Source: Candidatus Omnitrophota bacterium | GTDB taxonomy: Bacteria; Omnitrophota; Gorgyraeia; Gygaellales; Profunditerraquicolaceae | Assembly: GCA_028712255.1 (NCBI GenBank) | Contig: JAQTQJ010000004.1 | Span: 19,956 to 83,955 of the forward strand | Direction of reading: 5' to 3' | Length of the DNA stretch: 64,000 nt | In this document: positions 1 through 64,000 of the stretch, one piece after another | How positions within the stretch are numbered: the first letter of the stretch is position 1 | Layout of the letters: each line of letters begins with the position of its first letter | The notes under the pieces: model-generated | The model's input: only the letters and a program-made list of their open reading frames with translations | Told to the model about the DNA's origin: nothing | The model's database searches: none | Position numbers and translations under genes: made by a program

Positions 1-80
1 TCAAAAAAATCCCAACTCCATAAATTTAGTATAATCAGGAGTCGGGATATTGTCAACTCGATTCTATTTAATGGTTTACA

Positions 81-1037
81 TTACCGGCAATGCATTACAT
101 CGCCGCTTGAGATCTTCTGGATAAGACCAGAATCCTTACGGATAAGCAGGCTTCCGTCATTATCGATGTTTACGGCGCATCCTTCAATATGCTTATTTTG
201 GCAATACACCTTAACCCGGCTTCCCAAAGTAAGGCTAAAGGTGCGCCATTTATCGATTATTGCCCGGCTTCCCTTGTCTTCCAGGATAAAATAGTTATTC
301 TCTATCCGGCGTAAAAGTTCCTGCAACAAGAGAATACGGCTGATTGGCTTTCCCTGCAACTCTTTTAATGAAGTAGCCTGGGAAATTAAAGATTTTTTAT
401 CGTTATTAACATTTAAACCAATGCCGATAACTACAAAATTAACTTTATCAACTTCGGCGTTCATTTCAGTTAGAATGCCGGCAACCTTCTTATTATGGAT
501 AAATATGTCATTTGGCCATTTAATCTGTACGTCCACTCCGCTAACATTCTTTACAGCTTCACAAATACTTACCGCACTCATTAATGTTAATACCGGAGAA
601 ACTGCCGGGAGAATCTTTGGCCTTAAAATTAAGGAAAGATATATCCCTTTGTATTTCGGAGAAAACCAGTTCCTCCCTAATCTGCCGCGCCCCTTTGTCT
701 GAGATTCAGTCAATACCAGCGCACCATTAGGCTCCCCCCGTATACCCAACTGCATAGCTAAATCCATAGTTGAGGATAAATGATCGAAATAGTGGATTTT
801 TTTACCGATAAATTTAGTATTAAGGTTACGGGTAATCTCTAAAGGAAAAAGCCGATCCGGGCAAGACTCAAGACGGTATCCTAAATGGGGAACAGCAACT
901 ATCTCATACCCGGAATCTTTTAACTCCTGGATATGCTTCCATAAACCCTGGCGGCTGATACCCAAGTGTTTACTGATTTGGTCTCCAGAGAGATAATCAT
1001 ACTCTTTATTTAAATAATCAAGTATTTTTTCTTTCAT
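81..1037 (-). CDS. birA: Bifunctional biotin-protein ligase / biotin operon repressor BirA
   Basis: N-terminal HTH (DQISKHLGISRQGLWKHIQEL), biotin-ligase GRGRLGRNW motif, KWPNDI motif, 318 aa. Confidence 0.8.
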   Translation of the reverse strand: MKEKILDYLNKEYDYLSGDQISKHLGISRQGLWKHIQELKDSGYEIVAVPHLGYRLESCPDRLFPLEITRNLNTKFIGKKIHYFDHLSSTMDLAMQLGIRGEPNGALVLTESQTKGRGRLGRNWFSPKYKGIYLSLILRPKILPAVSPVLTLMSAVSICEAVKNVSGVDVQIKWPNDIFIHNKKVAGILTEMNAEVDKVNFVVIGIGLNVNNDKKSLISQATSLKELQGKPISRILLLQELLRRIENNYFILEDKGSRAIIDKWRTFSLTLGSRVKVYCQNKHIEGCAVNIDNDGSLLIRKDSGLIQKISSGDVMHCR

Positions 1038-1056
1038 CCGGCTTTTCCCTCTTTTT

Positions 1057-2238
1057 TTACTTTACTTTCTTGGAAGGGTCAAGTTCATAAAGCGGGCTCA
1101 TGGCGCGCAGCTTTTGCACAACTGGAGGTAATTTTTCCAAAAGATAATCGATATCACTCTCTTTAGTCCAACGTCCCAAGGTAACCCGCAGAGAACCGTG
1201 GGCAGTCTCATGATTCAGGCCGATTGCCAATAAAACATGCGAGGGTTCAAGAGAACTCGAGGTACAGGCTGAGCCGGTGGAGCAGGCAATTCCCAGCATA
1301 TCCAAGCTTAAAAGCATTGACTCACCTTCTATGTATTTAATGGAAAAATTTACATTATTCGGCAGGCGCTTGGTAGGGTGGCCATTGAGCCTGACTTCCG
1401 GAATCCTTAAAGGAATCTCTTGAATAAGCTTATCGCGCAAAGCGCTTTGAAATTTAATCTCACTTTCCATCTTCTCTTGGCAAAGCGCAATTGCCGCAGC
1501 AGTACCAACTATCCCGGCAACATTATGCGTGGATGCACGCCTACCTCTCTCCTGATCTCCTCCGCGCATAAATGTCTCTAAACGTGTGCCTTTTCTAACA
1601 TACAAAGCCCCTACTCCTTTTGGTCCGTAAAACTTATGAGCAGAGAGTGACAACAGGTCAACATTGAGCTCATTTACATTTATAGGAATATGCCCAAAGG
1701 TCTGTACTGCGTCAGTATGAAAACAAATCCCTTTTTCTTTGGCGATTTCTGATAATCGCGCAATCGGTTGTATTGAGCCAATTTCATTATTAGCATGCAT
1801 AATGCTAACAAGTATGGTTTTATCCGTAATTGCTTTCTTTAAATCATCACAAGAGACCAAGCCATCCTTATCCACGCCAAGATAAGTGACTTTAAAACCT
1901 TTTTTTTCTAAGAATTTTGCCGGTTCGCTAATCGCATGATGCTCAATGGTAGAAGTAATAATATGATTGCCTTTTTTTTCTAATGCATACGCAATTCCTA
2001 AAAGAGCAAAATTATCTGATTCCGTACCTCCGGAAGTAAAAACAATCTCTTCCGGTTTTGCGCCGATAGAATCAGCCAGCATCTGGCGGCTGTCTTCAAG
2101 GCCCTTCTTTGCCTCCTGCCCGTAAGCATGGAGGCTAGAGGCATTACCGAATTTCTCAAAAAAATACGGCTCCATTGCCCCTAGAACCTGCGGATCAACC
2201 GGAGTAGTTGCCGCGTAATCTAGATATACCTTTTTCAC
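1057..2238 (-). CDS. Cysteine desulfurase (NifS/IscS family, PLP-dependent); GTG start
   Basis: MKKVYLDYAATTP start, PLP-lysine motif SAHKFYGPKG, active-site Cys region GSACTS; 393 aa. Confidence 0.85.
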   Translation of the reverse strand: MKKVYLDYAATTPVDPQVLGAMEPYFFEKFGNASSLHAYGQEAKKGLEDSRQMLADSIGAKPEEIVFTSGGTESDNFALLGIAYALEKKGNHIITSTIEHHAISEPAKFLEKKGFKVTYLGVDKDGLVSCDDLKKAITDKTILVSIMHANNEIGSIQPIARLSEIAKEKGICFHTDAVQTFGHIPINVNELNVDLLSLSAHKFYGPKGVGALYVRKGTRLETFMRGGDQERGRRASTHNVAGIVGTAAAIALCQEKMESEIKFQSALRDKLIQEIPLRIPEVRLNGHPTKRLPNNVNFSIKYIEGESMLLSLDMLGIACSTGSACTSSSLEPSHVLLAIGLNHETAHGSLRVTLGRWTKESDIDYLLEKLPPVVQKLRAMSPLYELDPSKKVK

Positions 2239-2311
2239 CCCGCACCTTCTTTCTTATTTAATTCATTAAACCGTACGGTTTCAATAGTTGAATAGTTAGA
2301 AGGTGCGGGGT
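2236..2311. promoter_or_regulatory. 13-bp stem hairpin (ccccgcaccttct / agaaggtgcgggg) with a 47-nt loop containing the palindrome aaaccgtacggttt; it sequesters the AGAAGGTG Shine-Dalgarno of the desulfurase gene
   Basis: Perfect inverted repeat read directly; right arm abuts the LarE-like stop, left arm abuts the GTG start at 2238. Confidence 0.45.
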
Positions 2312-3118
2312 TCATTTGTTAATTACCTCATTTAAGCTACCTGTCCGATACCCTTCTAAATCCAGCGTTATATAATTATAACCTAAATCTTTTAAACGCT
2401 CAACTACCTGCTGATGCCTCTTCAACAGACGAATCATATCATTTTTATCAACTTCAATCCTGCAAAGCCCGTTATAGTGGCGCAAGCGTACTTGTTTAAA
2501 ACCAAGGCCATTTAAATACTCTTCTGCCTGGTCAATACGCTTTAGCAAACCAGCAGTAATTCTAGTGCCGTACGGTATACGTGAAGCAAGACAGGCCAGG
2601 CTTGGCTTATTCCAACTAGAGAGGCCTAATTTTTTGCTCGCATTCCGGATATCTTTTTTGCTAAAACCTACCTGCGCTAAAGGTGATTCTACTTTAAGCT
2701 CTTCCTTAGCAACGTTTCCCGGACGGTAATCTAATTTATCCGAAAGGTTACTTGCATCCAAGACAAAATTTAATTTATGCTCTTTGGCAATCTTGATTAA
2801 TTTTGTAAAGAGCTCTTTTTTACAGAAATAGCAACGTTTAGCCGGATTAGCAGAGAATCTTTTATTGCTTAGTTCAGCTGTTCTGATTATTTTAAGCCTT
2901 ACCCCTATCTCCTTAGCTAATATCCTGGCCTTTTCAAGCTCTGCCTTAGGATAAGTGGCCGAGACTGCCGTAACTGCCAGAAGTTTTTCAGACTTAAGTA
3001 CAGAAGAACAAATTTTGAGCAAAAACGCGCTATCCTGGCCTCCGGAGAATGCCACCAAACAAGATTTATACCCGTAAATTTTGCGTTTAAGGCGGGCAAG
3101 TTTATCCTGAAGAATCAT
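2312..3118 (-). CDS. PP-loop superfamily ATPase (LarE-like ATP-dependent sulfur transferase, TIGR00268-type)
   Basis: SGGQDS PP-loop motif near the N-terminus, 268 aa, adjacent to cysteine desulfurase. Confidence 0.65.
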   Translation of the reverse strand: MILQDKLARLKRKIYGYKSCLVAFSGGQDSAFLLKICSSVLKSEKLLAVTAVSATYPKAELEKARILAKEIGVRLKIIRTAELSNKRFSANPAKRCYFCKKELFTKLIKIAKEHKLNFVLDASNLSDKLDYRPGNVAKEELKVESPLAQVGFSKKDIRNASKKLGLSSWNKPSLACLASRIPYGTRITAGLLKRIDQAEEYLNGLGFKQVRLRHYNGLCRIEVDKNDMIRLLKRHQQVVERLKDLGYNYITLDLEGYRTGSLNEVINK

Positions 3119-3135
3119 TATAAAATTTATTCTAC

Positions 3136-3357
3136 CTATAGAGCAATAACTTCTTTTATTTCGGGAACTTCCTGCCTCAGGATTCTTTCAATCCCCATCT
3201 TCAAAGTCATCGAACTCATCGGGCAACATCCGCAGCTTCCTTTTAATTTTAACTTGACAACACCGTCGGCTGTTACATCGACTAATTCAACATCACCACC
3301 ATCTGCAGCTAACATAGGCCTTACCTTATCGAGTGCTTTTTCAATTTTTTCTCTCAT
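3136..3357 (-). CDS. NifU-like Fe-S cluster scaffold domain protein (Nfu C-terminal domain)
   Basis: 73 aa, GSCGCCPMS CxxC motif typical of Nfu/NifU C-terminal domain. Confidence 0.7.
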
Positions 3358-3422
3358 CTTATTTTCCTCCTATTGATTTTGGTTTATTGTACCACCTCAA
3401 AAATTTACCCGCAACCTATTTC

Positions 3423-4334
3423 CTAAAATTCTTTCTGGTCCAGGTAATGAGAAGCGCTTAATGCGGCTTTTGAACCTTCTCCAGCGGCAATAATAATCTG
3501 CTTCTCCAAAACATTTGTTACGTCTCCTGCGGCAAATATTCCCGGAATATTGGTTTGGTTAAATAAATCAATGACTATTTCGTCTTTAGAGTTCTTTTGC
3601 ACATTTTTGGCAAACGCAGAATTTGGAGTAAGCCCAATCTCTACGAAAACCCCTTCCACAGCTAACTCTTTCTCCCCGTCCTTATTTCTTATTCTAATGG
3701 CACGCACAAACTTATCCCCCAATACTGCGCTGACCTGGTAATTATTCAAAATTGTAACATTTTCTGCATTCTTGACTTTCTGGAGCATAATCTGGTCTCC
3801 GGCCAACTGATCTGCAATATTTATAATATAAATATGCTTAGCGATCCTGATCAACTGCAAGGTAGCATCCATTGCAGAGTTTCCTCCGCCGATTACCGAA
3901 ACCACTTTACCTGCAAAAAGCGGGCCGTCACAAATAGCGCAATATGTTAAACCATGATTCTTAAATTCTTTTTCACCAGGCACTCCCAGCTCTCTTGATT
4001 TTTTTCCAGAGGCAATAATTACCGCCCTGGATTGATAATCTGCCTTATTAGTCTTGACTAAACACACCTGGCCTGATTTCTCAACTTCCAGTACCTCCTC
4101 ATTTTCTTTTAAGGCAATACCGTATTTACGCATATGCTCTTCAAATTTCAGCGTTAACTCCGGCCCAGTAATAAATTGATATCCTGTGTAATTCTCGATA
4201 TCCCCACTCCAGGCAGTCTGTCCGCCGATATCAAGGCTAATTAAGAGAAATTTCAGTTTCTTTCTAGCCGCATAGACGCTAGCAGTAATTCCCGCAGGCC
4301 CACCTCCAATAATAATCAAATCATAAATTTCCAT
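3423..4334 (-). CDS. trxB: Thioredoxin-disulfide reductase
   Basis: GGGPAG FAD motif, redox-active CAICDG, second GGGNSA NADPH motif, 303 aa. Confidence 0.85.
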   Translation of the reverse strand: MEIYDLIIIGGGPAGITASVYAARKKLKFLLISLDIGGQTAWSGDIENYTGYQFITGPELTLKFEEHMRKYGIALKENEEVLEVEKSGQVCLVKTNKADYQSRAVIIASGKKSRELGVPGEKEFKNHGLTYCAICDGPLFAGKVVSVIGGGNSAMDATLQLIRIAKHIYIINIADQLAGDQIMLQKVKNAENVTILNNYQVSAVLGDKFVRAIRIRNKDGEKELAVEGVFVEIGLTPNSAFAKNVQKNSKDEIVIDLFNQTNIPGIFAAGDVTNVLEKQIIIAAGEGSKAALSASHYLDQKEF

Positions 4335-4342
4335 ATTATAAT

Positions 4343-4579
4343 TTACAATCCTAATAGTTGTTTAATTTTATCCTTATCAAATCCTATGACAATCTGGCCG
4401 TCAATATCCAGAACCGGTACCCCCATCTGCCCACTTTTTTTAACCATCTCATCCGCGGCAACTTTATCAACGGAAACATCCCATTCTAAAAATAGTATGT
4501 TGTTCTCTTTCAAAAACTGTTTTACTCGAATACACCAGGGGCAAGTCGGAGTACTATAAACTATTACACTTTTGGCCAT
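4343..4579 (-). CDS. Glutaredoxin-like protein (CPWC active site, YruB/NrdH-like)
   Basis: 78 aa thioredoxin-fold protein with TPTCPWC motif. Confidence 0.65.
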   Translation of the reverse strand: MAKSVIVYSTPTCPWCIRVKQFLKENNILFLEWDVSVDKVAADEMVKKSGQMGVPVLDIDGQIVIGFDKDKIKQLLGL

Positions 4580-4586
4580 ATTAATC

Positions 4587-5048
4587 TCACTTTCTTAAGT
4601 TAAACGGAGCAAGATCAACTATCTCCTCTATTTCGATCAGAATAATATGCTTAGGAAACGGCAGGCTTGCTTCAGGATGATATCCATGGCTTTTATCTCC
4701 AGCCAAATTCTTCAGTAATCTTTTTGCCAAACGGGAAGTAATCTTATCCTCCCAAGTTTTAATAATCTCTCCGCTAATATCTTCAGGCATTATCTTAGCC
4801 TTCCCTTTAAGGCAATACCCTATAAATTTGTGCTCATCAACTGCGCTGATACTTACCTTAGGATTACGCACTATATTCTCAGCGGTAATTCCATGATAAA
4901 CATCAACTAAATAAACTTTGCCTTCGGGTTCAATTTTGACTATGTCTTTGTATGAAGTATGAGGAAAACCATCTTTATCTAAAGAAGAAACTGTCACGAA
5001 ACTTTGAGTGCGTAAAAAATCAGCAATTTTGGTGTGGATCTTTTTCAT
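4587..5048 (-). CDS. Pyridoxamine 5-prime-phosphate oxidase-like FMN-binding split-barrel protein (putative)
   Basis: 153 aa; fold-level resemblance only; 4-nt overlap with the flavodiiron gene suggests co-translation. Confidence 0.35.
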   Translation of the reverse strand: MKKIHTKIADFLRTQSFVTVSSLDKDGFPHTSYKDIVKIEPEGKVYLVDVYHGITAENIVRNPKVSISAVDEHKFIGYCLKGKAKIMPEDISGEIIKTWEDKITSRLAKRLLKNLAGDKSHGYHPEASLPFPKHIILIEIEEIVDLAPFNLRK

Positions 5049-6232
5049 TTTAAAAGCTCGGCAAATTTACTGCCAAATTCAAAGCAGTTTTTTAATTCAG
5101 CTTCATCAGGGCTATACTTAAAGGATATCCCTGGAAGACTAAGATCTGCGCCGTTATCTTTAAATACCTCTTGCATCTCCTTAACTGCTCCACCAGCCCA
5201 ACCATAAGAGCCAAAGAAACTAACCTGCCTGCCTTTGAGCTTTAAACCTTTAACTATTTCAAGAAACGCAGCAATATTAGGCAGCATATCATTATCGTGG
5301 GTAGATGAGCCAAAAAGAAAACCTTTGGCTGTTAACATTTGCGTAATCACCTCCGTACGATCACTCTGCGCTATATCATAAATCTTAAAATCTATCCCCC
5401 TGCCAGTTATACCCTGGGCAATCCGGGAGGCTATCTTAGCAGTTGAGCCCCACATAGTCTCATAAACAATTACTATCTTGTTTTTCGTTTTGCCGCTCGC
5501 CCAAGAAATATAGGCATCGATTATTTTAGCCGGATCCTTGCGCCAGATAATCCCATGGCTAGGCGCAATCATCTTAATGGGTATATTTAATTTCTGAATC
5601 TCTCGAATTTTATTTAAAATCACGCTCCCAAAAGGCCAAAGGATATTGGCGTAATAAGACTCTGCCTCCTCCATTAAGGCACATTGATCAGTTTGATCAT
5701 CAAAACGCTCACTTGTTGCAAAATGTTGGCCAAATGCATCATTGGATAAAAGCAGTTCATCCTGAAGGCAATAAGTAAACATGCTGTCGGGCCAATGAAT
5801 CATCGGGGCTTCGATAAAGCTAAGCGTACGTTTACCTAACTTCAACTGATCGCCGGTTTTAACAATTTGAAAATTCCAGTCTTTGTAATAATGCTTGTAA
5901 AGGCCCTCCTTACATTTAGCAGTACCTAAAATCTTGGCCTCCGGGCATAATGACATGATTGCAGGCAGAGCGCCGGAATGATCTGTCTCAACGTGATTGG
6001 CAATAATATAATCTATTTTTTCAAGCGGGACAATCTCTCTGATATTATCAATTAATTCCTGCGAGAATGTCCCCAGAACAGTATCAACAAGGGTGATCTT
6101 TTCATCTATAATAAGATAGGCGTTATAAGTTGAGCCCCTTTTAGTAGTATAAGTATGCCCGTGAAAATTACGCACATTCCAATCCACTACCCCCACAGAA
6201 TATATATCCGGTAATATTTTTATCGCAGCCAT
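5045..6232 (-). CDS. Flavodiiron protein (FprA-type O2/NO reductase: metallo-beta-lactamase domain plus flavodoxin domain)
   Basis: HVETDHSGA di-iron motif, C-terminal flavodoxin-like domain; start placed at internal MAAIKILPDIY because the ORF-track N-terminal 37 aa is a spurious extension into a GC-rich repeat region. Confidence 0.8.
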   Translation of the reverse strand: MAAIKILPDIYSVGVVDWNVRNFHGHTYTTKRGSTYNAYLIIDEKITLVDTVLGTFSQELIDNIREIVPLEKIDYIIANHVETDHSGALPAIMSLCPEAKILGTAKCKEGLYKHYYKDWNFQIVKTGDQLKLGKRTLSFIEAPMIHWPDSMFTYCLQDELLLSNDAFGQHFATSERFDDQTDQCALMEEAESYYANILWPFGSVILNKIREIQKLNIPIKMIAPSHGIIWRKDPAKIIDAYISWASGKTKNKIVIVYETMWGSTAKIASRIAQGITGRGIDFKIYDIAQSDRTEVITQMLTAKGFLFGSSTHDNDMLPNIAAFLEIVKGLKLKGRQVSFFGSYGWAGGAVKEMQEVFKDNGADLSLPGISFKYSPDEAELKNCFEFGSKFAELLK

Positions 6233-6376
6233 TGGCTCCTCCTTGCCCACCAGGGCATACTTGCGCAATACCTTATAAGCGCAAGGTATTATCCACCAGG
6301 GCACACCCGCGCAATTAGCGCACAAGCGCATGCCGGCGCCCACCTATCGCGCCGGGCACCTTATAAACGTTGGGTG
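6233..6376. promoter_or_regulatory. GC-rich leader/promoter region with imperfect direct repeats (ccaccagggcaYacYYgcgcaat at 6247 and 6293) and short inverted repeats, upstream of the flavodiiron gene
   Basis: Seen in sequence; local GC far above the window average; repeats spaced ~46 bp. Confidence 0.35.
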
Positions 6377-7081
6377 CTAATAACCCTGGAAATTCTCCAT
6401 AATAATTTTATCACTTGGCAAAGCTATTTCCTCGGTCAATATTTTACGCATCGCCTCAACCATCTGCGGCGGCCCGCAGAGATAAAATTTTCTCTCTAGG
6501 TAATCCGGAATTTCGTTTTTTATAATTCCGCCATTAATTAAACCAACCGTGCACTTAAATCCGGGTTCCGTCTCACACAACACATGCGCTACCCGTAGCA
6601 ACGGATAGCTTTTAACCATAGCATCAAAATCATCCTTAAAAACTATATCACGTACAGAACGATTGGAGTAAACCAAAACTATATCCGTGCCTAAATTCTT
6701 ATCAACCGCGTATTTACAAATACTGCGGATAGGCGTAATCCCTATGCCGCCAGATAAAAAAGCAATCTTGGGGAAAAACTCATCCAAGATGAATTTTCCA
6801 AAAGGGTATTCGATAATAACCTGGTCACTGGCTTTTAAATTATCAAGCGCTTTGGAAAAATCGCTTTGGGTTAATTTTTTCGTAAACTCCAGATAACATT
6901 TTTCAGTCGGGGAGCTAGAAATAGAAAGGTATCTTTTTAATTTTGGGTTATTTCCAAGCTTAACCGATAGAAATTGCCCGGCTTTAAAATTAGAATCTCC
7001 GGGAATATCCAAACGAAAGCTCTTTACATTATAGTTTCGCTGGATAACTTCTTTTATCTTAGCTTTAATCTCTACAGGCAT
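6377..7081 (-). CDS. FNR-family FAD/NAD(P)-binding oxidoreductase (putative rubredoxin/FDP reductase partner)
   Basis: RYLSISS (RxYS FAD motif), GGIGITP NAD motif, CGPPQM C-terminal motif; 234 aa. Confidence 0.65.
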   Translation of the reverse strand: MPVEIKAKIKEVIQRNYNVKSFRLDIPGDSNFKAGQFLSVKLGNNPKLKRYLSISSSPTEKCYLEFTKKLTQSDFSKALDNLKASDQVIIEYPFGKFILDEFFPKIAFLSGGIGITPIRSICKYAVDKNLGTDIVLVYSNRSVRDIVFKDDFDAMVKSYPLLRVAHVLCETEPGFKCTVGLINGGIIKNEIPDYLERKFYLCGPPQMVEAMRKILTEEIALPSDKIIMENFQGY

Positions 7082-7109
7082 TCTTGGCTAGAGTGGCTTT
7101 AGATACCAA

Positions 7110-7271
7110 TCAAACTATTTTTTCAAACTGATCTTTACCTACGCCACATTCAGGACAAACCCAGTTGGCCGGTAAATTTTCGAAACTTGTTCCGGGAGTA
7201 ACTCCGTTATTGGGATCTCCAACAGCAGGATCATAAATATATCCGCAGACCAAACATTTATATTTACTCAT
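7110..7271 (-). CDS. Rubredoxin (53 aa; absent from the ORF track because it is under 60 aa)
   Basis: Hand translation: [53 protein letters not shown]; two CxxCG knuckles, Y-x-Y-D and W-x-CP-x-CG signatures. Confidence 0.85.
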
Positions 7272-7320
7272 TTTATTCTCCTCCTATCTATAGCATAGAG
7301 ACGCAAAAATTTTTCCTTCT

Positions 7321-7692
7321 TTACATCATGAATCCTTTATTTTCACCGCACTTAGAATTTTCAGGACGTTTCCTGTCCTTAGGAAAAGGGCCCTTTTCCG
7401 GCATAACCATAGCCGGTAAATTATCCTTCTGCATCATTTGTGACATAAAACAAGATCTTGTATTCTGCTGCATCATACCGTTACCTGCAACAAAACCCTT
7501 GGTCATCTTATAAACTGCTGCGGAAAAAACAACCAGCGCTGCCAGCCAAAGAAGGCTAGCTACCACATACCCAAAAGCTTTAAGCGCTTTCCCCTCAACT
7601 TTACGCAAGACAAGTAAAACAAAAAAACTTACCGTCAATAAAACTGAAATCGGTACAATAGCCATTAAATACGATAATCTGAATACGCACAT
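7321..7692 (-). CDS. Hypothetical membrane protein with two N-terminal TM helices and a Met-rich C-terminal tail
   Basis: Hydrophobic segments; tail MMQQNTRSCFMSQMMQKDNLPAMVMP...FMM. Confidence 0.35.
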   Translation of the reverse strand: MCVFRLSYLMAIVPISVLLTVSFFVLLVLRKVEGKALKAFGYVVASLLWLAALVVFSAAVYKMTKGFVAGNGMMQQNTRSCFMSQMMQKDNLPAMVMPEKGPFPKDRKRPENSKCGENKGFMM

Positions 7693-7719
7693 ATTTATCC
7701 CTCCTATTTAAACTTATGC

Positions 7720-9009
7720 TTATTTTTTCAATATCCTCTTTAAATCTTCATCCGGCGTGGAAATCAATCTCAAATCAAATTTCTCCTGCAGGAGGCCAAA
7801 AACATTCTTACTTACAAAAGCAGGCGGTGTTGGGCCAATATAGATACCTTTGATATTAAGGTACAACAAAGTAAGCAAGATGGCAACTGCTTTTTGCTCA
7901 AACCAAGACAAAACCAAGGTTAGCGGCAAATCGTTAACACCACAGCCAAATACCTTAGCCAAAGCCACTGCCACCTGTATCGCCGAATAAGCATTATTGC
8001 ACTGGCCGATATCGATTAATCTGGGTATCCCCTCGATATCCCCAAAGTCCAATTTGTTAAATCGGTATTTACCACAGGCAAGGGTAAGAATCACACAATC
8101 CTTAGGTACCCTTTCAGCAAACTCCGTGTAATAATTACGCCCGGGTTTTGCGCCATCACAGCCTCCAATCAAAAAGAAATGTTTAATTTTACCGGATTTA
8201 ACTAAGCTAACAATCTTATTCGCTAAACCCAAAATTGCCGTATGATGAAAACCCGTCAAGATTTTCTTACCTGGCGCAAGCGGTAAGGGCGGCAAGGATT
8301 TAGCTTTCTCAATTAAGGGCGAAAAATCCCTTGATTTTAAATGCGTTGCGCCCGGTACGCCAGTTATGCCTATAGTAAATAGCCTATTCAGATAGGAATT
8401 CTCCGGCGGAATCAACACGCAATTAGTAGTTGCCAGTATTGCTCCGCTAAAAGTATTAAACTCCTTTTTCTGCTCCTGCCAAGCTCCACCATAATTACCT
8501 ACTAAATGTTTAAACTTTTTTAACTCCGGATAACCGTGCGCAGGGAGCATTTCGCTATGTGTATAAATATTTATTCCCAAACCTTCTGTCTGCTTAAGCA
8601 ACTCATAAAGATCCAATAAATCATGCCCAGTGACTAAGATTCCCGGCCCCGCATAAGTACCAGTTTCAACTTCCGTAGGAACAGGATTACCAAACTTCTG
8701 CGTATGCGCTTTGTCCAGCATCTCCATGGTTTTATAATTCATCTGGCCGCATTTTAAAACTAACTCCAAATATTGATTCAGGTCAAAACTAACATTGGTT
8801 ACGGTTTTAAAAAGCGCTTCATGCATAAAAGCATCTACCTCTTCATTATGGGCGCCTAACTGCCACGCATGATATGCGTAAGCAGCAATTCCTTTTAGTC
8901 CATATAGGAGTGTGTCCTGTAAACTTTGAATATCCTCATTTTTTCCGCATACGCCTAATTTGGTACAACCTGTCCCACCTGCTGTCTGTTCACACTGATA
9001 ACAAAACAT
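7720..9009 (-). CDS. hcp: Hybrid-cluster protein / hydroxylamine reductase (short class)
   Basis: N-terminal MFCYQCEQT...GCTKLGVCGK cysteine cluster; strong AGGAGG Shine-Dalgarno 8 nt upstream of the ATG at 9009; the ORF-track start at 9033 lies inside a repeat element. Confidence 0.8.
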   Translation of the reverse strand: MFCYQCEQTAGGTGCTKLGVCGKNEDIQSLQDTLLYGLKGIAAYAYHAWQLGAHNEEVDAFMHEALFKTVTNVSFDLNQYLELVLKCGQMNYKTMEMLDKAHTQKFGNPVPTEVETGTYAGPGILVTGHDLLDLYELLKQTEGLGINIYTHSEMLPAHGYPELKKFKHLVGNYGGAWQEQKKEFNTFSGAILATTNCVLIPPENSYLNRLFTIGITGVPGATHLKSRDFSPLIEKAKSLPPLPLAPGKKILTGFHHTAILGLANKIVSLVKSGKIKHFFLIGGCDGAKPGRNYYTEFAERVPKDCVILTLACGKYRFNKLDFGDIEGIPRLIDIGQCNNAYSAIQVAVALAKVFGCGVNDLPLTLVLSWFEQKAVAILLTLLYLNIKGIYIGPTPPAFVSKNVFGLLQEKFDLRLISTPDEDLKRILKK

Positions 9010-9028
9010 TATTCCCCTCCTATGTTTT

Positions 9029-9112
9029 GTCATTCTGAGCCCGCCATTGATTCAGTGGCGACCGAAGAATCAAAAATGAGATTCTTCGGTCGCTTCGCTC
9101 CCTCAGAATGAC
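9029..9112. repeat. Palindromic intergenic element family A, copy 1 (gtcattctgag ... ctcagaatgac with nested gaccgaagaatc/gattcttcggtc)
   Basis: Inverted repeat seen directly; lies inside the operon between the HD gene stop and hcp start. Confidence 0.8.
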
Positions 9113-9131
9113 GTATTCATGGTTTCTCTCT

Positions 9132-9836
9132 TTATAAATACACCTTTTTAGCTATCTCTCTTGCGGTTTTCGTTTTAAAATTATTATTGATAATTTTCTC
9201 TAATTTATTCCTTTCCTTGATCTCGCTTAAATTCACCAATAAATCCGCATCAAGGATTAAGTTAAAATTCAAAGAATCAATTTTCCCGGGGGAATGATGA
9301 TACCTGATAATCTGGCAGATCTCTTCAATTTCATCTTTTTTAAACCCAAGCTTTAGCAGAATTTTTCTTGCTGCAAGCGGGCCCTCTTTTTCCTGCAAAT
9401 GCCCAGAATTTAAACCGTATTTCTGTTCGGCTATTTTAATTCCTACATCATGTAAGATTGCGCAAGGAACAACAATATTCCAATCCCCGCCTTCTTTGCG
9501 TAAAAGTTCTTCAGCATAATCGAGGACTTTTCTTGCATGATTTATCCGTTTTATATCAGTACCGAAATATTCCCTTAATTCTTCAAGTAATCTTTCTTTT
9601 AATAAAACTGACCTATTTTTCACATAATTACCATACACCTCTGCTCCGATACATTCCTTAGCAGACTTACACCAATCAACACAAGTAGGTAAAACCTCCC
9701 GGTATAGAATCTGACGACACTTAGGGCAATTTGCCTTAATTTCATCAGAAAATATTTCCGCCTCATATCCACAAAAGGAGCAAATAATAGGCTCTGGCGT
9801 TATCTTTCGTTTATCCTGCCCCGGACAGTTATTCAT
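9132..9836 (-). CDS. HD-domain phosphohydrolase with N-terminal zinc-ribbon
   Basis: CxxC...CxxC N-terminal ribbon, ILHDVG HD motif, RYHH; 234 aa. Confidence 0.6.
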   Translation of the reverse strand: MNNCPGQDKRKITPEPIICSFCGYEAEIFSDEIKANCPKCRQILYREVLPTCVDWCKSAKECIGAEVYGNYVKNRSVLLKERLLEELREYFGTDIKRINHARKVLDYAEELLRKEGGDWNIVVPCAILHDVGIKIAEQKYGLNSGHLQEKEGPLAARKILLKLGFKKDEIEEICQIIRYHHSPGKIDSLNFNLILDADLLVNLSEIKERNKLEKIINNNFKTKTAREIAKKVYL

Positions 9837-10453
9837 TTTATCTTTTCACCTTTAATACTAATGATAACCTTTTCAAATGGAATATCTTTCCCAGATAACC
9901 CAATAGCTTTTTCAATAACTGGTAACAACCCAAAACAACAAGGTACCTCCATATAAACGTAAGTTACGGACTTAATATTGTTCTGTGTAAATATCTGTTC
10001 TAATTTTTCTTGGTATAAAGATACATCATCAAGCTTGGGGCAACCTATCAATAAAATCTTACCTTTTAATAAATCCTCATGGAAGTTAGCATACGCAAAC
10101 GATACACAGTCAGCAGCAATCAAAATGTCTGCACCGTTAAAATACGGAGCATTTGTAGGCACAAGGCACAGCTGTATCGGCCATTGTTTCAAACCCAGTA
10201 AACCTGAGCTTAGTTTACCAATATTAACCCTAGCTTTATTCTCATTATATTGAACAGCTTCTCTTTCCTCGATACTAATTGCTCCTTGTGGACAATGGCC
10301 CAGGCAAGCACCCAGGCCGTCGCAGAACAAATCGCTGATTAGGCGCGCCTTATTATCGATAACCCTAATTGCCCCTTCCGGACAATTGGGTATGCACAGG
10401 CCGCATCCATTGCATTTGTTTTCATTAATTCTAATAATTTTCCTCTGCGCCAT
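9833..10453 (-). CDS. 4Fe-4S dicluster ferredoxin-domain protein
   Basis: CNGCGLCIPNCP and CDGLGACLGHCP motifs; 4-nt overlap with the HD gene. Confidence 0.65.
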   Translation of the reverse strand: MAQRKIIRINENKCNGCGLCIPNCPEGAIRVIDNKARLISDLFCDGLGACLGHCPQGAISIEEREAVQYNENKARVNIGKLSSGLLGLKQWPIQLCLVPTNAPYFNGADILIAADCVSFAYANFHEDLLKGKILLIGCPKLDDVSLYQEKLEQIFTQNNIKSVTYVYMEVPCCFGLLPVIEKAIGLSGKDIPFEKVIISIKGEKIK

Positions 10454-10462
10454 ATATTCTTT

Positions 10463-10855
10463 CTAGATTAAAGAGGCCACTGTAATCTTTTGAAGCTGCC
10501 TAAAAATATTATCTTCGATAAGATGTAGCTTTTTTCTTAAAACGCATTTTGGCCTGTTCGGACAAACGTTTTTTTTCAAGAAGCATCCGTCCCGGCCCAT
10601 TTGCCCCTGAAAAATACGCATTATCTTAATTATATGTATTTTTTTACAAGCAACCTTAAGCTTAAATCCTCCCTTTTGGCCTTTACAAGATTCCAAGATA
10701 CCTTCTTTACTTAATTGCTGAAGGATCTTGCGCATAAACGGCCGTGGAACATTGAGTTTCTTAACAAGTTCATCTACGGATACAACATCCTGATGCTTTA
10801 ACATATAGCAAAGCGCACGTAGTGCATAATCTGTATTCCTGGTAATAAGTTTCAT
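10463..10855 (-). CDS. Rrf2-family transcriptional regulator (NsrR/IscR-like, Cys-containing)
   Basis: TDYALRAL HTH signature at the N-terminus, three C-terminal-half Cys; sits upstream of ferredoxin-HD-hcp. Confidence 0.8.
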   Translation of the reverse strand: MKLITRNTDYALRALCYMLKHQDVVSVDELVKKLNVPRPFMRKILQQLSKEGILESCKGQKGGFKLKVACKKIHIIKIMRIFQGQMGRDGCFLKKNVCPNRPKCVLRKKLHLIEDNIFRQLQKITVASLI

Positions 10856-11002
10856 AAATACACTCTCCTATTAATTCTTTATAAAAACGGACGGGCAGTT
10901 TATCGTCTTGCCCAGGACAGCCTACTGCAACCCTCTTTACAATGTGCCACCGGCCTGAGCATATATTTAACCGTTACATCCATACTAATCACCCCCTTTG
11001 GA

Positions 11003-11039
11003 ATATATATAATGATACCATACTAGTATCATTTGTCAA
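11003..11039 (-). promoter_or_regulatory. Sigma70-like promoter (-35 TTGACA) with an overlapping 8-7-8 palindrome AATGATAC-CATACTA-GTATCATT (11011..11033); candidate Rrf2 operator for the rrf2-fdx-HD-hcp operon
   Basis: Minus-strand reading cTTGACAaatgatactagtatggtatcatTATATAt; perfect inverted repeat seen directly. Confidence 0.45.
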
Positions 11040-11057
11040 GAAAAAAATTAGTCACCC

Positions 11058-11090
11058 GTCATTCTGAAGCCACGGAGTGGCTGAAGAATC
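11058..11090. repeat. Family A palindromic element, partial copy (gtcattctgaagccacggagtggctgaagaatc)
   Basis: Shares the gtcattctga arm and gaagaatc module; downstream of the transporter gene stop. Confidence 0.5.
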
Positions 11091-11098
11091 TTAACAAA

Positions 11099-12367
11099 TT
11101 ACTTCCAGATAAACCAGATAAATAAATAAGCAGCGGTTACGGCAGCCAACGTAAAAGGAATCCCTATTTTCATGAAATCGCCAAATTTAACCGGGTAGCC
11201 CTCTTTTTTAAGCAAGCTACAGGCAACGATGTTAGCTGATGCTCCGATTGGTGTAATATTACCGCCCAGGCTTGCGCCGATAAGCAAACCAAAAAGAAAT
11301 AATGCAGGATTAACTTGTAATTTGCTAGCCATGATTATAGCCACCGGCAACATAGCTACCAGAAATGGAACATTATCAATAAATGCCGATAATATTACCG
11401 AAAGAAATACTATTGCCGTATAGCCAAGGAATATATTTGAACCGACAAGGCCAGCTAAATAATTAGCAAGAATCTGAATCCATCCAGTAAGCGAAACCGC
11501 TCCTACGATAACAAAGATCCCTATAAGAAAAAATGTAGTATCCCAATCAAGCCCCTTGAGCCCGGATATAATTGAAGTTTTGTTTATAAACTTCTCCCAA
11601 ATCAAAGCAATAATTCCAAAAACCATACAAATTAAACCCGCCATATAATTAAAATCCGTATCAAAAAATGAGGACAGCGCTAAGAAAACAATTAGGCTTA
11701 CCAATAAAATAGTCGGCACCCAAGATCTTACTTTTTCAACTGCAATAAGTTGCGTTTTTTCATTGTGTTTTCTGAATATAAAATAAAGCACAAAAAACGA
11801 AACCAAAGCCCCCAGCTCTACGGCAAAGAATATACTCGGCCTGCCTTTGTAAAGAAAGAAATCGCCGAAATTCATCTTGGCAAAACCCCCAAGTAACATA
11901 CTCGGTGGATCCCCGATTAAAGTGGCTGTTCCCTGGAGATTGCTTGAGACAGCAATCGCAATCATCATCTGGGTAGGATTTATTTTGAGTTTTTTGGCTA
12001 AAGCCAAGGCAATAGGAGCAACAATCAACACTGTCGCTACATTTTCTACAAAAGCAGAGATAAAACCGGTTAAAAAACAGATAAATAAAATTGCCCAGGT
12101 AGTATTTTTAGCTTTATCAACAATTATCTCAGCCATATAAGCAGGAACCCTGCTTTGCATAAAAACATCAGCAATAATCAAGGTACCTACGAAGATACCC
12201 ATAACATTCCAGTTAATTGCCAATAAAGCATCCTTTGGCGATATGGCCTGAGTTAGAATAAGCAACAGGCCTCCTCCCAAAGCAACCAATGTACGTTTGT
12301 GAGGAAGCACCACAAACAATATGTAGGAGATAATAAAAATTGATACTGATACGATTTTTGGGTTCAT
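11099..12367 (-). CDS. ArsB/NhaD-superfamily anion/cation permease (paralog 1)
   Basis: About 11 TM; SLGGNITPIGASANIV signature; 422 aa. Confidence 0.6.
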   Translation of the reverse strand: MNPKIVSVSIFIISYILFVVLPHKRTLVALGGGLLLILTQAISPKDALLAINWNVMGIFVGTLIIADVFMQSRVPAYMAEIIVDKAKNTTWAILFICFLTGFISAFVENVATVLIVAPIALALAKKLKINPTQMMIAIAVSSNLQGTATLIGDPPSMLLGGFAKMNFGDFFLYKGRPSIFFAVELGALVSFFVLYFIFRKHNEKTQLIAVEKVRSWVPTILLVSLIVFLALSSFFDTDFNYMAGLICMVFGIIALIWEKFINKTSIISGLKGLDWDTTFFLIGIFVIVGAVSLTGWIQILANYLAGLVGSNIFLGYTAIVFLSVILSAFIDNVPFLVAMLPVAIIMASKLQVNPALFLFGLLIGASLGGNITPIGASANIVACSLLKKEGYPVKFGDFMKIGIPFTLAAVTAAYLFIWFIWK

Positions 12368-12375
12368 GTTTCTTT

Positions 12376-12759
12376 CTAACTTAAACTAACAATAACTATC
12401 CCTACAACAATTAATCCTGTGCCCAGCCAACGCAGAAGGCTAAATTTTTCCTTTAAAATCAACCAGGAAGTAAAAGCAATAAAAATATAATGCATGCTGT
12501 CGGCAGAAAAAGCAAAATTAAGATCGGCCTTTGAAAGTACAAGCAACCAAATACATAAAGATATTACGCTAAAAATAAACCCTATCCAGAGACGGGGTTT
12601 AATCAACAAACGGAAAATAAACTTAAAAATCTTTATAATATTAAATGTAGGAGGAAAACTTAAGGAATCAATTGCAGATTTCAAGAATAGCTGGTTTACT
12701 GTATCGCAAAGGCTAGTTAAGGCAATTAAAGAAAGCACGACTAAAAGCCCTTGTCTCAT
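12376..12759 (-). CDS. EamA-like (DMT superfamily) 4-TM half-transporter
   Basis: 127 aa, four hydrophobic helices, paired with the adjacent similar gene. Confidence 0.45.
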   Translation of the reverse strand: MRQGLLVVLSLIALTSLCDTVNQLFLKSAIDSLSFPPTFNIIKIFKFIFRLLIKPRLWIGFIFSVISLCIWLLVLSKADLNFAFSADSMHYIFIAFTSWLILKEKFSLLRWLGTGLIVVGIVIVSLS

Positions 12760-13172
12760 TTGTTATGCACTATCCTTTCCTTACTGCTTAAAGAAACCAG
12801 AATAACCCCTCCCAGAATAAGCAAGATACCAATCCATCTAAAAAAAGTAACTTTCTCATGCAGAAAGATAATTGAGGCTATTGGAACAAGGATATAACTG
12901 AAACTGGCAACCGGTACTGCCACGCTTAAATCTATCCTGGTCAGAATCGTAGACCAAATAATGAACACCATAACTACTATAAATAATCCTACCCATAAAA
13001 ACCAGGAAAAGAAGATTGCTTTAAGAAAAATTAACGCGCTGGCTAAACCAGTTACCTCAAATCCGCTTTGAGTTAAGGCGCTTTTCTTAAAAAAGAAGTG
13101 TATTGAAGTCTCAAGAATATCACTGGCAATAAGTAATAATAATAATCTAAATGTGATTTTTTTCTTAAACAT
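12756..13172 (-). CDS. EamA-like (DMT superfamily) 4-TM half-transporter, partner subunit
   Basis: 138 aa, four TM, 4-nt overlap with partner. Confidence 0.45.
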   Translation of the reverse strand: MFKKKITFRLLLLLIASDILETSIHFFFKKSALTQSGFEVTGLASALIFLKAIFFSWFLWVGLFIVVMVFIIWSTILTRIDLSVAVPVASFSYILVPIASIIFLHEKVTFFRWIGILLILGGVILVSLSSKERIVHNK

Positions 13173-14346
13173 GTTTTTTTGTCCTGGCCTCTTTACCGCA
13201 ACTATCCGGTTTAAAAAACGGAATAAGCAGTTTAATCAAAAAATTAAATAAGGCATTTTTATGTTTTAGATATGCATAAAGAGGAATAAGATTACCGCCC
13301 AACCTGATCTTGGGCTCATAATCAGTCTGGCCTGGATAATAATAATGCAGTGAATTTTCTATACACCATTTAATGTTATACGCCCAGCTTACAAAATATA
13401 AATTGTAACGCTTAGATATATCATAGTCGAAGCCGATAAATTTATCAATGAGTAAATCTGAATAAACAAAACAGAGGTTAAAGGCGACTAATTTTCCTTC
13501 TACATAATAAAGAAAAAAACGGGTATGCGGATATAAATAGCGGCTGACTTGTAAAAAAAATCTACTGTTTAAATGTTCAAATTTAGTCAATCCTGCCTGG
13601 TATGTATTTTCATACAATGCAACCACCTGATCAATCTGGCCCTCTACATCCTGGACAACTTTCACCTCTATATTAGCCAGGCTATAAGCCTGTCTTAACT
13701 TTTTGTTTAGATTTTTACGGGTAGACCTACCCAGGCTTTTAAGATAATCTTCAAATGAAGAAAAATTGAGATTCAAAGATATTGCTGGAAAACTTTCTAT
13801 TTTAGAGTATTCATACCGGTTCAAGAAATCCAAAAACAAATTACTCTGTTTTAGAAAATCTTTAAAAATTACAAGCCTAGAGCCAGTTTTAGTAGTTAAA
13901 TCATTTAAACCATCCGATAATAACGTTATCAACTCAGGATAAACTTGGGCCTGATCCCTGATTCCCAAAACCCCATACTCTCCAAAAGGAGATCCACAAA
14001 AAATAGTCTTAAGAACCAAAAACCGCGGGAATACCTTACGGATAAATCGAATAATCTTGCAAGCCAGCCCTTCTACGGCAATATCTAGATTAAAATCAGT
14101 GTTAAACAATGGAGCAATGAGAACAATCTGGCCAGCGCGATAAATAATCAGATAATAAAATTTAAACTCTGAAAGCCCAGAATCTTCCAGTGTCTTATAA
14201 AAAGAATAACTTTCCGGGATATCACCAAAAACATCATCCCAGTCCTTCTTATCAATCTTGTCTATACTATCGAATATCTTATAATTAATCTTAGTAGGGG
14301 GCCGGAGCCATTGAGAGTTAGCTTGTATTTTTTCTTATTTTAACAT
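13165..14346 (-). CDS. FemAB-like / GNAT (Acetyltransf_6, PF04339-like) family protein; N-terminus unresolved, with an in-frame TAA three codons after the only upstream ATG
   Basis: The ORF track calls a TTG start at 14109, but the conserved N-terminal IFDSIDKIDKKDWDDVF motif lies upstream in the same frame; the frame reads ATG TTA AAA TAA GAA... Confidence 0.5.
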
Positions 14347-14384
14347 AAAATAGATAAATTGGATAATAGAAAAGGATTAAAATT

Positions 14385-15605
14385 TTGAGCCTCCTTAGAG
14401 AAATTCCGCCAACTGCAGGTTGGCCACTTACAATCAGAAGCCTAATATCCTCCTCTTTTAAAAAACATCCCAAAGGATTATTAGAGGAAGATTTTAAAAG
14501 GTGCCTTGGCGCATCAGATGCCCTGCTCACCTATTCAGGAACTGCTGCATTCTACCTAATCCTAGAAACTATAAAAAAAATTTCGAATAAGAAAACCGTA
14601 ATTATCCCGGCTTTTATCTGCCCGCTGATACCACTGGCGATAAAAAAAGCTGGCCTTAAAGTAAAAATTTGCGATACTAATGCATATAACTTTGACTTTG
14701 ATATAAATAAACTTAAAGATATCTGCAAAGAGAACGGTGATATTTTAGCTATTCTAGCCATACATTTAGGTGGTTTACCGATAGATTTTTATACGTTAAA
14801 AGAAATTGCCAAAGTTCAGAACGCTTTTATTATTGAAGATTGTGCGCAAAGCTTAGGTGCACAATATCATGATCAAAAAACAGGGACACTGGGAGAATTT
14901 GCATTTTTTAGCCTCTGCCGGGGAAAAGGCCTTTCTATTTATGAAGGCGGTATAGCCGTAACTAATCAACCTGAGTATATCCAGATTTTAAAGGAAACGG
15001 CCGTAGAGCTTATAAATCAGGATACCCCCTCTGAATGTTTGAAAATAACTGAACTTTTTGCTTACAGTATTTTTTACCGGCCAGAATTATTCTGGTTTGC
15101 ATTCAAACTGCCTCAGATATTCTGGCAAATACGTAATAAACCGATAAAGGCTATGGGTGAATATTTTGATTCTGATTTTCCTATTCATAAAGTTTCAGCT
15201 TTTAGAGAATATATCGGACATATTAATTTCCCCTATTTAGATGAAAAAATTAATCAGCAGCGGCAAAAAGTAGATATTTATTTAAAAGGGCTAGCTGATA
15301 TTTCCGCTATTAAACCCATTACCGAAGCACCACAAACTATAGCCAGCTACCCATACCTAGCCATTATTCTTAATGATAAGAAAAAAAGAGATTTGGCCAT
15401 GCAAACTTTTAGGAATTCTGGGCTAGGAATATCCCAAGTCTATTTGTACGCGATTACAGATTACGAATATCTAAGAGGTATTATTCCGGATGCAGATTGC
15501 CCGAATAGCCGCCTGCTGGCAGAAAGAATAGTAACCTTAAGTACAAGCAGCTTTTTAAAAGAATCTGACCTACAAAATATAATCAAGAAAATTAAAAAAA
15601 TCTAA
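14385..15605 (+). CDS. DegT/DnrJ/EryC1/StrS-family PLP-dependent sugar aminotransferase
   Basis: SGTAAF, EDCAQSLGA motifs; 406 aa. Confidence 0.7.
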   Translation: MSLLREIPPTAGWPLTIRSLISSSFKKHPKGLLEEDFKRCLGASDALLTYSGTAAFYLILETIKKISNKKTVIIPAFICPLIPLAIKKAGLKVKICDTNAYNFDFDINKLKDICKENGDILAILAIHLGGLPIDFYTLKEIAKVQNAFIIEDCAQSLGAQYHDQKTGTLGEFAFFSLCRGKGLSIYEGGIAVTNQPEYIQILKETAVELINQDTPSECLKITELFAYSIFYRPELFWFAFKLPQIFWQIRNKPIKAMGEYFDSDFPIHKVSAFREYIGHINFPYLDEKINQQRQKVDIYLKGLADISAIKPITEAPQTIASYPYLAIILNDKKKRDLAMQTFRNSGLGISQVYLYAITDYEYLRGIIPDADCPNSRLLAERIVTLSTSSFLKESDLQNIIKKIKKI

Positions 15606-15615
15606 AAAGGAAAAT

Positions 15616-16482
15616 ATGATAATTTTTTCACTGAAGGAAGATAAGCGCCCAATCACTGAGATACCCAATACCGGATTTTTTATGCCAGGAGATAAAAATC
15701 TAAGTTTCCTAATTCATGGGCTTACCGGTACAGCCAAAGAGATGGGTTCAATTGCTCAATACCTGAATAAAAATGGATTTTCCGTTGCCGCTCCCCTAAT
15801 GGCTAATCATGATAAATCTATTTCTCTCCTTAAGCGGACTTCTTGGCAAGAGTTTTATGAATCCGTAAGAAATGAATTTATTAAATACGCTAACGACTAT
15901 GAAAATATATTTGTAGCCGGGTTATCTTTCGGCGCTTTAATTGGAATCATGCTGGCTCATGAATTCCCTAAAAAAGTAAAAGCATTAAACTGCTTTTCTC
16001 CCACGCTCTTTTTTGACGGATGGGGTAACCCTAAATCTAGGTTTCTCCTCCCTTTGGTTTATAAAACTCTCCTTAAATACTGGCTTTATTTTAAAGAAGA
16101 ATACCCCTATGGAATAAAAAATGAGCGCTTGAGAAAAAAAATAGAAAGTTTTTATAAAGATGCGAAATTATTTGATTACAGTAAAGTGCACCTCTACGGG
16201 TATCCCGTAATCCCGGTTGCCTGCATGTATCAGAATTACCTACTCTCAAAAAAAGTAATATCAATACTCAAAGAGATAACTTCACCTATCCAATTAATGC
16301 AAGCCAGGGATGACGATGTGACCAGCCCCAAAAACTCTTATTATATCCTCGACCACATAAGTTCACAGGAAAAAGAGATAATCTTCCTTGAAGATTCTTA
16401 CCATATTATTACCGCAGATCAGGAAAGAGATAAAGTTGCGGAGAAAACTTTAGCTTTTTTTGAAAAATATAAAAAATTATAA
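15616..16482 (+). CDS. Alpha/beta-fold hydrolase (esterase-like)
   Basis: HGLTG oxyanion region, GLSFGA nucleophile elbow (GxSxG); 288 aa. Confidence 0.6.
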   Translation: MIIFSLKEDKRPITEIPNTGFFMPGDKNLSFLIHGLTGTAKEMGSIAQYLNKNGFSVAAPLMANHDKSISLLKRTSWQEFYESVRNEFIKYANDYENIFVAGLSFGALIGIMLAHEFPKKVKALNCFSPTLFFDGWGNPKSRFLLPLVYKTLLKYWLYFKEEYPYGIKNERLRKKIESFYKDAKLFDYSKVHLYGYPVIPVACMYQNYLLSKKVISILKEITSPIQLMQARDDDVTSPKNSYYILDHISSQEKEIIFLEDSYHIITADQERDKVAEKTLAFFEKYKKL

Positions 16483-16504
16483 TAGTTCGGCTTTTGTAAT
16501 TTAC

Positions 16505-16557
16505 CGACGAAGCAAACTCTTAAAAGATTGCTTCGTCGCTTCGCTCCTCGCAATGAC
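16505..16557. repeat. Family A palindromic element, partial copy (inner gacgaagcaa/ttgcttcgtc hairpin plus right arm gcttcgctcctcgcaatgac)
   Basis: Between convergent genes; lacks the left outer arm. Confidence 0.7.
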
Positions 16558-16589
16558 ACAGCTACTTCTAAGAAATTAACTATTATAGC

Positions 16590-17519
16590 TTAAACAAGCA
16601 TCTCTTTAAGAATTACTAGATTAGTCTGTTCATTCACTGAGAGGATCAGATCAAGAGAACAGTTATCGGCGGTAAATCCTTTAGGGTGGTCTAATTGGGA
16701 GATAGCTGCTTTGATTCTATCGGAAATCTTAATAGGAGAATAATCACCTACCACATCTAAACCAATTATATCCAAATTCTGACGCATCAGCTTAAGTATA
16801 GTTAGAAGTTGATCTAAATGTAAAAATCCTTCCTCCCAATTAGTAAGCGCATACTCTTTCCTAAGAGAATCTTTATCAATTGAAATATAAACTTTCTTTG
16901 TGGGAAGGCTTTTGATTAACTTCAAGGTAAAATCGGTTAAATCTTCTTTTTCCAGTTCCCGCCAGGAGATTTCATTGAAAAAGAGGCTTTTAGTGATGGT
17001 AATCGAATGGTTTTGCGGAAGGCGCCTTAAATAAACGCGGCTTGGGGTTTGCCTGTAAGGATAAATCTCCAAACGATTACCAACCAAAGCGCCAAGATTT
17101 GCCGTCTGCAATGCTGGAAAAGACAGATCAGAAGAACCTGCGCCGATAAGTATACATTTAGAAATATTTTTATTTTTTAACGCAGTAGCTATCCATGAAC
17201 CACAGGCAAAATGCGGCGGTAAAATATCCCAGTCCGGATGAAAATCAAAGACAATCAAAGAAAAAGGCTCGTTAATCTGGCTAGTTAATACCTCACTGAT
17301 ATGATGAAAATCGCCTGAGCCTAAAAAGGTAGGATATTTTTTTTCTGCTGGGTCAAGGAAATTAAAAATTTCCTTGCGTAAATCTTTTGACATATAAAGT
17401 CTGGCAGAAGAAGCCAGGCTGCTAAAATCAATAATCCCTGCAGGACAATAGCTGAGGAGTTTGGATTGGCTAATAATGCTGTTATCGAAATTCAAAACGC
17501 GGATGCGTTTATCCAGCAT
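16590..17519 (-). CDS. Arginase/deacetylase-fold (ureohydrolase superfamily) protein, divergent
   Basis: SGDFHHIS, DFHPD, SIDKDS and DVVGDY motifs in the order of the arginase-family metal ligands; 309 aa. Confidence 0.45.
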   Translation of the reverse strand: MLDKRIRVLNFDNSIISQSKLLSYCPAGIIDFSSLASSARLYMSKDLRKEIFNFLDPAEKKYPTFLGSGDFHHISEVLTSQINEPFSLIVFDFHPDWDILPPHFACGSWIATALKNKNISKCILIGAGSSDLSFPALQTANLGALVGNRLEIYPYRQTPSRVYLRRLPQNHSITITKSLFFNEISWRELEKEDLTDFTLKLIKSLPTKKVYISIDKDSLRKEYALTNWEEGFLHLDQLLTILKLMRQNLDIIGLDVVGDYSPIKISDRIKAAISQLDHPKGFTADNCSLDLILSVNEQTNLVILKEMLV

Positions 17520-17565
17520 GGTAGTATTTTTGTCAACAATTCAGTTACCAAAAGCTTCCTTTGGT

Positions 17566-17651
17566 GTCATTGCGAGTCCACCATTAATTTAGTGGCGGAC
17601 GAAGCAATCTTGCATTAGATTGCCGCGTCGCCTTCGGCTCCTCGCAATGAC
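17566..17651. repeat. Family A palindromic element, full copy (gtcattgcgag ... ccaccattaatttagtggcggacgaagcaatc ... ctcgcaatgac)
   Basis: Nested inverted repeats seen directly. Confidence 0.8.
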
Positions 17652-17685
17652 ACAAATATTTACAATAGCTTAACCATTACGATTC

Positions 17686-19095
17686 TTATGACTTCTTCAA
17701 CGCCCTATTCAATGCCTCTTCAAAAAGTTCCACACCTAAATCGATTTCATCTTCGGTAATATAAAAAGAGGGTGCAATAGTAAAAACATTCTTATAATAA
17801 CCGCCGACGTCCAAAATTAATCCCTGCTTTTTACCTCTAACGTTTAAGGACCCGCTTAATCCCAAATTTACAATCTTATCCGTAAGCTCCTTATTTGGAG
17901 TATAGCCATCCTTCTCGCATATTTCCATCCTCAAAGCTAAACCAATACCATCCACATCTGCAATTTGCGGATATTTCTTCTGCAGTTTCTTAAGTTGCGC
18001 AATAAAATACCTGCCCTTCTTAGGAATGGAAATAGCAAAATCCGATTCTTCGATTAACCTCATTACTTCAAGCCCTACGGCAGTCCCTAAAGGATTGGAT
18101 GAGAATGTGGAATGAGTCGACCCCGGAGGAAAAACATCGGGAGAAATAAGTTTTTCCTTGGCCCAGACTCCGCTTATGGGATTCAACCCATTGGTCAGAG
18201 CCTTGCCAAAAACAATTATATCTGGAGTAATGTTAAAATGCTCAATCGCCCAAAACTTCCCTGTGCGGAAAAATCCCATCTGTATTTCATCATCAACAAG
18301 AAGGATCCCGTAATGATCCAATATATTTTTTAATCCTGAATAATATTCCTGAGGAGGAACAATGTAGCCTCCCGTACCCTGGATGGGTTCAACATAAAAA
18401 GCAGCAAACTCACATTTGTTATTTTTTTTATTTACAACAGAATAATACTCCGTTTCAAAAAGCCTCTCGAATTGTTTCAGGCAATACATATCACAGAAAT
18501 CCCTTTTTTTATCATAAGGGCACCTGAAACAGTAAGGATAAGGCACAAACATCGCTCGATCTCCGAAATGGCCGAAACGCTCCCTGTATCTAAAACTTGA
18601 AGTAATCGCTGATGCAGCTAAGGTCCTGCCATGATAACCACCCATAAAAGCAAAAACCAGGCTGCGCCCGGTATGATTACGTACCAGCTTTAATGAATCT
18701 TCCAGGGCACTTGATCCGCCAACGTTAAAATGGATCCTGCCTTTTTCTTCAAAAGCACACTGGTTCTTCTGCGCTAATTTAGCGGCTAAACGAATCTTTT
18801 CTTCATGCAAATACTGACAGGCTAACTGAGGTAAAGTATCAATTTGTTTCTTTAATGTCTCATTCAAACGCTGATTTCTATAACCGAAATTGACTGCCGA
18901 ATACCACATCTGTAAATCCAAATACTGTGTACCCTCCTGGTCATAAAGGTAACTGCCTTCGGAACTCTTAAATATGTTTAGTTTTTCGGCATAATGCACC
19001 GTGTCCCCCCATGAACAATATTTTGATTCAAGATCAAGCAGGTCGTCATGGGATTTTTTATTTTTAGCTGTTTTTACCAATTGTTTCGGGCTCAT
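17686..19095 (-). CDS. Class-III (omega) PLP-dependent aminotransferase
   Basis: DEIQMGFFRTGKFWA and FGKAL (PLP lysine) motifs; 469 aa. Confidence 0.75.
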   Translation of the reverse strand: MSPKQLVKTAKNKKSHDDLLDLESKYCSWGDTVHYAEKLNIFKSSEGSYLYDQEGTQYLDLQMWYSAVNFGYRNQRLNETLKKQIDTLPQLACQYLHEEKIRLAAKLAQKNQCAFEEKGRIHFNVGGSSALEDSLKLVRNHTGRSLVFAFMGGYHGRTLAASAITSSFRYRERFGHFGDRAMFVPYPYCFRCPYDKKRDFCDMYCLKQFERLFETEYYSVVNKKNNKCEFAAFYVEPIQGTGGYIVPPQEYYSGLKNILDHYGILLVDDEIQMGFFRTGKFWAIEHFNITPDIIVFGKALTNGLNPISGVWAKEKLISPDVFPPGSTHSTFSSNPLGTAVGLEVMRLIEESDFAISIPKKGRYFIAQLKKLQKKYPQIADVDGIGLALRMEICEKDGYTPNKELTDKIVNLGLSGSLNVRGKKQGLILDVGGYYKNVFTIAPSFYITEDEIDLGVELFEEALNRALKKS

Positions 19096-19766
19096 ATTAA
19101 TTTCCTTTTTAAATAGATAAGAACGTCTTTTAAATTATTAAAAGCCATATAATCCAACTTACTCTCTTTAAGATGCCGCAGGAGATGATCCTTAGCAAAT
19201 ACAACGTGGGCGTATTTTGCCGGACAGGCATCTGATTCGCCATCCCCCACATAGATTATCGTAGCCCCTTTTGGCGCTTTAGCTAAAAGATTTTTTGTCT
19301 TGCAATGCGCGCAAATCTGGCAATCTTTATCCTTGAATGGGTAATCTGTAACTACTTTACCTTTAGAAAACCTTAGTTTATTTGCGTAAACTTTAAGGTT
19401 ATTTATCCTGTTGATCTTCAGAATTTTATTAAGTATGTAGTCGTAGTTATCGCTTAAGACGAAACTCTTGATTTTTTTAGCCTGCAGCAGCTTATAAATC
19501 GGCTTAAAATAGGGATCAAGCTTGATCTTGGACAAATAAGCATCCAAAGACACCCTGTTTAGATCCATGCCTCTGAGTTGCCCTTCAAGGCAGGTCTTTG
19601 AACCAATCCTACCGCTCTTCCATCTTTTCTCCAATTCTACCCAACGGTCATCCTTGGAAAAAAGCAAAAGCATATTATCAAACACATCGCAAGTAGCAAT
19701 GGTATTGTCAAAATCAAAGAAAACAATACATTTTTTAGGGTTAAACTGGTTATTCTTATCTTCCAT
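19092..19766 (-). CDS. HAD-IB family phosphatase (MtnX/phosphoserine-phosphatase-like)
   Basis: FDFDNTI motif I, GDGESD motif IV; 4-nt overlap with the aminotransferase. Confidence 0.6.
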   Translation of the reverse strand: MEDKNNQFNPKKCIVFFDFDNTIATCDVFDNMLLLFSKDDRWVELEKRWKSGRIGSKTCLEGQLRGMDLNRVSLDAYLSKIKLDPYFKPIYKLLQAKKIKSFVLSDNYDYILNKILKINRINNLKVYANKLRFSKGKVVTDYPFKDKDCQICAHCKTKNLLAKAPKGATIIYVGDGESDACPAKYAHVVFAKDHLLRHLKESKLDYMAFNNLKDVLIYLKRKLI

Positions 19767-19892
19767 ATAAAGAGTTGTAAAAATATACCCCTATTGTCTC
19801 ATAGGGGTAGCTGTAAGCCTAATCAAGTTCTATTCTTTATTTTAAACCTAGCATCGTAAGCTGTCAATACAATCTTTATGGGAAATTGGTAG

Positions 19893-19940
19893 AAAACCAG
19901 GGGACGGTTCTCTTAAGAAAGAGAACCGTCCCCTGGTTTT
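19893..19940. terminator. Intrinsic terminator hairpin, family B (aaaaccaggggacggttctctt-aaga-aagagaaccgtcccctggtttt), bidirectional T-tracts
   Basis: Perfect 22-bp stem abutting the radical-SAM stop codon. Confidence 0.8.
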
Positions 19941-20944
19941 TAACTAAACACTCCAGGTAAAATTGCCTGACAAAATTTGCACTTATTGCCTGCAAGGCTG
20001 GATTCGGTTATATTAAATCCTTCCCTTTTAATAATGACTCTTTTGCATTGGATACAAAAAGTATCCTGGCCCCAGCCATAGGCATTACCGGCATACACAT
20101 AACGCAATCCTTGGGCTTTACCCAAATCATAGGCTGCCTTTAGGGTCTGTTCAGGGGTATTTGAATAAGAAGTAAATTTATAATCCGCATGAAAACTAGA
20201 GACATGCCAGGGGATATCTTTACTTATCCCGGAGATAAATTTTGCAATCCCGGATAACTCCTCCGGAGAGTCGTTTTCTCCGGGAATCAGCAAAGTCGTA
20301 ATTTCAACCCAGACTCCAGTATCATATAATAAACGAATAGAATCAAGAACAGGGGCTAATTTTGCCGAACATATCCTTTGATAGGAACTTTCTTTAAAAA
20401 ATTTTAGATCAACATTAGCCGTATCCAAATGCGGCTTAAGCACCGAGATCGCCTTAGCGGTCATATACCCATTAGTAACAAATATATTGGCTATTCCTTC
20501 CTGCTTAGCCAGTATCGCCGTCTCCAATGCAAATTCAAAAAAAATAGTCGGCTCGGTATATGTGTAGGCTATTGATTTACAATTGTTCTGTTTAGCTAGT
20601 TCTATAACCTTAGCAGCGCTAAAGTCTTCCCCAGGATGGTCTTTAAGGAAATCGAGTTGAGAAATTTGCCAGTTTTGACAAAAGCCGCAGCGGAAGTTAC
20701 AACCGGCGCTGGCAATAGAGAAAGCTAAAGAACCAGGAAGAAAATGATTTAGCGGTTTTTTTTCAACTGGATCCACATTTACCGCTACCAACTTGCCATA
20801 ATTATGAGTATAAAGAACTCCCTTGATATTCTGCCTTACCCCGCAAAAACCAAATTTACCTTCCTGAATCTTACAGTTATGCGCGCAAAGCTGGCAGTGC
20901 ACCGTTTGACCGTCTAATCGGACGTAAAGAGAGGCTTCTTTCAT
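19940..20944 (-). CDS. Radical SAM enzyme (AmmeMemoRadiSam-system / PFL-activase-like)
   Basis: N-terminal CQLCAHNC plus CNFRCGFCQN (CxxxCxxC); DPVEKKPL motif; 334 aa. Confidence 0.6.
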   Translation of the reverse strand: MKEASLYVRLDGQTVHCQLCAHNCKIQEGKFGFCGVRQNIKGVLYTHNYGKLVAVNVDPVEKKPLNHFLPGSLAFSIASAGCNFRCGFCQNWQISQLDFLKDHPGEDFSAAKVIELAKQNNCKSIAYTYTEPTIFFEFALETAILAKQEGIANIFVTNGYMTAKAISVLKPHLDTANVDLKFFKESSYQRICSAKLAPVLDSIRLLYDTGVWVEITTLLIPGENDSPEELSGIAKFISGISKDIPWHVSSFHADYKFTSYSNTPEQTLKAAYDLGKAQGLRYVYAGNAYGWGQDTFCIQCKRVIIKREGFNITESSLAGNKCKFCQAILPGVFS

Positions 20945-20958
20945 TGGAAATAAATCGG

Positions 20959-21705
20959 TTACCCTGGTAAGAGATTTTTTGCTAGCGCCATAAATACTAT
21001 GCCCATTAAAAATGCAAAAAAAGCAACGGTTGAACGCTTCAGGTCGCTTTCTTTATGAAGCTCAGGAATCAGATCGCTGGTTGCGATGTAAATGAAGCCG
21101 CCAGCCGTAAAAGGCAGGATAAAATTCGAAAAGCTTTTAGTAAGATCAGTTATGAAATAACCTACAATCGCCCCGATGATCGCCATAAGCGCCGAAGCGA
21201 AATTGAACAAAAGCGCCTTCCTTTTGGTAAAACCGCCATAAACCAAGACGGCAAAATCACCCAGCTCCTGAGGAATTTCATGCAGTATAATTGCCAAAGT
21301 AGTAACCAACCCAAGCTTCAAAGAAACAATGAAACTTGCGGCAATTACCATACCATCGATAAAATTATGGAATCCGTCTCCAACTAAGTTCAGGTAAGTG
21401 AAAGCGTGAGTTTTACAAGCACCTCCCTCTTCGTGGCAATGCCTCCAATGTAGATACCTTTCCATAAGGAAAAAAACTATAATTCCCAGAATCAGGTAAG
21501 AGAATACTATAGAGCTTTTATTATTTTCTAAACATTCCGGAAGGATATGTAAAAATGCGCCTCCGATAAGTGCGCCTGCAGAAAAACCAATCAGGCAAAA
21601 AAGAATCTTATGCAGCAAATTATCTTTAAGTGTCAGGGTAAAAATACCCACCAAGGATATGAGGCTGACTAAAAATGTGCTGGCTAAGATCCAAAGTAAA
21701 ACCAT
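20959..21705 (-). CDS. zupT: ZIP-family divalent metal transporter
   Basis: HEIPQELGDFAVL signature, 8 TM; 248 aa. Confidence 0.8.
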   Translation of the reverse strand: MVLLWILASTFLVSLISLVGIFTLTLKDNLLHKILFCLIGFSAGALIGGAFLHILPECLENNKSSIVFSYLILGIIVFFLMERYLHWRHCHEEGGACKTHAFTYLNLVGDGFHNFIDGMVIAASFIVSLKLGLVTTLAIILHEIPQELGDFAVLVYGGFTKRKALLFNFASALMAIIGAIVGYFITDLTKSFSNFILPFTAGGFIYIATSDLIPELHKESDLKRSTVAFFAFLMGIVFMALAKNLLPG

Positions 21706-21715
21706 ATGCGGGAAT

Positions 21716-21796
21716 CTACCCTAAATTAGGTTTTCTGCCTTTATTAGCTTTTTTGGAACGCCAGTTAAGTTTTCCTCTGCGTTTTCTTTTTCCCAT
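21716..21796 (-). CDS. Candidate 30S ribosomal protein bTHX (26-aa highly basic peptide)
   Basis: Hand translation MGKRKRRGKLNWRSKKANKGRKPNLG; resembles Thermus Thx [24 protein letters not shown] (RRGK-x-W-R core). Confidence 0.4.
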   Translation of the reverse strand: MGKRKRRGKLNWRSKKANKGRKPNLG

Positions 21797-21797
21797 A

Positions 21798-22442
21798 TTA
21801 GTTTTTGTAATAATTTAGTGGTACATTCTGTGAGATAAAACGAGCTGCCTCGATTAAACAATCATGAATAACCTTACCCATCGGTCCTTGCGCGTATTCG
21901 CTTAAACCGGCCTTAAAGGCTTTATCATGAGGAGTTCTTATTTTTCTCCCGGGATTCTCCACTGCTTGACTCTGAATATCGCGATTACTCATTACGTTTG
22001 CGCTAACCCGGTCAATAATACGCAAATTCAATTGCATATTTGCTTTATTTAGGGCCTCCCCTAATAAACCACCCATAAAACCGCCAGCGGCGCTTCCCCC
22101 TCCGGCTAATCCCGACTTGCCGCCCGAGCTCTCCGGAATAAACTCGATAACCCCAACGCTGACAATTAAATCCGCTTCCTGCGGAGTAGTTATAACAAAA
22201 CGCTTTGTAGTATTTAGAATGCTGATAAAATAATCTTTTAACGCCAATCCAACCTGTGCGTCAAGGCCGGAAGTTTTTAGTTCAAAATCGTTAATTGCTA
22301 TTTTTACGCGCGCTCCGGCGTATGGACTAAGCGACTCTCCCGCCAAAGAGTTATCTAACGCAAAATGTGGTTTTGTCGAAAAACATCCCGCAAAAAACAG
22401 TAAGGAAATCAGGCAACCAAATAACTTAAGACTCTTTATCAT
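21798..22442 (-). CDS. Lipoprotein of unknown function (lipobox FFAGC), Gly-rich central segment
   Basis: Signal peptide plus Cys lipobox; 214 aa. Confidence 0.45.
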   Translation of the reverse strand: MIKSLKLFGCLISLLFFAGCFSTKPHFALDNSLAGESLSPYAGARVKIAINDFELKTSGLDAQVGLALKDYFISILNTTKRFVITTPQEADLIVSVGVIEFIPESSGGKSGLAGGGSAAGGFMGGLLGEALNKANMQLNLRIIDRVSANVMSNRDIQSQAVENPGRKIRTPHDKAFKAGLSEYAQGPMGKVIHDCLIEAARFISQNVPLNYYKN

Positions 22443-22488
22443 GTTTATTTTTAATATATTACCGATTAGCTACAGTGTCAAGAAGAAT

Positions 22489-22528
22489 CCAGGGGACGGT
22501 TCTCTTTTTTAAGAGAACCGTCCCCCTT
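22489..22528. terminator. Intrinsic terminator hairpin, family B (ccaggggacggttctctt-tttt-aagagaaccgtcccc)
   Basis: Near-identical core to the 19893 hairpin; just downstream of the HAD gene stop. Confidence 0.75.
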
Positions 22529-22532
22529 GTTT

Positions 22533-23165
22533 TTATAACAGATCTAGAAGTCTTTCAATTGAAGGGATAACCCTAAAAGGCCTCTCCTTCTTAATCTGAA
22601 GATTGCTACTTGAGCCGCCGGTAACAATTACGGTCTTGATTTTCGCGCGCCTGCCGGCTTGCGCGTCGATAACCATATCCCCGACATAGAGCGCTTGAGA
22701 CTTCTTAAAGGCAAACCTCCTGATTATCGTATTTAGAATCTGTGGGTGGGGCTTACCATATTTTAATTTATCAGCGCAAAGTACATAATCAAAAAATTTT
22801 ATCAGGCCTAAATGCCTTAAAAGAATAAGAGAAAATTCAGTCGGCCGGTTACTGGCTACCGCCAGCTTGCAACCTTTATTTAAAAGATACCGCAAAAGAA
22901 GCTTAACATGCGGATACAGGCGCGAGTATTTAAGTAAGCTGTGCTTATGATGATTACGGTATAGGCTTAAAGCGCGTTTTAAATGCTTCTTGGGAATATA
23001 CGGCTTAAGAAGATTGGCGTCTCCCCATCCTACAGCCAGGCGGATAGTGTTTGCGCTTTGTGGTTTTAATCCCAGCTTGCCCATCACATAATTAAAACTG
23101 CTATTAATCGCCGCATAGGCATCCACTAATGTACCGTCTAAATCAAAAATAATCAGTTTTAGCAT
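22533..23165 (-). CDS. HAD-superfamily hydrolase (phosphoglycolate-phosphatase-like)
   Basis: IIFDLDGTLVD motif I; 210 aa. Confidence 0.7.
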   Translation of the reverse strand: MLKLIIFDLDGTLVDAYAAINSSFNYVMGKLGLKPQSANTIRLAVGWGDANLLKPYIPKKHLKRALSLYRNHHKHSLLKYSRLYPHVKLLLRYLLNKGCKLAVASNRPTEFSLILLRHLGLIKFFDYVLCADKLKYGKPHPQILNTIIRRFAFKKSQALYVGDMVIDAQAGRRAKIKTVIVTGGSSSNLQIKKERPFRVIPSIERLLDLL

Positions 23166-23225
23166 AATAAAATATAGGCAGGGTTTTTAAAAGCCCTGCC
23201 TAATTAAAATAATATTTATAACAAA

Positions 23226-23873
23226 TTATTGCTGAGTTTGGCCCTCTTGGGTGGCCGGAGCCGGTGTTAATACTGCCTGTACTGGTGCCTGGCTGATTAG
23301 AGCAGATGGTTCAGCAACAATTCCTGGCTGAACTTCTGGCTGCGTAACTACAGGTGCCTGCATAGGCGTCTCCACAGGAGCAGCTGCCTGCTGCATTGAT
23401 GTATCGGTAATAATAGGCTCAGCCATTGCCGCAGGTTTGGTATTTTCCACAACAGGGGTAATAGCAGCAGTTGAAGAATCCGGTTTCTCAAAATTAATAT
23501 TCTTAGCAATATTCTTACCATCGCTACTTACCATATAATCCACGCTTAAAGTGTCTTTTATTTTTATTTCATCAAGGCTTTTAATATTCTCAAAGGCCGT
23601 CATATCATCAACGGTTAAAACAAGCTCCTTCTCCTGGTCAGTTTCATAATCAAGATATTTTAAAGTAAGTGTTTTTGCCAAAACATCTAAATTAGTTACT
23701 TCTCCCCAGGCCCACTGTGTCTCGTTTGTATTCTTGGGCACAACCTGCTGGTCAGAAGAAATAGCCGTAGAATCTAGCGGTGCCACAACAGGTTCTTCGG
23801 CAGAAACGGTAAACGTAATAGTCATCAAAAAAATAATAAATCCGGACAAAAATGTGAGTTTCTTAAGGCTCAT
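23226..23873 (-). CDS. Secreted protein of unknown function with a Pro/Ala/Gln-rich C-terminal tail
   Basis: N-terminal signal peptide; low-complexity AAPVETPMQAPVVTQPEVQP tail. Confidence 0.4.
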   Translation of the reverse strand: MSLKKLTFLSGFIIFLMTITFTVSAEEPVVAPLDSTAISSDQQVVPKNTNETQWAWGEVTNLDVLAKTLTLKYLDYETDQEKELVLTVDDMTAFENIKSLDEIKIKDTLSVDYMVSSDGKNIAKNINFEKPDSSTAAITPVVENTKPAAMAEPIITDTSMQQAAAPVETPMQAPVVTQPEVQPGIVAEPSALISQAPVQAVLTPAPATQEGQTQQ

Positions 23874-24036
23874 CTTATCCTCCTGTCTTCTACGCCCTTT
23901 AACTTGTTATAGCTAGTGGGGCTTCGAAGGAATTTTAATATTCCTGTGTAACTCTATCGTCTATTAAGCTTTAGAGAGCGAAACAGAATCTTTTTAGATT
24001 ACTATTAAATTATCACGTATCTTTTTATTTGTCAAG

Positions 24037-25428
24037 CTATCTATAAAACGGCAGAAAGATTAACGCTATCATCACGATAAATGTGGTGGCCAATCCCACG
24101 CTCAAACCCACCCAAAACCAGGTAAAAAAGTTTATTTTGACCCGCTTCTCCTTTTCAAGGATGCCTATTGCCACAATATTTGCGGTTGAACCGATAAGTG
24201 TAATATTGCCCCCTAAGCACCCACCAAAAAGTAACGCCCACCACAATGGGTGAAGATTTATATTTAGACTCTGAAATCCCTGCACAACAGGAATAAAAGC
24301 GGCAACCAAAACCACATTATCCAAGACACTTGAGCCTATTGTACTTATCCAGAGTATCGAAGAAATCAAAAAATTAATATTGTTTCCCGTTGCCTCAAGC
24401 ATGTGCTTGGCGATAAAGACAGTTGCTCCAGTATACTTTAATGTCCCTGCCTGAACAAATAAAAGTAAAAAGAAAAGCAACGTCCACCATTCCACATCCT
24501 TTTCAATAAACTTTCTGGCCCGTTGGTGCTTCCAGATCATCACTAATCCACTGGTAATTAGGGGCACAACCAACAAAACAGTATTTGGAGATAACTTCAG
24601 GGCTAACTCTATGCGGTGATGTAAGGAGATAAAAACAAGCATGACCCCGAATATCCACAAACTTATTTTTAAGTTCTTCTGCGCCGGTATAGAAATCAGC
24701 TTAATTAAAATATCATTAGCCTCAAACTTGCCTATCTGTTCAGTGAGAGTTTTAATAGATTTTCTATACCAAAAGAAAGAAATAATGATAGTGGTTATAA
24801 AGCAAAATATAGCCAAAGGAAGAGCCTTTATAATAAAATCTTCAAAAGTTAAGCCGGATTTAGAAGCAATAAGAATCCCGATAGGATTCCCTAAGACCGT
24901 TGCGGCAGAGCCAATATTTGTGGTTAAAACGGAAAGTATGATAAAAGGAACCGGATCGGTTTCAAAATAATCACAGATCTCCAGGATGGCCGCTACAATA
25001 AAGATAATCGAAATCACCTCAGAGACTGTGCAAGCAAGCAGAAATGAAATAATGGCAATAAAAAAGGCAAATTTCTTTCCGGTTAATTTGGGGATACGCA
25101 GAATAAGACTGACGATCCAGGCAAAGACTCCGGAATCCTTGAGTAACCCGATAATCACCATCATCCCTACTAAAAAAAGGATGACTTCAAGTGAGGAGAA
25201 TTCAATGACATGCTCCAAATCAATGGTGTTAGTTACTAAGAGAACGGATGTGCCGATGAAAGCAAAACTTAGGCGGAAATCCCAAAAGAAAAGAGTACCC
25301 AGAATCGATGCAGAAAATATGCCTATGGAAAGTGATTGCTGTGCATTCATCCCGTAAAAATGAGCACAAGAGGCAAGAAAGAATGAAAACAAAAATAAGG
25401 AGAGCAGCTTTAAAGACAGACTTTTCAT
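24037..25428 (-). CDS. ArsB/NhaD-superfamily permease (paralog 2)
   Basis: GGCLGGNITLIGSTANIVAIG signature; the true start may be the internal MNAQQ. Confidence 0.6.
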   Translation of the reverse strand: MKSLSLKLLSLFLFSFFLASCAHFYGMNAQQSLSIGIFSASILGTLFFWDFRLSFAFIGTSVLLVTNTIDLEHVIEFSSLEVILFLVGMMVIIGLLKDSGVFAWIVSLILRIPKLTGKKFAFFIAIISFLLACTVSEVISIIFIVAAILEICDYFETDPVPFIILSVLTTNIGSAATVLGNPIGILIASKSGLTFEDFIIKALPLAIFCFITTIIISFFWYRKSIKTLTEQIGKFEANDILIKLISIPAQKNLKISLWIFGVMLVFISLHHRIELALKLSPNTVLLVVPLITSGLVMIWKHQRARKFIEKDVEWWTLLFFLLLFVQAGTLKYTGATVFIAKHMLEATGNNINFLISSILWISTIGSSVLDNVVLVAAFIPVVQGFQSLNINLHPLWWALLFGGCLGGNITLIGSTANIVAIGILEKEKRVKINFFTWFWVGLSVGLATTFIVMIALIFLPFYR

Positions 25429-25537
25429 TTATAACAAATAAGCTTAAAAAACCTACTAGTTAATAAAGAGCTGCTTTGACAGGCGATAGGGTAATCATTT
25501 TTATCAAAAGCCCACCCCCAATTTTTAAAACCTTTAG

Positions 25538-25765
25538 TTATTCCTTGGCTATAGCTAGAGTAATTACGCCAGCTAAAATCAAGAACAGGCCAATACAACC
25601 TTTAACAATTAAGAGGAGTGCTTTCCAATATTTAAGGATTGCCAATCCCCCTAAAACTAAAAATGCTAAACCTAGAATAACTTTAAAAAGTGTAGAAACC
25701 ATTTTTTTAGAGCTACAGCAACTTTCTTCTGTTGTACCGCAACATTTCTTCTCCTCTTGCGCCAT
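25538..25765 (-). CDS. Small 2-TM membrane protein (DUF2892/YgaP-TM-like) with N-terminal Cys-rich CCG...CC motif
   Basis: 75 aa; MAQEEKKCCGTTEESCCSSKK followed by two hydrophobic helices. Confidence 0.4.
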   Translation of the reverse strand: MAQEEKKCCGTTEESCCSSKKMVSTLFKVILGLAFLVLGGLAILKYWKALLLIVKGCIGLFLILAGVITLAIAKE

Positions 25766-25811
25766 TGGAACACCTCCTTAATGAATCCGTAATGATTTAG
25801 TAGCGGACGAA

Positions 25812-26723
25812 TTAACCAGGCTTACTCTTCCATCTGCGGTGAATCCAGCCCCATTCCGCAGGATATTTACGTATGTAGGACTCAATAATATCAGTAAGCC
25901 TCTGGATATTTATCAATATGGTATCTTGAGAATCCTTACCTGTTTTTAATTCTAATTCCGGTTCAAAAATTATCAGATGCCTGTCATCAGGCTGCCGGAT
26001 AATAAAACATGGAATAAGCGCAGCTTTTGTCCTTTGCGCCAGAATCACCGGGCCAGTGGCAGTAGCAGCCTTCTCTCCGAAAAAATTAACAAATACTCCC
26101 CCCGTACCGAAATTCTGATCTATGGGTATAAAAACTAATTCATTATTACGTAAAGCGCTAATTGTATTATTTACGCATTCATTACGCGGTTGGCTATAAA
26201 TTGTCCTTACACCAAATTTTTTTCTCTTTTCAAAGAAAATCTTTTCAACTTTGGCGTCGCGCATCGGCCGCATAATCCCTGCGGCCTTATACCCCTCCAG
26301 TGCCAGTTTACCCAAAAGAAGCGGGAAATTACCAAAATGCGCACTTACTAAAATTACACCCTTTCCGGATGCTAATGCTTTATCCAGATTTAGACGTCCC
26401 TGAATTTCAATTCGTTCTCTTAAAGCCTGGGACTTATCAAAAAAGGACATTAGTTCAACTGCGCTTTTAGCCATGTACATAAAACAATCCTTGGCTATCG
26501 CCTCAATTTCCTGTCGGGATTTTTCCTTACCGAAAGCAATATTTAAGCTATCCAAAGCAATATTTCTCTGCTTTACGGCAAAAATATAAGCTAAAGCGGC
26601 GATATTATTGGCAAAGGCATAGAGCCAGCCGGTCGGAATAACCCTGACTATCAAAGAACATATATTTAAACCAAGCCTGGCCGCAAAACGGCCGGTGAAT
26701 TTGCGAATTTTTTTGGAATCCAT
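25812..26723 (-). CDS. Lipid A biosynthesis / lysophospholipid acyltransferase (LpxL/HtrB family)
   Basis: N-terminal TM anchor, acyltransferase core, C-terminal WGWIHRRWK motif; 303 aa. Confidence 0.6.
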   Translation of the reverse strand: MDSKKIRKFTGRFAARLGLNICSLIVRVIPTGWLYAFANNIAALAYIFAVKQRNIALDSLNIAFGKEKSRQEIEAIAKDCFMYMAKSAVELMSFFDKSQALRERIEIQGRLNLDKALASGKGVILVSAHFGNFPLLLGKLALEGYKAAGIMRPMRDAKVEKIFFEKRKKFGVRTIYSQPRNECVNNTISALRNNELVFIPIDQNFGTGGVFVNFFGEKAATATGPVILAQRTKAALIPCFIIRQPDDRHLIIFEPELELKTGKDSQDTILINIQRLTDIIESYIRKYPAEWGWIHRRWKSKPG

Positions 26724-26778
26724 ATTAATTTATAAGTTATTCAAATTATAGCAAACCACCTTCAATTTGCAAGGACAA

Positions 26779-27264
26779 TCAAAGCTTATAGCCGATTTTA
26801 CGCAATAAGTCCTTACGCCAGGCAACATCCGTTTCATTCTCTACGCCTTTAGGAGGGAGGCCATCAATAACCCCCAATATCCCCCGCCCATTCTGGCTCT
26901 CTGCAACGATTACCTCCGTAGGGTTACTAGTAGCGCAATATATATTACATACTTCAGGGATATTCTTTATAGCATTTAAAACATTAATCGGATAGGCGTC
27001 TTTTAATAAAATAATAAAGCTGTGCCCGCTACCAAGCTCAAGTATGTTTTTGGCAGCCAACTCTTCAAGAAAAGTATCATTACCTTGCGTCCTTACCTTA
27101 CATACTCCTGATGCTTCAGCAAATGCCAAACCAAATTTTATTCCTGGGACGTTGTTGACTAAAGCCTCATAAAGGTCCTCTACTATTTTGATAAAATGCC
27201 CCTGTCCTAAAATAAAATTCATATCAAGAGGCTTATCTATCTTTACAACTTTTAGTTCTAACAT
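26779..27264 (-). CDS. PF04008-like (adenosine-specific kinase family, formerly DUF355) protein
   Basis: 161 aa; MLELKVVKIDKP...ILGQGHFIKIVEDLYEAL N-terminus recalled as typical of this family. Confidence 0.35.
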   Translation of the reverse strand: MLELKVVKIDKPLDMNFILGQGHFIKIVEDLYEALVNNVPGIKFGLAFAEASGVCKVRTQGNDTFLEELAAKNILELGSGHSFIILLKDAYPINVLNAIKNIPEVCNIYCATSNPTEVIVAESQNGRGILGVIDGLPPKGVENETDVAWRKDLLRKIGYKL

Positions 27265-27310
27265 GTGTCCCCCCCCTTGTTAATTATGAATAATTTTAAA
27301 CCCTAAATAA

Positions 27311-27386
27311 GCTGTAAGCCGTAAGCGGTAAGCTTATAGCTTATAGCTTATAGCTTATAGCTTATAGCTTATAGCTTATAGCTTAC
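27311..27386. repeat. Heptanucleotide tandem repeat: 7 perfect copies of AGCTTAT plus degenerate GTAAGCN units
   Basis: Seen directly (27331..27379 perfect copies); lies between the PIG-L gene stop and the PF04008 gene start. Confidence 0.9.
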
Positions 27387-28822
27387 TTATTAATCTTTAT
27401 TTTACGGTAACCCACCGCATCAATAGGCAAATCACCGTGATAAGCCTTAAGTGAAGTAAGCAGGTAATCCGGATACTGTAAAAGCTTAAGCGGAATTTTT
27501 AAAATTAAAAAATTCTTGCCAAAATCTACCAACACTCCATGATCGACAACCCTATTTTTACCATTAAATACCTTACAACTGCCAAATCCGGTAATGATGC
27601 GTATCTTGGGCATCTGAGCAAAAGCAGTATCCTTACTATACCCAAAAATATAGAGCATTACACCAAACCTTGCGCTAAGTTTTTTAGGCTTATCCACGCG
27701 CACGATAAAATAATCATCCTGCCGGGCATAACTAACAGACCCATCCTCCTCCAACTCCTCGATTTCTCTAAGAGGCTGCAAAGATCTGGCCTCTTTAAAC
27801 ATTTCCGAAGCGCCAGAATAAGAAATAACCTTATTCCCTGATGCAGGTTGCGGTTCTAATACCAAAACCGGATAATCGCCAAAAAGTTCGTTCTCTCTTG
27901 CAAAAGACAATAAATAAAACGCCGCCGACTGCGTCTGGCTCTTATAGAAAAGAATAGACTGGTATTTTTTGTCCAATTCTTCAAAACTTAAATCAAAACG
28001 CAGCCAATCAATCTCAGAACCGATAAATTTATCAGGCGGATATAATTCTAACTCCGGATGATAATGTCGCGGCTTGGGCCAACCCACAGAATGCACAAGA
28101 TAAGGATAAACCGCTGGGGTTGAAATCTTGCCTTCCAAATCACTCAAGGCCACCTGGAGGAATAGATATAACGCTTTATGGTCAACATTAACATCGGAAG
28201 GATGAGAAACAAATATCCTATCCGGTTTATAATCTAAAATCTGATTAGTCAAATCACTTAATATGCTTTCACCGTAATATTGAGCCCCGTAAGAAGGATT
28301 GTTCTTGTATGGCACGCTGGATATCCGGGTCAGGCGGTCGCGAAATGGCTTCTTGGCCTGCCAATACTTACAAAAAATTTCAAAGGTTCCGTAATCAGGG
28401 TATCCTAAAAATACCAGGTCATCCTTAGACAAGCCTAAAAATTCCATCGCTTTAATTGACTCCTTCTGGCGCACCTGCCCCATATAAACAAATTCCCCCT
28501 GGCGCATGGTTATCCTCTTTTCATAGACGATAAAAGATAACTCATTGTGGTCGCCGCTAGTCAGATAAACTATCCTGACTTTGGCTTGCGCTTTGAGCGC
28601 CTCTTGAATAATCCCTGCGCAGGCGATTGCTTCATCATCCGGATGCGGAGCCAGGACTAAAATCCGCTCATCCTTCTTAAACGGCTCCAATACGCCGATA
28701 GAACCTTTCCAGATTATCCCAGATTTGTCCACGCTAGCGCAGCCGCTAAGCAATAAAAATGACAGAAAAATTGATAGTTTTATTTTATGTAACAGTTCAG
28801 CTCTTAGAAATAATCGTGTCAT
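27383..28822 (-). CDS. PIG-L/LmbE-family deacetylase lipoprotein with ~250-aa C-terminal extension
   Basis: LAPHPDDE zinc-binding signature; lipobox LLLSGC; the ORF-track N-terminal 41 aa is translation of a family A repeat; the proposed start ATG at 28822 is donated by the repeat arm. Confidence 0.55.
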   Translation of the reverse strand: MTRLFLRAELLHKIKLSIFLSFLLLSGCASVDKSGIIWKGSIGVLEPFKKDERILVLAPHPDDEAIACAGIIQEALKAQAKVRIVYLTSGDHNELSFIVYEKRITMRQGEFVYMGQVRQKESIKAMEFLGLSKDDLVFLGYPDYGTFEIFCKYWQAKKPFRDRLTRISSVPYKNNPSYGAQYYGESILSDLTNQILDYKPDRIFVSHPSDVNVDHKALYLFLQVALSDLEGKISTPAVYPYLVHSVGWPKPRHYHPELELYPPDKFIGSEIDWLRFDLSFEELDKKYQSILFYKSQTQSAAFYLLSFARENELFGDYPVLVLEPQPASGNKVISYSGASEMFKEARSLQPLREIEELEEDGSVSYARQDDYFIVRVDKPKKLSARFGVMLYIFGYSKDTAFAQMPKIRIITGFGSCKVFNGKNRVVDHGVLVDFGKNFLILKIPLKLLQYPDYLLTSLKAYHGDLPIDAVGYRKIKINK

Positions 28823-28893
28823 TGCGAGGAGCGATAGCGACGAAGCAATCTCAAGGATTGCTTCCCCTTCGCTTCGCTCAGGGTCGCAATGAC
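28818..28893. repeat. Family A palindromic element, full copy (gtcattgcgaggagcgatagcgacgaagcaatc ... gcttcgctcagggtcgcaatgac)
   Basis: Seen directly; overlaps the 5-prime end of the PIG-L lipoprotein gene. Confidence 0.8.
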
Positions 28894-28955
28894 ACTCGTC
28901 GACAACTTTCAAACGCTGAATTGTTAATCTTTTATACATTTTCATTTCAAATCAC

Positions 28956-30431
28956 TTAATTTTTTCTAGCAGAAAAATTAAATATTACTATACAAGCTCC
29001 AAACAGTGCGCAGAAAATTACAAAAAGATCTCCATAACGATTATAAAAAGTGGGCTTGCCTGGTATTAAATAAATATTTTGACTGCTATAACCCTTTACA
29101 AAAATTTCAAACCCACGACTGTTTTGCACTACTGACAAAATTCTGCCAAAAGGATCGATAAAACCGGATATTCCGGTGTTAGCTGCCCTAGCCAGATATA
29201 CGCGATTTTCAACCGCCCTGAAAACTGAGGCGGCAAAATGCTGAAAAGGGGCGCTGCCCTCTTTATACCAGGCGTCATTGGTGATATTAACCAGAAATTG
29301 CGCTCCCTTCTTCACAAACTTGCGCGATAATTCGGGGAAAAGATCCTCAAAACAGATGAGTACACTAAAATCAGCAGGCTGCTTAAATATAGTATAATCG
29401 CGCCCGGGCTCTATATCTCCAATAGGAACAATCGTCTCTAAAAATGGAAAACTCTTTTTAAACGGTATATATTCCCCGAGGGGAACCAAATGGATTTTGC
29501 TATAAATTGCCAGGGGCACACCGGACTTATCTATAGATAAAGCGCTATTAAAATAATTCGGCTCAAAATGTGAGACAGCACCCACCAATAAATTAATTTT
29601 TAGCTGGCGGGCTAAGGAAAAAACTTGGGCAAATTCGAGATCATCCTGCCCCCAAAACCCAGGCACTGATGCCTCAGGCCAAATAATCAGATCAGGATCG
29701 TCGTTAGCGGCCTGAGCCGTCAATTCTTTATAATCATCCAAAATAAAATTAACCGCCCGCTTGTCCCATTTTAAATCCTGTGGGATATTACCCTGAATTA
29801 CGGAAATCTTTAATGGTTTTGCACCGGCTACAAGATTAGGCTTATAACTTAATTTATGGAATCCATATGCCAGAGATAAAATAAGAATTACCGATATGAT
29901 CAGAGAGGTTTTGATTCTTGATTGCTTACGTAAAATTAAATAAAAAGCAGTATTCACCAAAACTACCAAGAAACTAACTCCCCAGGCACCGGTAATATCG
30001 GCAATTTGAATAACCGGTAAATTTTTATATTGGGAGAGGCCAATAAGTGACCAGGGGAAACCGGTAAATAAATAGCTGCGAATATATTCCAATAATACCC
30101 AAGCAATTGGTATGCAGAATAGGCGTTTTGCAGGAGATAACGATCGTAACGAAAAAACTGCGCAGCCAAATACGCCAAAATAAATAGACAGGTATAAAAT
30201 CAATACGGCTTGGCCGATTAAAGTAACATGAATAAGCCAATATATAGTTAGAATCCAAAAAACAATCCCGCACAGATAAGCGATAATAAATGATTGGCGT
30301 AGAGATTTATTTTCTAAGGCAATAAAAAGATAAACCAAGCCACACCAGCCAAATAACCAAAGATTGAAACTGGAGAATGAAAAGGATAAAAATAAACCGG
30401 ATAATAAAGATAAAAAGATGCTTTTTTTCAT
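28956..30431 (-). CDS. lnt: Apolipoprotein N-acyltransferase
   Basis: N-terminal polytopic domain plus C-terminal CN-hydrolase domain with LICFEDLFPE catalytic Cys region; 491 aa. Confidence 0.75.
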   Translation of the reverse strand: MKKSIFLSLLSGLFLSFSFSSFNLWLFGWCGLVYLFIALENKSLRQSFIIAYLCGIVFWILTIYWLIHVTLIGQAVLILYLSIYFGVFGCAVFSLRSLSPAKRLFCIPIAWVLLEYIRSYLFTGFPWSLIGLSQYKNLPVIQIADITGAWGVSFLVVLVNTAFYLILRKQSRIKTSLIISVILILSLAYGFHKLSYKPNLVAGAKPLKISVIQGNIPQDLKWDKRAVNFILDDYKELTAQAANDDPDLIIWPEASVPGFWGQDDLEFAQVFSLARQLKINLLVGAVSHFEPNYFNSALSIDKSGVPLAIYSKIHLVPLGEYIPFKKSFPFLETIVPIGDIEPGRDYTIFKQPADFSVLICFEDLFPELSRKFVKKGAQFLVNITNDAWYKEGSAPFQHFAASVFRAVENRVYLARAANTGISGFIDPFGRILSVVQNSRGFEIFVKGYSSQNIYLIPGKPTFYNRYGDLFVIFCALFGACIVIFNFSARKN

Positions 30432-30592
30432 CGCTTAATATTTTACCATATAAAAATTTTAAGCGAAGTTAAATATTAGTAAAAAGGGGCGCTTTTTAGA
30501 GGAACCTTTATGCCGGTAGGCTTAAAGGAAAACGCCCCTTTTGATTCGTTAATCCTTGTCATTCCCGCGAAAGCGGTAATCTACCTACATCC

Positions 30593-30635
30593 GTCATCCT
30601 GAGTCCGCCAATGCTTTAGTGGCGGACGAAGGATC
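30593..30635. repeat. Family A palindromic element variant (gtcatcctgagtccgccaatgctttagtggcggacgaaggatc), preceded by a cccgcgaaagcgg mini-hairpin
   Basis: Immediately 3-prime of the giant ORF stop; likely terminator function. Confidence 0.65.
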
Positions 30636-33600
30636 TATTTATTAAACGCTATTCTTAATTCCTCTCCACTTCTTCCTGATCCCAACACTACCAGGATATC
30701 TTTAAGTGTTGGATCGGTTAAACAACAGCTCTCTTCTTCCATCCTGAGGATATCTGCAATACAAGAGACTATTCTATTGGTATCTTGATCCAGGCTACCT
30801 TTAAAACAGCTAGCAGCAAGATACTCTTTTAGGCGTTCTGCTGATGGGGTGATCCCTGAATTAACTAAACGCTCTATATCTGACCACTCTTGGGTTAGGT
30901 TGATACCTTGTAGAGTGCTTTGAGGCAAACTCCTTATACCTGCTTTGAGGCTATCTATAGACTGGATAACGATAGGCAGAAAGCGGAAGTCGATTCCCCC
31001 AAGCTTCTCACCTTGTCGGGAATCGATGGTGAGGGTAGTCGAACTATCGATGCCGCCGGGAGCAAAAGCAGAATTTGATGAAGAACTTGTTGAGCCGTTG
31101 ATGGGGCCGGTAGTTTTCGGTTTAGCAATCTCATTCTCTAAATATTCTTTAAGATCTGCCAAAATTGAAGCTTTCAAAGATTTATATCCTTTCTGACTCC
31201 TATTAATATCAAGCGCTGATAAAACCCTTGTGACTCTTCCTTCTACGTCTTTGCTAATCATTGCCCATGCAATAGGCACTGGCGGCCTACCCGCTTTCTC
31301 ATAGAACGCAAAAATACCTTCTTGCGTATCATCTATAAGCAATTTCCCCAGCATATCGCCGTAAGAATCCCACTCCCTAAAAATTTCTTTACTCGCTCTA
31401 GGAAATACCTTTCTTAAAGCCTCAGCTTTCATTTTCATTTTAATTTTATCTACAATGAGTTTTGTAATATCGCGCCATGCATCTTTAATTTCATCCGGAG
31501 AGAAAGATGTTTTTGCATCGAGGCCAAAGTATTTAGCAGTTCTTACACCTTGCCGCATTCCCTCAATATACTCCTTTAGAGTTTTAGCGTATTCCTGACT
31601 AAGTATTTCTAAATGTTCTGGATTATTACGATCAAATCCTACTTCAGCAAGCATACTAAATATCTCTTCTTTAAATCTTATGATTTCCGGACTCTCACCG
31701 GAAATTATAAGCTCAAGGCCATTGGGAAGACCTAAGTTTTCTTCATCATCCTTATCAATGCTTCTCTGAGTATCTGCATATCTACGTAATGTTTTATCTC
31801 TTTCTTCTGAAGTTATATGGGACGGTTCTGTTGCTTCATTGCTTCCTGCAAGAGCTTCAGCTGCTACTTGTTTTGCTTCTTTGAATGCTTTCTTTGGATC
31901 ATCGCCCCTTATTGTTTTAACCAATTCTTTGTTCTTTCTTACTTCATAATAAATTTCTCCATTATTAATATAAACCTGTATCTCAACAGAGCCATCCCCC
32001 TGAGATATTGTATTATTTAATCCGTTAGGCATAGTTCCAGAAGCAAGATTGATCCCTGTATCGGGACTAGTGGGATTAAGAGAGCTTGGGGACGGTTCTG
32101 TTTCTCCCGAGTCCATTTCCAGAGAAACAGAACCGTCCCCATTATTCAAAGATACAGCCGCCGCGTATTTCATCGCCTCAGCAAATGTGCCTACTGCATC
32201 GTGGGTAAAATCGCTCAGATGCGCAATATAACCTTCCTGCCAAAATCGCCCTGCATTATCCTGACGCATAAATTCCTCTAACAGATGCCCTAATTCATGA
32301 ACAATCGTATCAGTAGCAGAATCTATCGCGGTTGAATTAGTAGCGGCTCGGCCAATCTCTGAGGCAATAGAGCGGGCAAGAAACATCGTGTGTTTACCTT
32401 GATAAATCTTAAAAGCGCCGGCAAATCTCACTTCATCATTTAACAAAATTATCTGCTCGATGCCAAAATTACGGGCTATCCCCCAAGCCAATGTTACTAA
32501 TTCTCTTTCGTTATCATTATAATCATTCGGGTTGAGAATATACCTTTCCGGACGCTGCATTTGATCATGGCCCAAAGCAATACCTAGGGCTTGCATAACT
32601 TTATTTCCTGAAAAAGGAATATCGCTTAAAGAAGGTAATCTTCCAAGATTGAAACCTCCTGACATTAATAATTCTCTTTGCAATTTAGCTGCACCCAATA
32701 TTGCCTTATTAGTCTCCTCTTGAATCGCCAGGCGCCGCGTTAGAAGGCTTACCTTAGAATCAGAGTTTTGCCTATTAGAGAAAACTTCCAAGAGAAGGAT
32801 AAGTTTAGTAAACTTCTTTTCTTTATCTAACTTCCCTGGTTCTGTAAGTAATCCTCTTAAGGCTTCTTCTGAAATACGCTCAATCCTGCCTACGTTTATA
32901 TCATTGGCTACCCCTAATATCCATCTATCGCTTGCAGGATTAATTGATTGCCAGTAACTATCATTGGTCTCCCAGTCTAAAGGAAACCCTTCAAATACAA
33001 ATTGCGGGCTGCTTTGAGAAAGGGCTTTATAGGCGATTGCCTGAAAAAAGGCAACAGCAACGTAGCGCTGAATCTGAGGAAGAAATTCATTCTCATGCTC
33101 AAAGGCGCTGCGATTACGAATAAGCGGTAGAGGTATCTGGATGATAATCCCTAACTCCTGAATATGCCGGCGTAAAACTGAAGGAATTAATGCTAAGTAC
33201 TCTTCTTTCATTTCACTAACCCTTAAACCTGCTTTATCCACAATCTGTAAGGGCATATCTTTAGCGCTGATAATACGCAAAGGGCCAAAATTCGTCTCAT
33301 CTTTTTCCTGAGGACGGACTGCTTTAAACTCAACTTCAGCTAAGATATCTTTCTCTACAGCGAGCTGCTGCTTTTTACCTTCATGGTCAATAAAAAATAC
33401 CTTAAAATGCTCATCCTGCGCCAGGCCAACAAAGATCTTCCAGGAACGCTGGCTGAGCATCTGGTCCAGCTCGGGTATGGTATTATCCAATGACTTGATC
33501 CGCCTTACGGTTACGCCTTGAGCAACTTTAGGATCAGTTATCTTGCGTATACGCGTTAACTTAACTGCGGTTGGCCTCCCCGAAGAATCTCTAATTACCG

Positions 33601-36600
33601 CAAAAACAAACATATAAGCGCGTTGGCTATTTTTAGTAATAATCTCAAGCCGGTCCACTCCTTCAAACAGCGTATATTTTCCTGTGCCAAAGAACCCGGT
33701 GAGTTCAATCTGGCCTGCGGCTGCCTTAGTAGATTTAGGAATAAGCAAGGCCACCTCTTCTAGGGCGCCGGTCCCATTATCCCGAGCTTCTTCAACATAC
33801 TCTTCTTGGCCTTGAGAGTTTTGCTGAAGGTAAAAATCTACTAATAGCTCCCCGTGTTTACCACGCGTAGCATCACGGGAATTTTGGGCAATCTCAGCAG
33901 TATAGGCGCCAGATTCTCTTTGCACAGTAGCATTAAGTAAAATATCCGATTCTAACTTTGCTGAAGACTGAGGAAGATTAAAAATACTTCTTACAAGTTG
34001 CTCAACGCTCATAACCTTATCCGCGAGCCCGTTCTTTGGCCTTTGCTGCTCAAGTTTAATAATCTGCGACAAGGCTACTGCCTCCTCCGGGCCTCTAGCA
34101 TTAAATTCATCCACACCCTCAGGCTCAGTCCTTTCCTTCTCTCTTAACTGCTCGACATTATTAGTTAAAAAAACCACAAAGGGGCGCGCTTTACCCAGCT
34201 TATGAGCATCCTTAAGTTGAAATGATCTTCGTTCGTTTGCGTCATCAAATAATTCAAAGGCGCTATACAAATCAGATAAATATTTATCTCTGGCTTCTGG
34301 TTTTAAGGCTAATAGCCTATTTATCTGATTGGCAAGGATATGAGCACCATCGGCGTGGTTTGCAGCTTGAAGAGAAACACCTGAGAGAAAATTTATTATT
34401 GATGTAAGCCTTTTAACTTCACCGGGAGTTGCTTCTTTTAGCGCAGCGATGAATTTGATTATTACGGGTAAGATATCTATCTTTTCCTGATAAGTACCCC
34501 AGCCATAAGCAAGGGCTTCAAAAAGTTGATTATCTATCTCAAGATGTTCGATGTTTAACTCTCTCTCCTTAGAAATGCAGATAAGGCTAAAAAACAAATC
34601 AAAATAAAAATCGTATTGATCCTCAATTCTCTCTTGAGAAAGCTGAGTTTTTCTTTCCTGAAGAAATCCGGGCAAAACCCGCAAAAATTGCTGCATCCTT
34701 CGGCTAAAAATATCAAAGGGCAATTCTTCAAGGTTCAAAGGCTGATTATTTTCGAGCGCTTGCCGGAATCTACGATTAATCTCATCTTCTTGGTCTAGAT
34801 AAAGTTCTTTAATCATTTCTCCGAGACTAAAGTCGGACCGATGCTTGAATTCTTCCGGGATTAAATCTAAGAATGGCTGATAAGCAGCCTGCGCCCTAGC
34901 AATAAAAGCGTCACGCTGAGAGAAAACATTATCTCTCCATTTTGCCATAACCTCTTGCGCGTTAATCTGTGCCTCTTCTGCCTGCGCTTGAACTTGAGCG
35001 GGTTGAGGCGCTTGAACAAATACCTTGCGCGGGTCCAGATACCTTATCTCTTGGGTCTGAGGATTAACAAACACAAAATATTCGCCGTTAACGTCTGCAC
35101 AAATAAAATTTTGAGGTACTTGTTTAGTAACACCCTTAATCTCGCCGAAATTATTAACCAAAAGAATGCGTCCATCATGAGTAGCTACAAGAATAAAGTT
35201 ATTATTTTGCTCTATAAAGAATTGATGCTCAAAAAAAAGCGAAGCAACAGGCCTTGACTTATCGGTTATCGCATATACTACTTCAAAACCTCTTTCTGCA
35301 TTTAAAAGATACCAAACCTTGCCACCTTCTAACGACACCACACGATCAGAGGGCTGTATTTGTTTAATATCTGTTAATAATCCGGAATCTAAATTTAAAA
35401 TACACACATCGTGATCACCAGTTGGTAAATAAAAACTACCTTCGTAATGAGAAAAATTACGAAAAATCAAATTATTACCTTGCAGCAAAATGCTCCCCAA
35501 TGGTTCTATGGGAGTACCTCTATTATATTCAAAACCAATTGAGGCCATTACTTCTCCCCAATGCGTCTTATAAGATTCTGGAATTCCATTTGTCTCTTCA
35601 TCCCAAATTGTTTTCTTCTCTAAATCGTATTCTTCCCAGTAACGTCGAGATATCGGGTCTGTTGACGGCCCTGCCTCAATAACTTTAAAAATATTTCGAT
35701 GAATAAATATACCCGGAGCCGCATATCCGCTGGCTCTACTAAATACATCGCACTCTTTAAGTCTCCCATCCTTATTTACTATCAGTAAATAAGTTTTGCC
35801 TCCGTCAGAAGTAACTCTTATTTTACCTCCTTCTTCAAGATCTCGATGTTTAGCTCTCATTGATATAAACATCTCATCTTTCTTTTCTTCTTTTTCATTT
35901 AACCATAAATAATCCAATTTATTGCCGGCCTTAAATATCGCCACTTCTCCGGAAGAATCAATTTCAATGTGGTCAGCGCCTTGGATTAAAAACCTGCCCT
36001 GCCCTAGACTAAATAAACTGTATTTGCCCTGCTTATCCTGGAGAATAACCACATCTGCCTTATCATCTACGCGAAATCCCAACGAATCATGCGTGATTAT
36101 TTGCGGCACCCTATTTGGGGCTGTGTTATAATCACTATATGTAAGGATGTTATTGCCTTGTTTATGCACCGAGAATCTTCCCGAAGCAGACAGAAAAACT
36201 TCTGACGATTCCGATTGCTCTACTCCTGAGGCGGTATCGAGCACAATATAATGCTTCTTATTTGGCGTTCCCAACGGCAACATATCGATTTTCTCTATAA
36301 CCACCAAATTACCCTTTATGGCTACAACAGAGTATGTAGTTCCTATTATGGGCCGTCCGTCAAACAACTGTTGATCTCCCTTATAAATGTAGAAAGAATC
36401 ATTAGATTCATACACAATAAAGGCATCGGTTGACCCTATTCGCTGAACACGAACATATGCAAATGGAGCGGCACGATTTTTATCTTCACGGTTAATAAGG
36501 CTAAAACCTCCGCCGGGTTGCGGAGTAATTATGATAGAATTCGGCGCATCCGCAGGCTTAGTCTCGCTAAATAACGCAGCTGGCTGCACTTGCGGATGAG

Positions 36601-39600
36601 CTAATGGCTCAGCCTCAGTAGATTCTACCTTTTCAACTTCCGCTAATACCTCTATAGCGGCATAATAATTTTCTAGCACCAGAACATTATTATTATTTAT
36701 GAGCTCAAGAATTTCTTTAAGGATTGCCTTGGCCTCAGCTATCCTATTTCCCTTAGCAAATGCCTCAGCTACAGAAACAAGAGCTTCACATTTCATCCGA
36801 ACTTCGTCTTCAGGAATCTTCCTGGTTATCTTCAAGGATTCATCTACTTCACCTATTTGGGCTAACCCTTGAGCTATATTAAATAATAAGCCTGGATAGA
36901 TAGACTTACGAACAACAGAATCCGTATTGAATTGCCCCAAAACTTCCAGTATGCTATTACATAATCGCCCTGCTTCTTTTATATCCCCATTCTCTATCAA
37001 TCCCTTAACTTCATGGGATAGGAACAATAATCTTTCTAGAACACTACCTAGATCCAACTGCTTGATCACAATATCAAATATTTCCTGCAATTTTTCTGGC
37101 CGGACTAAGAATTTATCTGTCCCGACGAAGCTCTTAAGTATGCTATCAAAAACCTGCCCTTTTCGGGTAACATCTGATATTTTGATTGTTATCGAGAGCG
37201 CTTTCTTAAACACGTTTTCTGCATCGGCAATTCTGATCATCTTAAAGTAGGCGGCGGCTACAATAGCCAAGGCTTCCGCCTTATCTTCAGGATCAGTAAG
37301 TTTCTCTGCGATACGTTGCGCTCTTTGCAATAAAGCATAAACTTCTTCTTCTGGTAATTTTGACTCAACTAATGCATTTGTAATATCTAATAACTCTGTT
37401 CCCTTAGACCATGAATTGGGAAACTTTTCTACATTAATGAGTATATCTTCAAATAACTTACCTGCCTCTCTTTGTCTTTCTAGTCTAGAAAATGCCTTGG
37501 CTATAATTGCAAGTATTCGTTCTTTATTATCGAGCTTTTCTACTGTGCCCTTAATCTCTTTTAGCAGAGTAAAAACCTCTTGGATGGTGATATCTGAGGC
37601 GATTAATGCTTCAATAATAGTAGAAATATTCTCACGCAGATCATTATGGCTCATGCCCTTTATCATATTCACTAATTTTGCAAACAAGGCATAAGTTCCA
37701 GCACTTCCTTGTAAACGAGCAGCTCCAGCCAACGCTTCAGTTATAGAAGCAATAGCTCTTGCTTTAGCAGAAGGATCTGGAATGTGGCCTGTAAAATCAA
37801 TAACTTCTTCAAATAGCCCTAACCTTTCAGTAGTACCCATAATAACACCGGCGGATTTATCCATTACCATAACAAAAGCTTTAACCGCTCTAACCATTAA
37901 CCAAGATCTACTACGATTATCATTCTCAAAAACATTTTGTGCCTCAAGATACGCCTTGCGCAGTGTAACAAAAGCTAGATCTTCCTGCCCTATTTCAGCT
38001 TCTGCTAAAGCTGTAGCTATAAGGGCATCACATCCGTCTGCATTCCGATCAGAAGCGTCCTTTTCTACTCTATAAAAATGATGCGCCTTATTCAGCGCTT
38101 CTTTTGCTTCATCAATTCTTCCTGTTTTAGCTAATCCTCTGGCTAATACGGCATAAGCGCGGCATCTTGAATAATCATCAGGCAAGGCCTGCGCAATGCC
38201 ACTGACTACTTTAACTAAATCTAAATCAGCTGGTTCTTTAGCCTGCGCGCCAGCTTCCTTTACGCCTTTTTGCATGCTCATTACAGGAGGCTCTCTTAAA
38301 AATTTATTAATTGCACCGGAATCAATTGCTCCGCTTACCTCTTTAACTTCTGGAATTGCTGTAACTGCCAAGTTATCTTTGGGCTTGGCATGCTCATAAC
38401 TTGTCACCACCTCTTCAGCGGTAATAATGTTTACTCTTTGCAACAGTGAGGAATATTCTTTTTCTTCTTGGGCCGTCAAACCGCCGCTTCTTTTCCTGCT
38501 CAATTCTAATAATCTCCTGCCCAACTCCTGCGGTATAATCACAAAACTTTCGGTTTTGATTACTGGCAGGCGTTCTTCTTTAGCCCAGGTATGCCATAAA
38601 CGGTCAAACTTAAAAAACCTTTTTGTGGCTTCTTGAGTAAAAGGAGCAATAATCAAAGGCAGGTGGCTAGCCCCTCCTAAAGTAACATACGGAATTATCT
38701 CTCCTCCGATTGCGTTTAAGAAACTAGAAAGCTGCCAATCAAATAATTTTCCATGCACAAAAAGTACATCCTTGCCTCCGAGTTCAAGTTTACCAAACTC
38801 TTTCTGCTGAGGCAGGACAATAACCCCCTGATGCCTTAACTCTTGTATTAGGCCGCTGATTACTTCCTGAACATTAGCGCGGATACCTTTTACCAAATGG
38901 CTGCTATTAGCATTGGAATTAATTAAGCCATCAAGGCCAACCATTATGGTATTAATATATTTTATTTTCTCGCGGGTAGTCAATTTGGGATGTTTTACAA
39001 TCTGCTTTATCGCGTACTCTACCCCTTGCTGGAAACTGGGAATCTTGCCGCCTAAATTAAGGCCCATGATAATATTATCCCGGGATTCGGAAACATCCAG
39101 CAAACCGCCTAATTCAAGCATTAAACCGCCTGTTACAGTAGCGCTATCCATAATCTCTCCGGGAATATCTACCGCTATAATTACCTCTCCATTCCTGGCA
39201 AAAGAAACCCGATGGGGAAGCGCTTCATCATGAACAACTTTTACTTTACCCAGTTCTCTATCTATATTTAACTCTAAAGACGCGGGGCGCTTTGTCCCTT
39301 CTTTGGGTACAAACATTTTAGCGAGAACCTCGGCATCCATGCCACTGCCATTATCAACAATAGTTATGGCATGCTCTGAAGTAATTACTTTTACAAACCT
39401 GCCCTGGCTTTCTTCTGGGGCATGAGCCTTGCTCCTCACCGGCACAACTACTCTTTTATTCTCAAACCCGTTAATCTTTACGGGTTCCCTCTGGCCGCTC
39501 ATCTGCGTATAAATATCCACTTCCCCTACAAACGGGAAACGCTGATGTATAGCGTCAGCTATTGCTCCTTGAGAATTACGATGCGTTTCATCACGCTGGC

Positions 39601-42600
39601 TATCCAAGCGCGGAATAGCCTCAACAGTAGACACTTTTACAATAGTGCCATGCTCTATAATTTGGCCGGCATATTCTTGGGCTAGATCCTGATATTCCTG
39701 CGCGGATATCTCTTTAATCTGAATATATCGAGCGCCTTGAGCATCTCTAGTTAGAGTAAGATGATAGGCTTTACTGTTTTCTTTACGTGTAAATATTTCT
39801 ATTTTATCTTCAGCCGAAGGCCCTAACCAATCAATAATCTGCTTTACGCCCTTACTAAATTGGCCTATGCGGAATCCATGCGCATCCAGCCCATTAGATA
39901 CTGCTTCGCATATACTCTGTATCCTTGCATTTTTGTTTTGGTCAACGATCTCTACATCTAATCTTACACCCTCAACAGGATATGTGTCTCCAATAATCAG
40001 GTCTACAACTTCTTTTGCATATCCATTACTGCCAAACCCCTCATATATAGCTTTATATGCAGCTTCTCCTGTAAGAGCAGTATTGAGTTTTAAAAGTTTT
40101 AAAATATCAGGTAATAATTCCCTTGGGATATTTCTTTCTGCCAACCGATACTGTGCCCAGATAAAACGATTAAGGTCGACTAAGTCTATGCTTGGCTGCA
40201 ATTGTATAGTTGCTCTAGCTTTATTCCAAGGCCAGCGTATGCTTTGCGCCCATTCCACTACCATCTTACCCAAATCTATCTGGCCAAATCTATCATAGAA
40301 AAACTGGGCCGGCCCAGAACCAATGACTACGCTCTTGCTACCAGTAGCCGCGCGCGAAGTTGAAGTTGCCAGCTGCGGCGCTGGCGTTACTTGAGCTACC
40401 TTTAACACCTGGCCTTTATTCGTAGTAGATATATACTTTTTGATCGCATCAAATAGATCGGATCCGTCAACATATTGAAGCAGGTTATTGATTGCGGACA
40501 CATTTTTGAAAAATAACCGGATCCTCAGCGGCGTATCATACCCTCGCTTTTCAAATTCTGCCATTAAGAGATTGGCAACACTTGAGCTGACATCTTTTCC
40601 TTGGATTAGATCAATAACTGTTGACCAAGAAAATATTTTCTTTAGGATTACTGACCGTATCTCTTGGCGAACCTTATCCTGATCGGTTTTATCCGGATTT
40701 ACTTGCAAAAGATAATTAATCAGCGCATCAACTTTACCCATAAAATTAAATTTCCAAGCCATACTTAATCGGGTAATTAGATCAATATCCACAGGTAATA
40801 ATTTAAGATAATAATTTCTATCGATTACTATTTTTTCATATGATCCGTCGGGTCTTTTATTAAGCATTAAATTACCGATATGAAAATCCGAATGCGCCAT
40901 ATATATGGTTTCTCCGGAATAGGAATCTGCAACCGGAGTCAACAAATGCGTCAAATAATCCCTGGCAAAATCAGCTAACGCCGCTTTTAGTTTTGAATCA
41001 CTCACTCTTCCTTTCTTATCCGTCTGGGCGGGAACAACCTGGTCGCCCCCATTTAATATCTTCTTAAGCGTATCCCCTGGAGCATATTCCTCAACTTTTA
41101 TTCTGTATCCATATGGCTGCAAAACACGCGATGTGGTTATTGAGCCTGCCGCAGGATAAAATACAGCTGAAGAAAATATCGCATCGTCACTTAAGAAAAA
41201 GCCATCATTAATGTCATCTTTGACCCACAACCTTAAAGTACCCAACAATCGTTCTGCCATAATGTATTGCCGTTCATTTTTAGGGTCTTTAGCAATTAAA
41301 TCTTTCACTGTTTTTTGCATTTGTTCTGCGCGTTCGCCTAATAGAACCTCAAGATTCGGAGATATAATTTTTACCACCTGTCTAGCAACACTCCCATCCG
41401 GTTGTGTCACTGACACTAAATACGCGGTATTAATGGAGCCCCCGCCTAACACTTTTTCTATCCTAAGATGTATTTTTAAATACTCCATTGCTTCAACCTG
41501 TGCAGTATAAAATGCTTTAAAACTTGCCAAGGTTTCTGTGAACACCTCTTCAAACATTGATGCGGTACGTTCATTATATTCAGTAAGCTTTTTATCCCGT
41601 AAATTTTGGGCAAATAAAGATAAGAATACGCGTTGATCGTAATCTTGAAGCGGGCTGTCATTTAAATTAAAACGGAATCCCAGAAAATTAATTGCTTCTG
41701 CCCGGAACTGTTTAAGATATTCAGTTAGCGGTATTGTTTGGCCTGCTTCCATCAGGCGCTTTGACCATTCAGCATAAGCAGCGGATTTAATCCACGCCCC
41801 ATCCCGGACTGTTTGCATACGCTCAATTTCAACTGCCAGCGACTGAAACAAATTACTCTTTACCAGAGTAGAGGCGTTATCATACACATTACTGAACTCT
41901 TCCTTATATTCTTGCGGGATAGCGTAATACTGGCCAAATACTTGTAGGAACCGGACACCGAGCGCGCCAATTGCTTGCCCTGCGGTAGCAATGAATTTAC
42001 CTAACCTTATAGATAATGCTTTAGTTTTTCCAACTGTAGTTTTAAATTGAAATACCGCATTCTCCTGGCGATAATATTCCCGCTCTTTTGCTTGAAACTT
42101 AAGCAGCTGCGGGTTGATCATCGATTCGCCGGGATTAAATACCGCATACACTGCCTCAATCTCAGTATCGGGAATATATGACGGGTTATCCTTCAGAAAC
42201 GCAAAGAATTGTTCTGCTGTTTTACCATACTCCTGCGTTACGTACTTCTTATATTTTTGATATTGCTTGTGCTCTTTTAATTGTCTATCATAACCATGTT
42301 CTTTCCACCGTTTACGATCATAACTGCTTCGGCCATATGATTTCTGTAGCTCTTCCAAGCTCAAAAGATTTTGTGTCGGCCGATAAATTTCATTCTGAAA
42401 ACGCTCATAAGCAGGTAACCACCTCTGTAACCTGGAATCCCGCACAAATGGATCAGCTGGCTGTGTAAACCACGACATAACTGCGGCGCGGTGTGTATAC
42501 GCAGGATCACCGACCAACGCATGTTCCGCAAGAACTTTTGATAAGAAAAGTGTTAGCTCGCTATTGTCCACATTCGCTAAAAATGCCACTAGAATATTTT

Positions 42601-45600
42601 GCATAAGTTGTAATTCTTCTGGTTTCATACCTGAAACATTCCCTAAAATCCATGCGCTGAGTTTCTCCAAATTTTCTGCCCGGAAAAACACAGCGTTATA
42701 TTTTGACAAAAGCCTCTGGAAGAAAACAAAACGCTCAAGTTGTGTCATGGAATAAAAACGGTTCATCCAATCATCAACGCGTTGAACATCCGTAATAGCG
42801 CTAACATCAACGTCGTCTCTCTGTTGCGCTTCTGCCCGAATCTTAGTAATCGTCTCCATGATTACCGATGCAAGATAATCATCATCTCCTGTTACCATTG
42901 CCTTCATAAAATCCATCGCCTGTTTTTCACCAATCTTCATCTCCTCAAGTGTTTTATCCAATGCCATAAAACCACCCAGCATCACTTTTCCATCAAGGCT
43001 ATTGCCCTTCTCGTAAACACTCACTAATTGTTGATATTGTTGATATTCGGCATCCGTATCCACGCGCTCCTGGCGGAAATAATACAACGCATCAAAATTT
43101 CCATATCCTAACTCATTTGATACAAACGTGTAGGCATCGGAAAATTTCCCTTCCTTGATTATGCGGTGGCGCAGATTCGTCAGAAGCTCACGTTTCTGCC
43201 TTCCCGGAGGAGAATAACGCTCAATAAAATAATACGCTTCTTCCAAATCTTTCCAAGAACTCACTGACAATGACGCTGCGTAAAGTTGCAAGCTTACTAA
43301 TTTTGCTTCAATTACAGGGTGAAGAAAATTAAGTTCATCTGAATCCTTGCCATAATAATTAATTAATACTTCCTGTCCAAGAAACCGGCTACGGCCTCCA
43401 ATAGCAGAAATAGATCCTTGATTTTTTATCTTTCTTGCCGATATCTCTGCATTAGACAATGCAAATGATGCATGGATACTATCGGTAAGCGCCTGCAATT
43501 GTTGAATCGATAATAAACTAAGCTTATTTATCAGTGTTGCTTGCGCAGCTTCTGCATCAAAATCGGTAAGCGCTGCATTGGCGAGTGAATTATCATTAAC
43601 CGCATCGGCATAAATAAACTGTCTTGCTTTTCGGACAGTAGTATATTCTAATCTTTTCTTTTTTGCTTGCCCGCTGACAGATTGCGCAATCGCAGCAAGC
43701 TCTTCACGTTGCGGGTTTTGCTCCCATAACAGGTAATATTTTTGGTCCATTTGACGCAAAATAACCTCATAATCTTCTTCATTAACCTTTGATTCTTCCC
43801 TGCTCTTACTTTCTACGCAAAGAATATCTCTTCGAATAGCGCTCTCAATAAAAAATGCTTCGCTCAATGATGCCTTCTGATATGCAATAAACTCGCTACT
43901 TACTAAGAACTGTTCCATCGCCTCCCGGTAGAACACGGCATAAGCCTGAGCTTGTGCTCTATCTGTACTCATCCGGCTAATGCCTTCTACGCTAATTGGC
44001 AACCATAATCGCCCGTCCTTATCTTGAAAATGATTTGCTGTGAATTTTTGTATATACATTCGCAAGAATCCAACTCTATCCCCTTGAGCCATATATTCAT
44101 AAAGCCCTATCTGCTTTCCATACTCCGGTAATTTTGCTTGCTGCAATACCCGGTTAGTCGCTTCCATTCTGAGCCCATAACTTAACGGGTTTACGCTTGA
44201 AAATATATCAAATAGCGACGAACTAAGCCATAAAGTTAGATCCACATACGTCATACGGCCAAACCTGTTATGAATTTCTTCTCCAAGTTCGGTGTCATTT
44301 GGTTGGCGATTAGAATAGTCTTTGGCTTCTTGCAAATCCTGAGTATTACGAATCCATTCGGCGGTAAAGGTAACTAATTGTCCCAATTTCTTCTTCTGTG
44401 CTTCTGATAACCGGCTTGAGAATTGCTCGTAAGAATCAAAATCCTTACGGAGCGCTGCTTCTTCATTAAAAATGTCATGCCACAATGACCCTACAAAATA
44501 CCATTGATGCGGATTTTCGCTCCCAACCAGTCTCTGTTTTCGTATATCCTCATTGGCCCTCTTTGGATAATAAACAAAAGAAGGATCAAGGATATTCTTT
44601 TCAACATACTTCTTGCTTGAAATATACTGCTCGAGAAATATTCTATATGTTTCAAAGTCTTTTTCAGAATCAAAAGAATTTATTAAATTTGAATAAAACA
44701 CGGAGAAATAATACTGCCGAAGCTGCCTTAAATAATCAGAAAGCCATATCCGTGAGCCACCAAACGCAGGATTGGAAATCTTCCCGCTTGCATTAAATGC
44801 TAGTGTAATCGCAGTAATCCTCTTGCCAAAACCATCAAGGCTCAACAGTGAGCCATCAAAAGTAAAGAAATTGTAGACCTCTTGCCACTCCTGAACATTA
44901 GGAGATTCTGTTTGGATATTTAGTAATCGCATAAAGTAATCTCCCAGATAGGGGGCCATATCGTAGCCATCAGGATTATCATTGCGAGAGGAAAGCAGTG
45001 ACAAGGCCAAATATCGAACTACCTCATCTGTACTCTCGGCTGGAAGGCCATCCGCGCATGCAGTATTCTCTTTCAAGAGATACTGGCTGATATATACAAG
45101 TTTCTGCCAACTAAGATAGTAAGATGCCGCATTAAACGGTTGCCTCTGTTGTGTTCCGATAAATTCTTCGATGATGAATTTATATTGCTCTTGCGAAGAT
45201 AGTGTTTTTTGGGTCAACTCCCCCCAAGTATCTTTAAAATCCTGAAATGAAGATTGTTTTAAGTACGTTAAATAATCAAGGACAATAAAATACCCTTCCG
45301 GAGATTTCCAGTACCCCTCTAACGGATGAAAGGCGTTAACATGCGTCAAATCCTGTCCCTGTAAATTCATGCGCAGAAGCGTCGTTCGATCAAATTGACT
45401 TCCATGCGTCCAGTCAGAGCTCCCCTTCACAAAGCTTTCCAGCTTGTTAGATAAATAAATAACCGCGAGTTGATTAAATCCAATACCGTTGATTAACGAA
45501 GGAGAAACTGCATCCGCCTTATATTCCCCAAGACGTTTATCTAAAGGGGTACCGACGTTATTCCAGGTTAAATAATTATCCTGATAATGTGACAATTCAT

Positions 45601-47419
45601 GCGCGAGCACCGCGGCAATTTCATCAGAAAAATCCAGGCCATCAAGTAATTTTTGCGTAATCACCACAGAGCCGTCAGGAAGGCAATACGCATTGACTAC
45701 CGGCTCAAGAGATATGTATACTTTTATATCCGTACGTAGCTGTTTGTGCCCTGCCCGATCGTTGAGCCTAGTGGTAATCTTGGTAATCGTATCCGATAAA
45801 AACGCATACTGTTTGCTGTTGGCATCTGCGCCAGGATCCAAAATTCCGTAGCGCTCGTTTACTAAACCCAAAAACTTTTGGAATTCTTGTTCATCTCGTA
45901 GGACAGTAGGATCACTTACTGTAAAATGGTAATCCTTCGGCAAAATTGCGTATGTTTGCGCAACTTTATCATATTGTTTCTTAACGGCATCGAATACTGG
46001 TATCGATGATAGGGGATTTTGTGATGATGAAGCATTCTTCTTAATTGACTTAACGGCATTTGAAATACCTGCCTGAAACTTCTGGAGTAATGATTGAGCT
46101 TGTTTTGTTGGTCCTGGTTGGGGAATATTCTCAAGATTAGGGGATGGTTCTATTCCTTTGGCCTCAGCAGCAGCCACGCTTGGGGCACTCTCCCCTACAC
46201 CTGCTACTACGTCTATCTCTGAACCTCGAACATTCACTTCGGCTAGATCAGAATTGCTTACACTGGGATCACCGACAGTGGGAGCTATAGTAGTTATTGT
46301 TCCTGCCGGGTTAACAGAAGTGGCTTGTCCAAAAGCAGGAATTACCTGGCCGATGGCAAAGCCTCCTGAAAAGTAACTCCTGATACTCTGGCCAAAAGGG
46401 GTACTGATGGGTTCTTGAATGTTGTATTGGCCTTTAGCAAAGTTCTCCTTGTAGGCATTGAAATAGGTAGCTACGGAGTAGGGGATTTGGATTTTAAGGT
46501 TAGTGAGATCTTTAGAATCAATAGTTGGGTAGGGTAGGTTTAAACCTGCCCTACCACCTTGAGTTGTTGGGGACAGTCCCCTATGCCTGGCTTTGAACCA
46601 TTGGGCAAGAATTAGTGAGTAGTAGACCTGTCTTAGGGGAGCATAACGCTTGGCATTGTTGATTTCTTTGGTTAACCTGGGAATAATATCCTCTCTTATG
46701 ATTTGAGCGGAGTAGGCGTTGAGCTGCCTTTCTCTTACGTCTTTGAAAGAGTAGACAACATTATCTTTTAGATAGTCTTGCTCAAGCATTACTTTAAGGG
46801 TTGCCTTGTAGATATAGGCTGAATCTACTGATTCACGGATAATGATCTCATCCGGGACGATCCAGGGGCGGGTTAGCGTGGGAATGGTTACGTTCTGGGT
46901 GCCATAGAGCTCTTGGGCGCGTGTATAGAGTTTATCCCAGTACTCTTTGCCTTGAGGAGTAGAAGGATTAGTGGCATCAGCAGTGTCTTTTTTAAGCTGG
47001 AGGTCTGCTTCCAGGAGGATCTTGCCTATTTGAGTTTGAGCTAGGAGTGGATCAATGATATCATCGGGTAAATCAGGGCGAAGGTTAACCCAAAAGGTGC
47101 CATTGGGTAGAGCGATACCTGTAAAGAAGTAGTTGAGCAGGTCTTTGGTAGTTGATTCAAGTCCAGGGGTCCTCTTATCCTTAAACTGGTCTCCTTTGTC
47201 TAAAAGAAGTTTAAAGTTGTTGTTTAGGCTATCATAAGAGATAGATCTTAGGTGTAGGGGACGGAATTTATCGGGAGATAGAGCATTGTGCAGGGAATTA
47301 AGAGTGCCGGCGATATTTAACTCTGCATTGGCTACTTGGGCAAAGCCGGTTTGTTGCAATAAAAGAGATACGCACAGCAGAATAGAAAGAATCTTAAAGG
47401 TTTTGGATTTTTTCATCAT
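30635..47419 (-). CDS. Giant secreted multidomain protein (5594 aa, single ORF): signal peptide, M48-like HExxH peptidase, UbiB/ABC1-like kinase, GHKL ATPase module(s), TPR-like repeats, beta-rich region, second HExxH motif
   Basis: Uninterrupted 16,785-nt minus-strand reading frame; individual motifs located by residue counting and verified against the DNA (HELSH at 45587..45601, EIAQNSRDA at 33869..33895, HELGH at 32285..32299). Confidence 0.9.
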   Translation of the reverse strand: MMKKSKTFKILSILLCVSLLLQQTGFAQVANAELNIAGTLNSLHNALSPDKFRPLHLRSISYDSLNNNFKLLLDKGDQFKDKRTPGLESTTKDLLNYFFTGIALPNGTFWVNLRPDLPDDIIDPLLAQTQIGKILLEADLQLKKDTADATNPSTPQGKEYWDKLYTRAQELYGTQNVTIPTLTRPWIVPDEIIIRESVDSAYIYKATLKVMLEQDYLKDNVVYSFKDVRERQLNAYSAQIIREDIIPRLTKEINNAKRYAPLRQVYYSLILAQWFKARHRGLSPTTQGGRAGLNLPYPTIDSKDLTNLKIQIPYSVATYFNAYKENFAKGQYNIQEPISTPFGQSIRSYFSGGFAIGQVIPAFGQATSVNPAGTITTIAPTVGDPSVSNSDLAEVNVRGSEIDVVAGVGESAPSVAAAEAKGIEPSPNLENIPQPGPTKQAQSLLQKFQAGISNAVKSIKKNASSSQNPLSSIPVFDAVKKQYDKVAQTYAILPKDYHFTVSDPTVLRDEQEFQKFLGLVNERYGILDPGADANSKQYAFLSDTITKITTRLNDRAGHKQLRTDIKVYISLEPVVNAYCLPDGSVVITQKLLDGLDFSDEIAAVLAHELSHYQDNYLTWNNVGTPLDKRLGEYKADAVSPSLINGIGFNQLAVIYLSNKLESFVKGSSDWTHGSQFDRTTLLRMNLQGQDLTHVNAFHPLEGYWKSPEGYFIVLDYLTYLKQSSFQDFKDTWGELTQKTLSSQEQYKFIIEEFIGTQQRQPFNAASYYLSWQKLVYISQYLLKENTACADGLPAESTDEVVRYLALSLLSSRNDNPDGYDMAPYLGDYFMRLLNIQTESPNVQEWQEVYNFFTFDGSLLSLDGFGKRITAITLAFNASGKISNPAFGGSRIWLSDYLRQLRQYYFSVFYSNLINSFDSEKDFETYRIFLEQYISSKKYVEKNILDPSFVYYPKRANEDIRKQRLVGSENPHQWYFVGSLWHDIFNEEAALRKDFDSYEQFSSRLSEAQKKKLGQLVTFTAEWIRNTQDLQEAKDYSNRQPNDTELGEEIHNRFGRMTYVDLTLWLSSSLFDIFSSVNPLSYGLRMEATNRVLQQAKLPEYGKQIGLYEYMAQGDRVGFLRMYIQKFTANHFQDKDGRLWLPISVEGISRMSTDRAQAQAYAVFYREAMEQFLVSSEFIAYQKASLSEAFFIESAIRRDILCVESKSREESKVNEEDYEVILRQMDQKYYLLWEQNPQREELAAIAQSVSGQAKKKRLEYTTVRKARQFIYADAVNDNSLANAALTDFDAEAAQATLINKLSLLSIQQLQALTDSIHASFALSNAEISARKIKNQGSISAIGGRSRFLGQEVLINYYGKDSDELNFLHPVIEAKLVSLQLYAASLSVSSWKDLEEAYYFIERYSPPGRQKRELLTNLRHRIIKEGKFSDAYTFVSNELGYGNFDALYYFRQERVDTDAEYQQYQQLVSVYEKGNSLDGKVMLGGFMALDKTLEEMKIGEKQAMDFMKAMVTGDDDYLASVIMETITKIRAEAQQRDDVDVSAITDVQRVDDWMNRFYSMTQLERFVFFQRLLSKYNAVFFRAENLEKLSAWILGNVSGMKPEELQLMQNILVAFLANVDNSELTLFLSKVLAEHALVGDPAYTHRAAVMSWFTQPADPFVRDSRLQRWLPAYERFQNEIYRPTQNLLSLEELQKSYGRSSYDRKRWKEHGYDRQLKEHKQYQKYKKYVTQEYGKTAEQFFAFLKDNPSYIPDTEIEAVYAVFNPGESMINPQLLKFQAKEREYYRQENAVFQFKTTVGKTKALSIRLGKFIATAGQAIGALGVRFLQVFGQYYAIPQEYKEEFSNVYDNASTLVKSNLFQSLAVEIERMQTVRDGAWIKSAAYAEWSKRLMEAGQTIPLTEYLKQFRAEAINFLGFRFNLNDSPLQDYDQRVFLSLFAQNLRDKKLTEYNERTASMFEEVFTETLASFKAFYTAQVEAMEYLKIHLRIEKVLGGGSINTAYLVSVTQPDGSVARQVVKIISPNLEVLLGERAEQMQKTVKDLIAKDPKNERQYIMAERLLGTLRLWVKDDINDGFFLSDDAIFSSAVFYPAAGSITTSRVLQPYGYRIKVEEYAPGDTLKKILNGGDQVVPAQTDKKGRVSDSKLKAALADFARDYLTHLLTPVADSYSGETIYMAHSDFHIGNLMLNKRPDGSYEKIVIDRNYYLKLLPVDIDLITRLSMAWKFNFMGKVDALINYLLQVNPDKTDQDKVRQEIRSVILKKIFSWSTVIDLIQGKDVSSSVANLLMAEFEKRGYDTPLRIRLFFKNVSAINNLLQYVDGSDLFDAIKKYISTTNKGQVLKVAQVTPAPQLATSTSRAATGSKSVVIGSGPAQFFYDRFGQIDLGKMVVEWAQSIRWPWNKARATIQLQPSIDLVDLNRFIWAQYRLAERNIPRELLPDILKLLKLNTALTGEAAYKAIYEGFGSNGYAKEVVDLIIGDTYPVEGVRLDVEIVDQNKNARIQSICEAVSNGLDAHGFRIGQFSKGVKQIIDWLGPSAEDKIEIFTRKENSKAYHLTLTRDAQGARYIQIKEISAQEYQDLAQEYAGQIIEHGTIVKVSTVEAIPRLDSQRDETHRNSQGAIADAIHQRFPFVGEVDIYTQMSGQREPVKINGFENKRVVVPVRSKAHAPEESQGRFVKVITSEHAITIVDNGSGMDAEVLAKMFVPKEGTKRPASLELNIDRELGKVKVVHDEALPHRVSFARNGEVIIAVDIPGEIMDSATVTGGLMLELGGLLDVSESRDNIIMGLNLGGKIPSFQQGVEYAIKQIVKHPKLTTREKIKYINTIMVGLDGLINSNANSSHLVKGIRANVQEVISGLIQELRHQGVIVLPQQKEFGKLELGGKDVLFVHGKLFDWQLSSFLNAIGGEIIPYVTLGGASHLPLIIAPFTQEATKRFFKFDRLWHTWAKEERLPVIKTESFVIIPQELGRRLLELSRKRSGGLTAQEEKEYSSLLQRVNIITAEEVVTSYEHAKPKDNLAVTAIPEVKEVSGAIDSGAINKFLREPPVMSMQKGVKEAGAQAKEPADLDLVKVVSGIAQALPDDYSRCRAYAVLARGLAKTGRIDEAKEALNKAHHFYRVEKDASDRNADGCDALIATALAEAEIGQEDLAFVTLRKAYLEAQNVFENDNRSRSWLMVRAVKAFVMVMDKSAGVIMGTTERLGLFEEVIDFTGHIPDPSAKARAIASITEALAGAARLQGSAGTYALFAKLVNMIKGMSHNDLRENISTIIEALIASDITIQEVFTLLKEIKGTVEKLDNKERILAIIAKAFSRLERQREAGKLFEDILINVEKFPNSWSKGTELLDITNALVESKLPEEEVYALLQRAQRIAEKLTDPEDKAEALAIVAAAYFKMIRIADAENVFKKALSITIKISDVTRKGQVFDSILKSFVGTDKFLVRPEKLQEIFDIVIKQLDLGSVLERLLFLSHEVKGLIENGDIKEAGRLCNSILEVLGQFNTDSVVRKSIYPGLLFNIAQGLAQIGEVDESLKITRKIPEDEVRMKCEALVSVAEAFAKGNRIAEAKAILKEILELINNNNVLVLENYYAAIEVLAEVEKVESTEAEPLAHPQVQPAALFSETKPADAPNSIIITPQPGGGFSLINREDKNRAAPFAYVRVQRIGSTDAFIVYESNDSFYIYKGDQQLFDGRPIIGTTYSVVAIKGNLVVIEKIDMLPLGTPNKKHYIVLDTASGVEQSESSEVFLSASGRFSVHKQGNNILTYSDYNTAPNRVPQIITHDSLGFRVDDKADVVILQDKQGKYSLFSLGQGRFLIQGADHIEIDSSGEVAIFKAGNKLDYLWLNEKEEKKDEMFISMRAKHRDLEEGGKIRVTSDGGKTYLLIVNKDGRLKECDVFSRASGYAAPGIFIHRNIFKVIEAGPSTDPISRRYWEEYDLEKKTIWDEETNGIPESYKTHWGEVMASIGFEYNRGTPIEPLGSILLQGNNLIFRNFSHYEGSFYLPTGDHDVCILNLDSGLLTDIKQIQPSDRVVSLEGGKVWYLLNAERGFEVVYAITDKSRPVASLFFEHQFFIEQNNNFILVATHDGRILLVNNFGEIKGVTKQVPQNFICADVNGEYFVFVNPQTQEIRYLDPRKVFVQAPQPAQVQAQAEEAQINAQEVMAKWRDNVFSQRDAFIARAQAAYQPFLDLIPEEFKHRSDFSLGEMIKELYLDQEDEINRRFRQALENNQPLNLEELPFDIFSRRMQQFLRVLPGFLQERKTQLSQERIEDQYDFYFDLFFSLICISKERELNIEHLEIDNQLFEALAYGWGTYQEKIDILPVIIKFIAALKEATPGEVKRLTSIINFLSGVSLQAANHADGAHILANQINRLLALKPEARDKYLSDLYSAFELFDDANERRSFQLKDAHKLGKARPFVVFLTNNVEQLREKERTEPEGVDEFNARGPEEAVALSQIIKLEQQRPKNGLADKVMSVEQLVRSIFNLPQSSAKLESDILLNATVQRESGAYTAEIAQNSRDATRGKHGELLVDFYLQQNSQGQEEYVEEARDNGTGALEEVALLIPKSTKAAAGQIELTGFFGTGKYTLFEGVDRLEIITKNSQRAYMFVFAVIRDSSGRPTAVKLTRIRKITDPKVAQGVTVRRIKSLDNTIPELDQMLSQRSWKIFVGLAQDEHFKVFFIDHEGKKQQLAVEKDILAEVEFKAVRPQEKDETNFGPLRIISAKDMPLQIVDKAGLRVSEMKEEYLALIPSVLRRHIQELGIIIQIPLPLIRNRSAFEHENEFLPQIQRYVAVAFFQAIAYKALSQSSPQFVFEGFPLDWETNDSYWQSINPASDRWILGVANDINVGRIERISEEALRGLLTEPGKLDKEKKFTKLILLLEVFSNRQNSDSKVSLLTRRLAIQEETNKAILGAAKLQRELLMSGGFNLGRLPSLSDIPFSGNKVMQALGIALGHDQMQRPERYILNPNDYNDNERELVTLAWGIARNFGIEQIILLNDEVRFAGAFKIYQGKHTMFLARSIASEIGRAATNSTAIDSATDTIVHELGHLLEEFMRQDNAGRFWQEGYIAHLSDFTHDAVGTFAEAMKYAAAVSLNNGDGSVSLEMDSGETEPSPSSLNPTSPDTGINLASGTMPNGLNNTISQGDGSVEIQVYINNGEIYYEVRKNKELVKTIRGDDPKKAFKEAKQVAAEALAGSNEATEPSHITSEERDKTLRRYADTQRSIDKDDEENLGLPNGLELIISGESPEIIRFKEEIFSMLAEVGFDRNNPEHLEILSQEYAKTLKEYIEGMRQGVRTAKYFGLDAKTSFSPDEIKDAWRDITKLIVDKIKMKMKAEALRKVFPRASKEIFREWDSYGDMLGKLLIDDTQEGIFAFYEKAGRPPVPIAWAMISKDVEGRVTRVLSALDINRSQKGYKSLKASILADLKEYLENEIAKPKTTGPINGSTSSSSNSAFAPGGIDSSTTLTIDSRQGEKLGGIDFRFLPIVIQSIDSLKAGIRSLPQSTLQGINLTQEWSDIERLVNSGITPSAERLKEYLAASCFKGSLDQDTNRIVSCIADILRMEEESCCLTDPTLKDILVVLGSGRSGEELRIAFNK
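32088..32140. repeat. 19-bp perfect inverted repeat inside the giant ORF (ggggacggttctgtttctc ... gagaaacagaaccgtcccc), in frame, encoding GDGSVSLEMDSGETEPSP
   Basis: Seen directly; same GGGGACGGTTCT core as the family B terminator hairpins. Confidence 0.85.
32240..32512 (-). other. Giant protein: second HExxH zincin-like motif (TIVHELGHLLEEF, aa ~5040)
   Basis: HELGH verified in the DNA at 32285..32299; surrounding fold unassigned (DUF4157-like possibility). Confidence 0.3.
33560..33952 (-). other. Giant protein: Hsp90/MORC/sacsin-like GHKL ATPase module 2 (aa ~4490-4620)
   Basis: N-box EIAQNSRDA (ExxxNxxDA), G1-box ARDNGTGA (DxGxG) 35 aa later, G2-box GFFGTGKYTLF 28 aa later; order and spacing canonical for the Bergerat fold. 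Confidence 0.6.
35000..36472 (-). other. Giant protein: beta-strand-rich region, possible beta-propeller (aa ~3650-4140)
   Basis: Recurrent short hydrophobic strands with G/D/N turns (ILVATHDGRILLVNNFGEI, YLLIVNKDGRL); composition-based. Confidence 0.25.
36620..38182 (-). other. Giant protein: TPR/HEAT-like alpha-helical repeat region (aa ~3080-3600)
   Basis: Repeated amphipathic helix pairs with A/L/E/K-rich patterning (RIDEAKEALNKA, RIAEAKAILKEI); composition-based. Confidence 0.35.
39260..39922 (-). other. Giant protein: tentative GHKL-like ATPase module 1 (aa ~2500-2720)
   Basis: N-box-like CEAVSNGLDAH and a strong G1-box AITIVDNGSGMDAEVLAKMF, but the spacing (~180 aa) is atypical. Confidence 0.3.
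40640..41542 (-). other. Giant protein: UbiB/ABC1-like atypical kinase module (aa ~1960-2260)
   Basis: GGGSINTAYLVSV (ASIAQVH-like), ARQVVKIISP (VAVKVQRP-like), HSDFHIGNLM (HADPHPGN-like catalytic motif), VIDRNYY. Confidence 0.5.
45320..45802 (-). other. Giant protein: M48-family zinc metallopeptidase-like module (aa ~540-700)
   Basis: VYISLEPVVNAYCLPDGSVVITQKLLDGLDFSDEIAAVLAHELSHY matches the M48 (HtpX/Ste24/BepA) core around HExxH. Confidence 0.65.
47324..47419 (-). other. Giant protein: Sec signal peptide (aa 1-32, MMKKSKTFKILSILLCVSLLLQQTGFAQVANA|E)
   Basis: Basic N-region, hydrophobic core, AxA cleavage motif. Confidence 0.7.
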
Positions 47420-47516
47420 TTTGCCTACCGGTTTATTAACTTACTATAAGTATGCTATATAGGTAAGTAAAAACAAGGGTAAAATAAGGAAAAAAGAAAG
47501 GGTTTTCAGAATGATA

Positions 47517-47566
47517 AAAAGGGGACGTTTCCCTCTAAGGCTATAGGGAAACGTCCCCTTTTATTG
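47517..47566. terminator. Intrinsic terminator hairpin downstream of secA (aaaaggggacgtttccct-ctaaggctat-agggaaacgtcccctttt)
   Basis: Perfect 18-bp stem flanked by A/T tracts. Confidence 0.75.
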
Positions 47567-47572
47567 CAATGT

Positions 47573-50491
47573 TTATTTTCCGCAGCATTTTTTATATTTT
47601 TTACCCGAGCCGCACGGACAGGGGTCATTACGGCCTACCTTGGATTGGTGGGATTGCACAGGTTTAACAGCTTGCGCGGGCGCAACAGGTAGCTCCACAT
47701 CAGCATCGTCCCCAGCAGGAGCCTGGAATTTATTCGCCTCAGGATGAGTTAGTTCCTTGGGCAGAGAACTAAAAACCCCTTGGAATCTATCAGGCTTGAC
47801 TGGCTCTAATTTGAAAACAGTCTGCACAGCGTCCTCTTCGATAGCAGCAATCATCTGACTAAACATTCCAAAAGCTTCGCGCTTATATTCAATCAAAGGA
47901 TCCCTTTGCCCATAGGCGCGCAAACCAATACCTTCACGCAAGCTATCCATGGCATAAAGATGATCTTTCCATTTAGTATCGATAATCTGCAGGAAAACCA
48001 TACGTTCTAAATTACGCAATAACTCTGCGCCAATCAGTTTTTCTTTACCTTCATAAGCTAAAAGCATTTTTTGTGTTAAATCATCCTTTAACCCTTCTTT
48101 ATCTTGGTCAGTAAATGCCTTAGCGTCCGTCTCTAGGCCAAAATTTAAGGCCAAGGAATTGATTAAACCCGTTACATCTAAACCAGAGGAATCCCCGTGA
48201 TCATAAATTTTCAGATAATCATCAATCAATTTGGGAATAATTTCAATAATATTTTCTTTTAAAGAAAAACCTTCCAAAATCTGCTTACGCTGGCCGTAGA
48301 TAATTTCCCTTTGTTTATTCATTACATTATCATATTCCAGGAGCTGTTTTCGGATTTCAAAATTGTGCTGTTCTACCCGGCGCTGGGCAATCTCAATCGA
48401 ACCACTAACCCAGGGATGCTCAATAACCTGCCCTTCTTCCAGTCCCAATTTATCCATCAGCCCAATAATCCTGTCAGAGCCAAACAAACGCATAAGATCA
48501 TCCTTCAATGATACATAAAAACGTGATGAACCCGGATCCCCCTGCCTGCCGCTGCGGCCGCGCAGCTGATTATCGATACGCCTGGCTTCATGGCGCTCCG
48601 TGCCTAAAACATGCAAGCCGCCTAAGGCCACTACTTTATCATGTTCAAGGGCAGCTTCGGATTTATAACGATCAAGGATTGCTTTGTACTCAATCTGATA
48701 ATTTGGATCCTCCGGATTTAATTTCTGCTTGGCCACGTTTTTAGCGGTAAACTCAGGATTTCCACCTAAAAGTATATCTGTACCACGGCCAGCCATGTTG
48801 GTAGCAATAGTCACGCCTTTATATCTACCGGCCTGAGCAATAATAATCGCTTCCATTTCATGATATTTAGCATTTAATACCTGATGAGTAACCCCGCGGC
48901 GTTTAAGCATCTCAGAGAGCCTCTCGGATTTATCAATAGTGATTGTACCGACCAATACGGGCTTGCCCAAATTATACAATTCTACGATCTCTTCAACCAC
49001 AGCATCAAATTTCTCTTTTTCAGTTTTATAAATGCGATCAGGATAATTCTTACGCACTAAAAGTTTGTTTGTAGGCAGAACAACTACATCCAATTGATAA
49101 ATACTTTTAAATTCATTGGCTTCGGTAAAAGCAGTACCCGTCATCCCGGCTAGTTTCTCATACATGCGGAAATAATTTTGAAAAGTCACGGTGGCTAAGG
49201 TTTGATTTTCCCGCTCAATCTTTAATCCTTCTTTAGACTCGATTGCCTGATGCAGGCCGTCTGACCAGCGCCTGCCGGGCATAAGCCTGCCGGTAAATTC
49301 ATCGACGATTATCACCTGGCCATCCTTAATCACATAATCCACATCCCGCTCAAAGAACTCCTTTGCCCGCAGGGCCGCAATAGTATGATGACGATACTCA
49401 ATAGTTTCCAAAGCATGAAGGGTATCCACGCCCCAGAGCTTAGAGGCTTTAATCTCCCCTTCTTCAGTTAAAGCTACGGTCTGAGCTTTTTCATCGGCGA
49501 CATAATCAAATCCTTTTCCTAAGTCTATTCCTTTATATTTTGCGTCGATCTCGTCTCTTTCCGTAACCCTACGGCCATTTAATTGTTCAACTATTTTTTT
49601 AGCAGTATAATATTTTTCCGTGGACTCCTCGGCAGGGCCTGAGATAATCAACGGTGTACGCGCCTCATCGATTAATATTGAATCAACCTCATCCACTATG
49701 GCATAATAGAACGGCCGCTGCACCAGTTCTTCAATAGAATATTTCATATTATCGCGCAGATAATCAAAACCAAATTCATTGTTGGTGCCATAAGTTATAT
49801 CGCAGGCATAAGCAATTTTTCTTTCCTCATCGCTCATATCATGCTGGATAGTGCCTACGGACAGCCCTAAAAATTCATAGATCGGCCCCATCCACTCGCG
49901 GTCGCGCCGGGCAAGATAATCATTGACCGTAACCACATGCACTCCTTTACCCAATAAAGCATTAAGATAAGCTGCTAATGTAGCCACTAAAGTTTTACCT
50001 TCTCCGGTGGACATCTCGGCAATCCTACCTTCATGCAAAATAATACCTCCGGCAATCTGCACATCAAAATGGCGTAATCCTATCGTACGCTTAGCTGCCT
50101 CTCTGACTACGGCAAAAGCTTGCGGCAATATATCGGCAAAAATTCTATTGCGGCTAACCTTTAATTTTTCTTTTAACTTTTCTTTCTCTTCGGGTATAGC
50201 CACGCTAAGCATTGCCTGTTGTAAATCTTCAAGCTCCTGAGCAATCTCAACAGATCTATTTTTTAGATGCTCTTTAAATTCATTTGACTTAGCAGTAAGC
50301 TCTGCGTCGCTAAGCGCGCTTATCTTAGGTTCTAGAGAATTCACTATGTTAACAATTCTAGCCACCTCAACCATCTTGTTCATTGAAGGGCTAGGCATAT
50401 CAGAATGCAAAGTCATATTTAATTTAGGAAATCTGTTCCTAATAGCATTCTGTTTATTTTGAAGAATAATTTTTTTAATTAATCCTAACAT
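47573..50491 (-). CDS. secA: Preprotein translocase ATPase SecA
   Basis: MLGLIKK start, DEAD-like motor motifs, C-terminal zinc finger [14 protein letters not shown]; 972 aa. Confidence 0.9.
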
Positions 50492-50505
50492 TTTACTCCT
50501 AATTC

Positions 50506-50569
50506 GTCATCTTGAGCCCGAAGGGCGAAGGATCTAGATTCTTCGGTCGCTTCGCTCCCTCAGAATGAC
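50506..50569. repeat. Family A palindromic element (gtcatcttgagcccgaagggcgaaggatctagattcttcggtcgcttcgctccctcagaatgac)
   Basis: Between secA start and prfB stop. Confidence 0.8.
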
Positions 50570-50585
50570 ACGCTTGTAGCATCTC

Positions 50586-51684
50586 TTATTTATTAGCACT
50601 ATATTTGAGAAAAGCCTCAATAAATTCATCCAAACCGCCGTCTAAAATTTTCTGGGTATCCCCAGTTTCAAAATCAGTACGGTGATCTTTAACTAAATTA
50701 TAGGGATGCAAAACATAAGAACGGATCTGACTGCCCCACTCAATTCTCTTTTTATCTGAATCCTGCTGCTTTAATTCTTCCTGTTTTTTTACCTGTGCTG
50801 CTGTATAGAGACGGGACTTAAGTATCTTTAAGGCAGTCTGTTTATTTTGAAACTGCGAACGCTCATTCTGGCACTGCGCCACAATTCCTGTCGGTAGATG
50901 CGTAATCCTCACCGCTGAATCCGTGGTGTTTACGCTTTGGCCACCTGCACCTTTAGAACGATAAACATCTATACGCAAATCTTTTTCTTCGATTTTGATA
51001 TCCAGATCTTCTTCTATTTCCGGAATTACATCTACCGAAGCAAACGAAGTATGCCTGCGTGAGTTTGCGTCAAAAGGTGAGATTCTCACCAAGCGATGCA
51101 CTCCGCGTTCTGCTTTTAGATAACCAAAAGCATACGGGCCTTCGATTAAAATAGTTACATTTTTAATCCCTGCCTCTTCCCCCGGAAGCATATCAATTGT
51201 TTTTACGCTATACCCGTGGCTTTGTGCAAACCGGCTGTACATCCTAAAAAGCATCCCTGCCCAATCACAGGATTCTGTACCTCCTGCTCCGGCATTGATA
51301 CTTAAAATCGTGCTATTCTTATCAAGCGGGCCACCCAAAAGAACCTGGAATTCTAACTTTTCTATTATGCTCAAGAGGCTGTCGGCATTGCGGGTTAAAT
51401 CTGAAACCAAATCCTTATCATCCTCTTTAAGCAGGGGAATAAGTTCGGTAAGTTCCTGATATTTTTTATAGGCTAGTTCCCAAGGCTCAACTATTACTTT
51501 AAGGCTCTTTAATTCTTTGACAATCTTCGTAGAATATTCTGTATTGCCCCAGAAACCCTCAGCGGACATCTGGGTGTTTAAAACATCTATTTTTTGCCTT
51601 TTATCGGCAACGTCAAAGATAACCTCTTAAGTTTTCCAGCCTCACCCCAATCCCATCAAGTTTACTTTTAATTTCTTCTATCAT
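50586..51684 (-). CDS. prfB: Peptide chain release factor 2 with programmed +1 ribosomal frameshift
   Basis: Frame 0 from ATG 51684: MIEEIKSKLDGIGVRLENLRGYL then UGA at 51613..51615; +1 frame continues DVADKRQKIDVLNTQMSAEGFW into the 327-aa ORF with SPF and GGQ motifs. Confidence 0.85.
51607..51627 (-). promoter_or_regulatory. RF2 autoregulatory frameshift site: AGAGGU (internal SD) - UAU CUU UGA C
   Basis: Sequence agaggttatctttgacgt read on the minus strand, matching the canonical prfB shifty site. Confidence 0.85.
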
Positions 51685-51712
51685 AACCGTCTCCTTCTTA
51701 CTATTAAACATT

Positions 51713-51769
51713 AAATGGGGACAGTTATTTTTAAAATGACGTTTTGAAGAAAAATAACTGTCCCCATTT
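51713..51769. terminator. Intrinsic terminator hairpin downstream of pilT (aaatggggacagttattttt ... aaaaataactgtccccattt)
   Basis: Perfect 20-bp stem, 17-nt loop. Confidence 0.7.
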
Positions 51770-51819
51770 GGGAAGTTTTTATAGCAAAATGACTATCCCT
51801 TTCTGCAAAACTTGTTTCG

Positions 51820-52893
51820 TTAAGTTTTCTTTATCCCTTTGTAAGCCAACATAAATTCTTCGCGGCTATCTGCAGCAAGCGCAGCATCCTCTACGCTTAT
51901 TTTGCCGTCATGAGTTAATTTAACCAAAGATTGAGTGAACGACTGCATACCGAATACTGCACCATCTTCAATGTAATGAGGAATCTCCCAAGTCTTTCCT
52001 TCACGAATCAGGCGGCTGATAGTGGGAGTTAGAAGCATAATCTCATAAGCAGGTACGCGGCCAGTCCCATGTTTAACAGGCACCAAACGCAATGAGATTA
52101 CTCCTTTTAGCAGCCAGGCCAATTGATTCCTTACCTCCTGATGCTGGTGAGGAGGAAAAAAGTTAATCAATCTTTCTATGGATTGAGAAGCATTAATTGT
52201 ATGCAAAGTACTCAAAACTAAAACTACAGTTTCAGCAGCAGCCATAGCGCTAGATACGGTTTCAGAATCTCGAATATTAACGATAAACATCACATCCGGG
52301 CTCTGTAAGGTAAAAGCACGCAAAGCAGTCTGATAACTCGGAACATCTATCCCCAGCTCCCGCTGATTTATAATTGACTGCTTATCTTCAAAAGTGAATT
52401 CAATCGGCTCTTCAGCAGTCAAAACATGTTTTCTGCAGTTATTATTAATATATTCAATCATACTGGCAATCGTCGTAGATTTTCCGCTGCCCATACTTCC
52501 GGTCAACAATACTAAACCGCGGGTTTCCAGCGATAGTTTTGTTAACACCTCAGTGGGAAGATTTAACTCTTCAAAGTTAGCTATATTATTGCGCACATTC
52601 CTGATAACAATGGATGGCCAATTTCTTTGCGTAAATACGCTAACCCGGAAACGCCGGTCAAATTCCTCCAGGTATACGGCAAAATCTACATCCAGGGATT
52701 TTCTAAAAATTTCAAGCTGTTTGGTATTAGACAGTTGTTCGGTGGCAAGCATAACATCCTCTACGGTTAAAATCCTGGTATCCATAGAGATTATTTTACC
52801 GTCGATTCTAAGGCGGGGTACGCCTCCGGCTCGGTAAAAAAGATCTGAAGCGTTCCTACCCACCATCTCTCTCATTAACCCTTTAATATCCAT
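51820..52893 (-). CDS. pilT: Type IV pilus retraction ATPase (PilT/PilU family)
   Basis: Walker A GSMGSGKSTT, PilT-family layout; 357 aa. Confidence 0.7.
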   Translation of the reverse strand: MDIKGLMREMVGRNASDLFYRAGGVPRLRIDGKIISMDTRILTVEDVMLATEQLSNTKQLEIFRKSLDVDFAVYLEEFDRRFRVSVFTQRNWPSIVIRNVRNNIANFEELNLPTEVLTKLSLETRGLVLLTGSMGSGKSTTIASMIEYINNNCRKHVLTAEEPIEFTFEDKQSIINQRELGIDVPSYQTALRAFTLQSPDVMFIVNIRDSETVSSAMAAAETVVLVLSTLHTINASQSIERLINFFPPHQHQEVRNQLAWLLKGVISLRLVPVKHGTGRVPAYEIMLLTPTISRLIREGKTWEIPHYIEDGAVFGMQSFTQSLVKLTHDGKISVEDAALAADSREEFMLAYKGIKKT

Positions 52894-52971
52894 TCTCCCT
52901 CCTCGCCACCAGGCGACACTAACCCAATTCCTTTAAGGGCCAGGTGTTTATAAGCGCACGATGACTAAATA

Positions 52972-54465
52972 TTATAACACCTTATCCCCTTTTAATGTAG
53001 AATTAAATTCCATGTATCTGGCAAACATAAGCCGGCTTTGAGCATCAATTGCCGGAAGTGAGCCGACAATCAATATTATAAACGGTACAAAAAACCATTC
53101 CAAGACCAAAATTACATTCTTGAATACGCTCACCCCCTTAGGCCGCGGCGGTAGAATTGTCCAACTCAGAAATATCCAGATCAAACTAGTCAATAAAGTA
53201 AACTGAAACAGTAATCCGGTAATCTTGGGTAAATTATAAGCAATTGCCATCTGGCTAAAAAACACTCCCCCAAAAAGCATGGGCAAATACCCAATAACCA
53301 CCAGAATAAAGGCCCAGACAGCCCAAGTAACATGGCTTTCCAATAGATGGAATGACCTTCTTAATTTATGAAATAAAGAAATATTTTTATTTTTTATGAA
53401 ACCATCCACTACAAAAGGAAAATTTTCTATTCCCCATGCCCACCTTCTTTTTTGCTTATACTGCACAACAATTGTCTTCCATATATTAGTAGAATAAGCT
53501 ACGTCCATAGAAACCGTAACATATAAAGGCACTACCCGGTAATCCCCATTATAATGTAAGTAACCTTTCCAATAGATCACGGAGTCATCTGAAATCATAT
53601 TCACCGGCCAATAATCCACCTCAACCAACGTCTTGAAACTCATACTGTGGCTGGAGAATGTAACAAACTTTTCAAGGCGCATACTTTCAATCAGCTGGCA
53701 GAATGAACTGCTAATCTCAACTAACCTGGCAAAAGAAGGCGCTTGCCAAATATTATTGTTATAAACTGGCATCGGTTGATAGCTTGCCTGATGTGGTTTA
53801 TCAGAGGTCAAAAAATGATAACTTAGGCATCCGAAATATTCTGGCTCAACACAGGTATCGGCATCAAAACAGGAAACTATCACATTTTCATAAGTAATTT
53901 CACGGCTATCAATAAATTTTTTAGCAGCTTTAGCGCTCCATGTGGCATTTGCACCTTTTGTGCGGGTTTCCCCGGCTAAACCATCAGGATGAAAAGTAGA
54001 TATATAAGCACCGAATTTTGAACTAAACTCTTTTTCTAAAATTAAGGCAATATCATGCGCGCGGATATTGCGTTCTTCAAAAGCCATAGCTACAATAATC
54101 TTATCTTTTGGGTAATGGCTTGCATCCAAAGAAGATAATGACGGCCGCAAAACCTCCAGGCCTTCGTTATAAACGGGAAAAATAACTAATTGATACAACT
54201 TGGAAAAACTTTTATCTTCAGGAAGAGTTAAACAACGTTTCAACCAATCTTCATTCCTCTGATGAGAAAGCCGATTGTGCGCCATCACTAAAAGAGTAGT
54301 CAGGTAAACTGTACGAATTATCCAATAAAAATCAAAAGTAATAATTATTATAGCGCTGGCTACCGGATGTTTAATCGACAAAAAAACTAATACAATAATT
54401 ATGCTCCAGGATAAACCTCCGGGTATAATTTCAAAGATGCGCCTTGAGAATGTTTTCTTATCCAC
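52972..54465 (-). CDS. Family-2 processive membrane glycosyltransferase (cellulose/PNAG-synthase-like)
   Basis: DAD(T) DxD motif, QYKQKRRWAWG (QxxRW) motif, N- and C-terminal TM bundles; 497 aa. Confidence 0.6.
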   Translation of the reverse strand: MDKKTFSRRIFEIIPGGLSWSIIIVLVFLSIKHPVASAIIIITFDFYWIIRTVYLTTLLVMAHNRLSHQRNEDWLKRCLTLPEDKSFSKLYQLVIFPVYNEGLEVLRPSLSSLDASHYPKDKIIVAMAFEERNIRAHDIALILEKEFSSKFGAYISTFHPDGLAGETRTKGANATWSAKAAKKFIDSREITYENVIVSCFDADTCVEPEYFGCLSYHFLTSDKPHQASYQPMPVYNNNIWQAPSFARLVEISSSFCQLIESMRLEKFVTFSSHSMSFKTLVEVDYWPVNMISDDSVIYWKGYLHYNGDYRVVPLYVTVSMDVAYSTNIWKTIVVQYKQKRRWAWGIENFPFVVDGFIKNKNISLFHKLRRSFHLLESHVTWAVWAFILVVIGYLPMLFGGVFFSQMAIAYNLPKITGLLFQFTLLTSLIWIFLSWTILPPRPKGVSVFKNVILVLEWFFVPFIILIVGSLPAIDAQSRLMFARYMEFNSTLKGDKVL

Positions 54466-55483
54466 CCTTATCTTCCTTCCCTATCGATTTAACGCCCTTA
54501 AAAGGCTGGATCATCAATTTCTCTAATGAAATAAGGCTAGGGCTTAAGTCCACCCGGTACAAATTATTATAAAAACTACCATCGGGGCTTCTCTGGCTAT
54601 CGCTAAAATAAAGTTCATTCTCTTTATTATCATAAAATGCCTCTGCCCCTTCCTTATTTAATTCTACCAAGTTAACCGGTTTTGCTTGCGGCCTGGCCTC
54701 AATTACCTGAACATGCTTATCGGTCAAAACAATTAAATGGTAGCTATCCGCATGCCAAAAAACCTGGATTATTTTTTCCTGTGGATAATCTAAAAAGACA
54801 AAGGAGTCCTGAAATCCATAATCACCCTGATTATCAAAGAAAACTACGCCAATCTGATGACGATTAAAAACAAACAGCTTCTTTTTATCTTCGGGAACCT
54901 GCCAACCAACAATCTGTGTGAATTTTTCAGGAAGGCTGGCGATATCCTCAAAGTTACTTGAGTCTAAATTAGACCTATACACAACCTTATTTTCAGCATC
55001 CAAATAATAAATCAATTTCTTTTCGCTATCAACGTGAAAAAATGAAAAATTTTCCTGATTTAACTGCTGAAGGTTGGGGCGCAACGGAAAAAGGATAACC
55101 TTATCCAGGCGGCTGACTTTACCCGCCTCAACATCAACTTCCCCTTTCCAAGGATAATGTTGCGCTAATTCCAAAACAATCTTATAAACACCAGGGACTA
55201 ACTCCTGCATACTTGCAGGACTCCTGTCTGGAATAAGTTTACCGTTGAGGTATATTTTTGCTCCGGCAGGCTGGGTCTTTACAGAGATTAGGCCGGTCTT
55301 AGTAAACTTTAAAGTATGCCTATTAAATTTATACCCCAATGCATAAGAAAGGATAAAAGGAAGCCCGGCAAAAAATAAAAATACGCTTAAATAAAACAAA
55401 ACTCCTCTAATCCTTTGAAAATTCAACCCCGTTAGAGAACTATGTTCTCTTAGGGTATGATTTTTCTCTAACGGGGTAAACAT
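54458..55483 (-). CDS. Membrane-anchored PEGA-domain protein (glycosyltransferase partner)
   Basis: N-terminal TM; VKTQPAGAKIYLNGKLI...VPGVYKIVLEL PEGA-like segment; 8-nt overlap with the GT2 gene. Confidence 0.45.
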   Translation of the reverse strand: MFTPLEKNHTLREHSSLTGLNFQRIRGVLFYLSVFLFFAGLPFILSYALGYKFNRHTLKFTKTGLISVKTQPAGAKIYLNGKLIPDRSPASMQELVPGVYKIVLELAQHYPWKGEVDVEAGKVSRLDKVILFPLRPNLQQLNQENFSFFHVDSEKKLIYYLDAENKVVYRSNLDSSNFEDIASLPEKFTQIVGWQVPEDKKKLFVFNRHQIGVVFFDNQGDYGFQDSFVFLDYPQEKIIQVFWHADSYHLIVLTDKHVQVIEARPQAKPVNLVELNKEGAEAFYDNKENELYFSDSQRSPDGSFYNNLYRVDLSPSLISLEKLMIQPFKGVKSIGKEDKGG

Positions 55484-56721
55484 TATTTAAATACCTCTTT
55501 TTTATGCAAGATGTGATGATAACTAAGAGCAAACCTGTGCGCTTCATCACGTATCCGTCGGATTAAATTCATCGCCGCAGCGTCAGTTGGAAAACGTAAA
55601 ATTCCGCGTTTCTGGCTGCTATAAAGATTTTCTTTCTCTTTAGCAATGCTAACCAGCGCAATATCAAGATTCAATTCTTTAAGTTGGCGCGCTGCGGTTA
55701 AAAGATGGCCCTTACCTCCGTCAATAAGCAATAAATCCGGTAACGGCTTCTTCTCCCTGATTAACCGAACATAACGCCTCCTTACTATCTCAGCAAGCAT
55801 TTTATAATCATTGATTCCGGAAAAACTCTTTATACGGAAACGACGGTAATTGTTTTTATCCGCCATGCCATTTTGAAAACTGACCATTGAACCGACAGAA
55901 TGTTGACCTGAGATATTAGAGATATCAAACCCTTCAATTCTAACAGGCAAATTTACTAAGCCCAGCCTATTTTTTAAATCTTCCAACTCTGCTCTACGGT
56001 TAAAGACTCCTGAACCCGAGGGCACCTGCGATAAAACAGTAATCTGGTCACGAATCCTGACTGCCGCTTCAAAATCATGAGCCTTGGCTTTATCTTGCAT
56101 GGATTTAGTCAATTTTCGGATCAACAAATCACCCTTGCCTTCTAAAACTAAAATAATATTGGCAATTATCCTCCTGTATTCCTGAGGGCCAATTTTACCG
56201 ATGCAAGGAGCAGGACAAAGATTGATCTTATAGTAAATACAACTGCGCTTGGGAAGGCGCCTGCAAGACCGGTACCCAAAGCTACGCCGGATAATTTTAA
56301 GTGCGTTTTTTAAAAGTTTAGCATTAGTGTATGGCCCCAGATACCGTGCGCCTGCCTCATTCTTCTTACGCGTAATACAAATTAACGGAAACTCTTCATG
56401 GGAAATCAAAACATAAGGAAAACTCTTGTCATCCTTAAGAGAGACATTATACCTTGGTTTGAGCTCATGAATAAGCCCGGCCTCAAGCAATAAAGCCGCG
56501 GTTTCATTTGCACACAACCTGAACTCAATATCCGCTACCCTTCCCATTAAAGCCAGAGTCTTATTATCTAAATCAGCTGATAGGTAATTATAAAGCCTCC
56601 TCTTTAAAGAGCTGGCCTTGCCTACATAAATTATGCGCCTCAAACTATCACGCATCAGGTATACACCGGGTGAGTCAGGAGCTGATAAAATCTTATCTCT
56701 TAAACTCTGTGTATTTCCCAT
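55483..56721 (-). CDS. uvrC: UvrC-family nuclease, short form (GIY-YIG plus RNase-H-like domain, no HhH)
   Basis: PGVYLMRD...IIYVGKASSLKRR GIY-YIG motif; C-terminal FDISNISG...IDGGKGHL UvrC endonuclease-domain motifs; 412 aa. Confidence 0.55.
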   Translation of the reverse strand: MGNTQSLRDKILSAPDSPGVYLMRDSLRRIIYVGKASSLKRRLYNYLSADLDNKTLALMGRVADIEFRLCANETAALLLEAGLIHELKPRYNVSLKDDKSFPYVLISHEEFPLICITRKKNEAGARYLGPYTNAKLLKNALKIIRRSFGYRSCRRLPKRSCIYYKINLCPAPCIGKIGPQEYRRIIANIILVLEGKGDLLIRKLTKSMQDKAKAHDFEAAVRIRDQITVLSQVPSGSGVFNRRAELEDLKNRLGLVNLPVRIEGFDISNISGQHSVGSMVSFQNGMADKNNYRRFRIKSFSGINDYKMLAEIVRRRYVRLIREKKPLPDLLLIDGGKGHLLTAARQLKELNLDIALVSIAKEKENLYSSQKRGILRFPTDAAAMNLIRRIRDEAHRFALSYHHILHKKEVFK

Positions 56722-58250
56722 AAAAACTTTAGTATAAACTCTTTAAGTTCGGCTACTCCAAAAATAAAACAAAAAACAATGTAAGATAGCACCCCGCAAA
56801 ATAATGCCCAGGCAAGATTCAATGCCTGATTCACCAAAAAACAGACACCTGCCATACAAAGACTAGCGATAAGAATACGTAAAAATGAATTTAATATTTT
56901 GCCTTCTCCAAAACCACCCAAACGTTTGCTTAGAATGAAAAATAAAAATAAGAAAGAAATTATCCCCGAAATAGCGGTGGCCAAAGCCAACCCCCCGATT
57001 TTAAGCGGAAACATCAAAAGTGAATTGAGGATAATATTTAACAGCAGGCTAAGCCCTGCAATCTTGGTGGGAGTAACCGTATCTCTGAGGGCAAAAAAAC
57101 AACATTGTAATATTTTTGTTCCGCCATAAGCACATAACCCAATGCTATAAAAAAACAGGGCATTGCTGGTCAGGAGCCCTGCATTAACATCAAATTTGCC
57201 TCCACCAAAAAAAGTAAAAATTAATGGCTGCGCTAAAACCATAAAAAGCGCTCCCATCGGTAGCATTACGAAGAAAACCGCACGCAGTCCCCAGTAAAGC
57301 GTGTTTTTAAGATTCTCCCGATTATCCTCCAATACTTGTGTCGAAAAAGTAGGTAGAATCGCCTGCGCAATGGCATTGCTAAAAATACCTATAGGGAATT
57401 GAATGAGCCGGTAGGAAAAATAAAGAACCGCAACTGCCCCCTCACCAACAATCGCCGAGAGCGATCCAAAAATAGTATCCACAAAATTATTCAACTGGTA
57501 AATTCCACTGCTTGCCAGGCGGGGCAACATTAATCTTTGAACCTGCATTACTCCAGGATGCTTAAAGCATCGGGTGAATTTTGGACGAAACCCTTTTTTA
57601 TATAAAACAGGAATCTGCACTGCCAGCTGTAGAATACCACCAAGCAAAACCCCGCTGGCCAGGCCCTTTATGCCTTCTCCCAGAAGCAGAGCACAGATAA
57701 TTATAGAAACATTTAAAAGGCAGGGGGCAAACGCCGAAACAGTAAAGTTTTTCAGCGAATTTAACACAGCCATGGCATAAACTGCCAGGCCGATAAGTAG
57801 TATATAAGGAAAGATAATCCGGTTAAGGTTAATCGTTGCCTGCAGTTTATCTGGAGAAGCAATAAAACCGGGGGCGATCATGCGTACAATTAAAGGAGAA
57901 AAAATAATTCCCAGAATAGTAACTACACTTAGTATGACCAAGAGCAGGTTAAGTAAAATATTGGCCAGCTCCCAAAACTCTTCTTTGGAATGCTTAAGGC
58001 TGTACTCGCTTAAAACCGGGACAATTGCAGCATTAGAGGCGCCTTCACCGACTAGGTCACGAAAAAGATTGGGTATGCGAAAAGCAATTACAAAAGCCTG
58101 AGCATAAATATAAACTCCAAATAAGCGGGCAATAACTATATCTCTTATAAAACCCAGGACGCGCGAGACTAAGGTAGCAATACCAATAATCCCTGCGGAG
58201 CGGGCAACTGCATGGTTTTGGCTGTTTAAAGAATATTTGATTGTTGACAT
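56700..58250 (-). CDS. murJ: Lipid II flippase MurJ
   Basis: SRVLGFIRDIVIARLFG N-terminal signature, 14 TM; 516 aa. Confidence 0.8.
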   Translation of the reverse strand: MSTIKYSLNSQNHAVARSAGIIGIATLVSRVLGFIRDIVIARLFGVYIYAQAFVIAFRIPNLFRDLVGEGASNAAIVPVLSEYSLKHSKEEFWELANILLNLLLVILSVVTILGIIFSPLIVRMIAPGFIASPDKLQATINLNRIIFPYILLIGLAVYAMAVLNSLKNFTVSAFAPCLLNVSIIICALLLGEGIKGLASGVLLGGILQLAVQIPVLYKKGFRPKFTRCFKHPGVMQVQRLMLPRLASSGIYQLNNFVDTIFGSLSAIVGEGAVAVLYFSYRLIQFPIGIFSNAIAQAILPTFSTQVLEDNRENLKNTLYWGLRAVFFVMLPMGALFMVLAQPLIFTFFGGGKFDVNAGLLTSNALFFYSIGLCAYGGTKILQCCFFALRDTVTPTKIAGLSLLLNIILNSLLMFPLKIGGLALATAISGIISFLFLFFILSKRLGGFGEGKILNSFLRILIASLCMAGVCFLVNQALNLAWALFCGVLSYIVFCFIFGVAELKEFILKFLWEIHRV

Positions 58251-58279
58251 ACGCAGCTAATTATGGTAATAATATTACC

Positions 58280-58308
58280 TTACAAAGTTAACTAATATCC
58301 AGTATTTA
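58280..58308 (+). promoter_or_regulatory. Sigma70-like promoter for rpsT (TTACAA-17-TATTTA) followed by a leader hairpin ccagcgc-taattggaatt-gcgctgg and GGAAGGAG Shine-Dalgarno
   Basis: Hexamers and spacing read directly. Confidence 0.4.
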
Positions 58309-58363
58309 CACACCCAGCGCTAATTGGAATTGCGCTGGTGTTCCCCCGCGGGAAGGAGAATAT

Positions 58364-58624
58364 ATGCCAAGACGCAAAACATCGCTAAAAAGTAACCGAG
58401 TAAGCAAAAGAAAACATACCCGGAATCTTAAGGTAAAGGTAGAATTAAAGAAAACAATCAAGAAATTCCAAGAGTTACTCACTAAAAAAGACGCTCAAGC
58501 CAAAACATTTATTGCCAAGGTTTTTTCCCAACTAGACAAAGCAGCCAAAAAAAATATTATTCCTTCGGCTACAGCTAACCGCAGAAAATCACGGCTGAGC
58601 AGGCGCTTAAGCAAATCTCATTAG
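58364..58624 (+). CDS. rpsT: 30S ribosomal protein bS20
   Basis: 86 aa basic protein, KKTIKKF...LDKAAKKNII...ANRRKSRL pattern typical of S20. Confidence 0.75.
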   Translation: MPRRKTSLKSNRVSKRKHTRNLKVKVELKKTIKKFQELLTKKDAQAKTFIAKVFSQLDKAAKKNIIPSATANRRKSRLSRRLSKSH

Positions 58625-59352
58625 AAGCCCCGCGCGCGGGGCGCTGCTTCTAACGAGACAAGCCCACATAAGCTAACTACTAATTTTTCTAATGCAAAGG
58701 CAGGCTTTAGCCTGCCTGTTTTTATTTCGATATCACAGTTAAGCATGAGTTTAAGTTTTCTTTTGGCATCCAAAGCAGCAATGTTCTGTTTTTCCCAGGC
58801 GAAACGCAACCCTCCCAGGATACGCTCAGGAGCCTCTCCATTTTTAAGCAGCTGATCCAATATGCGTAGCGCAGAATCGGTTCTCTTTAATTCAATCTGC
58901 CGGTTCAAAACAAATGCATCCGGGTTAACTGTCTCCTTAAAACGCATTACGCAAGCATGCGCCGATATCCCTTTAATAAACTCATCTTTATAATCATACT
59001 GCTGGAAATCAAACACTAGAACCAACTGTTTATGCGGCTTTTTGGAATAAGCAAGGAGAAAATCACTTGATTCTTTATCAAGCGAATGCGCCTCTTTGAT
59101 TACAATGATCCGTTTGGCGCTTTGTAGCGGAATAACCAATAGGCGTTCTTGAATATCTCTTAAGGTTACTTCTTTGGCGTATAATGTATCCAGATTAAAA
59201 TCTTGCAGATCTTTGGAAAGAAATTCCTGTTTTATTTTCTTAAGTTGAGTTTCTTTAGCTAAGATATCCTGGCCAATAAGTAGATACACCCCCACACCAA
59301 TTGGGTGCTTAACTTGCATTATATTACAATTGGTGTGGGGGTAAATCACCAT
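58621..59352 (-). CDS. holA: DNA polymerase III delta subunit (short)
   Basis: VYLLIGQD N-terminal motif, C-terminal RILDQLLKNGEAPERILGGL helix typical of delta; lptE-holA synteny. Confidence 0.5.
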   Translation of the reverse strand: MVIYPHTNCNIMQVKHPIGVGVYLLIGQDILAKETQLKKIKQEFLSKDLQDFNLDTLYAKEVTLRDIQERLLVIPLQSAKRIIVIKEAHSLDKESSDFLLAYSKKPHKQLVLVFDFQQYDYKDEFIKGISAHACVMRFKETVNPDAFVLNRQIELKRTDSALRILDQLLKNGEAPERILGGLRFAWEKQNIAALDAKRKLKLMLNCDIEIKTGRLKPAFALEKLVVSLCGLVSLEAAPRARGF

Positions 59353-59918
59353 TGCTCAACTGTACGTTCGACAATACGACGGGCAAGATCATCTATGGCA
59401 TTAGTTACCGCTGTGTCTTCGGGCACGATAACCACGCTCCCGGGAGCAAAACTGGTAAAATAAGAATAATTGCCGTTAAAATTATTCTCCTGCCAGAGCA
59501 ACTTATTCTCTTTTTCATCCCAGAGGCTTAAATTTACATAAACATTAATGCGGTATTCAGTAACATTTTCATTATCCGAAGTGTAACTTAAAGGGTCTTT
59601 ACGGTATTCAATCAATTCCCCCTTAAGCACTAAATCCGCCTCATCCTCTTTTATCGGCTTAAGATTGCCATCAAAGAGATACTTGTTAATTACTTTCTTA
59701 GTAATATCTGTCTCAAGCATCGGGCGGTAAATACGGTATTTATTAGCCGTATAGGCTTCCTGCGTTACATCTACCTTATTCAAAAAGGGAGTAATATAAA
59801 TTGTTTTGTATTTTCCGTAAAGCATCGAACGGGTAGTATAACCGCAGCCGGTCAAAATAGTAGCTAGCAGGCAACACATAGAAGCTTTGAACAAAAATAA
59901 ACCAATCCTATTTTTCAT
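59346..59918 (-). CDS. LptE-like LPS-assembly lipoprotein (putative)
   Basis: Lipobox LTGCGY, IYITPFLN motif, ~190 aa, located between a BamD-like gene and holA as in the conserved leuS-lptE-holA arrangement. Confidence 0.4.
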   Translation of the reverse strand: MKNRIGLFLFKASMCCLLATILTGCGYTTRSMLYGKYKTIYITPFLNKVDVTQEAYTANKYRIYRPMLETDITKKVINKYLFDGNLKPIKEDEADLVLKGELIEYRKDPLSYTSDNENVTEYRINVYVNLSLWDEKENKLLWQENNFNGNYSYFTSFAPGSVVIVPEDTAVTNAIDDLARRIVERTVEQW

Positions 59919-60906
59919 TTTTATGCTCCATCATCTGTAATCTGACTTTGGCCTGATCAGCCCAAAAACTCTGTGCATAATTATCTATTATATCATTATA
60001 ATAGATTTTTGCCGAATCAAAGTTCTTTTGTTTTTCATAAAAACGGCCAATGCTGTAGCTTGATTGTGCCTCTTTCTCCCTAATGGTATCAATATTCTTT
60101 TGCGCATCCAATGAAAGCACAGCATCTGGGTGCTCCTTTACAAAATCCTCAAACTTTTCTTTAGCATCCTGCGCTGCTCCCTGGTCATAAGCGGATCCCT
60201 TAGACAAACTTGCCCTGCAGGAAGCAATCTGGAATTTTGCCGCAGATGCCCATTCGCTATCCGGATAACGGGAAACCACTTTGTTAAACTCCTCCTCTGC
60301 CTCGTAATAACGCAACAGCCCTTTTAGAACCAAGCCTAATTTATATTGTGCTTTGGGCGCAAACGAACCATAGGTAGAATTTTCTACCACCTTTGAAAAT
60401 ATCTCAATCGCCGGATTATCCACAGGCAGATCTATACCCAAAGCTTTACGTTTTTCTCCGGACATAAACCTTTCGCCGATTTTATATTCTTTCTCGATAA
60501 TCTCCTGAATACGCTCGGAAAACGGATACTTATCAATTACCATCTGATAAGCCAGATATGCCTCATATGATTTGCCCTGCGCCTCTTCTGCCAATCCTAA
60601 ATAATACTGGCTCTCCGCAGCTTCTGCAGATTTAGGGTAAGCTTTAAGTAATTTACGAAATTCGCGTTTAGCTTCTTCATATTTATTATCGTCAAAATAA
60701 GACTTGGCATAGGCAAACTGCTCCTTTGGATCATCCTTGGGCAGGTTCTTCGGATTAACCCATTTACCACTTTTAGGGGTCCAAAGCCAATATGAATATA
60801 CAGGCTGGATAGATAAAAAAGAAATTATTAACAAGCTTAAGATTATGCGTTTCATAATGTTGGGGTCACTTTTCCAGGACAGTTGCCTATGTTGGAATAA
60901 AGACAT
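59908..60906 (-). CDS. TPR-repeat protein, BamD/YbgF-like
   Basis: Signal/anchor N-terminus plus multiple TPR-like helix pairs; 332 aa. Confidence 0.4.
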   Translation of the reverse strand: MSLFQHRQLSWKSDPNIMKRIILSLLIISFLSIQPVYSYWLWTPKSGKWVNPKNLPKDDPKEQFAYAKSYFDDNKYEEAKREFRKLLKAYPKSAEAAESQYYLGLAEEAQGKSYEAYLAYQMVIDKYPFSERIQEIIEKEYKIGERFMSGEKRKALGIDLPVDNPAIEIFSKVVENSTYGSFAPKAQYKLGLVLKGLLRYYEAEEEFNKVVSRYPDSEWASAAKFQIASCRASLSKGSAYDQGAAQDAKEKFEDFVKEHPDAVLSLDAQKNIDTIREKEAQSSYSIGRFYEKQKNFDSAKIYYNDIIDNYAQSFWADQAKVRLQMMEHKNEK

Positions 60907-60993
60907 TGAAAAGCTACTTTTAACTTTTCCAATTTAGCATAGCCGGCTGGCTTTGTCAAACAAATATCGGGGACGGTTCTATTTTAGGGGCCA

Positions 60994-61039
60994 GGGACCG
61001 GTTCTATTTTTTGTTTAAACAAAAAATTGAAACGGTCCC
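60994..61039. terminator. Imperfect family B hairpin downstream of comEC (gggaccggttctatttttt-gtttaaac-aaaaaattgaaacggtccc), preceded by a ggggacggttct half-site at 60969
   Basis: Seen directly. Confidence 0.55.
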
Positions 61040-61045
61040 TTTATT

Positions 61046-62461
61046 TTAAACATAGATATAAGCAAAGGGCAGCTTAACCAGAAAGGCATTTATGTTCAAA
61101 AGCAGGTTAATCAACATAGAAGTAGGAGTACTAAGAAGGCCGACTAGGCCAGGATTTAGCAGGCCGGATAGAAGTAAAATGAATCCGCATAAGGTAATTA
61201 TGGTAGCCAGGGGGACAATCAGAATATTGGCTAAAACAGTTACCGGAGCGATAATTCCAAAATTAAAAGCAATAATTCCCAGCGTGCCTAACCAGGCAGA
61301 AAATGAAACCAAACAACCCTGGCAGATAAATTTCCATATTTTGTTCCTGTAAGTTTCCAGGTGAATCAAGGCTGCCAGCTTAGGGTAAAGATAAACAATT
61401 GCCAATACACTGACAAAAGACAGCTGAAAACCTATATCAAAAAGCTGGCTTGGATTAATTACCAAAATAAATAGCCCAGCAATTGCCAAAGAATTATATA
61501 TATCCGGCATTCTCTTAAAAAGATACGCTGATAAAAAGATTATCCCCATTACTGTCGCGCGCACAACCGGATTACTTGCCCCTGTAATCAAGCAATAAAT
61601 AAACAAACAGATTATTGATAAAATAATACGAATCTTGCGTCCAAAACGCAAAATTTTAAACAATAAGTTAATAATAAAAGCAACAATACCCACATTAAAG
61701 CCGCTAACTACCAAAATATGCACTGTGCCGCTTTTTACAAAAGAACTATTCACCAACCAAGGAATACCGCGTTTTTGGCCTAAAACCATGGCAGAAAGTA
61801 TACTTGCCGGCAAATCCGTAAGCTGCTGGCTAATAACAGCTTCCATTTTAGCGCGCAACCAAAATGAAACTTTGATCAACTTAAACCCTCTGTTACTCTG
61901 CTGATAAATAAGCTGCCGCCTGTCCTCTACGTGCATTACCAAGTAGATACCTTGGCGCCCCAGAAAGTCTTTATAACCTCCGGCAACAGAGTTAAAATTA
62001 TAGGGCCGCTTTAAATTTCCGATAAGTATCAGGTTATCCCCATAATTTAATTTACAGGCAAAATCTAATCTAACCAATACCTTACCGCAACAAGGCCATT
62101 TTAACTTATCCCTCTGCATATCTTGGACGTAGAAGATAAATTGGATATGATTATCTTTTAATTCCGGCTCGCTATCGATAAATCCACTTAAGCGGTAGAG
62201 AAAATAATCTTTATAATAAATAAAATTACTGATATGGCATTGAGGCAGCGTGCGGGAATTATTTAAATTTAAAGCTCCCGCAAACAACGCTAAAAATAAT
62301 ATCAGGGCCGTAAATATAAAAATCTTTTTCTGTAGTAGGATTGAGACGGCAAAGATTCCTATTGCTGCCCCCATAACTGCCCAAAAATTAAAACCTATAA
62401 AATTAGCTAAAATAATTCCTAGAGAATAAAATATAGTTAATATTACCAACGGTAAATTCAT
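61046..62461 (-). CDS. comEC: ComEC/Rec2-family DNA uptake channel, lacking the C-terminal metallo-beta-lactamase domain
   Basis: Competence-domain motif HILVVSGFNV, polytopic; 471 aa. Confidence 0.65.
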   Translation of the reverse strand: MNLPLVILTIFYSLGIILANFIGFNFWAVMGAAIGIFAVSILLQKKIFIFTALILFLALFAGALNLNNSRTLPQCHISNFIYYKDYFLYRLSGFIDSEPELKDNHIQFIFYVQDMQRDKLKWPCCGKVLVRLDFACKLNYGDNLILIGNLKRPYNFNSVAGGYKDFLGRQGIYLVMHVEDRRQLIYQQSNRGFKLIKVSFWLRAKMEAVISQQLTDLPASILSAMVLGQKRGIPWLVNSSFVKSGTVHILVVSGFNVGIVAFIINLLFKILRFGRKIRIILSIICLFIYCLITGASNPVVRATVMGIIFLSAYLFKRMPDIYNSLAIAGLFILVINPSQLFDIGFQLSFVSVLAIVYLYPKLAALIHLETYRNKIWKFICQGCLVSFSAWLGTLGIIAFNFGIIAPVTVLANILIVPLATIITLCGFILLLSGLLNPGLVGLLSTPTSMLINLLLNINAFLVKLPFAYIYV

Positions 62462-62787
62462 TCGATAAAGAAAATTTTATTTAACTTCTCATAACGCTGG
62501 TTACCGATTCCTTTAACCTCTTTTAACTCCTCTAAATTAGAAAACTCTTTATGCAAAGAGCGGTATTCCATGATACGTTCAGCAAGTTTTGCTGAGATAC
62601 ATCTGGATTCAATTAACTCCTCAAGGCTTACTTTATTGAGGTTTATTCTGGCTAGTTCGATTTGCGGATTAATCATTTTTTCAATATGGCCATTTACTTT
62701 AACTAAATAATTTAAAATTAACCCGAAAAACGCCAAACCTAAAACAAATAAGAAAACTTTTCTCTCTTCAGGGGTAAAATTAAGCAT
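62458..62787 (-). CDS. comEA: ComEA-like helix-hairpin-helix DNA-binding protein
   Basis: N-terminal TM plus HhH motif LEELKEVKGIGNQRYEKL; 4-nt overlap with comEC. Confidence 0.7.
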   Translation of the reverse strand: MLNFTPEERKVFLFVLGLAFFGLILNYLVKVNGHIEKMINPQIELARINLNKVSLEELIESRCISAKLAERIMEYRSLHKEFSNLEELKEVKGIGNQRYEKLNKIFFIE

Positions 62788-62850
62788 GTTTAAATCCTCC
62801 TTACCTCAATAGACGTCCAAATGCTAAAAATCTAACTAAAAAACTATAGG

Positions 62851-62916
62851 AACAATGGGACCGTTTCTATTTTTAACTCTAAGGAAATTGATAAAAATAG
62901 AAACGGTCCCATTGTT
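62851..62916. repeat. Perfect 25-bp-stem hairpin (aacaatgggaccgtttctattttta ... taaaaatagaaacggtcccattgtt) in the divergent comEA / response-regulator intergenic region
   Basis: Seen directly; family B-like gggaccgtttc core. Confidence 0.8.
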
Positions 62917-62930
62917 CACCATTATTTCTT

Positions 62931-62959
62931 TGCAATTTACGGTTCTTTTAGTGTATACT
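62931..62959 (+). promoter_or_regulatory. Sigma70-like promoter TTGCAA-18-TATACT for the response-regulator gene
   Basis: Hexamers read directly, 7 nt upstream of ATG 62966. Confidence 0.45.
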
Positions 62960-62965
62960 TTAGTT

Positions 62966-63331
62966 ATGCCCAAGAAGATCCTGATTATTGACGATGACTT
63001 CAATATCGCCAAGAAAGATAAGGAAGAGCTGCTTAAGGCAGGTTACGAAGTAGTAATTGCCTATAGCGGCAAGGAAGGATTAGAAAAACTACGAGTTGAA
63101 AAACCGGATTGCATACTGCTTGACTTAGTCTTACCTGATGAGAGTGGTTTTAAAGTTGCTCAAGATATAAAAGCCCTACCGGAATATTCTGATATCCCAA
63201 TTATCGCCACATCCCTTAAACATGAAGAAATCGACAAGCATATCGCTGCCAAAAGCGGTATCACCGTCTATGTCGAAAAACCCATCGATTACCAAAGATT
63301 ACTTTTTGATATTAAAGACGTATTAACTTAA
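62966..63331 (+). CDS. Single-domain CheY-like response regulator (receiver only)
   Basis: MPKKILIIDDD acidic pocket, LLDLVLPD phospho-Asp, conserved T/S and K; 122 aa; the ORF-track upstream extension is hairpin translation. Confidence 0.75.
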   Translation: MPKKILIIDDDFNIAKKDKEELLKAGYEVVIAYSGKEGLEKLRVEKPDCILLDLVLPDESGFKVAQDIKALPEYSDIPIIATSLKHEEIDKHIAAKSGITVYVEKPIDYQRLLFDIKDVLT

Positions 63332-63390
63332 TAGTGACAGCGGCCATTATTCTTACTCGATTAGAAAGAATAATGGCCGCTGTCACTATT
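63330..63390. terminator. Bidirectional intrinsic terminator between convergent genes (aatagtgacagcggccattattctt-actcgattag-aagaataatggccgctgtcactatt)
   Basis: Perfect 25-bp stem overlapping both stop codons. Confidence 0.8.
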
Positions 63391-64000
63391 AAACAACGAT
63401 ATTTATGAGTTTCTGGGGAATGATAATGATTTTCTTCGGGGGCCTACCTTCCAACCAAGGAATCAATTTCTCATCTTTTAAGACCAATTCCGTAAGACTG
63501 TCTTCGGATAGATTGCGGCTAACTTCGATTTTACTGCGTACTTTACCATTAACTTGAATTACTAATTCTACATTTTCTTTAACCAATAACTTAGGATCAA
63601 ACTGCGGCCAAGAAGTTTTACAGATACTCTCTTTATTTCCTAAAATTCCCCAAAGCTCCTCAGAAAAATGCGGAGCAATCGGGCTAAGCATAATCACAAG
63701 GCTAGAGAACACCTGTTTATCTGCACCTAACTGGTAAATAACATTAGTCAACTCCATGAGGCTGGCGATAGCAGTGTTAAACTTAAATTCGTTAAAATCC
63801 ATCCCCACTTTTTTGATCGTCTTATGCAAAACTCTCAATACCGGCTGATCAGCCTTCTCTTTCAGATTTTCCTGAATACGCCAGACACGGTTTAAAAATT
63901 TATACGCCCCTTCCAATCCACGCTCCTCCCACTCCAGCTCTGTTTCAGGCGGAGCGGCAAATAAAATAAACAAGCGTAAGGCATCGGCTCCATAATTCTT
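63389..64000 (-). CDS. leuS: Leucyl-tRNA synthetase, 3-prime (C-terminal) fragment continuing beyond the window
   Basis: C-terminal anticodon-binding-domain sequence (KFLNRVWR, MLSPIAPHFSEELW, IQVNGKVRSKIEV); reading frame open to the window end. Confidence 0.75.
   Translation of the reverse strand, partial: KNYGADALRLFILFAAPPETELEWEERGLEGAYKFLNRVWRIQENLKEKADQPVLRVLHKTIKKVGMDFNEFKFNTAIASLMELTNVIYQLGADKQVFSSLVIMLSPIAPHFSEELWGILGNKESICKTSWPQFDPKLLVKENVELVIQVNGKVRSKIEVSRNLSEDSLTELVLKDEKLIPWLEGRPPKKIIIIPQKLINIVV

Follow-up and report, generated by a model that had tools for sequence, protein, structure and literature searches.

GTAG-tagged REPs, together with BIMEs and REPINs, are short tagged hairpins which occur between genes in high copy number, form inverted dimers whose joint fold is a larger hairpin, cause no target-site duplication, are variably present among relatives and are mobilised by RAYT (TnpA-REP) tyrosine HUH transposases. 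Bacterial MITEs such as the Correia elements and the Coxiella MITEs also insert between genes, have terminal inverted repeats and affect neighbouring ORFs. Closest to the elements analyzed here is the CGTC superfamily of Di Nocera, De Gregorio and Rocco (2013, BMC Genomics 14:522; PMC3733652), which includes Neisseria dRS3 (CGTC-1) and Rickettsia RPE-4 and RPE-6; in the portions of that publication drawn on here, CGTC repeats are reported from five phyla and have an unpaired CGTC tag or its variants TGTC and CCTC, perfect 8-9-bp stems starting with AT, loops of 4-5 nt, a C-rich tail, mostly tags-out dimers and few tandem ones, some dimers nested in longer palindromes, and no dedicated transposase. 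REPIN-RAYT systems are reported to be mostly vertically inherited and lineage-specific (10.1101/2022.05.22.493013).

The window analyzed in this study, a 64-kb stretch of DNA from a Candidatus Omnitrophica MAG, contains 13 units at seven intergenic sites (Table 1), namely four head-to-head dimers with the tags outside, one decayed dimer, one single unit and one tandem pair; outer inverted arms of ~28-33 nt on three dimers give composite elements of ~108-146 bp. Direct reading of the sequence confirmed that all seven positions listed in the initial annotation carry the repeats described there, but most of these supposed copies are head-to-head dimers of a smaller unit. What had been called outer arms is the tag plus stem of two units, the inner hairpin consists of their two 3' halves, and the supposed gcttcgctcc linker belongs to the minus-oriented unit, as its apical hairpin GGAGCGAAGC. 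The copy at 11058-11090, thought to be partial, is a complete single unit, as is that at 30593-30635; the other presumed partial copy (16505-16557) is a decayed dimer, whose homolog in relative L368 is a full dimer retaining both units, and one unit, GTCATTCCCGCGAAAGCGGTAATC at 30558-30581, had been missed. The GC content of the units is indeed above background, but not far above it (0.49-0.56 vs ~0.40 for the window).

With at most one mismatch, the arm pattern GTCATTSYGAG has 12 matches in the window compared with 1.8 expected, and 12 or more were found in 0 of 100 shuffles; the matches at 43264 and 44978, both located within the giant ORF, are due to chance. A profile made solely from units of other genomes recovered precisely the 11 GAG-type units and the fragment at 16504-16515, and nothing else credible in the window. 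The window also harbors a separate family of terminator-like GGGGACGGTTCTC palindromes, which have T-runs.

Table 1. Repeat units, composite elements and associated features in the 64-kb window
Position	Strand	Feature	Context and layout
9029..9071	+	Unit with long apical hairpin CGCCATTGATTCAGTGGCG on ATTCT/AGAAT stem	Left half of head-to-head dimer in HD-hcp spacer
9080..9112	-	Unit GTCATTCTGAGGGAGCGAAGCGACCGAAGAATC, the widely shared 33-mer	Right half of dimer 9029-9112, which folds into one long hairpin (z = -6.6)
11051..11095	+	45-nt insertion with single unit 11058-11090	Site empty in relative L245; flanked by direct repeats AAATTA (11045-11050, 11096-11101), the latter including the CitMHS stop codon
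16479..16586	.	Decayed composite element, boundaries approximate	Hydrolase and arginase-family genes converge on it; plus-unit fragment (16505-16517) and full minus unit (16526-16557), separated by a linker and enclosed by outer arms
17534..17679	.	Composite element	Aminotransferase-to-arginase-family spacer; arms 17534-17565 and 17652-17679 enclose head-to-head dimer 17566-17609(+)/17618-17651(-); fold z = -5.6
28790..28926	.	Composite element	Between lnt and PIG-L gene; arm TAACAGTTCAGC... (28790-28817), inverted partner (28894-28926), inner dimer 28818-28850(+)/28856-28893(-); fold z = -7.5
28820..28822	-	ATG, reverse complement of tag GTCAT	In frame with PIG-L lipoprotein signal MTRLFLRAELLHKIKLSIFLSFLLLSGC
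30558..30581	+	Extra unit of classical CGTC-1/dRS3-like form, GTC-ATTCCCGC-GAAA-GCGGTAAT-C	
30593..30635	+	Single unit with ATCCT/AGGAT stem and apical hairpin TCCGCCA...TGGCGGA	Last base overlaps stop codon of 5594-aa ORF
50506..50569	.	Head-to-head heterodimer 50506-50534(+)/50537-50569(-)	prfB-secA spacer

The repeating unit is 24-45 nt long and consists of an unpaired 5' Y-GTC tag, a basal stem of 5 bp beginning with A-T and T-A (ATTGC, ATTCT or ATCCT, covarying), a conserved purine internal loop in which GAG faces CGA or CGAA, a GC-rich, exchangeable apical hairpin of very variable length (often GCGNAGC), and a tail starting with C. Besides the three stem arms mentioned, ATTCC and similar types occur, with a minority starting with AC. 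In a set of 504 units, drawn from 240 loci, GTC is preceded by T in 71% of cases and by C in 25%, and the window units read TGTC or CGTC; tags-out dimers (117) prevail over tags-in (19) and tandem (19) arrangements, and the tail continues at bases 2 and 3 with TC in 46% of units and with CA in 14%. The first tail base is an invariant C in an alignment of 66 units, which also shows strong sequence conservation of the 5' half, whereas in the set of 504 this C was imposed by the rule for unit detection. Of 621 units, 464 have GAG after the stem. The similarity is thus wider than the short GC-rich stems of terminators, as conserved unpaired positions belong to it.

Exactly complementary 5-nt arms, representing 11 arm types, were found in 118 of 161 units that had been detected without regard to complementarity and from which the search seeds had been left out. 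Pairing has been kept by compensatory changes, which points to a single strand that folds and not to a duplex of fixed sequence; stem conservation is too high (eight single mismatches in 220 units) for the stems to tell which strand folds. Head-to-head dimers are able to fold as a single long hairpin (z = -5.6 to -7.8 compared with shuffled sequences). For short units of 26-32 nt (z = -0.2 and +1.0), nearest-neighbour folding yields no stability beyond that of shuffled sequence. DNA mini-hairpins can be stabilised by G.A and GNA interactions, which may apply to these units as well; the GAG opposite CGA or CGAA is able to form tandem G.A pairs.

Within the CGTC-tagged REP superfamily, the units fit best as a variant that is bulged and modular, and we consider the elements probably to be non-autonomous mobile palindromes of the tagged-REP kind, with this CGTC/TGTC-tagged superfamily as their nearest relative. 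Both share the unpaired CGTC or, often, TGTC tag, A-T and T-A at the stem start, an unpaired tail with C first (the consensus CCA is seen in a Methylosinus copy), the dominance of tags-out dimers (in the window four head-to-head and one decayed head-to-head), the nesting of some dimers in longer palindromes, the occurrence in several phyla and the lack of an adjoining transposase gene, here in the window and in 240 loci. The unit at 30558-30581 even has the canonical 8-bp stem (with one mismatch) and the 4-nt loop GAAA. The units noted initially differ from the published form by their 5-bp basal stem, GAG/CGA(A) internal loop, variable apical hairpin and length of 25-45 nt, and neither ATTGCGAG nor ATTCTGAG occurs in the text and supplements of Di Nocera et al. 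(2013); one of the four families published there, compared here by text, might nonetheless be the same. GTAG-tagged REPs, despite the likeness in architecture and distribution, have the tag GT[AG]G instead of YGTC followed by AT.

A further difference from CGTC repeats is the extent of sequence identity across lineages. The family is dispersed far beyond the window: the 33-mer at 9080-9112 has, base for base, at least 120 matches in species-representative genomes, in MAGs labelled as ~12 phyla, labels which come from bins that can be contaminated. The GC content of the loci ranges from 36 to 62% among the matches listed. Related units are present on more than 120 viral contigs, where they sit between head, portal and tail genes (with portal, major-head and tail genes as neighbours), and, among cultured hosts, on plasmids of Methylosinus, Methylocystis, Halomonas and Aulosira. 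This contrasts with the lineage-specific REPIN-RAYT systems, at least as these are portrayed in the report cited above.

At four of the seven window positions the site is empty in syntenic Omnitrophota relatives, which indicates that the copies there are insertions, and in relatives with conserved gene order no units were detected over the shared regions examined (~4-21 kb per locus). L243-L246 and L367 lack the element found at 16479-16586, and their flanking genes overlap there by 4 nt. The gap between the aminotransferase and arginase-family genes measures 166 nt in the window vs 9-24 nt in six relatives, and comparison with relatives shows that outer arms arrived together with the dimer. 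The prfB-secA site is filled also in the closest relative L369 (RF2 96% identical), with different apical hairpins and linker, while L370 has an unrelated hairpin there. Related phage contigs likewise show presence and absence at orthologous intergenic sites. The elements have thus been gained and lost between genes over species to genus divergence, both in Omnitrophota and in phages, although empty sites could in principle represent precise deletions instead of ancestral states.

The initial annotation had proposed a REP- or MITE-like non-autonomous element, of which the REP-like part stands. As classical MITEs, the dimers and composites would be deletion derivatives of an insertion sequence, moved by cut-and-paste by a DDE transposase reading TGTCAT...ATGACA. 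Their size of 64-146 bp, the terminal inverted repeats, the intergenic insertion with effects on neighbouring ORFs, the TG...CA ends (T-GTCAT...ATGAC-A) of ~70% of dimers and the joint gain of dimer and outer arms in three window copies are consistent with such an origin, and the 6-bp direct repeat AAATTA around the single-unit insertion at 11051-11095 would fit a DDE transposase. However, around 113 dimers, direct repeats of 2-8 nt at offsets 0-3 were no more frequent than in the shuffled control, and no regular target-site duplication is seen. Moreover, single, autonomous-looking hairpin units of 25-45 nt, from which the larger elements are built, insert alone too, the orientation rules of units agree with REP families, and neither a parent element nor a transposase was detected near ~340 unit blocks. 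There is no transposase within the 64-kb window, no recurrent gene flanked by units in 240 loci, and, in ~1.9 Mb of unit-bearing loci, no insertion sequence that shares these termini and could be the parent. We therefore regard a classical MITE origin as unlikely. The cognate RAYT suggested initially was not encountered either, as no RAYT gene flanked by window-type units was found in the unit-bearing loci; the sole RAYT-like gene, in L214, has an unrelated palindrome around it. We know of no enzyme that moves these tagged hairpins.

Dedicated RNA-structure modules, the other initial suggestion, would be selected site by site on the transcript as terminators, RNase targets, mRNA stabilisers or protein-binding hairpins. 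All copies are indeed intergenic, as had been noted, and mainly located between co-directional genes; in addition, the dimers form long hairpins, one copy lies immediately upstream of the hcp ribosome-binding site, and phage units sit between structural genes. Nevertheless, T-runs are absent from both flanks of every window copy, single units point with and against the flanking genes about equally often (47:44), some units lie between divergent genes, and the same operons lack units in close relatives. There was also no Rfam match at the gathering score, nor on the elements at E <= 1, and a generic hairpin has no need of unpaired bases kept identical from phylum to phylum. A transcript-level role as the reason for these repeats is thus improbable. 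E. coli BIMEs have been proposed as nucleoid, gyrase or IHF-type binding sites, and Neisseria dRS3 is a target for filamentous prophage integration. By comparison, the units might act as duplex DNA, bound by a host protein of that type or used as recombination targets, and the strongly conserved 5' half as well as the dRS3-like unit at 30558-30581 (dRS3 being equated with CGTC-1 by Di Nocera et al. 2013) are in line with this. The compensatory changes that keep the stems paired over 11 arm types speak against it, as does the lack of an integrase or prophage tied to the units, be it in the window or in the loci, and we consider a duplex-DNA site very improbable.

For the tagged-REP reading, a mechanism can be outlined in which a trans-acting enzyme would recognise the folded single strand via tag, basal stem and GAG loop, and would cut and join single-stranded DNA like the HUH tyrosine transposases of GTAG REPs; this single-stranded-DNA or HUH step is an analogy only. 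Enzyme specificity together with horizontal spread, possibly via phages, might explain why the recognition module is nearly invariant from phylum to phylum, and some dimers in this genome travel within a larger palindrome with outer arms of ~28-33 nt. Tentatively, Y-GTC-AT...GAG / CGA(A)...AT-C might even be the conserved module that a trans-acting machinery for single-stranded-DNA mobilisation recognises, one shared or horizontally exchanged across ~12 phyla and carried or exploited by phages, a proposal we hold to be possible but rather doubtful. If true, the element would rank among the most widespread near-identical mobile sequences of prokaryotes, and would offer a direct handle on the propagation of 'orphan' CGTC-type REPs including Neisseria dRS3 and the Rickettsia RPEs.

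Side effects on the host may include large hairpins within operon transcripts, spurious ORF extensions and, in one case, replacement of a start codon. On the coding (minus) strand, the dimer at 9029-9112 ends 7 nt upstream of the hcp Shine-Dalgarno sequence. The real hcp start, MFCYQCEQT, is preceded by AGGAGG and lies 8 codons downstream of the first ATG of the ORF, which comes from GTCAT of the tag read as its reverse complement; the N-terminal extension is thus translated tag, in agreement with the initial annotation. In the PIG-L gene, whose product starts with MHTKRLLIFLLFLFLSGC in relatives, the position of the ancestral ATG is now TTA, the last bases of an outer arm. This suggests, as had been proposed initially, that the start codon is supplied by the element: judging from the sequence, insertion of composite 28790-28926 would have destroyed the native ATG, and its own tag offers a replacement at 28822-28820 on the minus strand.

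The initial annotation had proposed a family of palindromic elements with at least seven copies, and the motifs it described are present at all seven positions; its division of the copies into outer arms and an inner hairpin of one element does not hold, however, since, when the copies are compared side by side, what repeats turns out to be a smaller unit. The supposed parts are formed by two such units in head-to-head orientation, tags outside, each contributing its 5' and its 3' half. From 5' to 3', a unit consists of a tag Y-GTC, a 5-nt arm (starting with AT in the window: ATTGC, ATTCT, ATCCT, ATCTT), GAG, an apical hairpin that is GC-rich and varies in length, then (GAC/ACC)GA(A), the complement of the first arm and a final C. 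With at most one mismatch, the arm pattern GTCATTSYGAG matches 12 times in the window, against 1.8 expected, and none of 100 shuffles reached 12. In total, the window contains 11 full units of GAG type and a fragment (16505-16517). A further unit at 30558-30581, GTCATTCCCGCGAAAGCGGTAATC, has a simpler form and had been overlooked. When a profile was derived from units in other genomes alone, it recovered exactly the GAG-type units and the fragment, and nothing else credible.

Arrangement of the units in the window
Feature	Position	Location
Dimer	9029-9112	intergenic
Single unit	11058-11090	intergenic
Decayed dimer	16505-16557	intergenic
Dimer	17566-17651	intergenic
Dimer	28818-28893	intergenic
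Tandem pair	30558-30635	intergenic
Dimer	50506-50569	intergenic

The genes around the units are housekeeping genes (hcp, an HD-domain gene, Rrf2, CitMHS, a class-III aminotransferase, lnt, a PIG-L deacetylase, a 5594-aa ORF, secA, prfB, uvrC, murJ and others), and no transposase is found among the genes of the 64-kb window. The product of the arginase-family gene at 16590-17519 is 100% identical to PHC29_03040 of a 'Candidatus Omnitrophica bacterium' MAG, and the unit at 30593-30635 extends with its final base into the stop codon of the 5594-aa ORF (30635-47419, minus strand). A second, unrelated palindrome family followed by T-runs occurs at 19886-19947, 22486-22525, 60947-61040 and 62850-62917; its sequences, GGGGACGGTTCTC...GAGAACCGTCCCC and variants of GGGACCGTTTC, have the appearance of intrinsic terminators.

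The window copies are insertions, as seen by comparison with six relatives in which gene order is conserved (loci L243-L246, L367/L369 and L368 from other genomes). The spacer between the aminotransferase and arginase-family genes measures 166 nt in the window but 9-24 nt in all six relatives, the surplus DNA being the dimer at 17.6 kb and its AT-rich outer arms. In five relatives the arginase-family and hydrolase genes have 4 nt in common, whereas in the window a gap of 107 nt with a decayed element inside separates them. A homologous, complete dimer occupies this site in L368; the window copy at 16.5 kb is thus old, and half of one of its units is gone. The two compared genes disagree on how the three closest relatives branched, so that either precise loss in one lineage or gain in two may explain this site. 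The lnt and PIG-L genes overlap in L244 and lie about 190 nt apart in the window, an element at 28790-28926 included, and 3' of CitMHS, L245 has the sequence GGAGATAATTTTTTCTTGACA and the window an insert of 45 nt, which contains the single unit and has the direct repeat TAATTT on both flanks. In the closest relative (L369, RF2 96% identical) the prfB-secA spacer is filled at identical nucleotide positions, and the two dimers share neither the apical hairpins nor the linker; turnover is therefore faster inside the elements than in the DNA around them. The same spacer of a third relative, L370, contains an unrelated hairpin, GGGGACAG...CTGTCCCC, which resembles the second, terminator-like family of the window. 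Presence and absence at orthologous intergenic sites is likewise seen in related phage contigs. Units are carried by GCA_030647935.1 as well as by the source MAG (PHC29_); none were found over 15-21 kb in GCA_002796135.1, GCA_041643255.1, GCA_028716245.1 and GCA_028715785.1.

At 16.5, 17.6 and 28.8 kb the dimers are bordered on both sides by inverted arms of about 28-33 nt starting with TAAYARTTMAG. These arms are missing at the empty sites of the relatives and therefore arrived with the dimer, giving composite elements of about 108-146 bp, of which the one at 28790-28926 folds into one long hairpin (z = -7.5). The ATTCT-type dimers (9029, 50506) are without outer arms. Di Nocera et al. (2013; PMC3733652) similarly describe CGTC and GTAG dimers that lie within longer palindromes. 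At an orthologous site of two Desulfobaccales MAGs, both copies lie within the outer palindrome ACCTCTGCGAAA...TTTCRCAGAGGT, one being a full dimer (L198, 6939-7018) and the other (L229, 4249-4302) a second unit with nothing left of the first but its tag GTCAT, which suggests internal deletion as a route from a dimer to a 'single' unit.

Family-wide statistics were compiled from 504-621 units at about 240 loci. GTC is preceded by T in 71% of the units and by C in 25%, 464 of 621 have GAG after the stem, and dimers with tags outside (117) stand against 19 with tags inside and 19 in tandem. Exactly complementary arms, in 11 arm types, were present in 118 of 161 units detected without regard to arm complementarity and with search seeds excluded, which indicates that the stem is maintained by compensatory change. 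Pairs were counted from our own arm tabulation, the MAFFT unit alignment having been set aside for placing a gap in the 3' stem; mismatches informative on wobble asymmetry (G.T versus A.C), and hence on which strand folds, numbered 8 in 220, too few to use.

The units have no match in Rfam, even at E = 1, but they closely fit the CGTC superfamily as described in the text of PMC3733652: a CGTC or TGTC tag, stems starting with AT, a short tail, predominantly tags-out dimers with occasional nesting in longer palindromes, and occurrence in several phyla with no dedicated transposase. They depart from that description in their short basal stem, conserved purine internal loop and exchangeable apical hairpin, and the authors remark there that bulged repeats may have evaded their search. 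The unit at 30558-30581, in contrast, has the canonical form that the same source equates with dRS3 of Neisseria. Because of this close fit and these departures, we file the flagged units as a bulged, modular variant of CGTC-tagged REPs, set apart from the published families as far as these are represented in that text and its supplements. No strings matching the units occur in those supplements, and in the text of 8 million papers the arm and unit sequences retrieved only unrelated primers and a Neisseria dRS3-like string.

Target-site duplications, for which the initial annotation had suggested a search, were absent around 113 dimers, and no direct repeat of any length or offset rose above the control; as no parent element was found either, in about 1.9 Mb of unit-bearing loci, a DDE-type MITE is disfavoured. 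The other reading offered initially, a dedicated RNA module, is disfavoured by the lack of T-runs, the invariance of unpaired bases, the empty sites of relatives with the same operons, and the unbiased orientation of single units with respect to their neighbouring genes (47:44); units are also found between divergent genes. A protein-binding site recognised as duplex is disfavoured by the covariation of the stem. Integron attC and XerC/D-type sites were rejected as well, because their core sequences do not agree with the units and a cassette organisation is absent. By analogy with GTAG-tagged REPs and the RAYTs, the HUH tyrosine transposases that move them, the mechanism considered most likely is that the folded single strand would be recognised by a putative trans-acting enzyme that works on single-stranded DNA, and that insertion would leave no duplication. 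Tandem G.A pairs, both in pyrimidine-GA-purine context, and a GCGNAGC mini-hairpin might contribute to this fold. Both kinds of structure are known from DNA in general; standard energy models give them no credit.

To our knowledge, no mobiliser of CGTC-type tagged REPs has become known since their definition in 2013. Among all ORFs of 242 loci, a search for RAYT/HUH motifs found a single RAYT-like gene (HFH...YIHLNP; L214 647-1321, from a Nealsonbacteria MAG), which was rejected as the mobiliser because a different palindrome, CCCCACGTACACCCCCGGGGTGTACGTGGGG, flanks it on both sides. TGTC-type units are also present in L214, about 3-7 kb from this gene, and two REP systems seem to coexist there. 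Clustering of the ORFs less than 400 nt from units gave only phage structural proteins and one transporter, with no candidate enzyme, and the 26 ORFs with units on both sides are heterogeneous and include no recurrent protein family. A small GIY-YIG-type protein (MKNFYTYIITNDRRTTLYVGVTNNIARRMYEHK...) with units on both flanks is encoded in a Clostridia MAG (L144 807-1097), a single case whose nuclease fold nevertheless makes it of interest with regard to the mobiliser.

The exact 33-mer at 9080-9112 and 50537-50569 recurs in at least 120 stretches of species-representative genomes, with about 1e-8 expected by chance. Among the matches listed, it occurs in MAGs labelled (by bin) as about 12 phyla, at loci with a GC content of 36-62%, several on contigs longer than 100 kb. 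The record labels comprise Thermodesulfobacteriota/Desulfobaccales, Chloroflexota, Planctomycetota/Brocadiales, Omnitrophota, Fermentibacteria, Bacillota, Patescibacteria (Kuenen-, Nealson-, Saccharibacteria), Bacteroidota, Campylobacterota, Pseudomonadota, Gemmatimonadaceae and Gastranaerophilales. There was no exact match in PLSDB plasmids or GenBank phages. Related units are found in cultured hosts, on plasmids of methanotrophs and of a cyanobacterium: pOB3b1 of Methylosinus trichosporium OB3b carries a dimer with CGTC tag and CCA tail, and Methylocystis rosea, a Halomonas species and the cyanobacterium Aulosira laxa are further cultured hosts. At least 120 viral contigs match the pattern GTCATTGCGAG-N(6-30)-GAAGCAATC, the commonest unit among the matches listed being the 26-mer GTCATTGCGAGCGNAGCGAAGCAATC, and phage units adjoin portal, major-head and tail genes. 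The apical module CGCCAWTNNTTYAGTGGCG is missing from the other 246 loci, and of the first 70 of 120 matches in a metagenome scan 66 were due to chance and 4 lay inside units. New here are the bulged, modular CGTC-type variant, the evidence from empty sites in close relatives and phages for its recent insertion, the evidence for insertion without target duplication, and that for a 33-nt unit identical in MAGs labelled as about 12 phyla, with related units on plasmids of cultured hosts; with these results, the question of the mobiliser can be put to the test through phylogenetic profiling and in M. trichosporium OB3b. In an Anaerolineales MAG (L194 3004-3234), three tandem 99-nt repeats, each with the exact 33-mer, lie directly upstream of an Lnt-like reading frame (…FIVNISNDGWF…) and may represent an in-frame intragenic expansion.

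The hairpins must affect the transcripts that contain them. The N-terminal extension of hcp had been read as a translation of the element, and the sequence bears this out: the ATG at which the ORF starts is the tag read in reverse complement, and the genuine start, MFCYQCEQT preceded by AGGAGG, follows eight codons downstream. Units account for spurious N-terminal extensions of this sort, and probably also give rise to many short 'hypothetical proteins' in MAGs. The element had also been held to supply the start codon of the PIG-L gene. In relatives this gene starts with MHTKRLLIFLLFLFLSGC; in the window, the position aligned with that ATG reads TTA, the final three bases of the outer arm, and the next canonical in-frame start upstream is the tag ATG at 28822-28820. 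Translation from the tag ATG would yield MTRLFLRAELLHKIKLSIFLSFLLLSGC, a plausible lipoprotein signal, and this insertion would then be a case of a mobile hairpin taking over the start codon of a gene. At the 3' end of the PIG-L gene (ORF end 27383), the 7-mer AGCTTAT forms a perfect tandem repeat of about 8 copies (27331-27385), and a near-perfect 30-nt palindrome (97% complementary, 5-nt loop) lies at 63328-63392 between a response-regulator gene and the next ORF. The ORF at 50586-51569 (minus strand) encodes release factor 2 (prfB), not RF1; its length of 365 aa in the source records, compared to 327 aa for the ORF, fits a programmed +1 frameshift upstream, as is usual for prfB.

Follow-up and report, generated by a model that had tools for sequence, protein, structure and literature searches.

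The Omnitrophota stand out for their very long mosaic proteins, which remain puzzling in function and even in topology. The 64,000-nucleotide stretch of Candidatus Omnitrophota DNA that we analyzed (the window) contains such a gene, 16.8 kb long. The initial annotation, made from the letters alone, described its product as a secreted mosaic of enzymatic modules never found together. We asked what kind of protein this is: a unique mosaic, or a combination of parts that occur elsewhere, and where those parts might act.

The 16.8-kb gene is real, and it is one continuous 5,594-aa reading frame, as first read (Table 1). The minus-strand frame contains no stop codon between its ATG and its end, and no second ORF longer than 143 aa overlaps it. 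GC content and codon usage of its segments are close to those of the neighboring genes (r of 0.67 to 0.85), with the exception of the N-domain segment. The giant had been set apart from adhesins and RTX-type proteins, and this was borne out: blastp of the protein against itself found no internal repeats, and Tandem Repeats Finder reported one DNA tandem array in the gene, of 42 nt in 2 copies. A motif scan located HExxH at aa 607 and 5041, DxGxG at aa 2689 and 4547, GxxGxG at aa 4575, HxDxHxGN at aa 2176, and E...N..D at aa 2505 and 4509. When the whole protein was compared with Pfam and NCBIfam, nothing beyond M48 and TPR was found. In a single-sequence PDB search, the only matches were to repeat proteins and, below threshold, to M48 and Hsp90. 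Six overlapping pieces of the protein had no match to anti-phage defense models at an E value of ≤0.01 (PADLOC).

The housekeeping genes named as flanks, secA upstream and lnt downstream, were both identified by Pfam. Other genes nearby encode or correspond to prfB, a PilT/T2SSE-type ATPase, a lipid A acyltransferase, MurJ, LptE, a BamD-like protein, UvrC, holA, and ComEC. The terminator-like palindrome reported for the giant gene is present, but there is no T-run after it and the terminator scan made no call there.

Table 1. Features of the giant gene and its surroundings (window positions; aa numbering of the 5,594-aa product)
Feature	Position	Strand	Remarks
Whole ORF	30635..47419	(-)	5,594 codons plus TAG stop, ATG start
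Signal-peptide-like N-terminus, aa 1-32 (MMKKSKTFKILSILLCVSLLLQQTGFAQVANA)	47324..47419	(-)	Sole hydrophobic segment; pattern kept in relatives, divergent ones included
N-domain, aa ~33-360, C-terminal end ...IRSYFSGG	46340..47323	(-)	Conserved
Low-complexity linker, aa ~361-470	46010..46339	(-)	Sequence reading; counterpart disordered in P0036 model
M48...ABC1-kinase unit (Unit 1), aa ~471-2334	40418..46009	(-)	Colinear with P0128 and P0135
M48-type zinc peptidase core, aa ~546-640, HELSH at 607-611	45500..45784	(-)	Pfam PF01435
ABC1/UbiB-like atypical kinase, aa ~1965-2334	40418..41527	(-)	LGGGS loop, VVKII, HSDFHIGN at 2176, IDRN
Module B, aa 2414-3060: EAVSNGLDA, IGQFSKGVKQ, DNGSGM	38240..40180	(-)	Probably GHKL-derived, motif order non-canonical
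TPR/helical-repeat region, aa ~3080-3600	36620..38182	(-)	Pfam TPR_12
Beta-rich region, aa ~3615-4130	35030..36577	(-)	Between modules B and C in relatives too
Module C, aa 4160-5100	32120..34942	(-)	Helical, Hsp90-like GHKL N and middle domains, helical, small putative zincin
Bergerat ATP-binding fold of module C, aa ~4490-4640	33500..33952	(-)	Motif scan and A1 profile
Putative second zincin, aa ~4950-5095, HELGH at 5041 with Glu at +3, and T-H conserved ~30 aa downstream	32135..32572	(-)	
Variable tail, aa 5101-5454	31058..32119	(-)	Relatives: partial matches in P0021, P0078, and L085 only
C-domain, aa 5455-5594: double GGID motif (GGIDFRFLPIVIQS), then helical bundle with 4 Cys	30638..31057	(-)	Conserved
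SecA	47573-50491		Upstream neighbor of giant gene; Pfam
Lnt	28956-30431		Downstream neighbor of giant gene; Pfam
Promoter-like site TTTACT-17-TATAGT	47443..47471	(-)	Upstream of start; consensus match only
Terminator-like hairpin 3' of secA	47518-47536		Consensus match only
Palindrome GTCCGCCA-n9-TGGCGGAC	30603..30627	(-)	8 nt past stop of giant gene

Three parts mark the family to which the giant belongs: a Sec-type signal peptide, an N-domain of ~330 aa that is strongly conserved, and a conserved C-domain of ~140 aa. Unrelated cargo lies between the two ends, as short as 140 aa in some members and longer than 5,000 aa in others, and members named by source are almost always Omnitrophota. The initial annotation had missed the N- and C-terminal domains, which are the most distinctive feature of the protein and surround unrelated middles in its relatives. 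It had recognized the Sec signal peptide, and the sequence pattern fits this. A single Kyte-Doolittle window exceeds 1.6 (aa 8 to 26), with MMKKSK before it and FAQ/ANA cleavage-like motifs after it, and no membrane helix is predicted. Two other leader types were considered and rejected. A lipoprotein leader lacks the lipobox Cys at the required position, and a prepilin-type leader would have its hydrophobic stretch after G-F, not before it. No matching Pfam or NCBIfam family and no detectable structural relative were found for the N-domain.

To find relatives, we scanned genomes (one per species) with aa 1 to 1200. Eight loci were found, six of them labeled Omnitrophota or Omnitrophica. L003 and L006 carry the labels Planctomycetales and Margulisiibacteriota, and we took them to be mis-binned MAGs. 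All eight match the giant at both ends only (aa 1 to ~400 and ~5440 to 5594). Both ends are 57 to 81% identical to those of the giant in six of the eight, and in L007 and L008 the corresponding values are 49 to 59% for the N-terminal end and 29 to 35% for the C-terminal end. The middles are unrelated to the giant and to one another, and carry HEAT repeats and GNAT domains or have no Pfam match. Intact genes among the eight encode 1,429, 2,590, 2,795, and 3,147 aa, and those of L002, L004, and L005 are broken by frame changes.

Larger collections gave the same picture. The N-domain occurs in at least 328 database proteins (E value of ≤1e-3, among the 8,000 candidates scored), and those that are named come almost entirely from Omnitrophota. 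In metagenomes, at least 555 loci were confirmed out of at least 600 pattern matches. Among the best 80 of these metagenome loci, the C-domain closes the same ORF in 45 of 52 complete ORFs, the cargo between the two domains is 141 to 3,155 aa long, and the 75 cargos of at least 100 aa fall into 50 clusters. None of the 88 N-domain loci (the eight genome loci plus the best 80 metagenome loci) shares cargo with the giant. Some relatives have the N-domain only (~345 aa), and others are minimal proteins of N-domain, linker, and C-domain (~570 to 720 aa). For one of the minimal proteins, P0036, AlphaFold models the two domains with confidence (pLDDT of ~90) and leaves the linker disordered. Elsewhere the N-domain is fused to PGK, GAPDH, PGM, HD, or HEAT domains, and further cargo includes cupin GPI (cupin glucose-6-phosphate isomerase), HD, GNAT, and methyltransferase domains. 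A database search with the C-domain yielded short contig-end fragments only, and a literature search for its GGIDL/GGIDF motif returned nothing relevant.

We then turned to what the giant carries. Its cargo is an in-frame fusion of two multidomain units that, judged by homology, are found elsewhere. Unit 1 is 60% identical to segments of P0128 and 54% identical to P0135. Its M48 core, proposed initially at aa ~540 to 700, was recovered by PF01435 (E value of 1e-11; 45.5 bits versus a cutoff of 20.3) at aa 546 to 615, a match that spans the N-terminal half of the profile only (positions 8 to 79 of 186). The NCBIfam models for HtpX, BepA, and LoiP scored far under their cutoffs. PDB entry 3c37 (M48 family) matched this region in the single-sequence search at a sub-threshold E value of 0.06. 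Downstream of HELSH, E632 (in GEYKAD) is a candidate for the third zinc ligand, which is a Glu in the M48 motif.

At the other end of Unit 1, the UbiB/ABC1-like kinase signature noted at aa ~1960 to 2260 was upheld by an indirect route. PF03109 has no direct match in the giant at an E value of ≤1, and the only Pfam match in the region is EcKL (E value of 0.098, aa 2145 to 2233). However, the relatives P0218 and P0256 match giant aa ~1965 to 2354 at E values of 1e-21 and 1e-15 and themselves pass PF03109 (~1e-16; 60 to 61 bits versus a cutoff of 22.9). In an alignment of the kinase (A4), the S, D, H, G, N, and D-R residues of HSDxHxGN...IDR are invariant, and its profile matches an aminoglycoside-type phosphotransferase at an E value of 0.003. 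These intermediate homologues and the conserved catalytic core support an ABC1/UbiB-like assignment. About 1,300 aa without an assigned function separate the M48 core from the kinase.

Unit 1 also exists on its own. About 30 stand-alone proteins of ~1,500 to 1,750 aa have the M48 domain at the N-terminal end and the kinase at the C-terminal end. None has a signal peptide or a membrane helix. One of their genes is surrounded by housekeeping genes, with no conserved synteny around it. Because these relatives look cytoplasmic and are without signal peptides, Unit 1 may work in the cytoplasm of the producer.

Unit 2 (aa ~2414 to 5100) consists of module B, the TPR region, the beta-rich region, and module C, in that order. 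The best-supported of these is module C, which had been read as an Hsp90/MORC/sacsin-like GHKL ATPase at aa ~4490 to 4620. Its three Bergerat boxes are in canonical order: the N box EIAQNSRDA at aa 4509, the G1 box DNGTG at aa 4547, and the G2 box GFFGTG at aa 4575. The G, F, G, and G of the G2 box are almost invariant in alignment A5. A module C profile (A1) matches Hsp90 N-domains at an E value of 3.2e-5, and in the confident structural model the N and middle domains superpose on the Hsp90 family, with sacsin SR1 matching too. Neither Pfam HSP90 nor HATPase_c matches module C. The profile and the model support an Hsp90-like GHKL domain at aa ~4490 to 4640.

The second GHKL module suggested by the initial annotation corresponds to module B. 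Module B is present in 67 of the best 150 of 294 representative matches described below. Its profile (A3) matches HtpG at an E value of 2e-4, over the G1/lid part, and Hsp90/TRAP1 at 0.006 to 0.05, over the G2 region. The relative P0154 matches HATPase_c at 5.5e-5. However, the motif order is non-canonical, with a G2-like segment ahead of G1. Module B is probably GHKL-derived, although with weaker support than module C, and its motif order suggests that it may be catalytically dead. Homology between modules B and C was also considered and was not established (hhalign probability of 15%).

The scaffolds between the two modules fared differently from each other. The TPR-like region was confirmed by TPR_12 (E value of 4.5e-8; 33.6 bits versus a cutoff of 30.1), with TPR_2 at 5e-5, and it matches designed PPR/TPR proteins in the PDB. 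The beta-rich region is conserved, at 21 to 41% identity, in about 20 relatives, but it has no Pfam family match and no internal repeat in a relaxed self-blast. The second HExxH, at the end of module C, also stands in part. The H, E, and H of the motif and one downstream His are invariant in 17 sequences, but known families (an HtpX homologue, proabylysin, projannalysin, BepA, and Wss1) match weakly, although consistently in sequence and fold. An M48/minigluzincin-like zincin is the assignment that these weaker data suggest, in which the downstream His (in T-H) appears to replace the gluzincin Glu as a ligand.

Are these modules really found together nowhere else? We searched 1.84 billion representatives by HMMER with aa 1880 to 3050 and obtained 294 matches, and then compared the whole giant with the best 150 by blastp. 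Of these 150, 33 have both M48 and the kinase, and 49 have both modules B and C, with B first in every case. For these pairs, the claim that the modules were never found together does not hold. Because these pairs recur, the giant is better described as a fusion of pre-existing units than as a unique mosaic. Nineteen of the 150 start with the N-domain, several of them closing with the C-domain as well. As for the overall architecture, each unit recurs, but M48, the kinase, B, and C are all together in P0184 only, in the order B-C-M48-kinase. The junction between the kinase and module B (aa ~2335 to 2413) is absent from every other protein retrieved. Fusion of both units inside the common frame is, by this sampling of homologues, rare. 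All complete N-termini in the core family are signal-peptide-like. There is no conserved synteny around core-family genes, and a function based on an operon with the SecA and Lnt neighbors was rejected for this reason.

Earlier reports describe long mosaic Omnitrophota proteins that combine HATPase_c, peptidase, and kinase domains with HEAT and TPR repeats (bioRxiv 10.1101/2023.11.21.568195; bioRxiv 10.64898/2026.06.07.730766), and therefore the giant gene is no categorical novelty. Apparently new are the N/C frame, in which cargo can be swapped, and the two recurrent units; we found no description of the frame in these two reports or in PMC10066038. The present protein shares with Archaeovorin-type giants its Omnitrophota origin, its very long single ORF, and its mixture of enzymes (peptidase, kinase, and GHKL) with HEAT/TPR scaffolds, here TPR. 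Omnitrophota giants commonly have HATPase_c, peptidase, and kinase content, frequently have signal peptides, and have few annotatable domains, and the Archaeovorin type is defined by a gene of >90 kb (a protein of >30,000 aa) with numerous membrane helices and, within it, a SecA DEAD-like domain (bioRxiv 10.1101/2023.11.21.568195; bioRxiv 10.64898/2026.06.07.730766). In contrast, the giant has 5,594 aa, one hydrophobic segment, and no SecA-type domain inside its ORF. It is also under the 10- to 30-kaa thresholds of the proteins of West-Roberts et al. 2023 and Nielsen & Lui 2026 and has no C39/S8 domain.

Its individual modules resemble known families but are not typical of them. Module C shares with the Hsp90 family (HtpG, TRAP1, and GRP94) the canonical Bergerat order and a catalytic Glu four residues before the Asn. 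However, it is about 10 to 17% identical to Hsp90, has a helical N-extension of ~330 aa, sits behind a signal peptide, and has a helical region and the putative zincin where Hsp90 has its C-terminal dimerization domain. Going by the model, the giant is probably Hsp90-like in its working but is not an HtpG/Hsp90 orthologue. It resembles sacsin in having more than one predicted Hsp90-like module in a giant chain. With M48 proteins (HtpX, BepA, and LoiP), the giant shares a first zincin over the Pfam threshold but not the HtpX-type membrane helices. The second zincin shares HExxH with the minigluzincins proabylysin and projannalysin. The Unit 1 kinase has the HxDxHxGN...D core, the Gly-rich loop, and the Lys of UbiB/ABC1, but its position at the C-terminal end of a ~1,900-aa unit headed by M48 is undescribed for UbiB. 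Finally, the giant is like MARTX toxins in design only, as a predicted secreted protein of several thousand residues in which conserved ends bracket interchangeable enzymatic domains. Pfam, NCBIfam, and repeat searches found no RtxA repeats or cysteine protease domain, there is a Sec signal peptide instead of a type I secretion signal, and the bracketing domains are unrelated globular folds.

Where would such a protein act? Like the glycolytic, GNAT, and methyltransferase enzymes carried by its relatives, the cargo of the giant depends on ATP, NAD, acetyl-CoA, or SAM. The enzyme domains of Omnitrophota giants often make little sense beyond the cytoplasm, as the literature itself remarks. Even so, signal-peptide-like N-termini are kept down to relatives with 30% identity, and the whole family has conserved AxA-like cleavage motifs. 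We propose that Sec would take the giant across the inner membrane, although a chain of 5,594 aa, with many domains able to fold, would then have to be exported. The N- and C-domains could be common handling modules for any cargo, serving in recognition, anchoring, or onward transport. The cargo itself would be a nucleotide-dependent assembly of chaperone, protease, and kinase acting on client proteins, and it might act in the contact zone with a host or prey cell or in the interior of that cell. A host or prey site is the most coherent because GHKL ATPases, kinases, and glycolytic, acetyl-CoA-dependent, and SAM-dependent cargo need cytoplasmic cofactors. It also agrees with proposals that Omnitrophota live as episymbionts or predators (PMC10066038; bioRxiv 10.1101/2023.11.21.568195; bioRxiv 10.64898/2026.06.07.730766). 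The suggestion in the initial annotation of an uncultivated, host-associated lineage fits as well, because the relatives are Omnitrophota. We consider it slightly more probable than an even bet that the giant is an exported carrier whose ATP-dependent chaperone, protease, and kinase cargo acts at the surface or inside a host. Delivery into a host specifically is less probable than this.

The alternative closest to the cytoplasmic character of the cargo is a membrane-tethered scaffold that faces the cytoplasm, with the N-terminal segment as an uncleaved anchor or not used at all and the ATP-dependent cargo working inside the producer. The GHKL ATPases and kinase of the giant, the PGK, GAPDH, PGM, GNAT, and methyltransferase domains of its relatives, and the stand-alone M48...kinase proteins without signal peptides or membrane helices all agree with this. 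A similar topology has been proposed for many Omnitrophota giants that have only TM segments, and about 46% of long Omnitrophota proteins were read as inner membrane anchored with their bulk in the cytoplasm (Nielsen & Lui 2026, bioRxiv 10.64898/2026.06.07.730766). However, the basic N-terminal end before the hydrophobic helix predicts an N-in orientation, and the bulk of the protein should therefore be outside. There is no second hydrophobic segment to bring the chain back, and the family-wide cleavage motifs do not suit an uncleaved anchor. The giant is also five-fold depleted in Cys (0.30%, versus 1.49% in the 36 other ORFs of the window), with 4 of its 17 Cys residues concentrated in the C-domain. 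This depletion is weak evidence of export, because the stand-alone M48...kinase relatives, which have no signal peptide, are equally Cys-poor (0.31%). We judge the tethered scaffold to be unlikely.

Quality control in the periplasm was also considered, in which a BepA/HtpX-like M48 protease, TPRs, and an Hsp90-like chaperone would serve the organism's own outer membrane and lipoprotein biogenesis. The M48-TPR combination is BepA-like and envelope genes adjoin the giant, but relatives with the same core architecture lie in unrelated neighborhoods, two GHKL modules and a kinase would find no ATP in the periplasm, and the glycolytic and other unrelated cargo in the same N/C frame would be left unexplained. 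This makes such a role distinctly improbable. The self-contained extracellular or periplasmic machine of the initial annotation was speculation and meets similar objections, since there are no conserved partner genes and ATP-dependent domains are ill suited to the periplasm. Nor did any neighboring gene conserved across the relatives point to a dedicated transporter.

Conserved ends around a hypervariable middle are also the pattern of self-assembling surface polymers. By that analogy, the N- and C-domains might assemble or anchor in a surface layer and display the variable middle, with TPR, beta-rich, and HEAT cargo as interaction scaffolds. A coat has been suggested as the role of giant Omnitrophota proteins, among them the "coat" protein of Velamenicoccus archaeovorus (PMC10066038). 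However, Pfam detected no adhesin, lectin, dockerin, or Ig-like domains in the giant, there are no repeats, and nucleotide-dependent enzymes dominate the cargo, and we give a surface coat or adhesin little credence. An assembly chimera or decaying pseudogene, in which a long frame joins pieces of different genes, is very unlikely despite the unmatched kinase-to-module B junction and the relatives split by frame changes, because the ends of the stop-free ORF are two domains that normally bracket one family protein and an inserted unit would require two in-frame joins, and because codon usage is even (apart from the N-domain segment) and each unit is colinear with intact relatives.

The exported-carrier reading could be extended to the whole family, at much lower probability. 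The N/C frame might be a phylum-wide export, display, or delivery system that takes cytoplasmic-type, cofactor-dependent enzymes into the host or prey contact zone or cytoplasm, a proposal that we regard as doubtful. If so, and no more probably, the enzymes carried would be Hsp90-like ATPases, ABC1-like kinases, M48 proteases, glycolytic enzymes, acetyltransferases, and methyltransferases. By analogy, the frame would then be a MARTX-like modular effector platform made from unrelated parts, with the giant among its largest cargos, and this too we hold to be unlikely.

Two sets of proteins are worth study in their own right: the cytoplasmic M48...ABC1-kinase proteins of ~1,550 aa and the double Hsp90-like B/C core with its zincin. 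For the Omnitrophota as a whole, the conserved head and tail provide a simple sequence handle, with which proteins that are treated alike by the cell can be listed from genomes alone. The same handle makes the topology paradox experimentally addressable, through the destination of the protein, cleavage of the signal peptide, and binding of the N- and C-domains to each other or to a transporter.

The segment of the giant gene that encodes the N-domain stands out in composition (coordinates of this and other features are in the table). GC skew is +0.13 in the 2-kb bin that contains it and negative, from -0.04 to -0.22, in all other 2-kb bins of the 64 kb. The segment has a GC content of 0.443 and a codon usage that is only poorly correlated with that of the other genes (r = 0.51), whereas the remaining segments of the giant gene give r values of 0.67 to 0.85. 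This odd composition could reflect strong constraint, or the N-domain could have been swapped among paralogues.

In three related genome loci (L002, L004, and L005), one gene of this kind is divided into two or three adjacent or overlapping ORFs that lie in different reading frames. The ORF with the N-domain stops 100 to 500 aa past the SYFSGG motif, and the cargo and C-domain follow. Many database proteins of ~345 aa end directly at SGG (e.g., P0001, P0053, P0077, and P0100). The split genes and these short proteins could be pseudogenes, frameshift errors, or a genuine two-gene form.

Four kinds of sugar-metabolism enzyme also follow a signal peptide and N-domain, each in a separate relative: phosphoglycerate kinase, GAPDH, phosphoglucomutase, and a cupin glucose-6-phosphate isomerase (carriers P0062, P0045, P0063, and L073 10088-16966). 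A large uncharacterised family, of ~1,500 to 1,750 aa and known mostly from Logan/ENA assemblies, combines an M48 peptidase at the N-terminus with an ABC1-like kinase at the C-terminus. These proteins lack both a signal peptide and a membrane helix, and one of the genes has housekeeping genes as neighbours. Within the giant protein itself, the GHKL-like motifs of cargo module B are in an unusual order. A G2-like IGQFSKGVKQ comes immediately after the N-box-like EAVSNGLDA, whereas the G1 box DNGSGM and its Hsp90-like lid (FVPKEGTK) lie ~180 aa further on. Judged by these motifs, module B could be a degenerate or permuted GHKL domain.

Coordinates of features in the window and in relatives of the giant protein
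Feature	Location	Strand	Details
N-domain coding part	46340-47323		inside 2-kb bin 46001-48000
Module B GHKL-like motifs	nt ~39284-39942		aa 2493-2712 of giant ORF
Second, long-range inverted repeat	30485-30545	-	AAGGGGCG ... CGCCCCTTTTT
Release-factor gene	50586-51569	-	327 aa; PCRF + RF-1 domains
Split relative genes	L002 1860-7924; L004 364-6811; L005 1058-6815
M48...ABC1-like kinase family	P0198-P0277; L011 6001-11031

Between the giant gene and lnt is a second inverted repeat with a T-run at its end, which may be the real terminator. A consensus terminator scan did not call it because its loop is large. Elsewhere in the window, the release-factor gene is short, and its profile match begins at position 13. 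prfB usually has a programmed +1 frameshift, and a putative frameshift of this type, with the initial codons in a short upstream frame, would fit. Two minus-strand ORFs had no Pfam match at E<=1e-5: 23226-23873 (215 aa) and 52972-54465 (497 aa), the latter flanked by genes for a PilT/T2SSE-type ATPase and a PEGA-domain protein.

The C-terminal ends of relatives also vary. P0305, a 236-aa fragment, has the C-terminal splicing block of an intein (VYDIEVEGTHNFIGNGIFAHNT; Pfam PF14890) ~25 aa N-terminal of a double GGID motif and the C-domain. In some module-C proteins (P0121, P0127, and one sequence of the module C alignment), the C-domain is replaced by another GGID-initiated tail, with the pattern GGID[FL]...(I/F)DPxxL...GFxPVIxxIxPxxSLPxFLG. 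This shared pattern points to a second C-terminal tag family, whose members open with the same GGID motif as the C-domain.

Follow-up and report, generated by a model that had tools for sequence, protein, structure and literature searches.

The GHKL ATPases are a superfamily known from textbooks that provides major drug targets; they include gyrase B, Hsp90, histidine kinases, MutL and MORC. In the literature that we found, their four motifs have been reported without exception in one linear arrangement: N-box, G1, G2 and G3. Hsp90 is a cytosolic dimer of ~650 aa, while the eukaryotic protein sacsin, also cytosolic, combines three collinear repeats with UBL, DnaJ and HEPN domains. In both Hsp90 and sacsin, a loop with a conserved arginine has been described that links a strand to a long helix (PMC9880540).

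Here, we compare these systems with a giant protein of 5,594 aa from an uncultured Omnitrophota-like bacterium, encoded by an uninterrupted open reading frame in a 64-kb window, the whole stretch of DNA that was analysed. The protein contains two GHKL modules, of which the C-terminal one has the canonical motif order and the upstream one has its blocks swapped.

The giant protein and its family

The giant protein has a single hydrophobic segment, located at aa 8-26 of the N-terminus and resembling a signal peptide, and no other such segment along the chain. Many relatives have similar N-termini, and the protein as a whole looks exported. Searches of Pfam and NCBIfam gave no significant HATPase match for either module and no Hsp90 match anywhere in the giant protein. 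The same two databases identified no nuclease, Toprim, MutL C-terminal, CW or other DNA-binding domain in its entire length.

Both modules are present in 72 of the approximately 150 family proteins retrieved, which were mostly from Omnitrophota. The upstream module precedes the C-terminal module in all 72 pairs, with a spacer of 460-3,050 aa; in the protein studied here, the region between them covers about 1,700 residues and is rich in TPR and β-structure. A coverage map identified the two modules as the most conserved blocks of the giant protein. Despite an overall identity of only 20-65%, 95-100% of the relatives retain, in both modules, the Glu and Asn of the N-box, the Asp of G1 and the glycines of G1 and G2. 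The two-module pair forms the conserved centre of a family of giant proteins in bacteria that had no annotation so far. The family comprises 203 clusters at 50% identity, and we found no description of it in the literature. A first-pass annotation of the sequence had stated that nothing similar is described in bacteria. This was too strong in view of HtpG, the GHKL proteins of the MORC/MutL type and the 203 clusters, but it was right in that the family itself is unannotated.

The C-terminal module is followed by another conserved region, as seen in the family alignment and the coverage map, in which H5041, E5042, H5045 and H5073 are invariant. These residues form a putative zincin-like HExxH...H motif, while the region had no match in PDB or Pfam. 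The metalloprotease-like and kinase-like parts of the giant protein are located in the portion of the chain that is not conserved.

Table 1. Features of the giant protein, with positions in the whole 64-kb window
Feature	Residues (aa)	Window position	Strand	Remarks
Giant open reading frame	5,594 in total	30635..47419	minus	Uninterrupted
Upstream module	2474-2812	38984..40000	minus	Block-swapped GHKL domain and transducer-like domain
Upstream N-box, EAVSNGLDA	2505-2513	39881..39907	minus	E2505, N2509, D2512, A2513
Upstream G2, GQFSKG	2519-2524	39848..39865	minus	Only 5 aa past the N-box
Upstream G3, GT	2591-2592	39644..39649	minus	G2591-T2592; aligns with Hsp82 RGTILR
Upstream G1 box and lid, DNGSGMDAEVLAKMFVPKEGTK	2689-2710	39290..39355	minus	Positioned past G2 and G3
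Upstream transducer-like domain, ESRD loop	R2780	39080..39082	minus	Arg kept in 66/72 relatives
C-terminal module	4485-4880	32780..33967	minus	Hsp90-type GHKL domain, S5-fold transducer/middle domain, helical extension
N-box, EIAQNSRDA	4509-4517	33869..33895	minus	E4509, N4513, D4516; aligns with Hsp82 RELISNASDA
G1 box, ARDNGTGA	4545-4552	33764..33787	minus	D4547, G4549, G4551; 36 aa past the N-box
G2 box, GFFGTGKYTLF	4575-4585	33665..33697	minus	G4575, G4578, G4580; 30 aa past G1
G3-equivalent, QGVTV	4634-4638	33506..33520	minus	Aligns with Hsp82 RGTILR
Loop IPLPLIRNRS	4762-4771	33107..33136	minus	Near-invariant R4770; candidate catalytic-Arg loop in the S5-fold domain
Region after the C-terminal module	4880-5110	32090..32782	minus	Conserved; putative HExxH...H motif

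The C-terminal module

The first-pass annotation had placed the N-box, G1 and G2 of a GHKL ATPase within positions 33560-33952, and all three motifs are located there with the amino acid numbering that it gave. The strand, which had not been given, is the minus strand. The order N-box, G1, lid, G2 and G3 is canonical, and one collinear alignment with Hsp82 spans all of these elements. In the N-box, E4509 is retained in 73/75 relatives, N4513 in 74/75 and D4516 in 66/75. The G1 Asp, D4547, is conserved in 74 of the 75 relatives and each of the two G1 glycines in 72. G1 and the short lid that follows it, which contains IPKSTKA, align with IRDSGIGMT...IAKSGTKA in Hsp82. Each glycine of G2 is present in 74/75 relatives, and this box aligns with GQFGVGFYSLF of Hsp82. 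At the position equivalent to G3, distant relatives contain GT.

As a single sequence, the module matched only Hsp90 N-domains in PDB, and weakly so (E=0.013). A profile of seven sequences lowered the E-value to 1.1e-5, with all matches listed belonging to the Hsp90 family. With a profile of 38 sequences the E-value was 1.9e-10, and only N-domains of Hsp90, HtpG, Grp94 and TRAP1 were among the matches listed, in an alignment that covers the N-box, G1, lid, G2, sheet and G3. Nine of the 38 family members individually matched Pfam HATPase_c_3. The best 18 PDB matches in a Foldseek search were all GHKL ATPases, including full-length Hsp90 with an E-value of 4e-6. The top ranks of the fold searches were taken by Hsp90, Grp94, TopoVI-B, MutL and MORC, and the module was assigned to the α/β sandwich of the Bergerat fold. 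Since the model of the N-domain is of low confidence (pLDDT 30-66), the fold assignment leans mainly on the sequence profiles. These results agree with the initial classification of the module as an Hsp90-type GHKL domain rather than one of the histidine-kinase or gyrase type.

The transducer region that follows resembles S5-fold proteins in the fold search, while a sequence profile of this region alone gave no match in PDB, and no NCBIfam model of any kind matched the C-terminal segment. R4770 is retained in 74/75 relatives and is placed between a β-strand and a long helix in the secondary structure of the model. In our reading, the loop around it resembles the LPLNLSRE loop of Hsp90, which contains R380 in yeast. 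The profiles and motifs mark this module as a true GHKL ATPase of the Hsp90 type, with a transducer/middle domain of S5-type fold behind it.

The upstream module

An upstream region had also been noted in the first-pass annotation because of a second ExxxNxxDA box and a G1-like stretch (ITIVDNGSGMDAEVLAKMF, aa 2685-2703, window positions 39311-39367) located some 180 aa apart, which was taken to suggest a divergent or insertion-bearing module. The region is indeed a real GHKL module, but it does not bear an insertion. The gap, with the N-box starting 184 aa ahead of the G1 Asp, contains the G2-sheet-G3 half of the domain, so that the linear order is N-box, G2, G3 and G1 instead of the canonical one.

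The profile of the upstream module matched PDB with an E-value of 4.7e-5, with only Hsp90-family proteins listed, in three pieces that are not collinear. In the order in which they occur in the protein, they correspond to residues 33-42, 101-202 (the G2 stretch) and 63-90 (G1 and lid) of Hsp82. The same pattern was obtained with hhalign against the profile of the C-terminal module: the N-box piece aligned with positions 1-25 (E=7.5e-4), the G2-to-G3 piece with positions 77-183 (E=8.5e-6), and the piece with the hairpin, G1 and lid with positions 26-77 (E=9.7e-5). The scores of 21.9, 40.6 and 28.5 should be compared with maxima of 13.5, 15.9 and 15.5, respectively, from 20 column-shuffled profiles. 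Pfam HATPase_c was matched by 23 of the 35 members of the upstream-module family, and the matches to HATPase_c and HATPase_c_3 map to the G1/lid stretch. The structural model is of high confidence (pLDDT 88.6, pTM 0.88), the module was assigned to the Bergerat fold, and the top matches in the fold search were exclusively GHKL proteins.

The motifs are highly conserved among the 72 relatives: E2505 and D2512 are present in 71 and N2509 in all of them. The flanking glycines of G2 are retained in 70 (G2519) and 72 (G2524) of these proteins. The middle position of G2, for which the family consensus is GQFGKG, is a Gly in 65 relatives and a Ser in six, as in the protein studied here. G3 is conserved at G2591 (72/72) and T2592 (71/72), and G1 at D2689 (72/72), G2691 (69/72), G2693 (71/72) and M2694 (69/72). 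In the transducer-like domain, hhalign places R2780 opposite R4770, an alignment that is weak (E=0.024) and barely exceeds the shuffle controls. On the basis of these alignments, the upstream module is a GHKL paralogue of the C-terminal module with a relocated block consisting of the β-hairpin, G1, helix and lid. This block now follows the GHKL sheet and precedes the transducer, instead of lying between the N-box helix and G2, and in three dimensions it would be located at the nucleotide pocket.

Comparison with known GHKL systems

The family of Hsp90, HtpG, Grp94 and TRAP1 is the only one matched in PDB by the sequence profiles of both modules, among the matches listed. The similarity extends to the motifs ExxxNxxDA, DxGxG, the lid (I/A)KSxTK, GxFGxG, DRVxVIxK and GT. 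The second domain has an S5-type fold and a near-invariant arginine in a strand-loop-long-helix element, as a possible counterpart of R380. However, Hsp90 has a lid about 11 residues longer, no C-terminal dimerisation domain was detected, and the middle region of the module has no detectable sequence similarity to Hsp90. The module is also embedded in a far longer, exported-looking chain, and its second copy in that chain is block-swapped. The giant protein was therefore rejected as an Hsp90 orthologue: it matched no Hsp90 model of Pfam or NCBIfam, a dimerisation domain was not detected, the stand-alone layout of 600-700 aa is absent, and the module is followed by an HExxH region. A histidine kinase was likewise rejected, as a HisKA/DHp domain with a phospho-accepting His next to HATPase_c and an F-box was not found.

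In comparison with sacsin, there are here two modules rather than three collinear repeats, one of them block-swapped, and no UBL, DnaJ or HEPN domain. The sequences gave no direct link to sacsin, and the modules could not be assigned to the sacsin SRR. The parallel drawn in the first-pass annotation is nevertheless apt as an analogy or a convergent architecture: both proteins have several Hsp90-like N and M modules in a single giant polypeptide, and in both the lid is short and an arginine is conserved. MORC, MutL, GyrB-ParE and TopoVI-B gave no sequence-level matches and, unlike the upstream module, all have the canonical block order. The giant protein has no DNA-handling domains, and its conserved basic residue is an Arg as in Hsp90, and not the Lys of MutL and GyrB.

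Possible functions of the two modules

The homology, fold, motif conservation, block order and co-occurrence are directly supported for both modules. We consider it probable that the canonical and the block-swapped GHKL module, each followed by an S5-fold transducer with a conserved arginine, constitute a pair of ATP-driven clamps. Judged from the alignments, both modules retain the residues with which known GHKL enzymes bind Mg-ATP, and the conservation of catalytic residues suggests that both bind and hydrolyse ATP. By analogy with Hsp90, MutL, MORC and GyrB, they may act as ATP-operated dimerising clamps. In the simplest arrangement, the two modules of one chain would pair together, such that ATP binding would close, and hydrolysis reopen, the stretch between them. 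The giant protein could then be a chaperone-like or remodelling machine.

ATP is scarce outside the cytoplasm. The signal-peptide-like segment and the lack of any other hydrophobic segment would place the modules outside the cytoplasm, which counts against an ATP-driven function. Since the protein looks exported, the ATPase would have to work at a site where ATP exists, such as the interior of a host or prey cell. A more far-reaching version of the clamp model is that the block-swapped Bergerat fold is natural and stably inherited, has its lid wired directly into the transducer instead of into G2, and forms a heterodimeric intrachain clamp with its canonical partner, as the engine of exported giant proteins with which Omnitrophota and related ultra-small bacteria act on hosts or prey. 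This is conceivable but doubtful.

The modules might instead be derived from GHKL ATPases but non-enzymatic, serving a giant adhesin or scaffold outside the cell or in the periplasm as structural or holdase-like client-binding domains that work independently of nucleotides. The signal-peptide-like N-termini of the protein and many of its relatives, the low level of extracellular ATP, the failure of Pfam and NCBIfam to recognise the domains in the giant protein, and the Ser at the middle position of the upstream G2, where the consensus has Gly, are all consistent with such a role. However, pseudo-enzymes normally lose their catalytic residues, whereas the Mg-ATP-specific residues are kept in 95-100% of the relatives in both modules, and the transducer arginines are retained as well (74/75 and 66/72), which makes this explanation unlikely. 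Another alternative is that the modules, like those of MORC, MutL or the type II topoisomerases, are ATP-dependent clamps whose substrate is nucleic acid, such as the DNA of a host or prey, and not protein. This is quite improbable given that both profiles match the Hsp90 family only, among the matches listed, and that the Pfam and NCBIfam searches gave no nuclease, Toprim, MutL C-terminal, CW or other DNA-binding domain. Finally, chance matches to GHKL motifs in a very long protein of ordinary composition, with no GHKL domain at all, would fit the absence of significant HATPase matches and the weak single-sequence hit, but can practically be dismissed given the profile E-values, the fold searches topped by GHKL proteins only, motif conservation in 72 (upstream) and 75 (C-terminal) relatives, and scores well above the shuffle and reversal controls.

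Implications

A G1-lid block placed behind G2 and G3 in a conserved family would represent a new topological variant of the GHKL fold. A canonical copy lies beside it in one polypeptide, and the variant would also provide a natural experiment on how lid closure is coupled to the transducer. In the two-module protein, bacteria have a parallel to sacsin, and how the several Hsp90-like modules of sacsin work is still unclear. Because Pfam and NCBIfam miss both modules in the giant protein, genome annotation currently overlooks them. The predicted ATPase pair is a first functional handle on the giant proteins of the Omnitrophota type, which are otherwise almost unannotated.

The giant protein carries two GHKL modules

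The giant protein of 5,594 aa is encoded by a single unbroken ORF on the minus strand and contains two GHKL plus S5 modules with intact ATP-site residues, which occur in a fixed order and are inherited together. The gene is surrounded by housekeeping genes, encoding SecA, RF-1 and a T2SS-E-type ATPase upstream and Lnt (apolipoprotein N-acyltransferase), a PIG-L family protein and LpxL downstream; secA lies directly 5' of it and lnt 3', on the same strand. The Hsp90-like motifs listed in the first-pass annotation, which left the strand unmentioned, were all found at the places quoted, and their spacings were reproduced (36 and 30 aa in the C-terminal module, 184 aa in the upstream module).

Location of the features of the giant protein and of the adjacent genes
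Feature	Residues (aa)	Window position	Strand
secA		47573-50491	minus
Giant gene	1-5594	30635..47419	minus
Signal-peptide-like N-terminus, MMKKSKTFKILSILLCVSLLLQQTGFAQVANA	1-31	47327-47419	minus
Peptidase_M48 match	546-615	45575-45784	minus
Kinase-like region	about 1985-2235	about 40715-41467	minus
Upstream module	2474-2812		minus
Upstream N-box, EAVSNGLDA	2505-2513	39881-39907	minus
Upstream G1 stretch, ITIVDNGSGMDAEVLAKMF	2685-2703	39311-39367	minus
Spacer, TPR-like repeats	about 3050-3700	37220-38420	minus
Spacer, beta-rich stretch	about 3720-4300	about 34500-36300	minus
C-module	4485-4880		minus
C-module N-box, EIAQNSRDA	4509-4517	33869-33895	minus
C-module G1, ARDNGTGA	4545-4552	33764-33787	minus
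C-module G2, GFFGTGKYTLF	4575-4585	33665-33697	minus
HExxH region	4880-5110	32090-32782	minus
lnt		28956-30431	minus

The C-terminal module is of the Hsp90 type

When the whole giant was scanned in five pieces, Pfam and NCBIfam identified no HATPase at the C-terminal module (C-module), and its single sequence matched only Hsp90 N-domains in the PDB, weakly (E=0.013). A word-indexed search provided seven relatives, one of them named Candidatus Omnitrophota, and an exhaustive HMMER search with their alignment against 1.84 billion cluster representatives (E<=0.001) identified the module in 203 clusters, 84 of them at E<=1e-30 and nearly all within proteins of 1,000-7,700 aa. As the first-pass annotation had anticipated, a profile of 38 C-module sequences aligned with the Hsp90 N-domain in the PDB (E=1.9e-10), collinearly from the N-box to G3, and the matches listed were exclusively Hsp90, HtpG, Grp94 or TRAP1. 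The family consensus corresponds to yeast Hsp82 in the N-box (rElaQNslDA vs RELISNASDA), G1 (isDnGtGal vs IRDSGIGMT), the lid (ipkstk vs IAKSGTKAF), G2 (GfFGtGkft vs GQFGVGFYS), the strand after G2 (DRveiitkn vs DRVQVISKN) and G3 (qGvtir vs RGTILR). Nine of the 38 members individually reached Pfam HATPase_c_3, and a further homologue search with this profile gave two fragments only.

Built from an alignment of just seven sequences, the AF2 model of the C-module has low confidence in the N-domain (pLDDT 30-66) and is fair in the second half (70-88). A Foldseek search with this model placed full-length Hsp90 (E=4e-6), TopoVI-B and GyrB at the top, and the first 18 matches were all GHKL ATPases, in agreement with the fold proposed from the motifs. 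The histidine-kinase and gyrase readings, already disfavoured in the first-pass annotation, are rejected, since the sequence matches Hsp90 only and HisKA, Toprim or any other partner domain is absent.

The motif residues are nearly invariant among 75 relatives: E4509 (73/75) and N4513 (74/75) in the N-box, D4547 (74/75), G4549 and G4551 (72/75 each) in G1, and G4575, G4578 and G4580 (74/75 each) in G2. The transducer arginine R4770, kept in 74 of the 75, is located within IPLPLIRNRS, which in the AF2 model forms a loop joining a strand to a long helix and is a candidate catalytic loop. Hsp90 R380 and the arginines proposed for sacsin likewise sit where a strand connects through a loop to a long helix (PMC9880540). 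In our own reading, IPLPLIRNRS resembles LPLNLSRE of Hsp90; the transducer region alone, as a sequence profile, gave no match in the PDB.

The upstream module has a swapped block order

In the upstream module, the Pfam and NCBIfam scans gave only HATPase_c_3 at G1 (E=0.23), and the single sequence retrieved nothing relevant from the PDB. The family consensus reads EAVSNSxDA..G..IGQFGKGVKQ ... GT.V ... I.DNG.GM......MFVP..G.K ... ESR. N2509, G2524, G2591 and D2689 are present in all 72 relatives, E2505, D2512, T2592 and G2693 in 71, and the transducer arginine R2780 in 66. The G2 of the giant itself is GQFSKG, the middle position being Gly in 65/72 and Ser in 6/72. Pfam HATPase_c was matched by 23 of the 35 sequences in the upstream-module profile, and in the PDB the profile matched no family but Hsp90 (E=4.7e-5), in three non-collinear pieces: positions 30-39 align with Hsp82 33-42 (N-box), 25-155 with 101-202 (end of the lid, G2, sheet, G3 and last helix) and 197-222 with 63-90 (strand and G1).

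The block order was examined by aligning blocks of the upstream profile to the C-module profile with hhalign, using 20 column-shuffled controls and reversed-profile controls, the latter scoring 9.5-14.7. Judged by the scores against these controls, the mappings of the N-box, G2-G3 and G1-lid blocks are solid, while that of the transducer is marginal.

Alignment of upstream-module blocks to the C-module profile
Upstream block (aa)	C-module positions	E	Score	Shuffled maximum
2488-2516 (N-box)	1-25	7.5e-4	21.9	13.5
2516-2640 (G2 to G3)	77-183	8.5e-6	40.6	15.9
2664-2716 (hairpin, G1, lid)	26-77	9.7e-5	28.5	15.5
2716-2812 (transducer, R2780 facing R4770)	212-303	0.024	18.8	17.3

The upstream module and the C-module are thus paralogues, but in the former the block of hairpin, G1, helix and lid has been shifted from before G2 to behind the GHKL sheet. 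The first-pass annotation suggested a divergent or insertion-bearing module; the gap of 180 aa, however, holds the G2-G3 half of this domain and is not an insertion. The relocated G1 block probably completes a single nucleotide pocket, because the model is compact and confident, each block is single-copy and all motif residues are jointly conserved.

Two other arrangements were considered. A degenerate collinear copy, with EAVSNGLDA at the G1 position, was suggested by a non-significant hhalign alignment of the upstream single sequence to the seven-sequence C-module alignment (probability 1.4%) and was also permitted by whole-profile hhalign. It is rejected because the E, N, D and A of EAVSNGLDA are near-invariant, the block containing them finds its best alignment at the N-box, and farther downstream a distinct DxGxG block is fully conserved and aligns with G1 and the lid. 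Two tandem half-degenerate GHKL copies, rather than one permuted domain, are disfavoured, since the AF2 prediction is a single compact domain (pTM 0.88), every block is single-copy, and conservation is lacking at ETHRNSQGAIADA, the candidate for a second N-box.

Pairing of the modules within the family

An iterative search identified the upstream module in 72 of about 150 retrieved family proteins, always N-terminal to the C-module and separated from it by 460-3,050 aa. Among the GTDB species representatives, a search with the seven-sequence alignment found 37 loci with the C-module, most in Candidatus Omnitrophota MAGs and the others in bins labelled Elusimicrobiota, Ratteibacteria, FCPU426, Margulisbacteria, Planctomycetes or CPR; the best identity was 66%, so the species of the window is absent from them. 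Very few cluster members have a name, and the names are "ATP-binding protein", "HEAT repeat domain-containing protein" and "hypothetical protein". Members of a distant subgroup (P0080-P0151; 1,600-2,300 aa) contain both modules without the signal-peptide-like N-terminus and have more canonical motifs, such as RELVQNSRDA, GLFGVGFF, ELIANAIDA and IGRFGVGF; one is annotated "ATP-binding protein [Candidatus Parcubacteria bacterium]".

Other regions of the giant protein

In a BLAST coverage map against the family, three stretches are conserved: aa 1-400, the upstream module with its flank (aa 2400-3100), and aa 3700-5100, which comprises a beta-rich/helical region, the C-module and the HExxH region. 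The sole hydrophobic segment is N-terminal and signal-peptide-like, with similar segments in many relatives, and the giant is predicted to be exported. The N-terminal domain that follows is common to 13-20 relatives; in the 765-aa relative P0007, a similar domain is joined almost directly to a G1 box, without an N-box.

Residues 400-2400 are essentially private to the giant, being shared by almost no relative, and include a Pfam Peptidase_M48 match around HELSHY (E=1.5e-11 to 3.8e-12). They also include a region (GGGSINTAY...VVKI...HSDFHIGNLML...IDRNYY) that may resemble an APH/EcKL/ABC1-type kinase fold (Pfam EcKL E=0.003, APH E=0.13). A PDB sequence search gave no match, and the part around aa 2140-2235 could not be assigned; if real, the kinase-like region would add a second domain using ATP to a protein that is apparently exported.

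The spacer between the modules consists of TPR-like helical repeats (TPR_12 E=3.9e-6, other TPR matches weak) and a long beta-rich stretch, and its second half is conserved in 16-60 relatives. Directly after the C-module is a region conserved in about 80 relatives, with H5041, E5042, H5045, H5073 and F5079 invariant (HELGHLLEE...FTHD); it belongs to no recognisable family, and the residue pattern suggests a zincin-like putative metal site.

Comparison with known systems and proposed mechanism

Hsp90 is the family closest to the modules by sequence, and sacsin the closest to the giant by architecture. The module is not an Hsp90 orthologue, as it lacks the C-terminal dimerisation domain, has a shorter lid and occurs in a different context, and by sequence the giant does not belong to the sacsin family. 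Two papers on Omnitrophota giant proteins give HATPase_c in generic counts only, and the literature searched yielded no description of this family or of a permuted Bergerat fold. The unusual features are the swapped block order of the partner and the conservation of the pair, rather than the C-module alone.

It is unlikely that the modules are non-catalytic structural domains, and the ATP-site residues are intact in both. MORC, MutL and type II topoisomerases are equally close by fold, and a nucleic-acid clamp of the MORC/MutL type is less likely still, the sequence matches being to Hsp90 only. Chance matching of the motifs can practically be dismissed.

From their sequences, both modules would be expected to bind and hydrolyse ATP. 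To our knowledge, ATP binding drives two ATPase domains together in every characterised protein with a GHKL domain and a transducer, and by analogy it would do so here. As each chain has two modules, the simplest arrangement would be an intramolecular heterodimeric clamp that opens and closes the intervening TPR and beta-rich region, in a cycle of chaperone-like action or remodelling similar to the one proposed for sacsin. The lid of the permuted module runs directly into the transducer, so that its closure could be transmitted to domain movement in a different way. The main difficulty for an ATPase model is the predicted export, since ATP would then be available only if the giant acts in a partner cell. 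Given the host-dependent or predatory Omnitrophota, it is plausible that the giant acts within such a cell.
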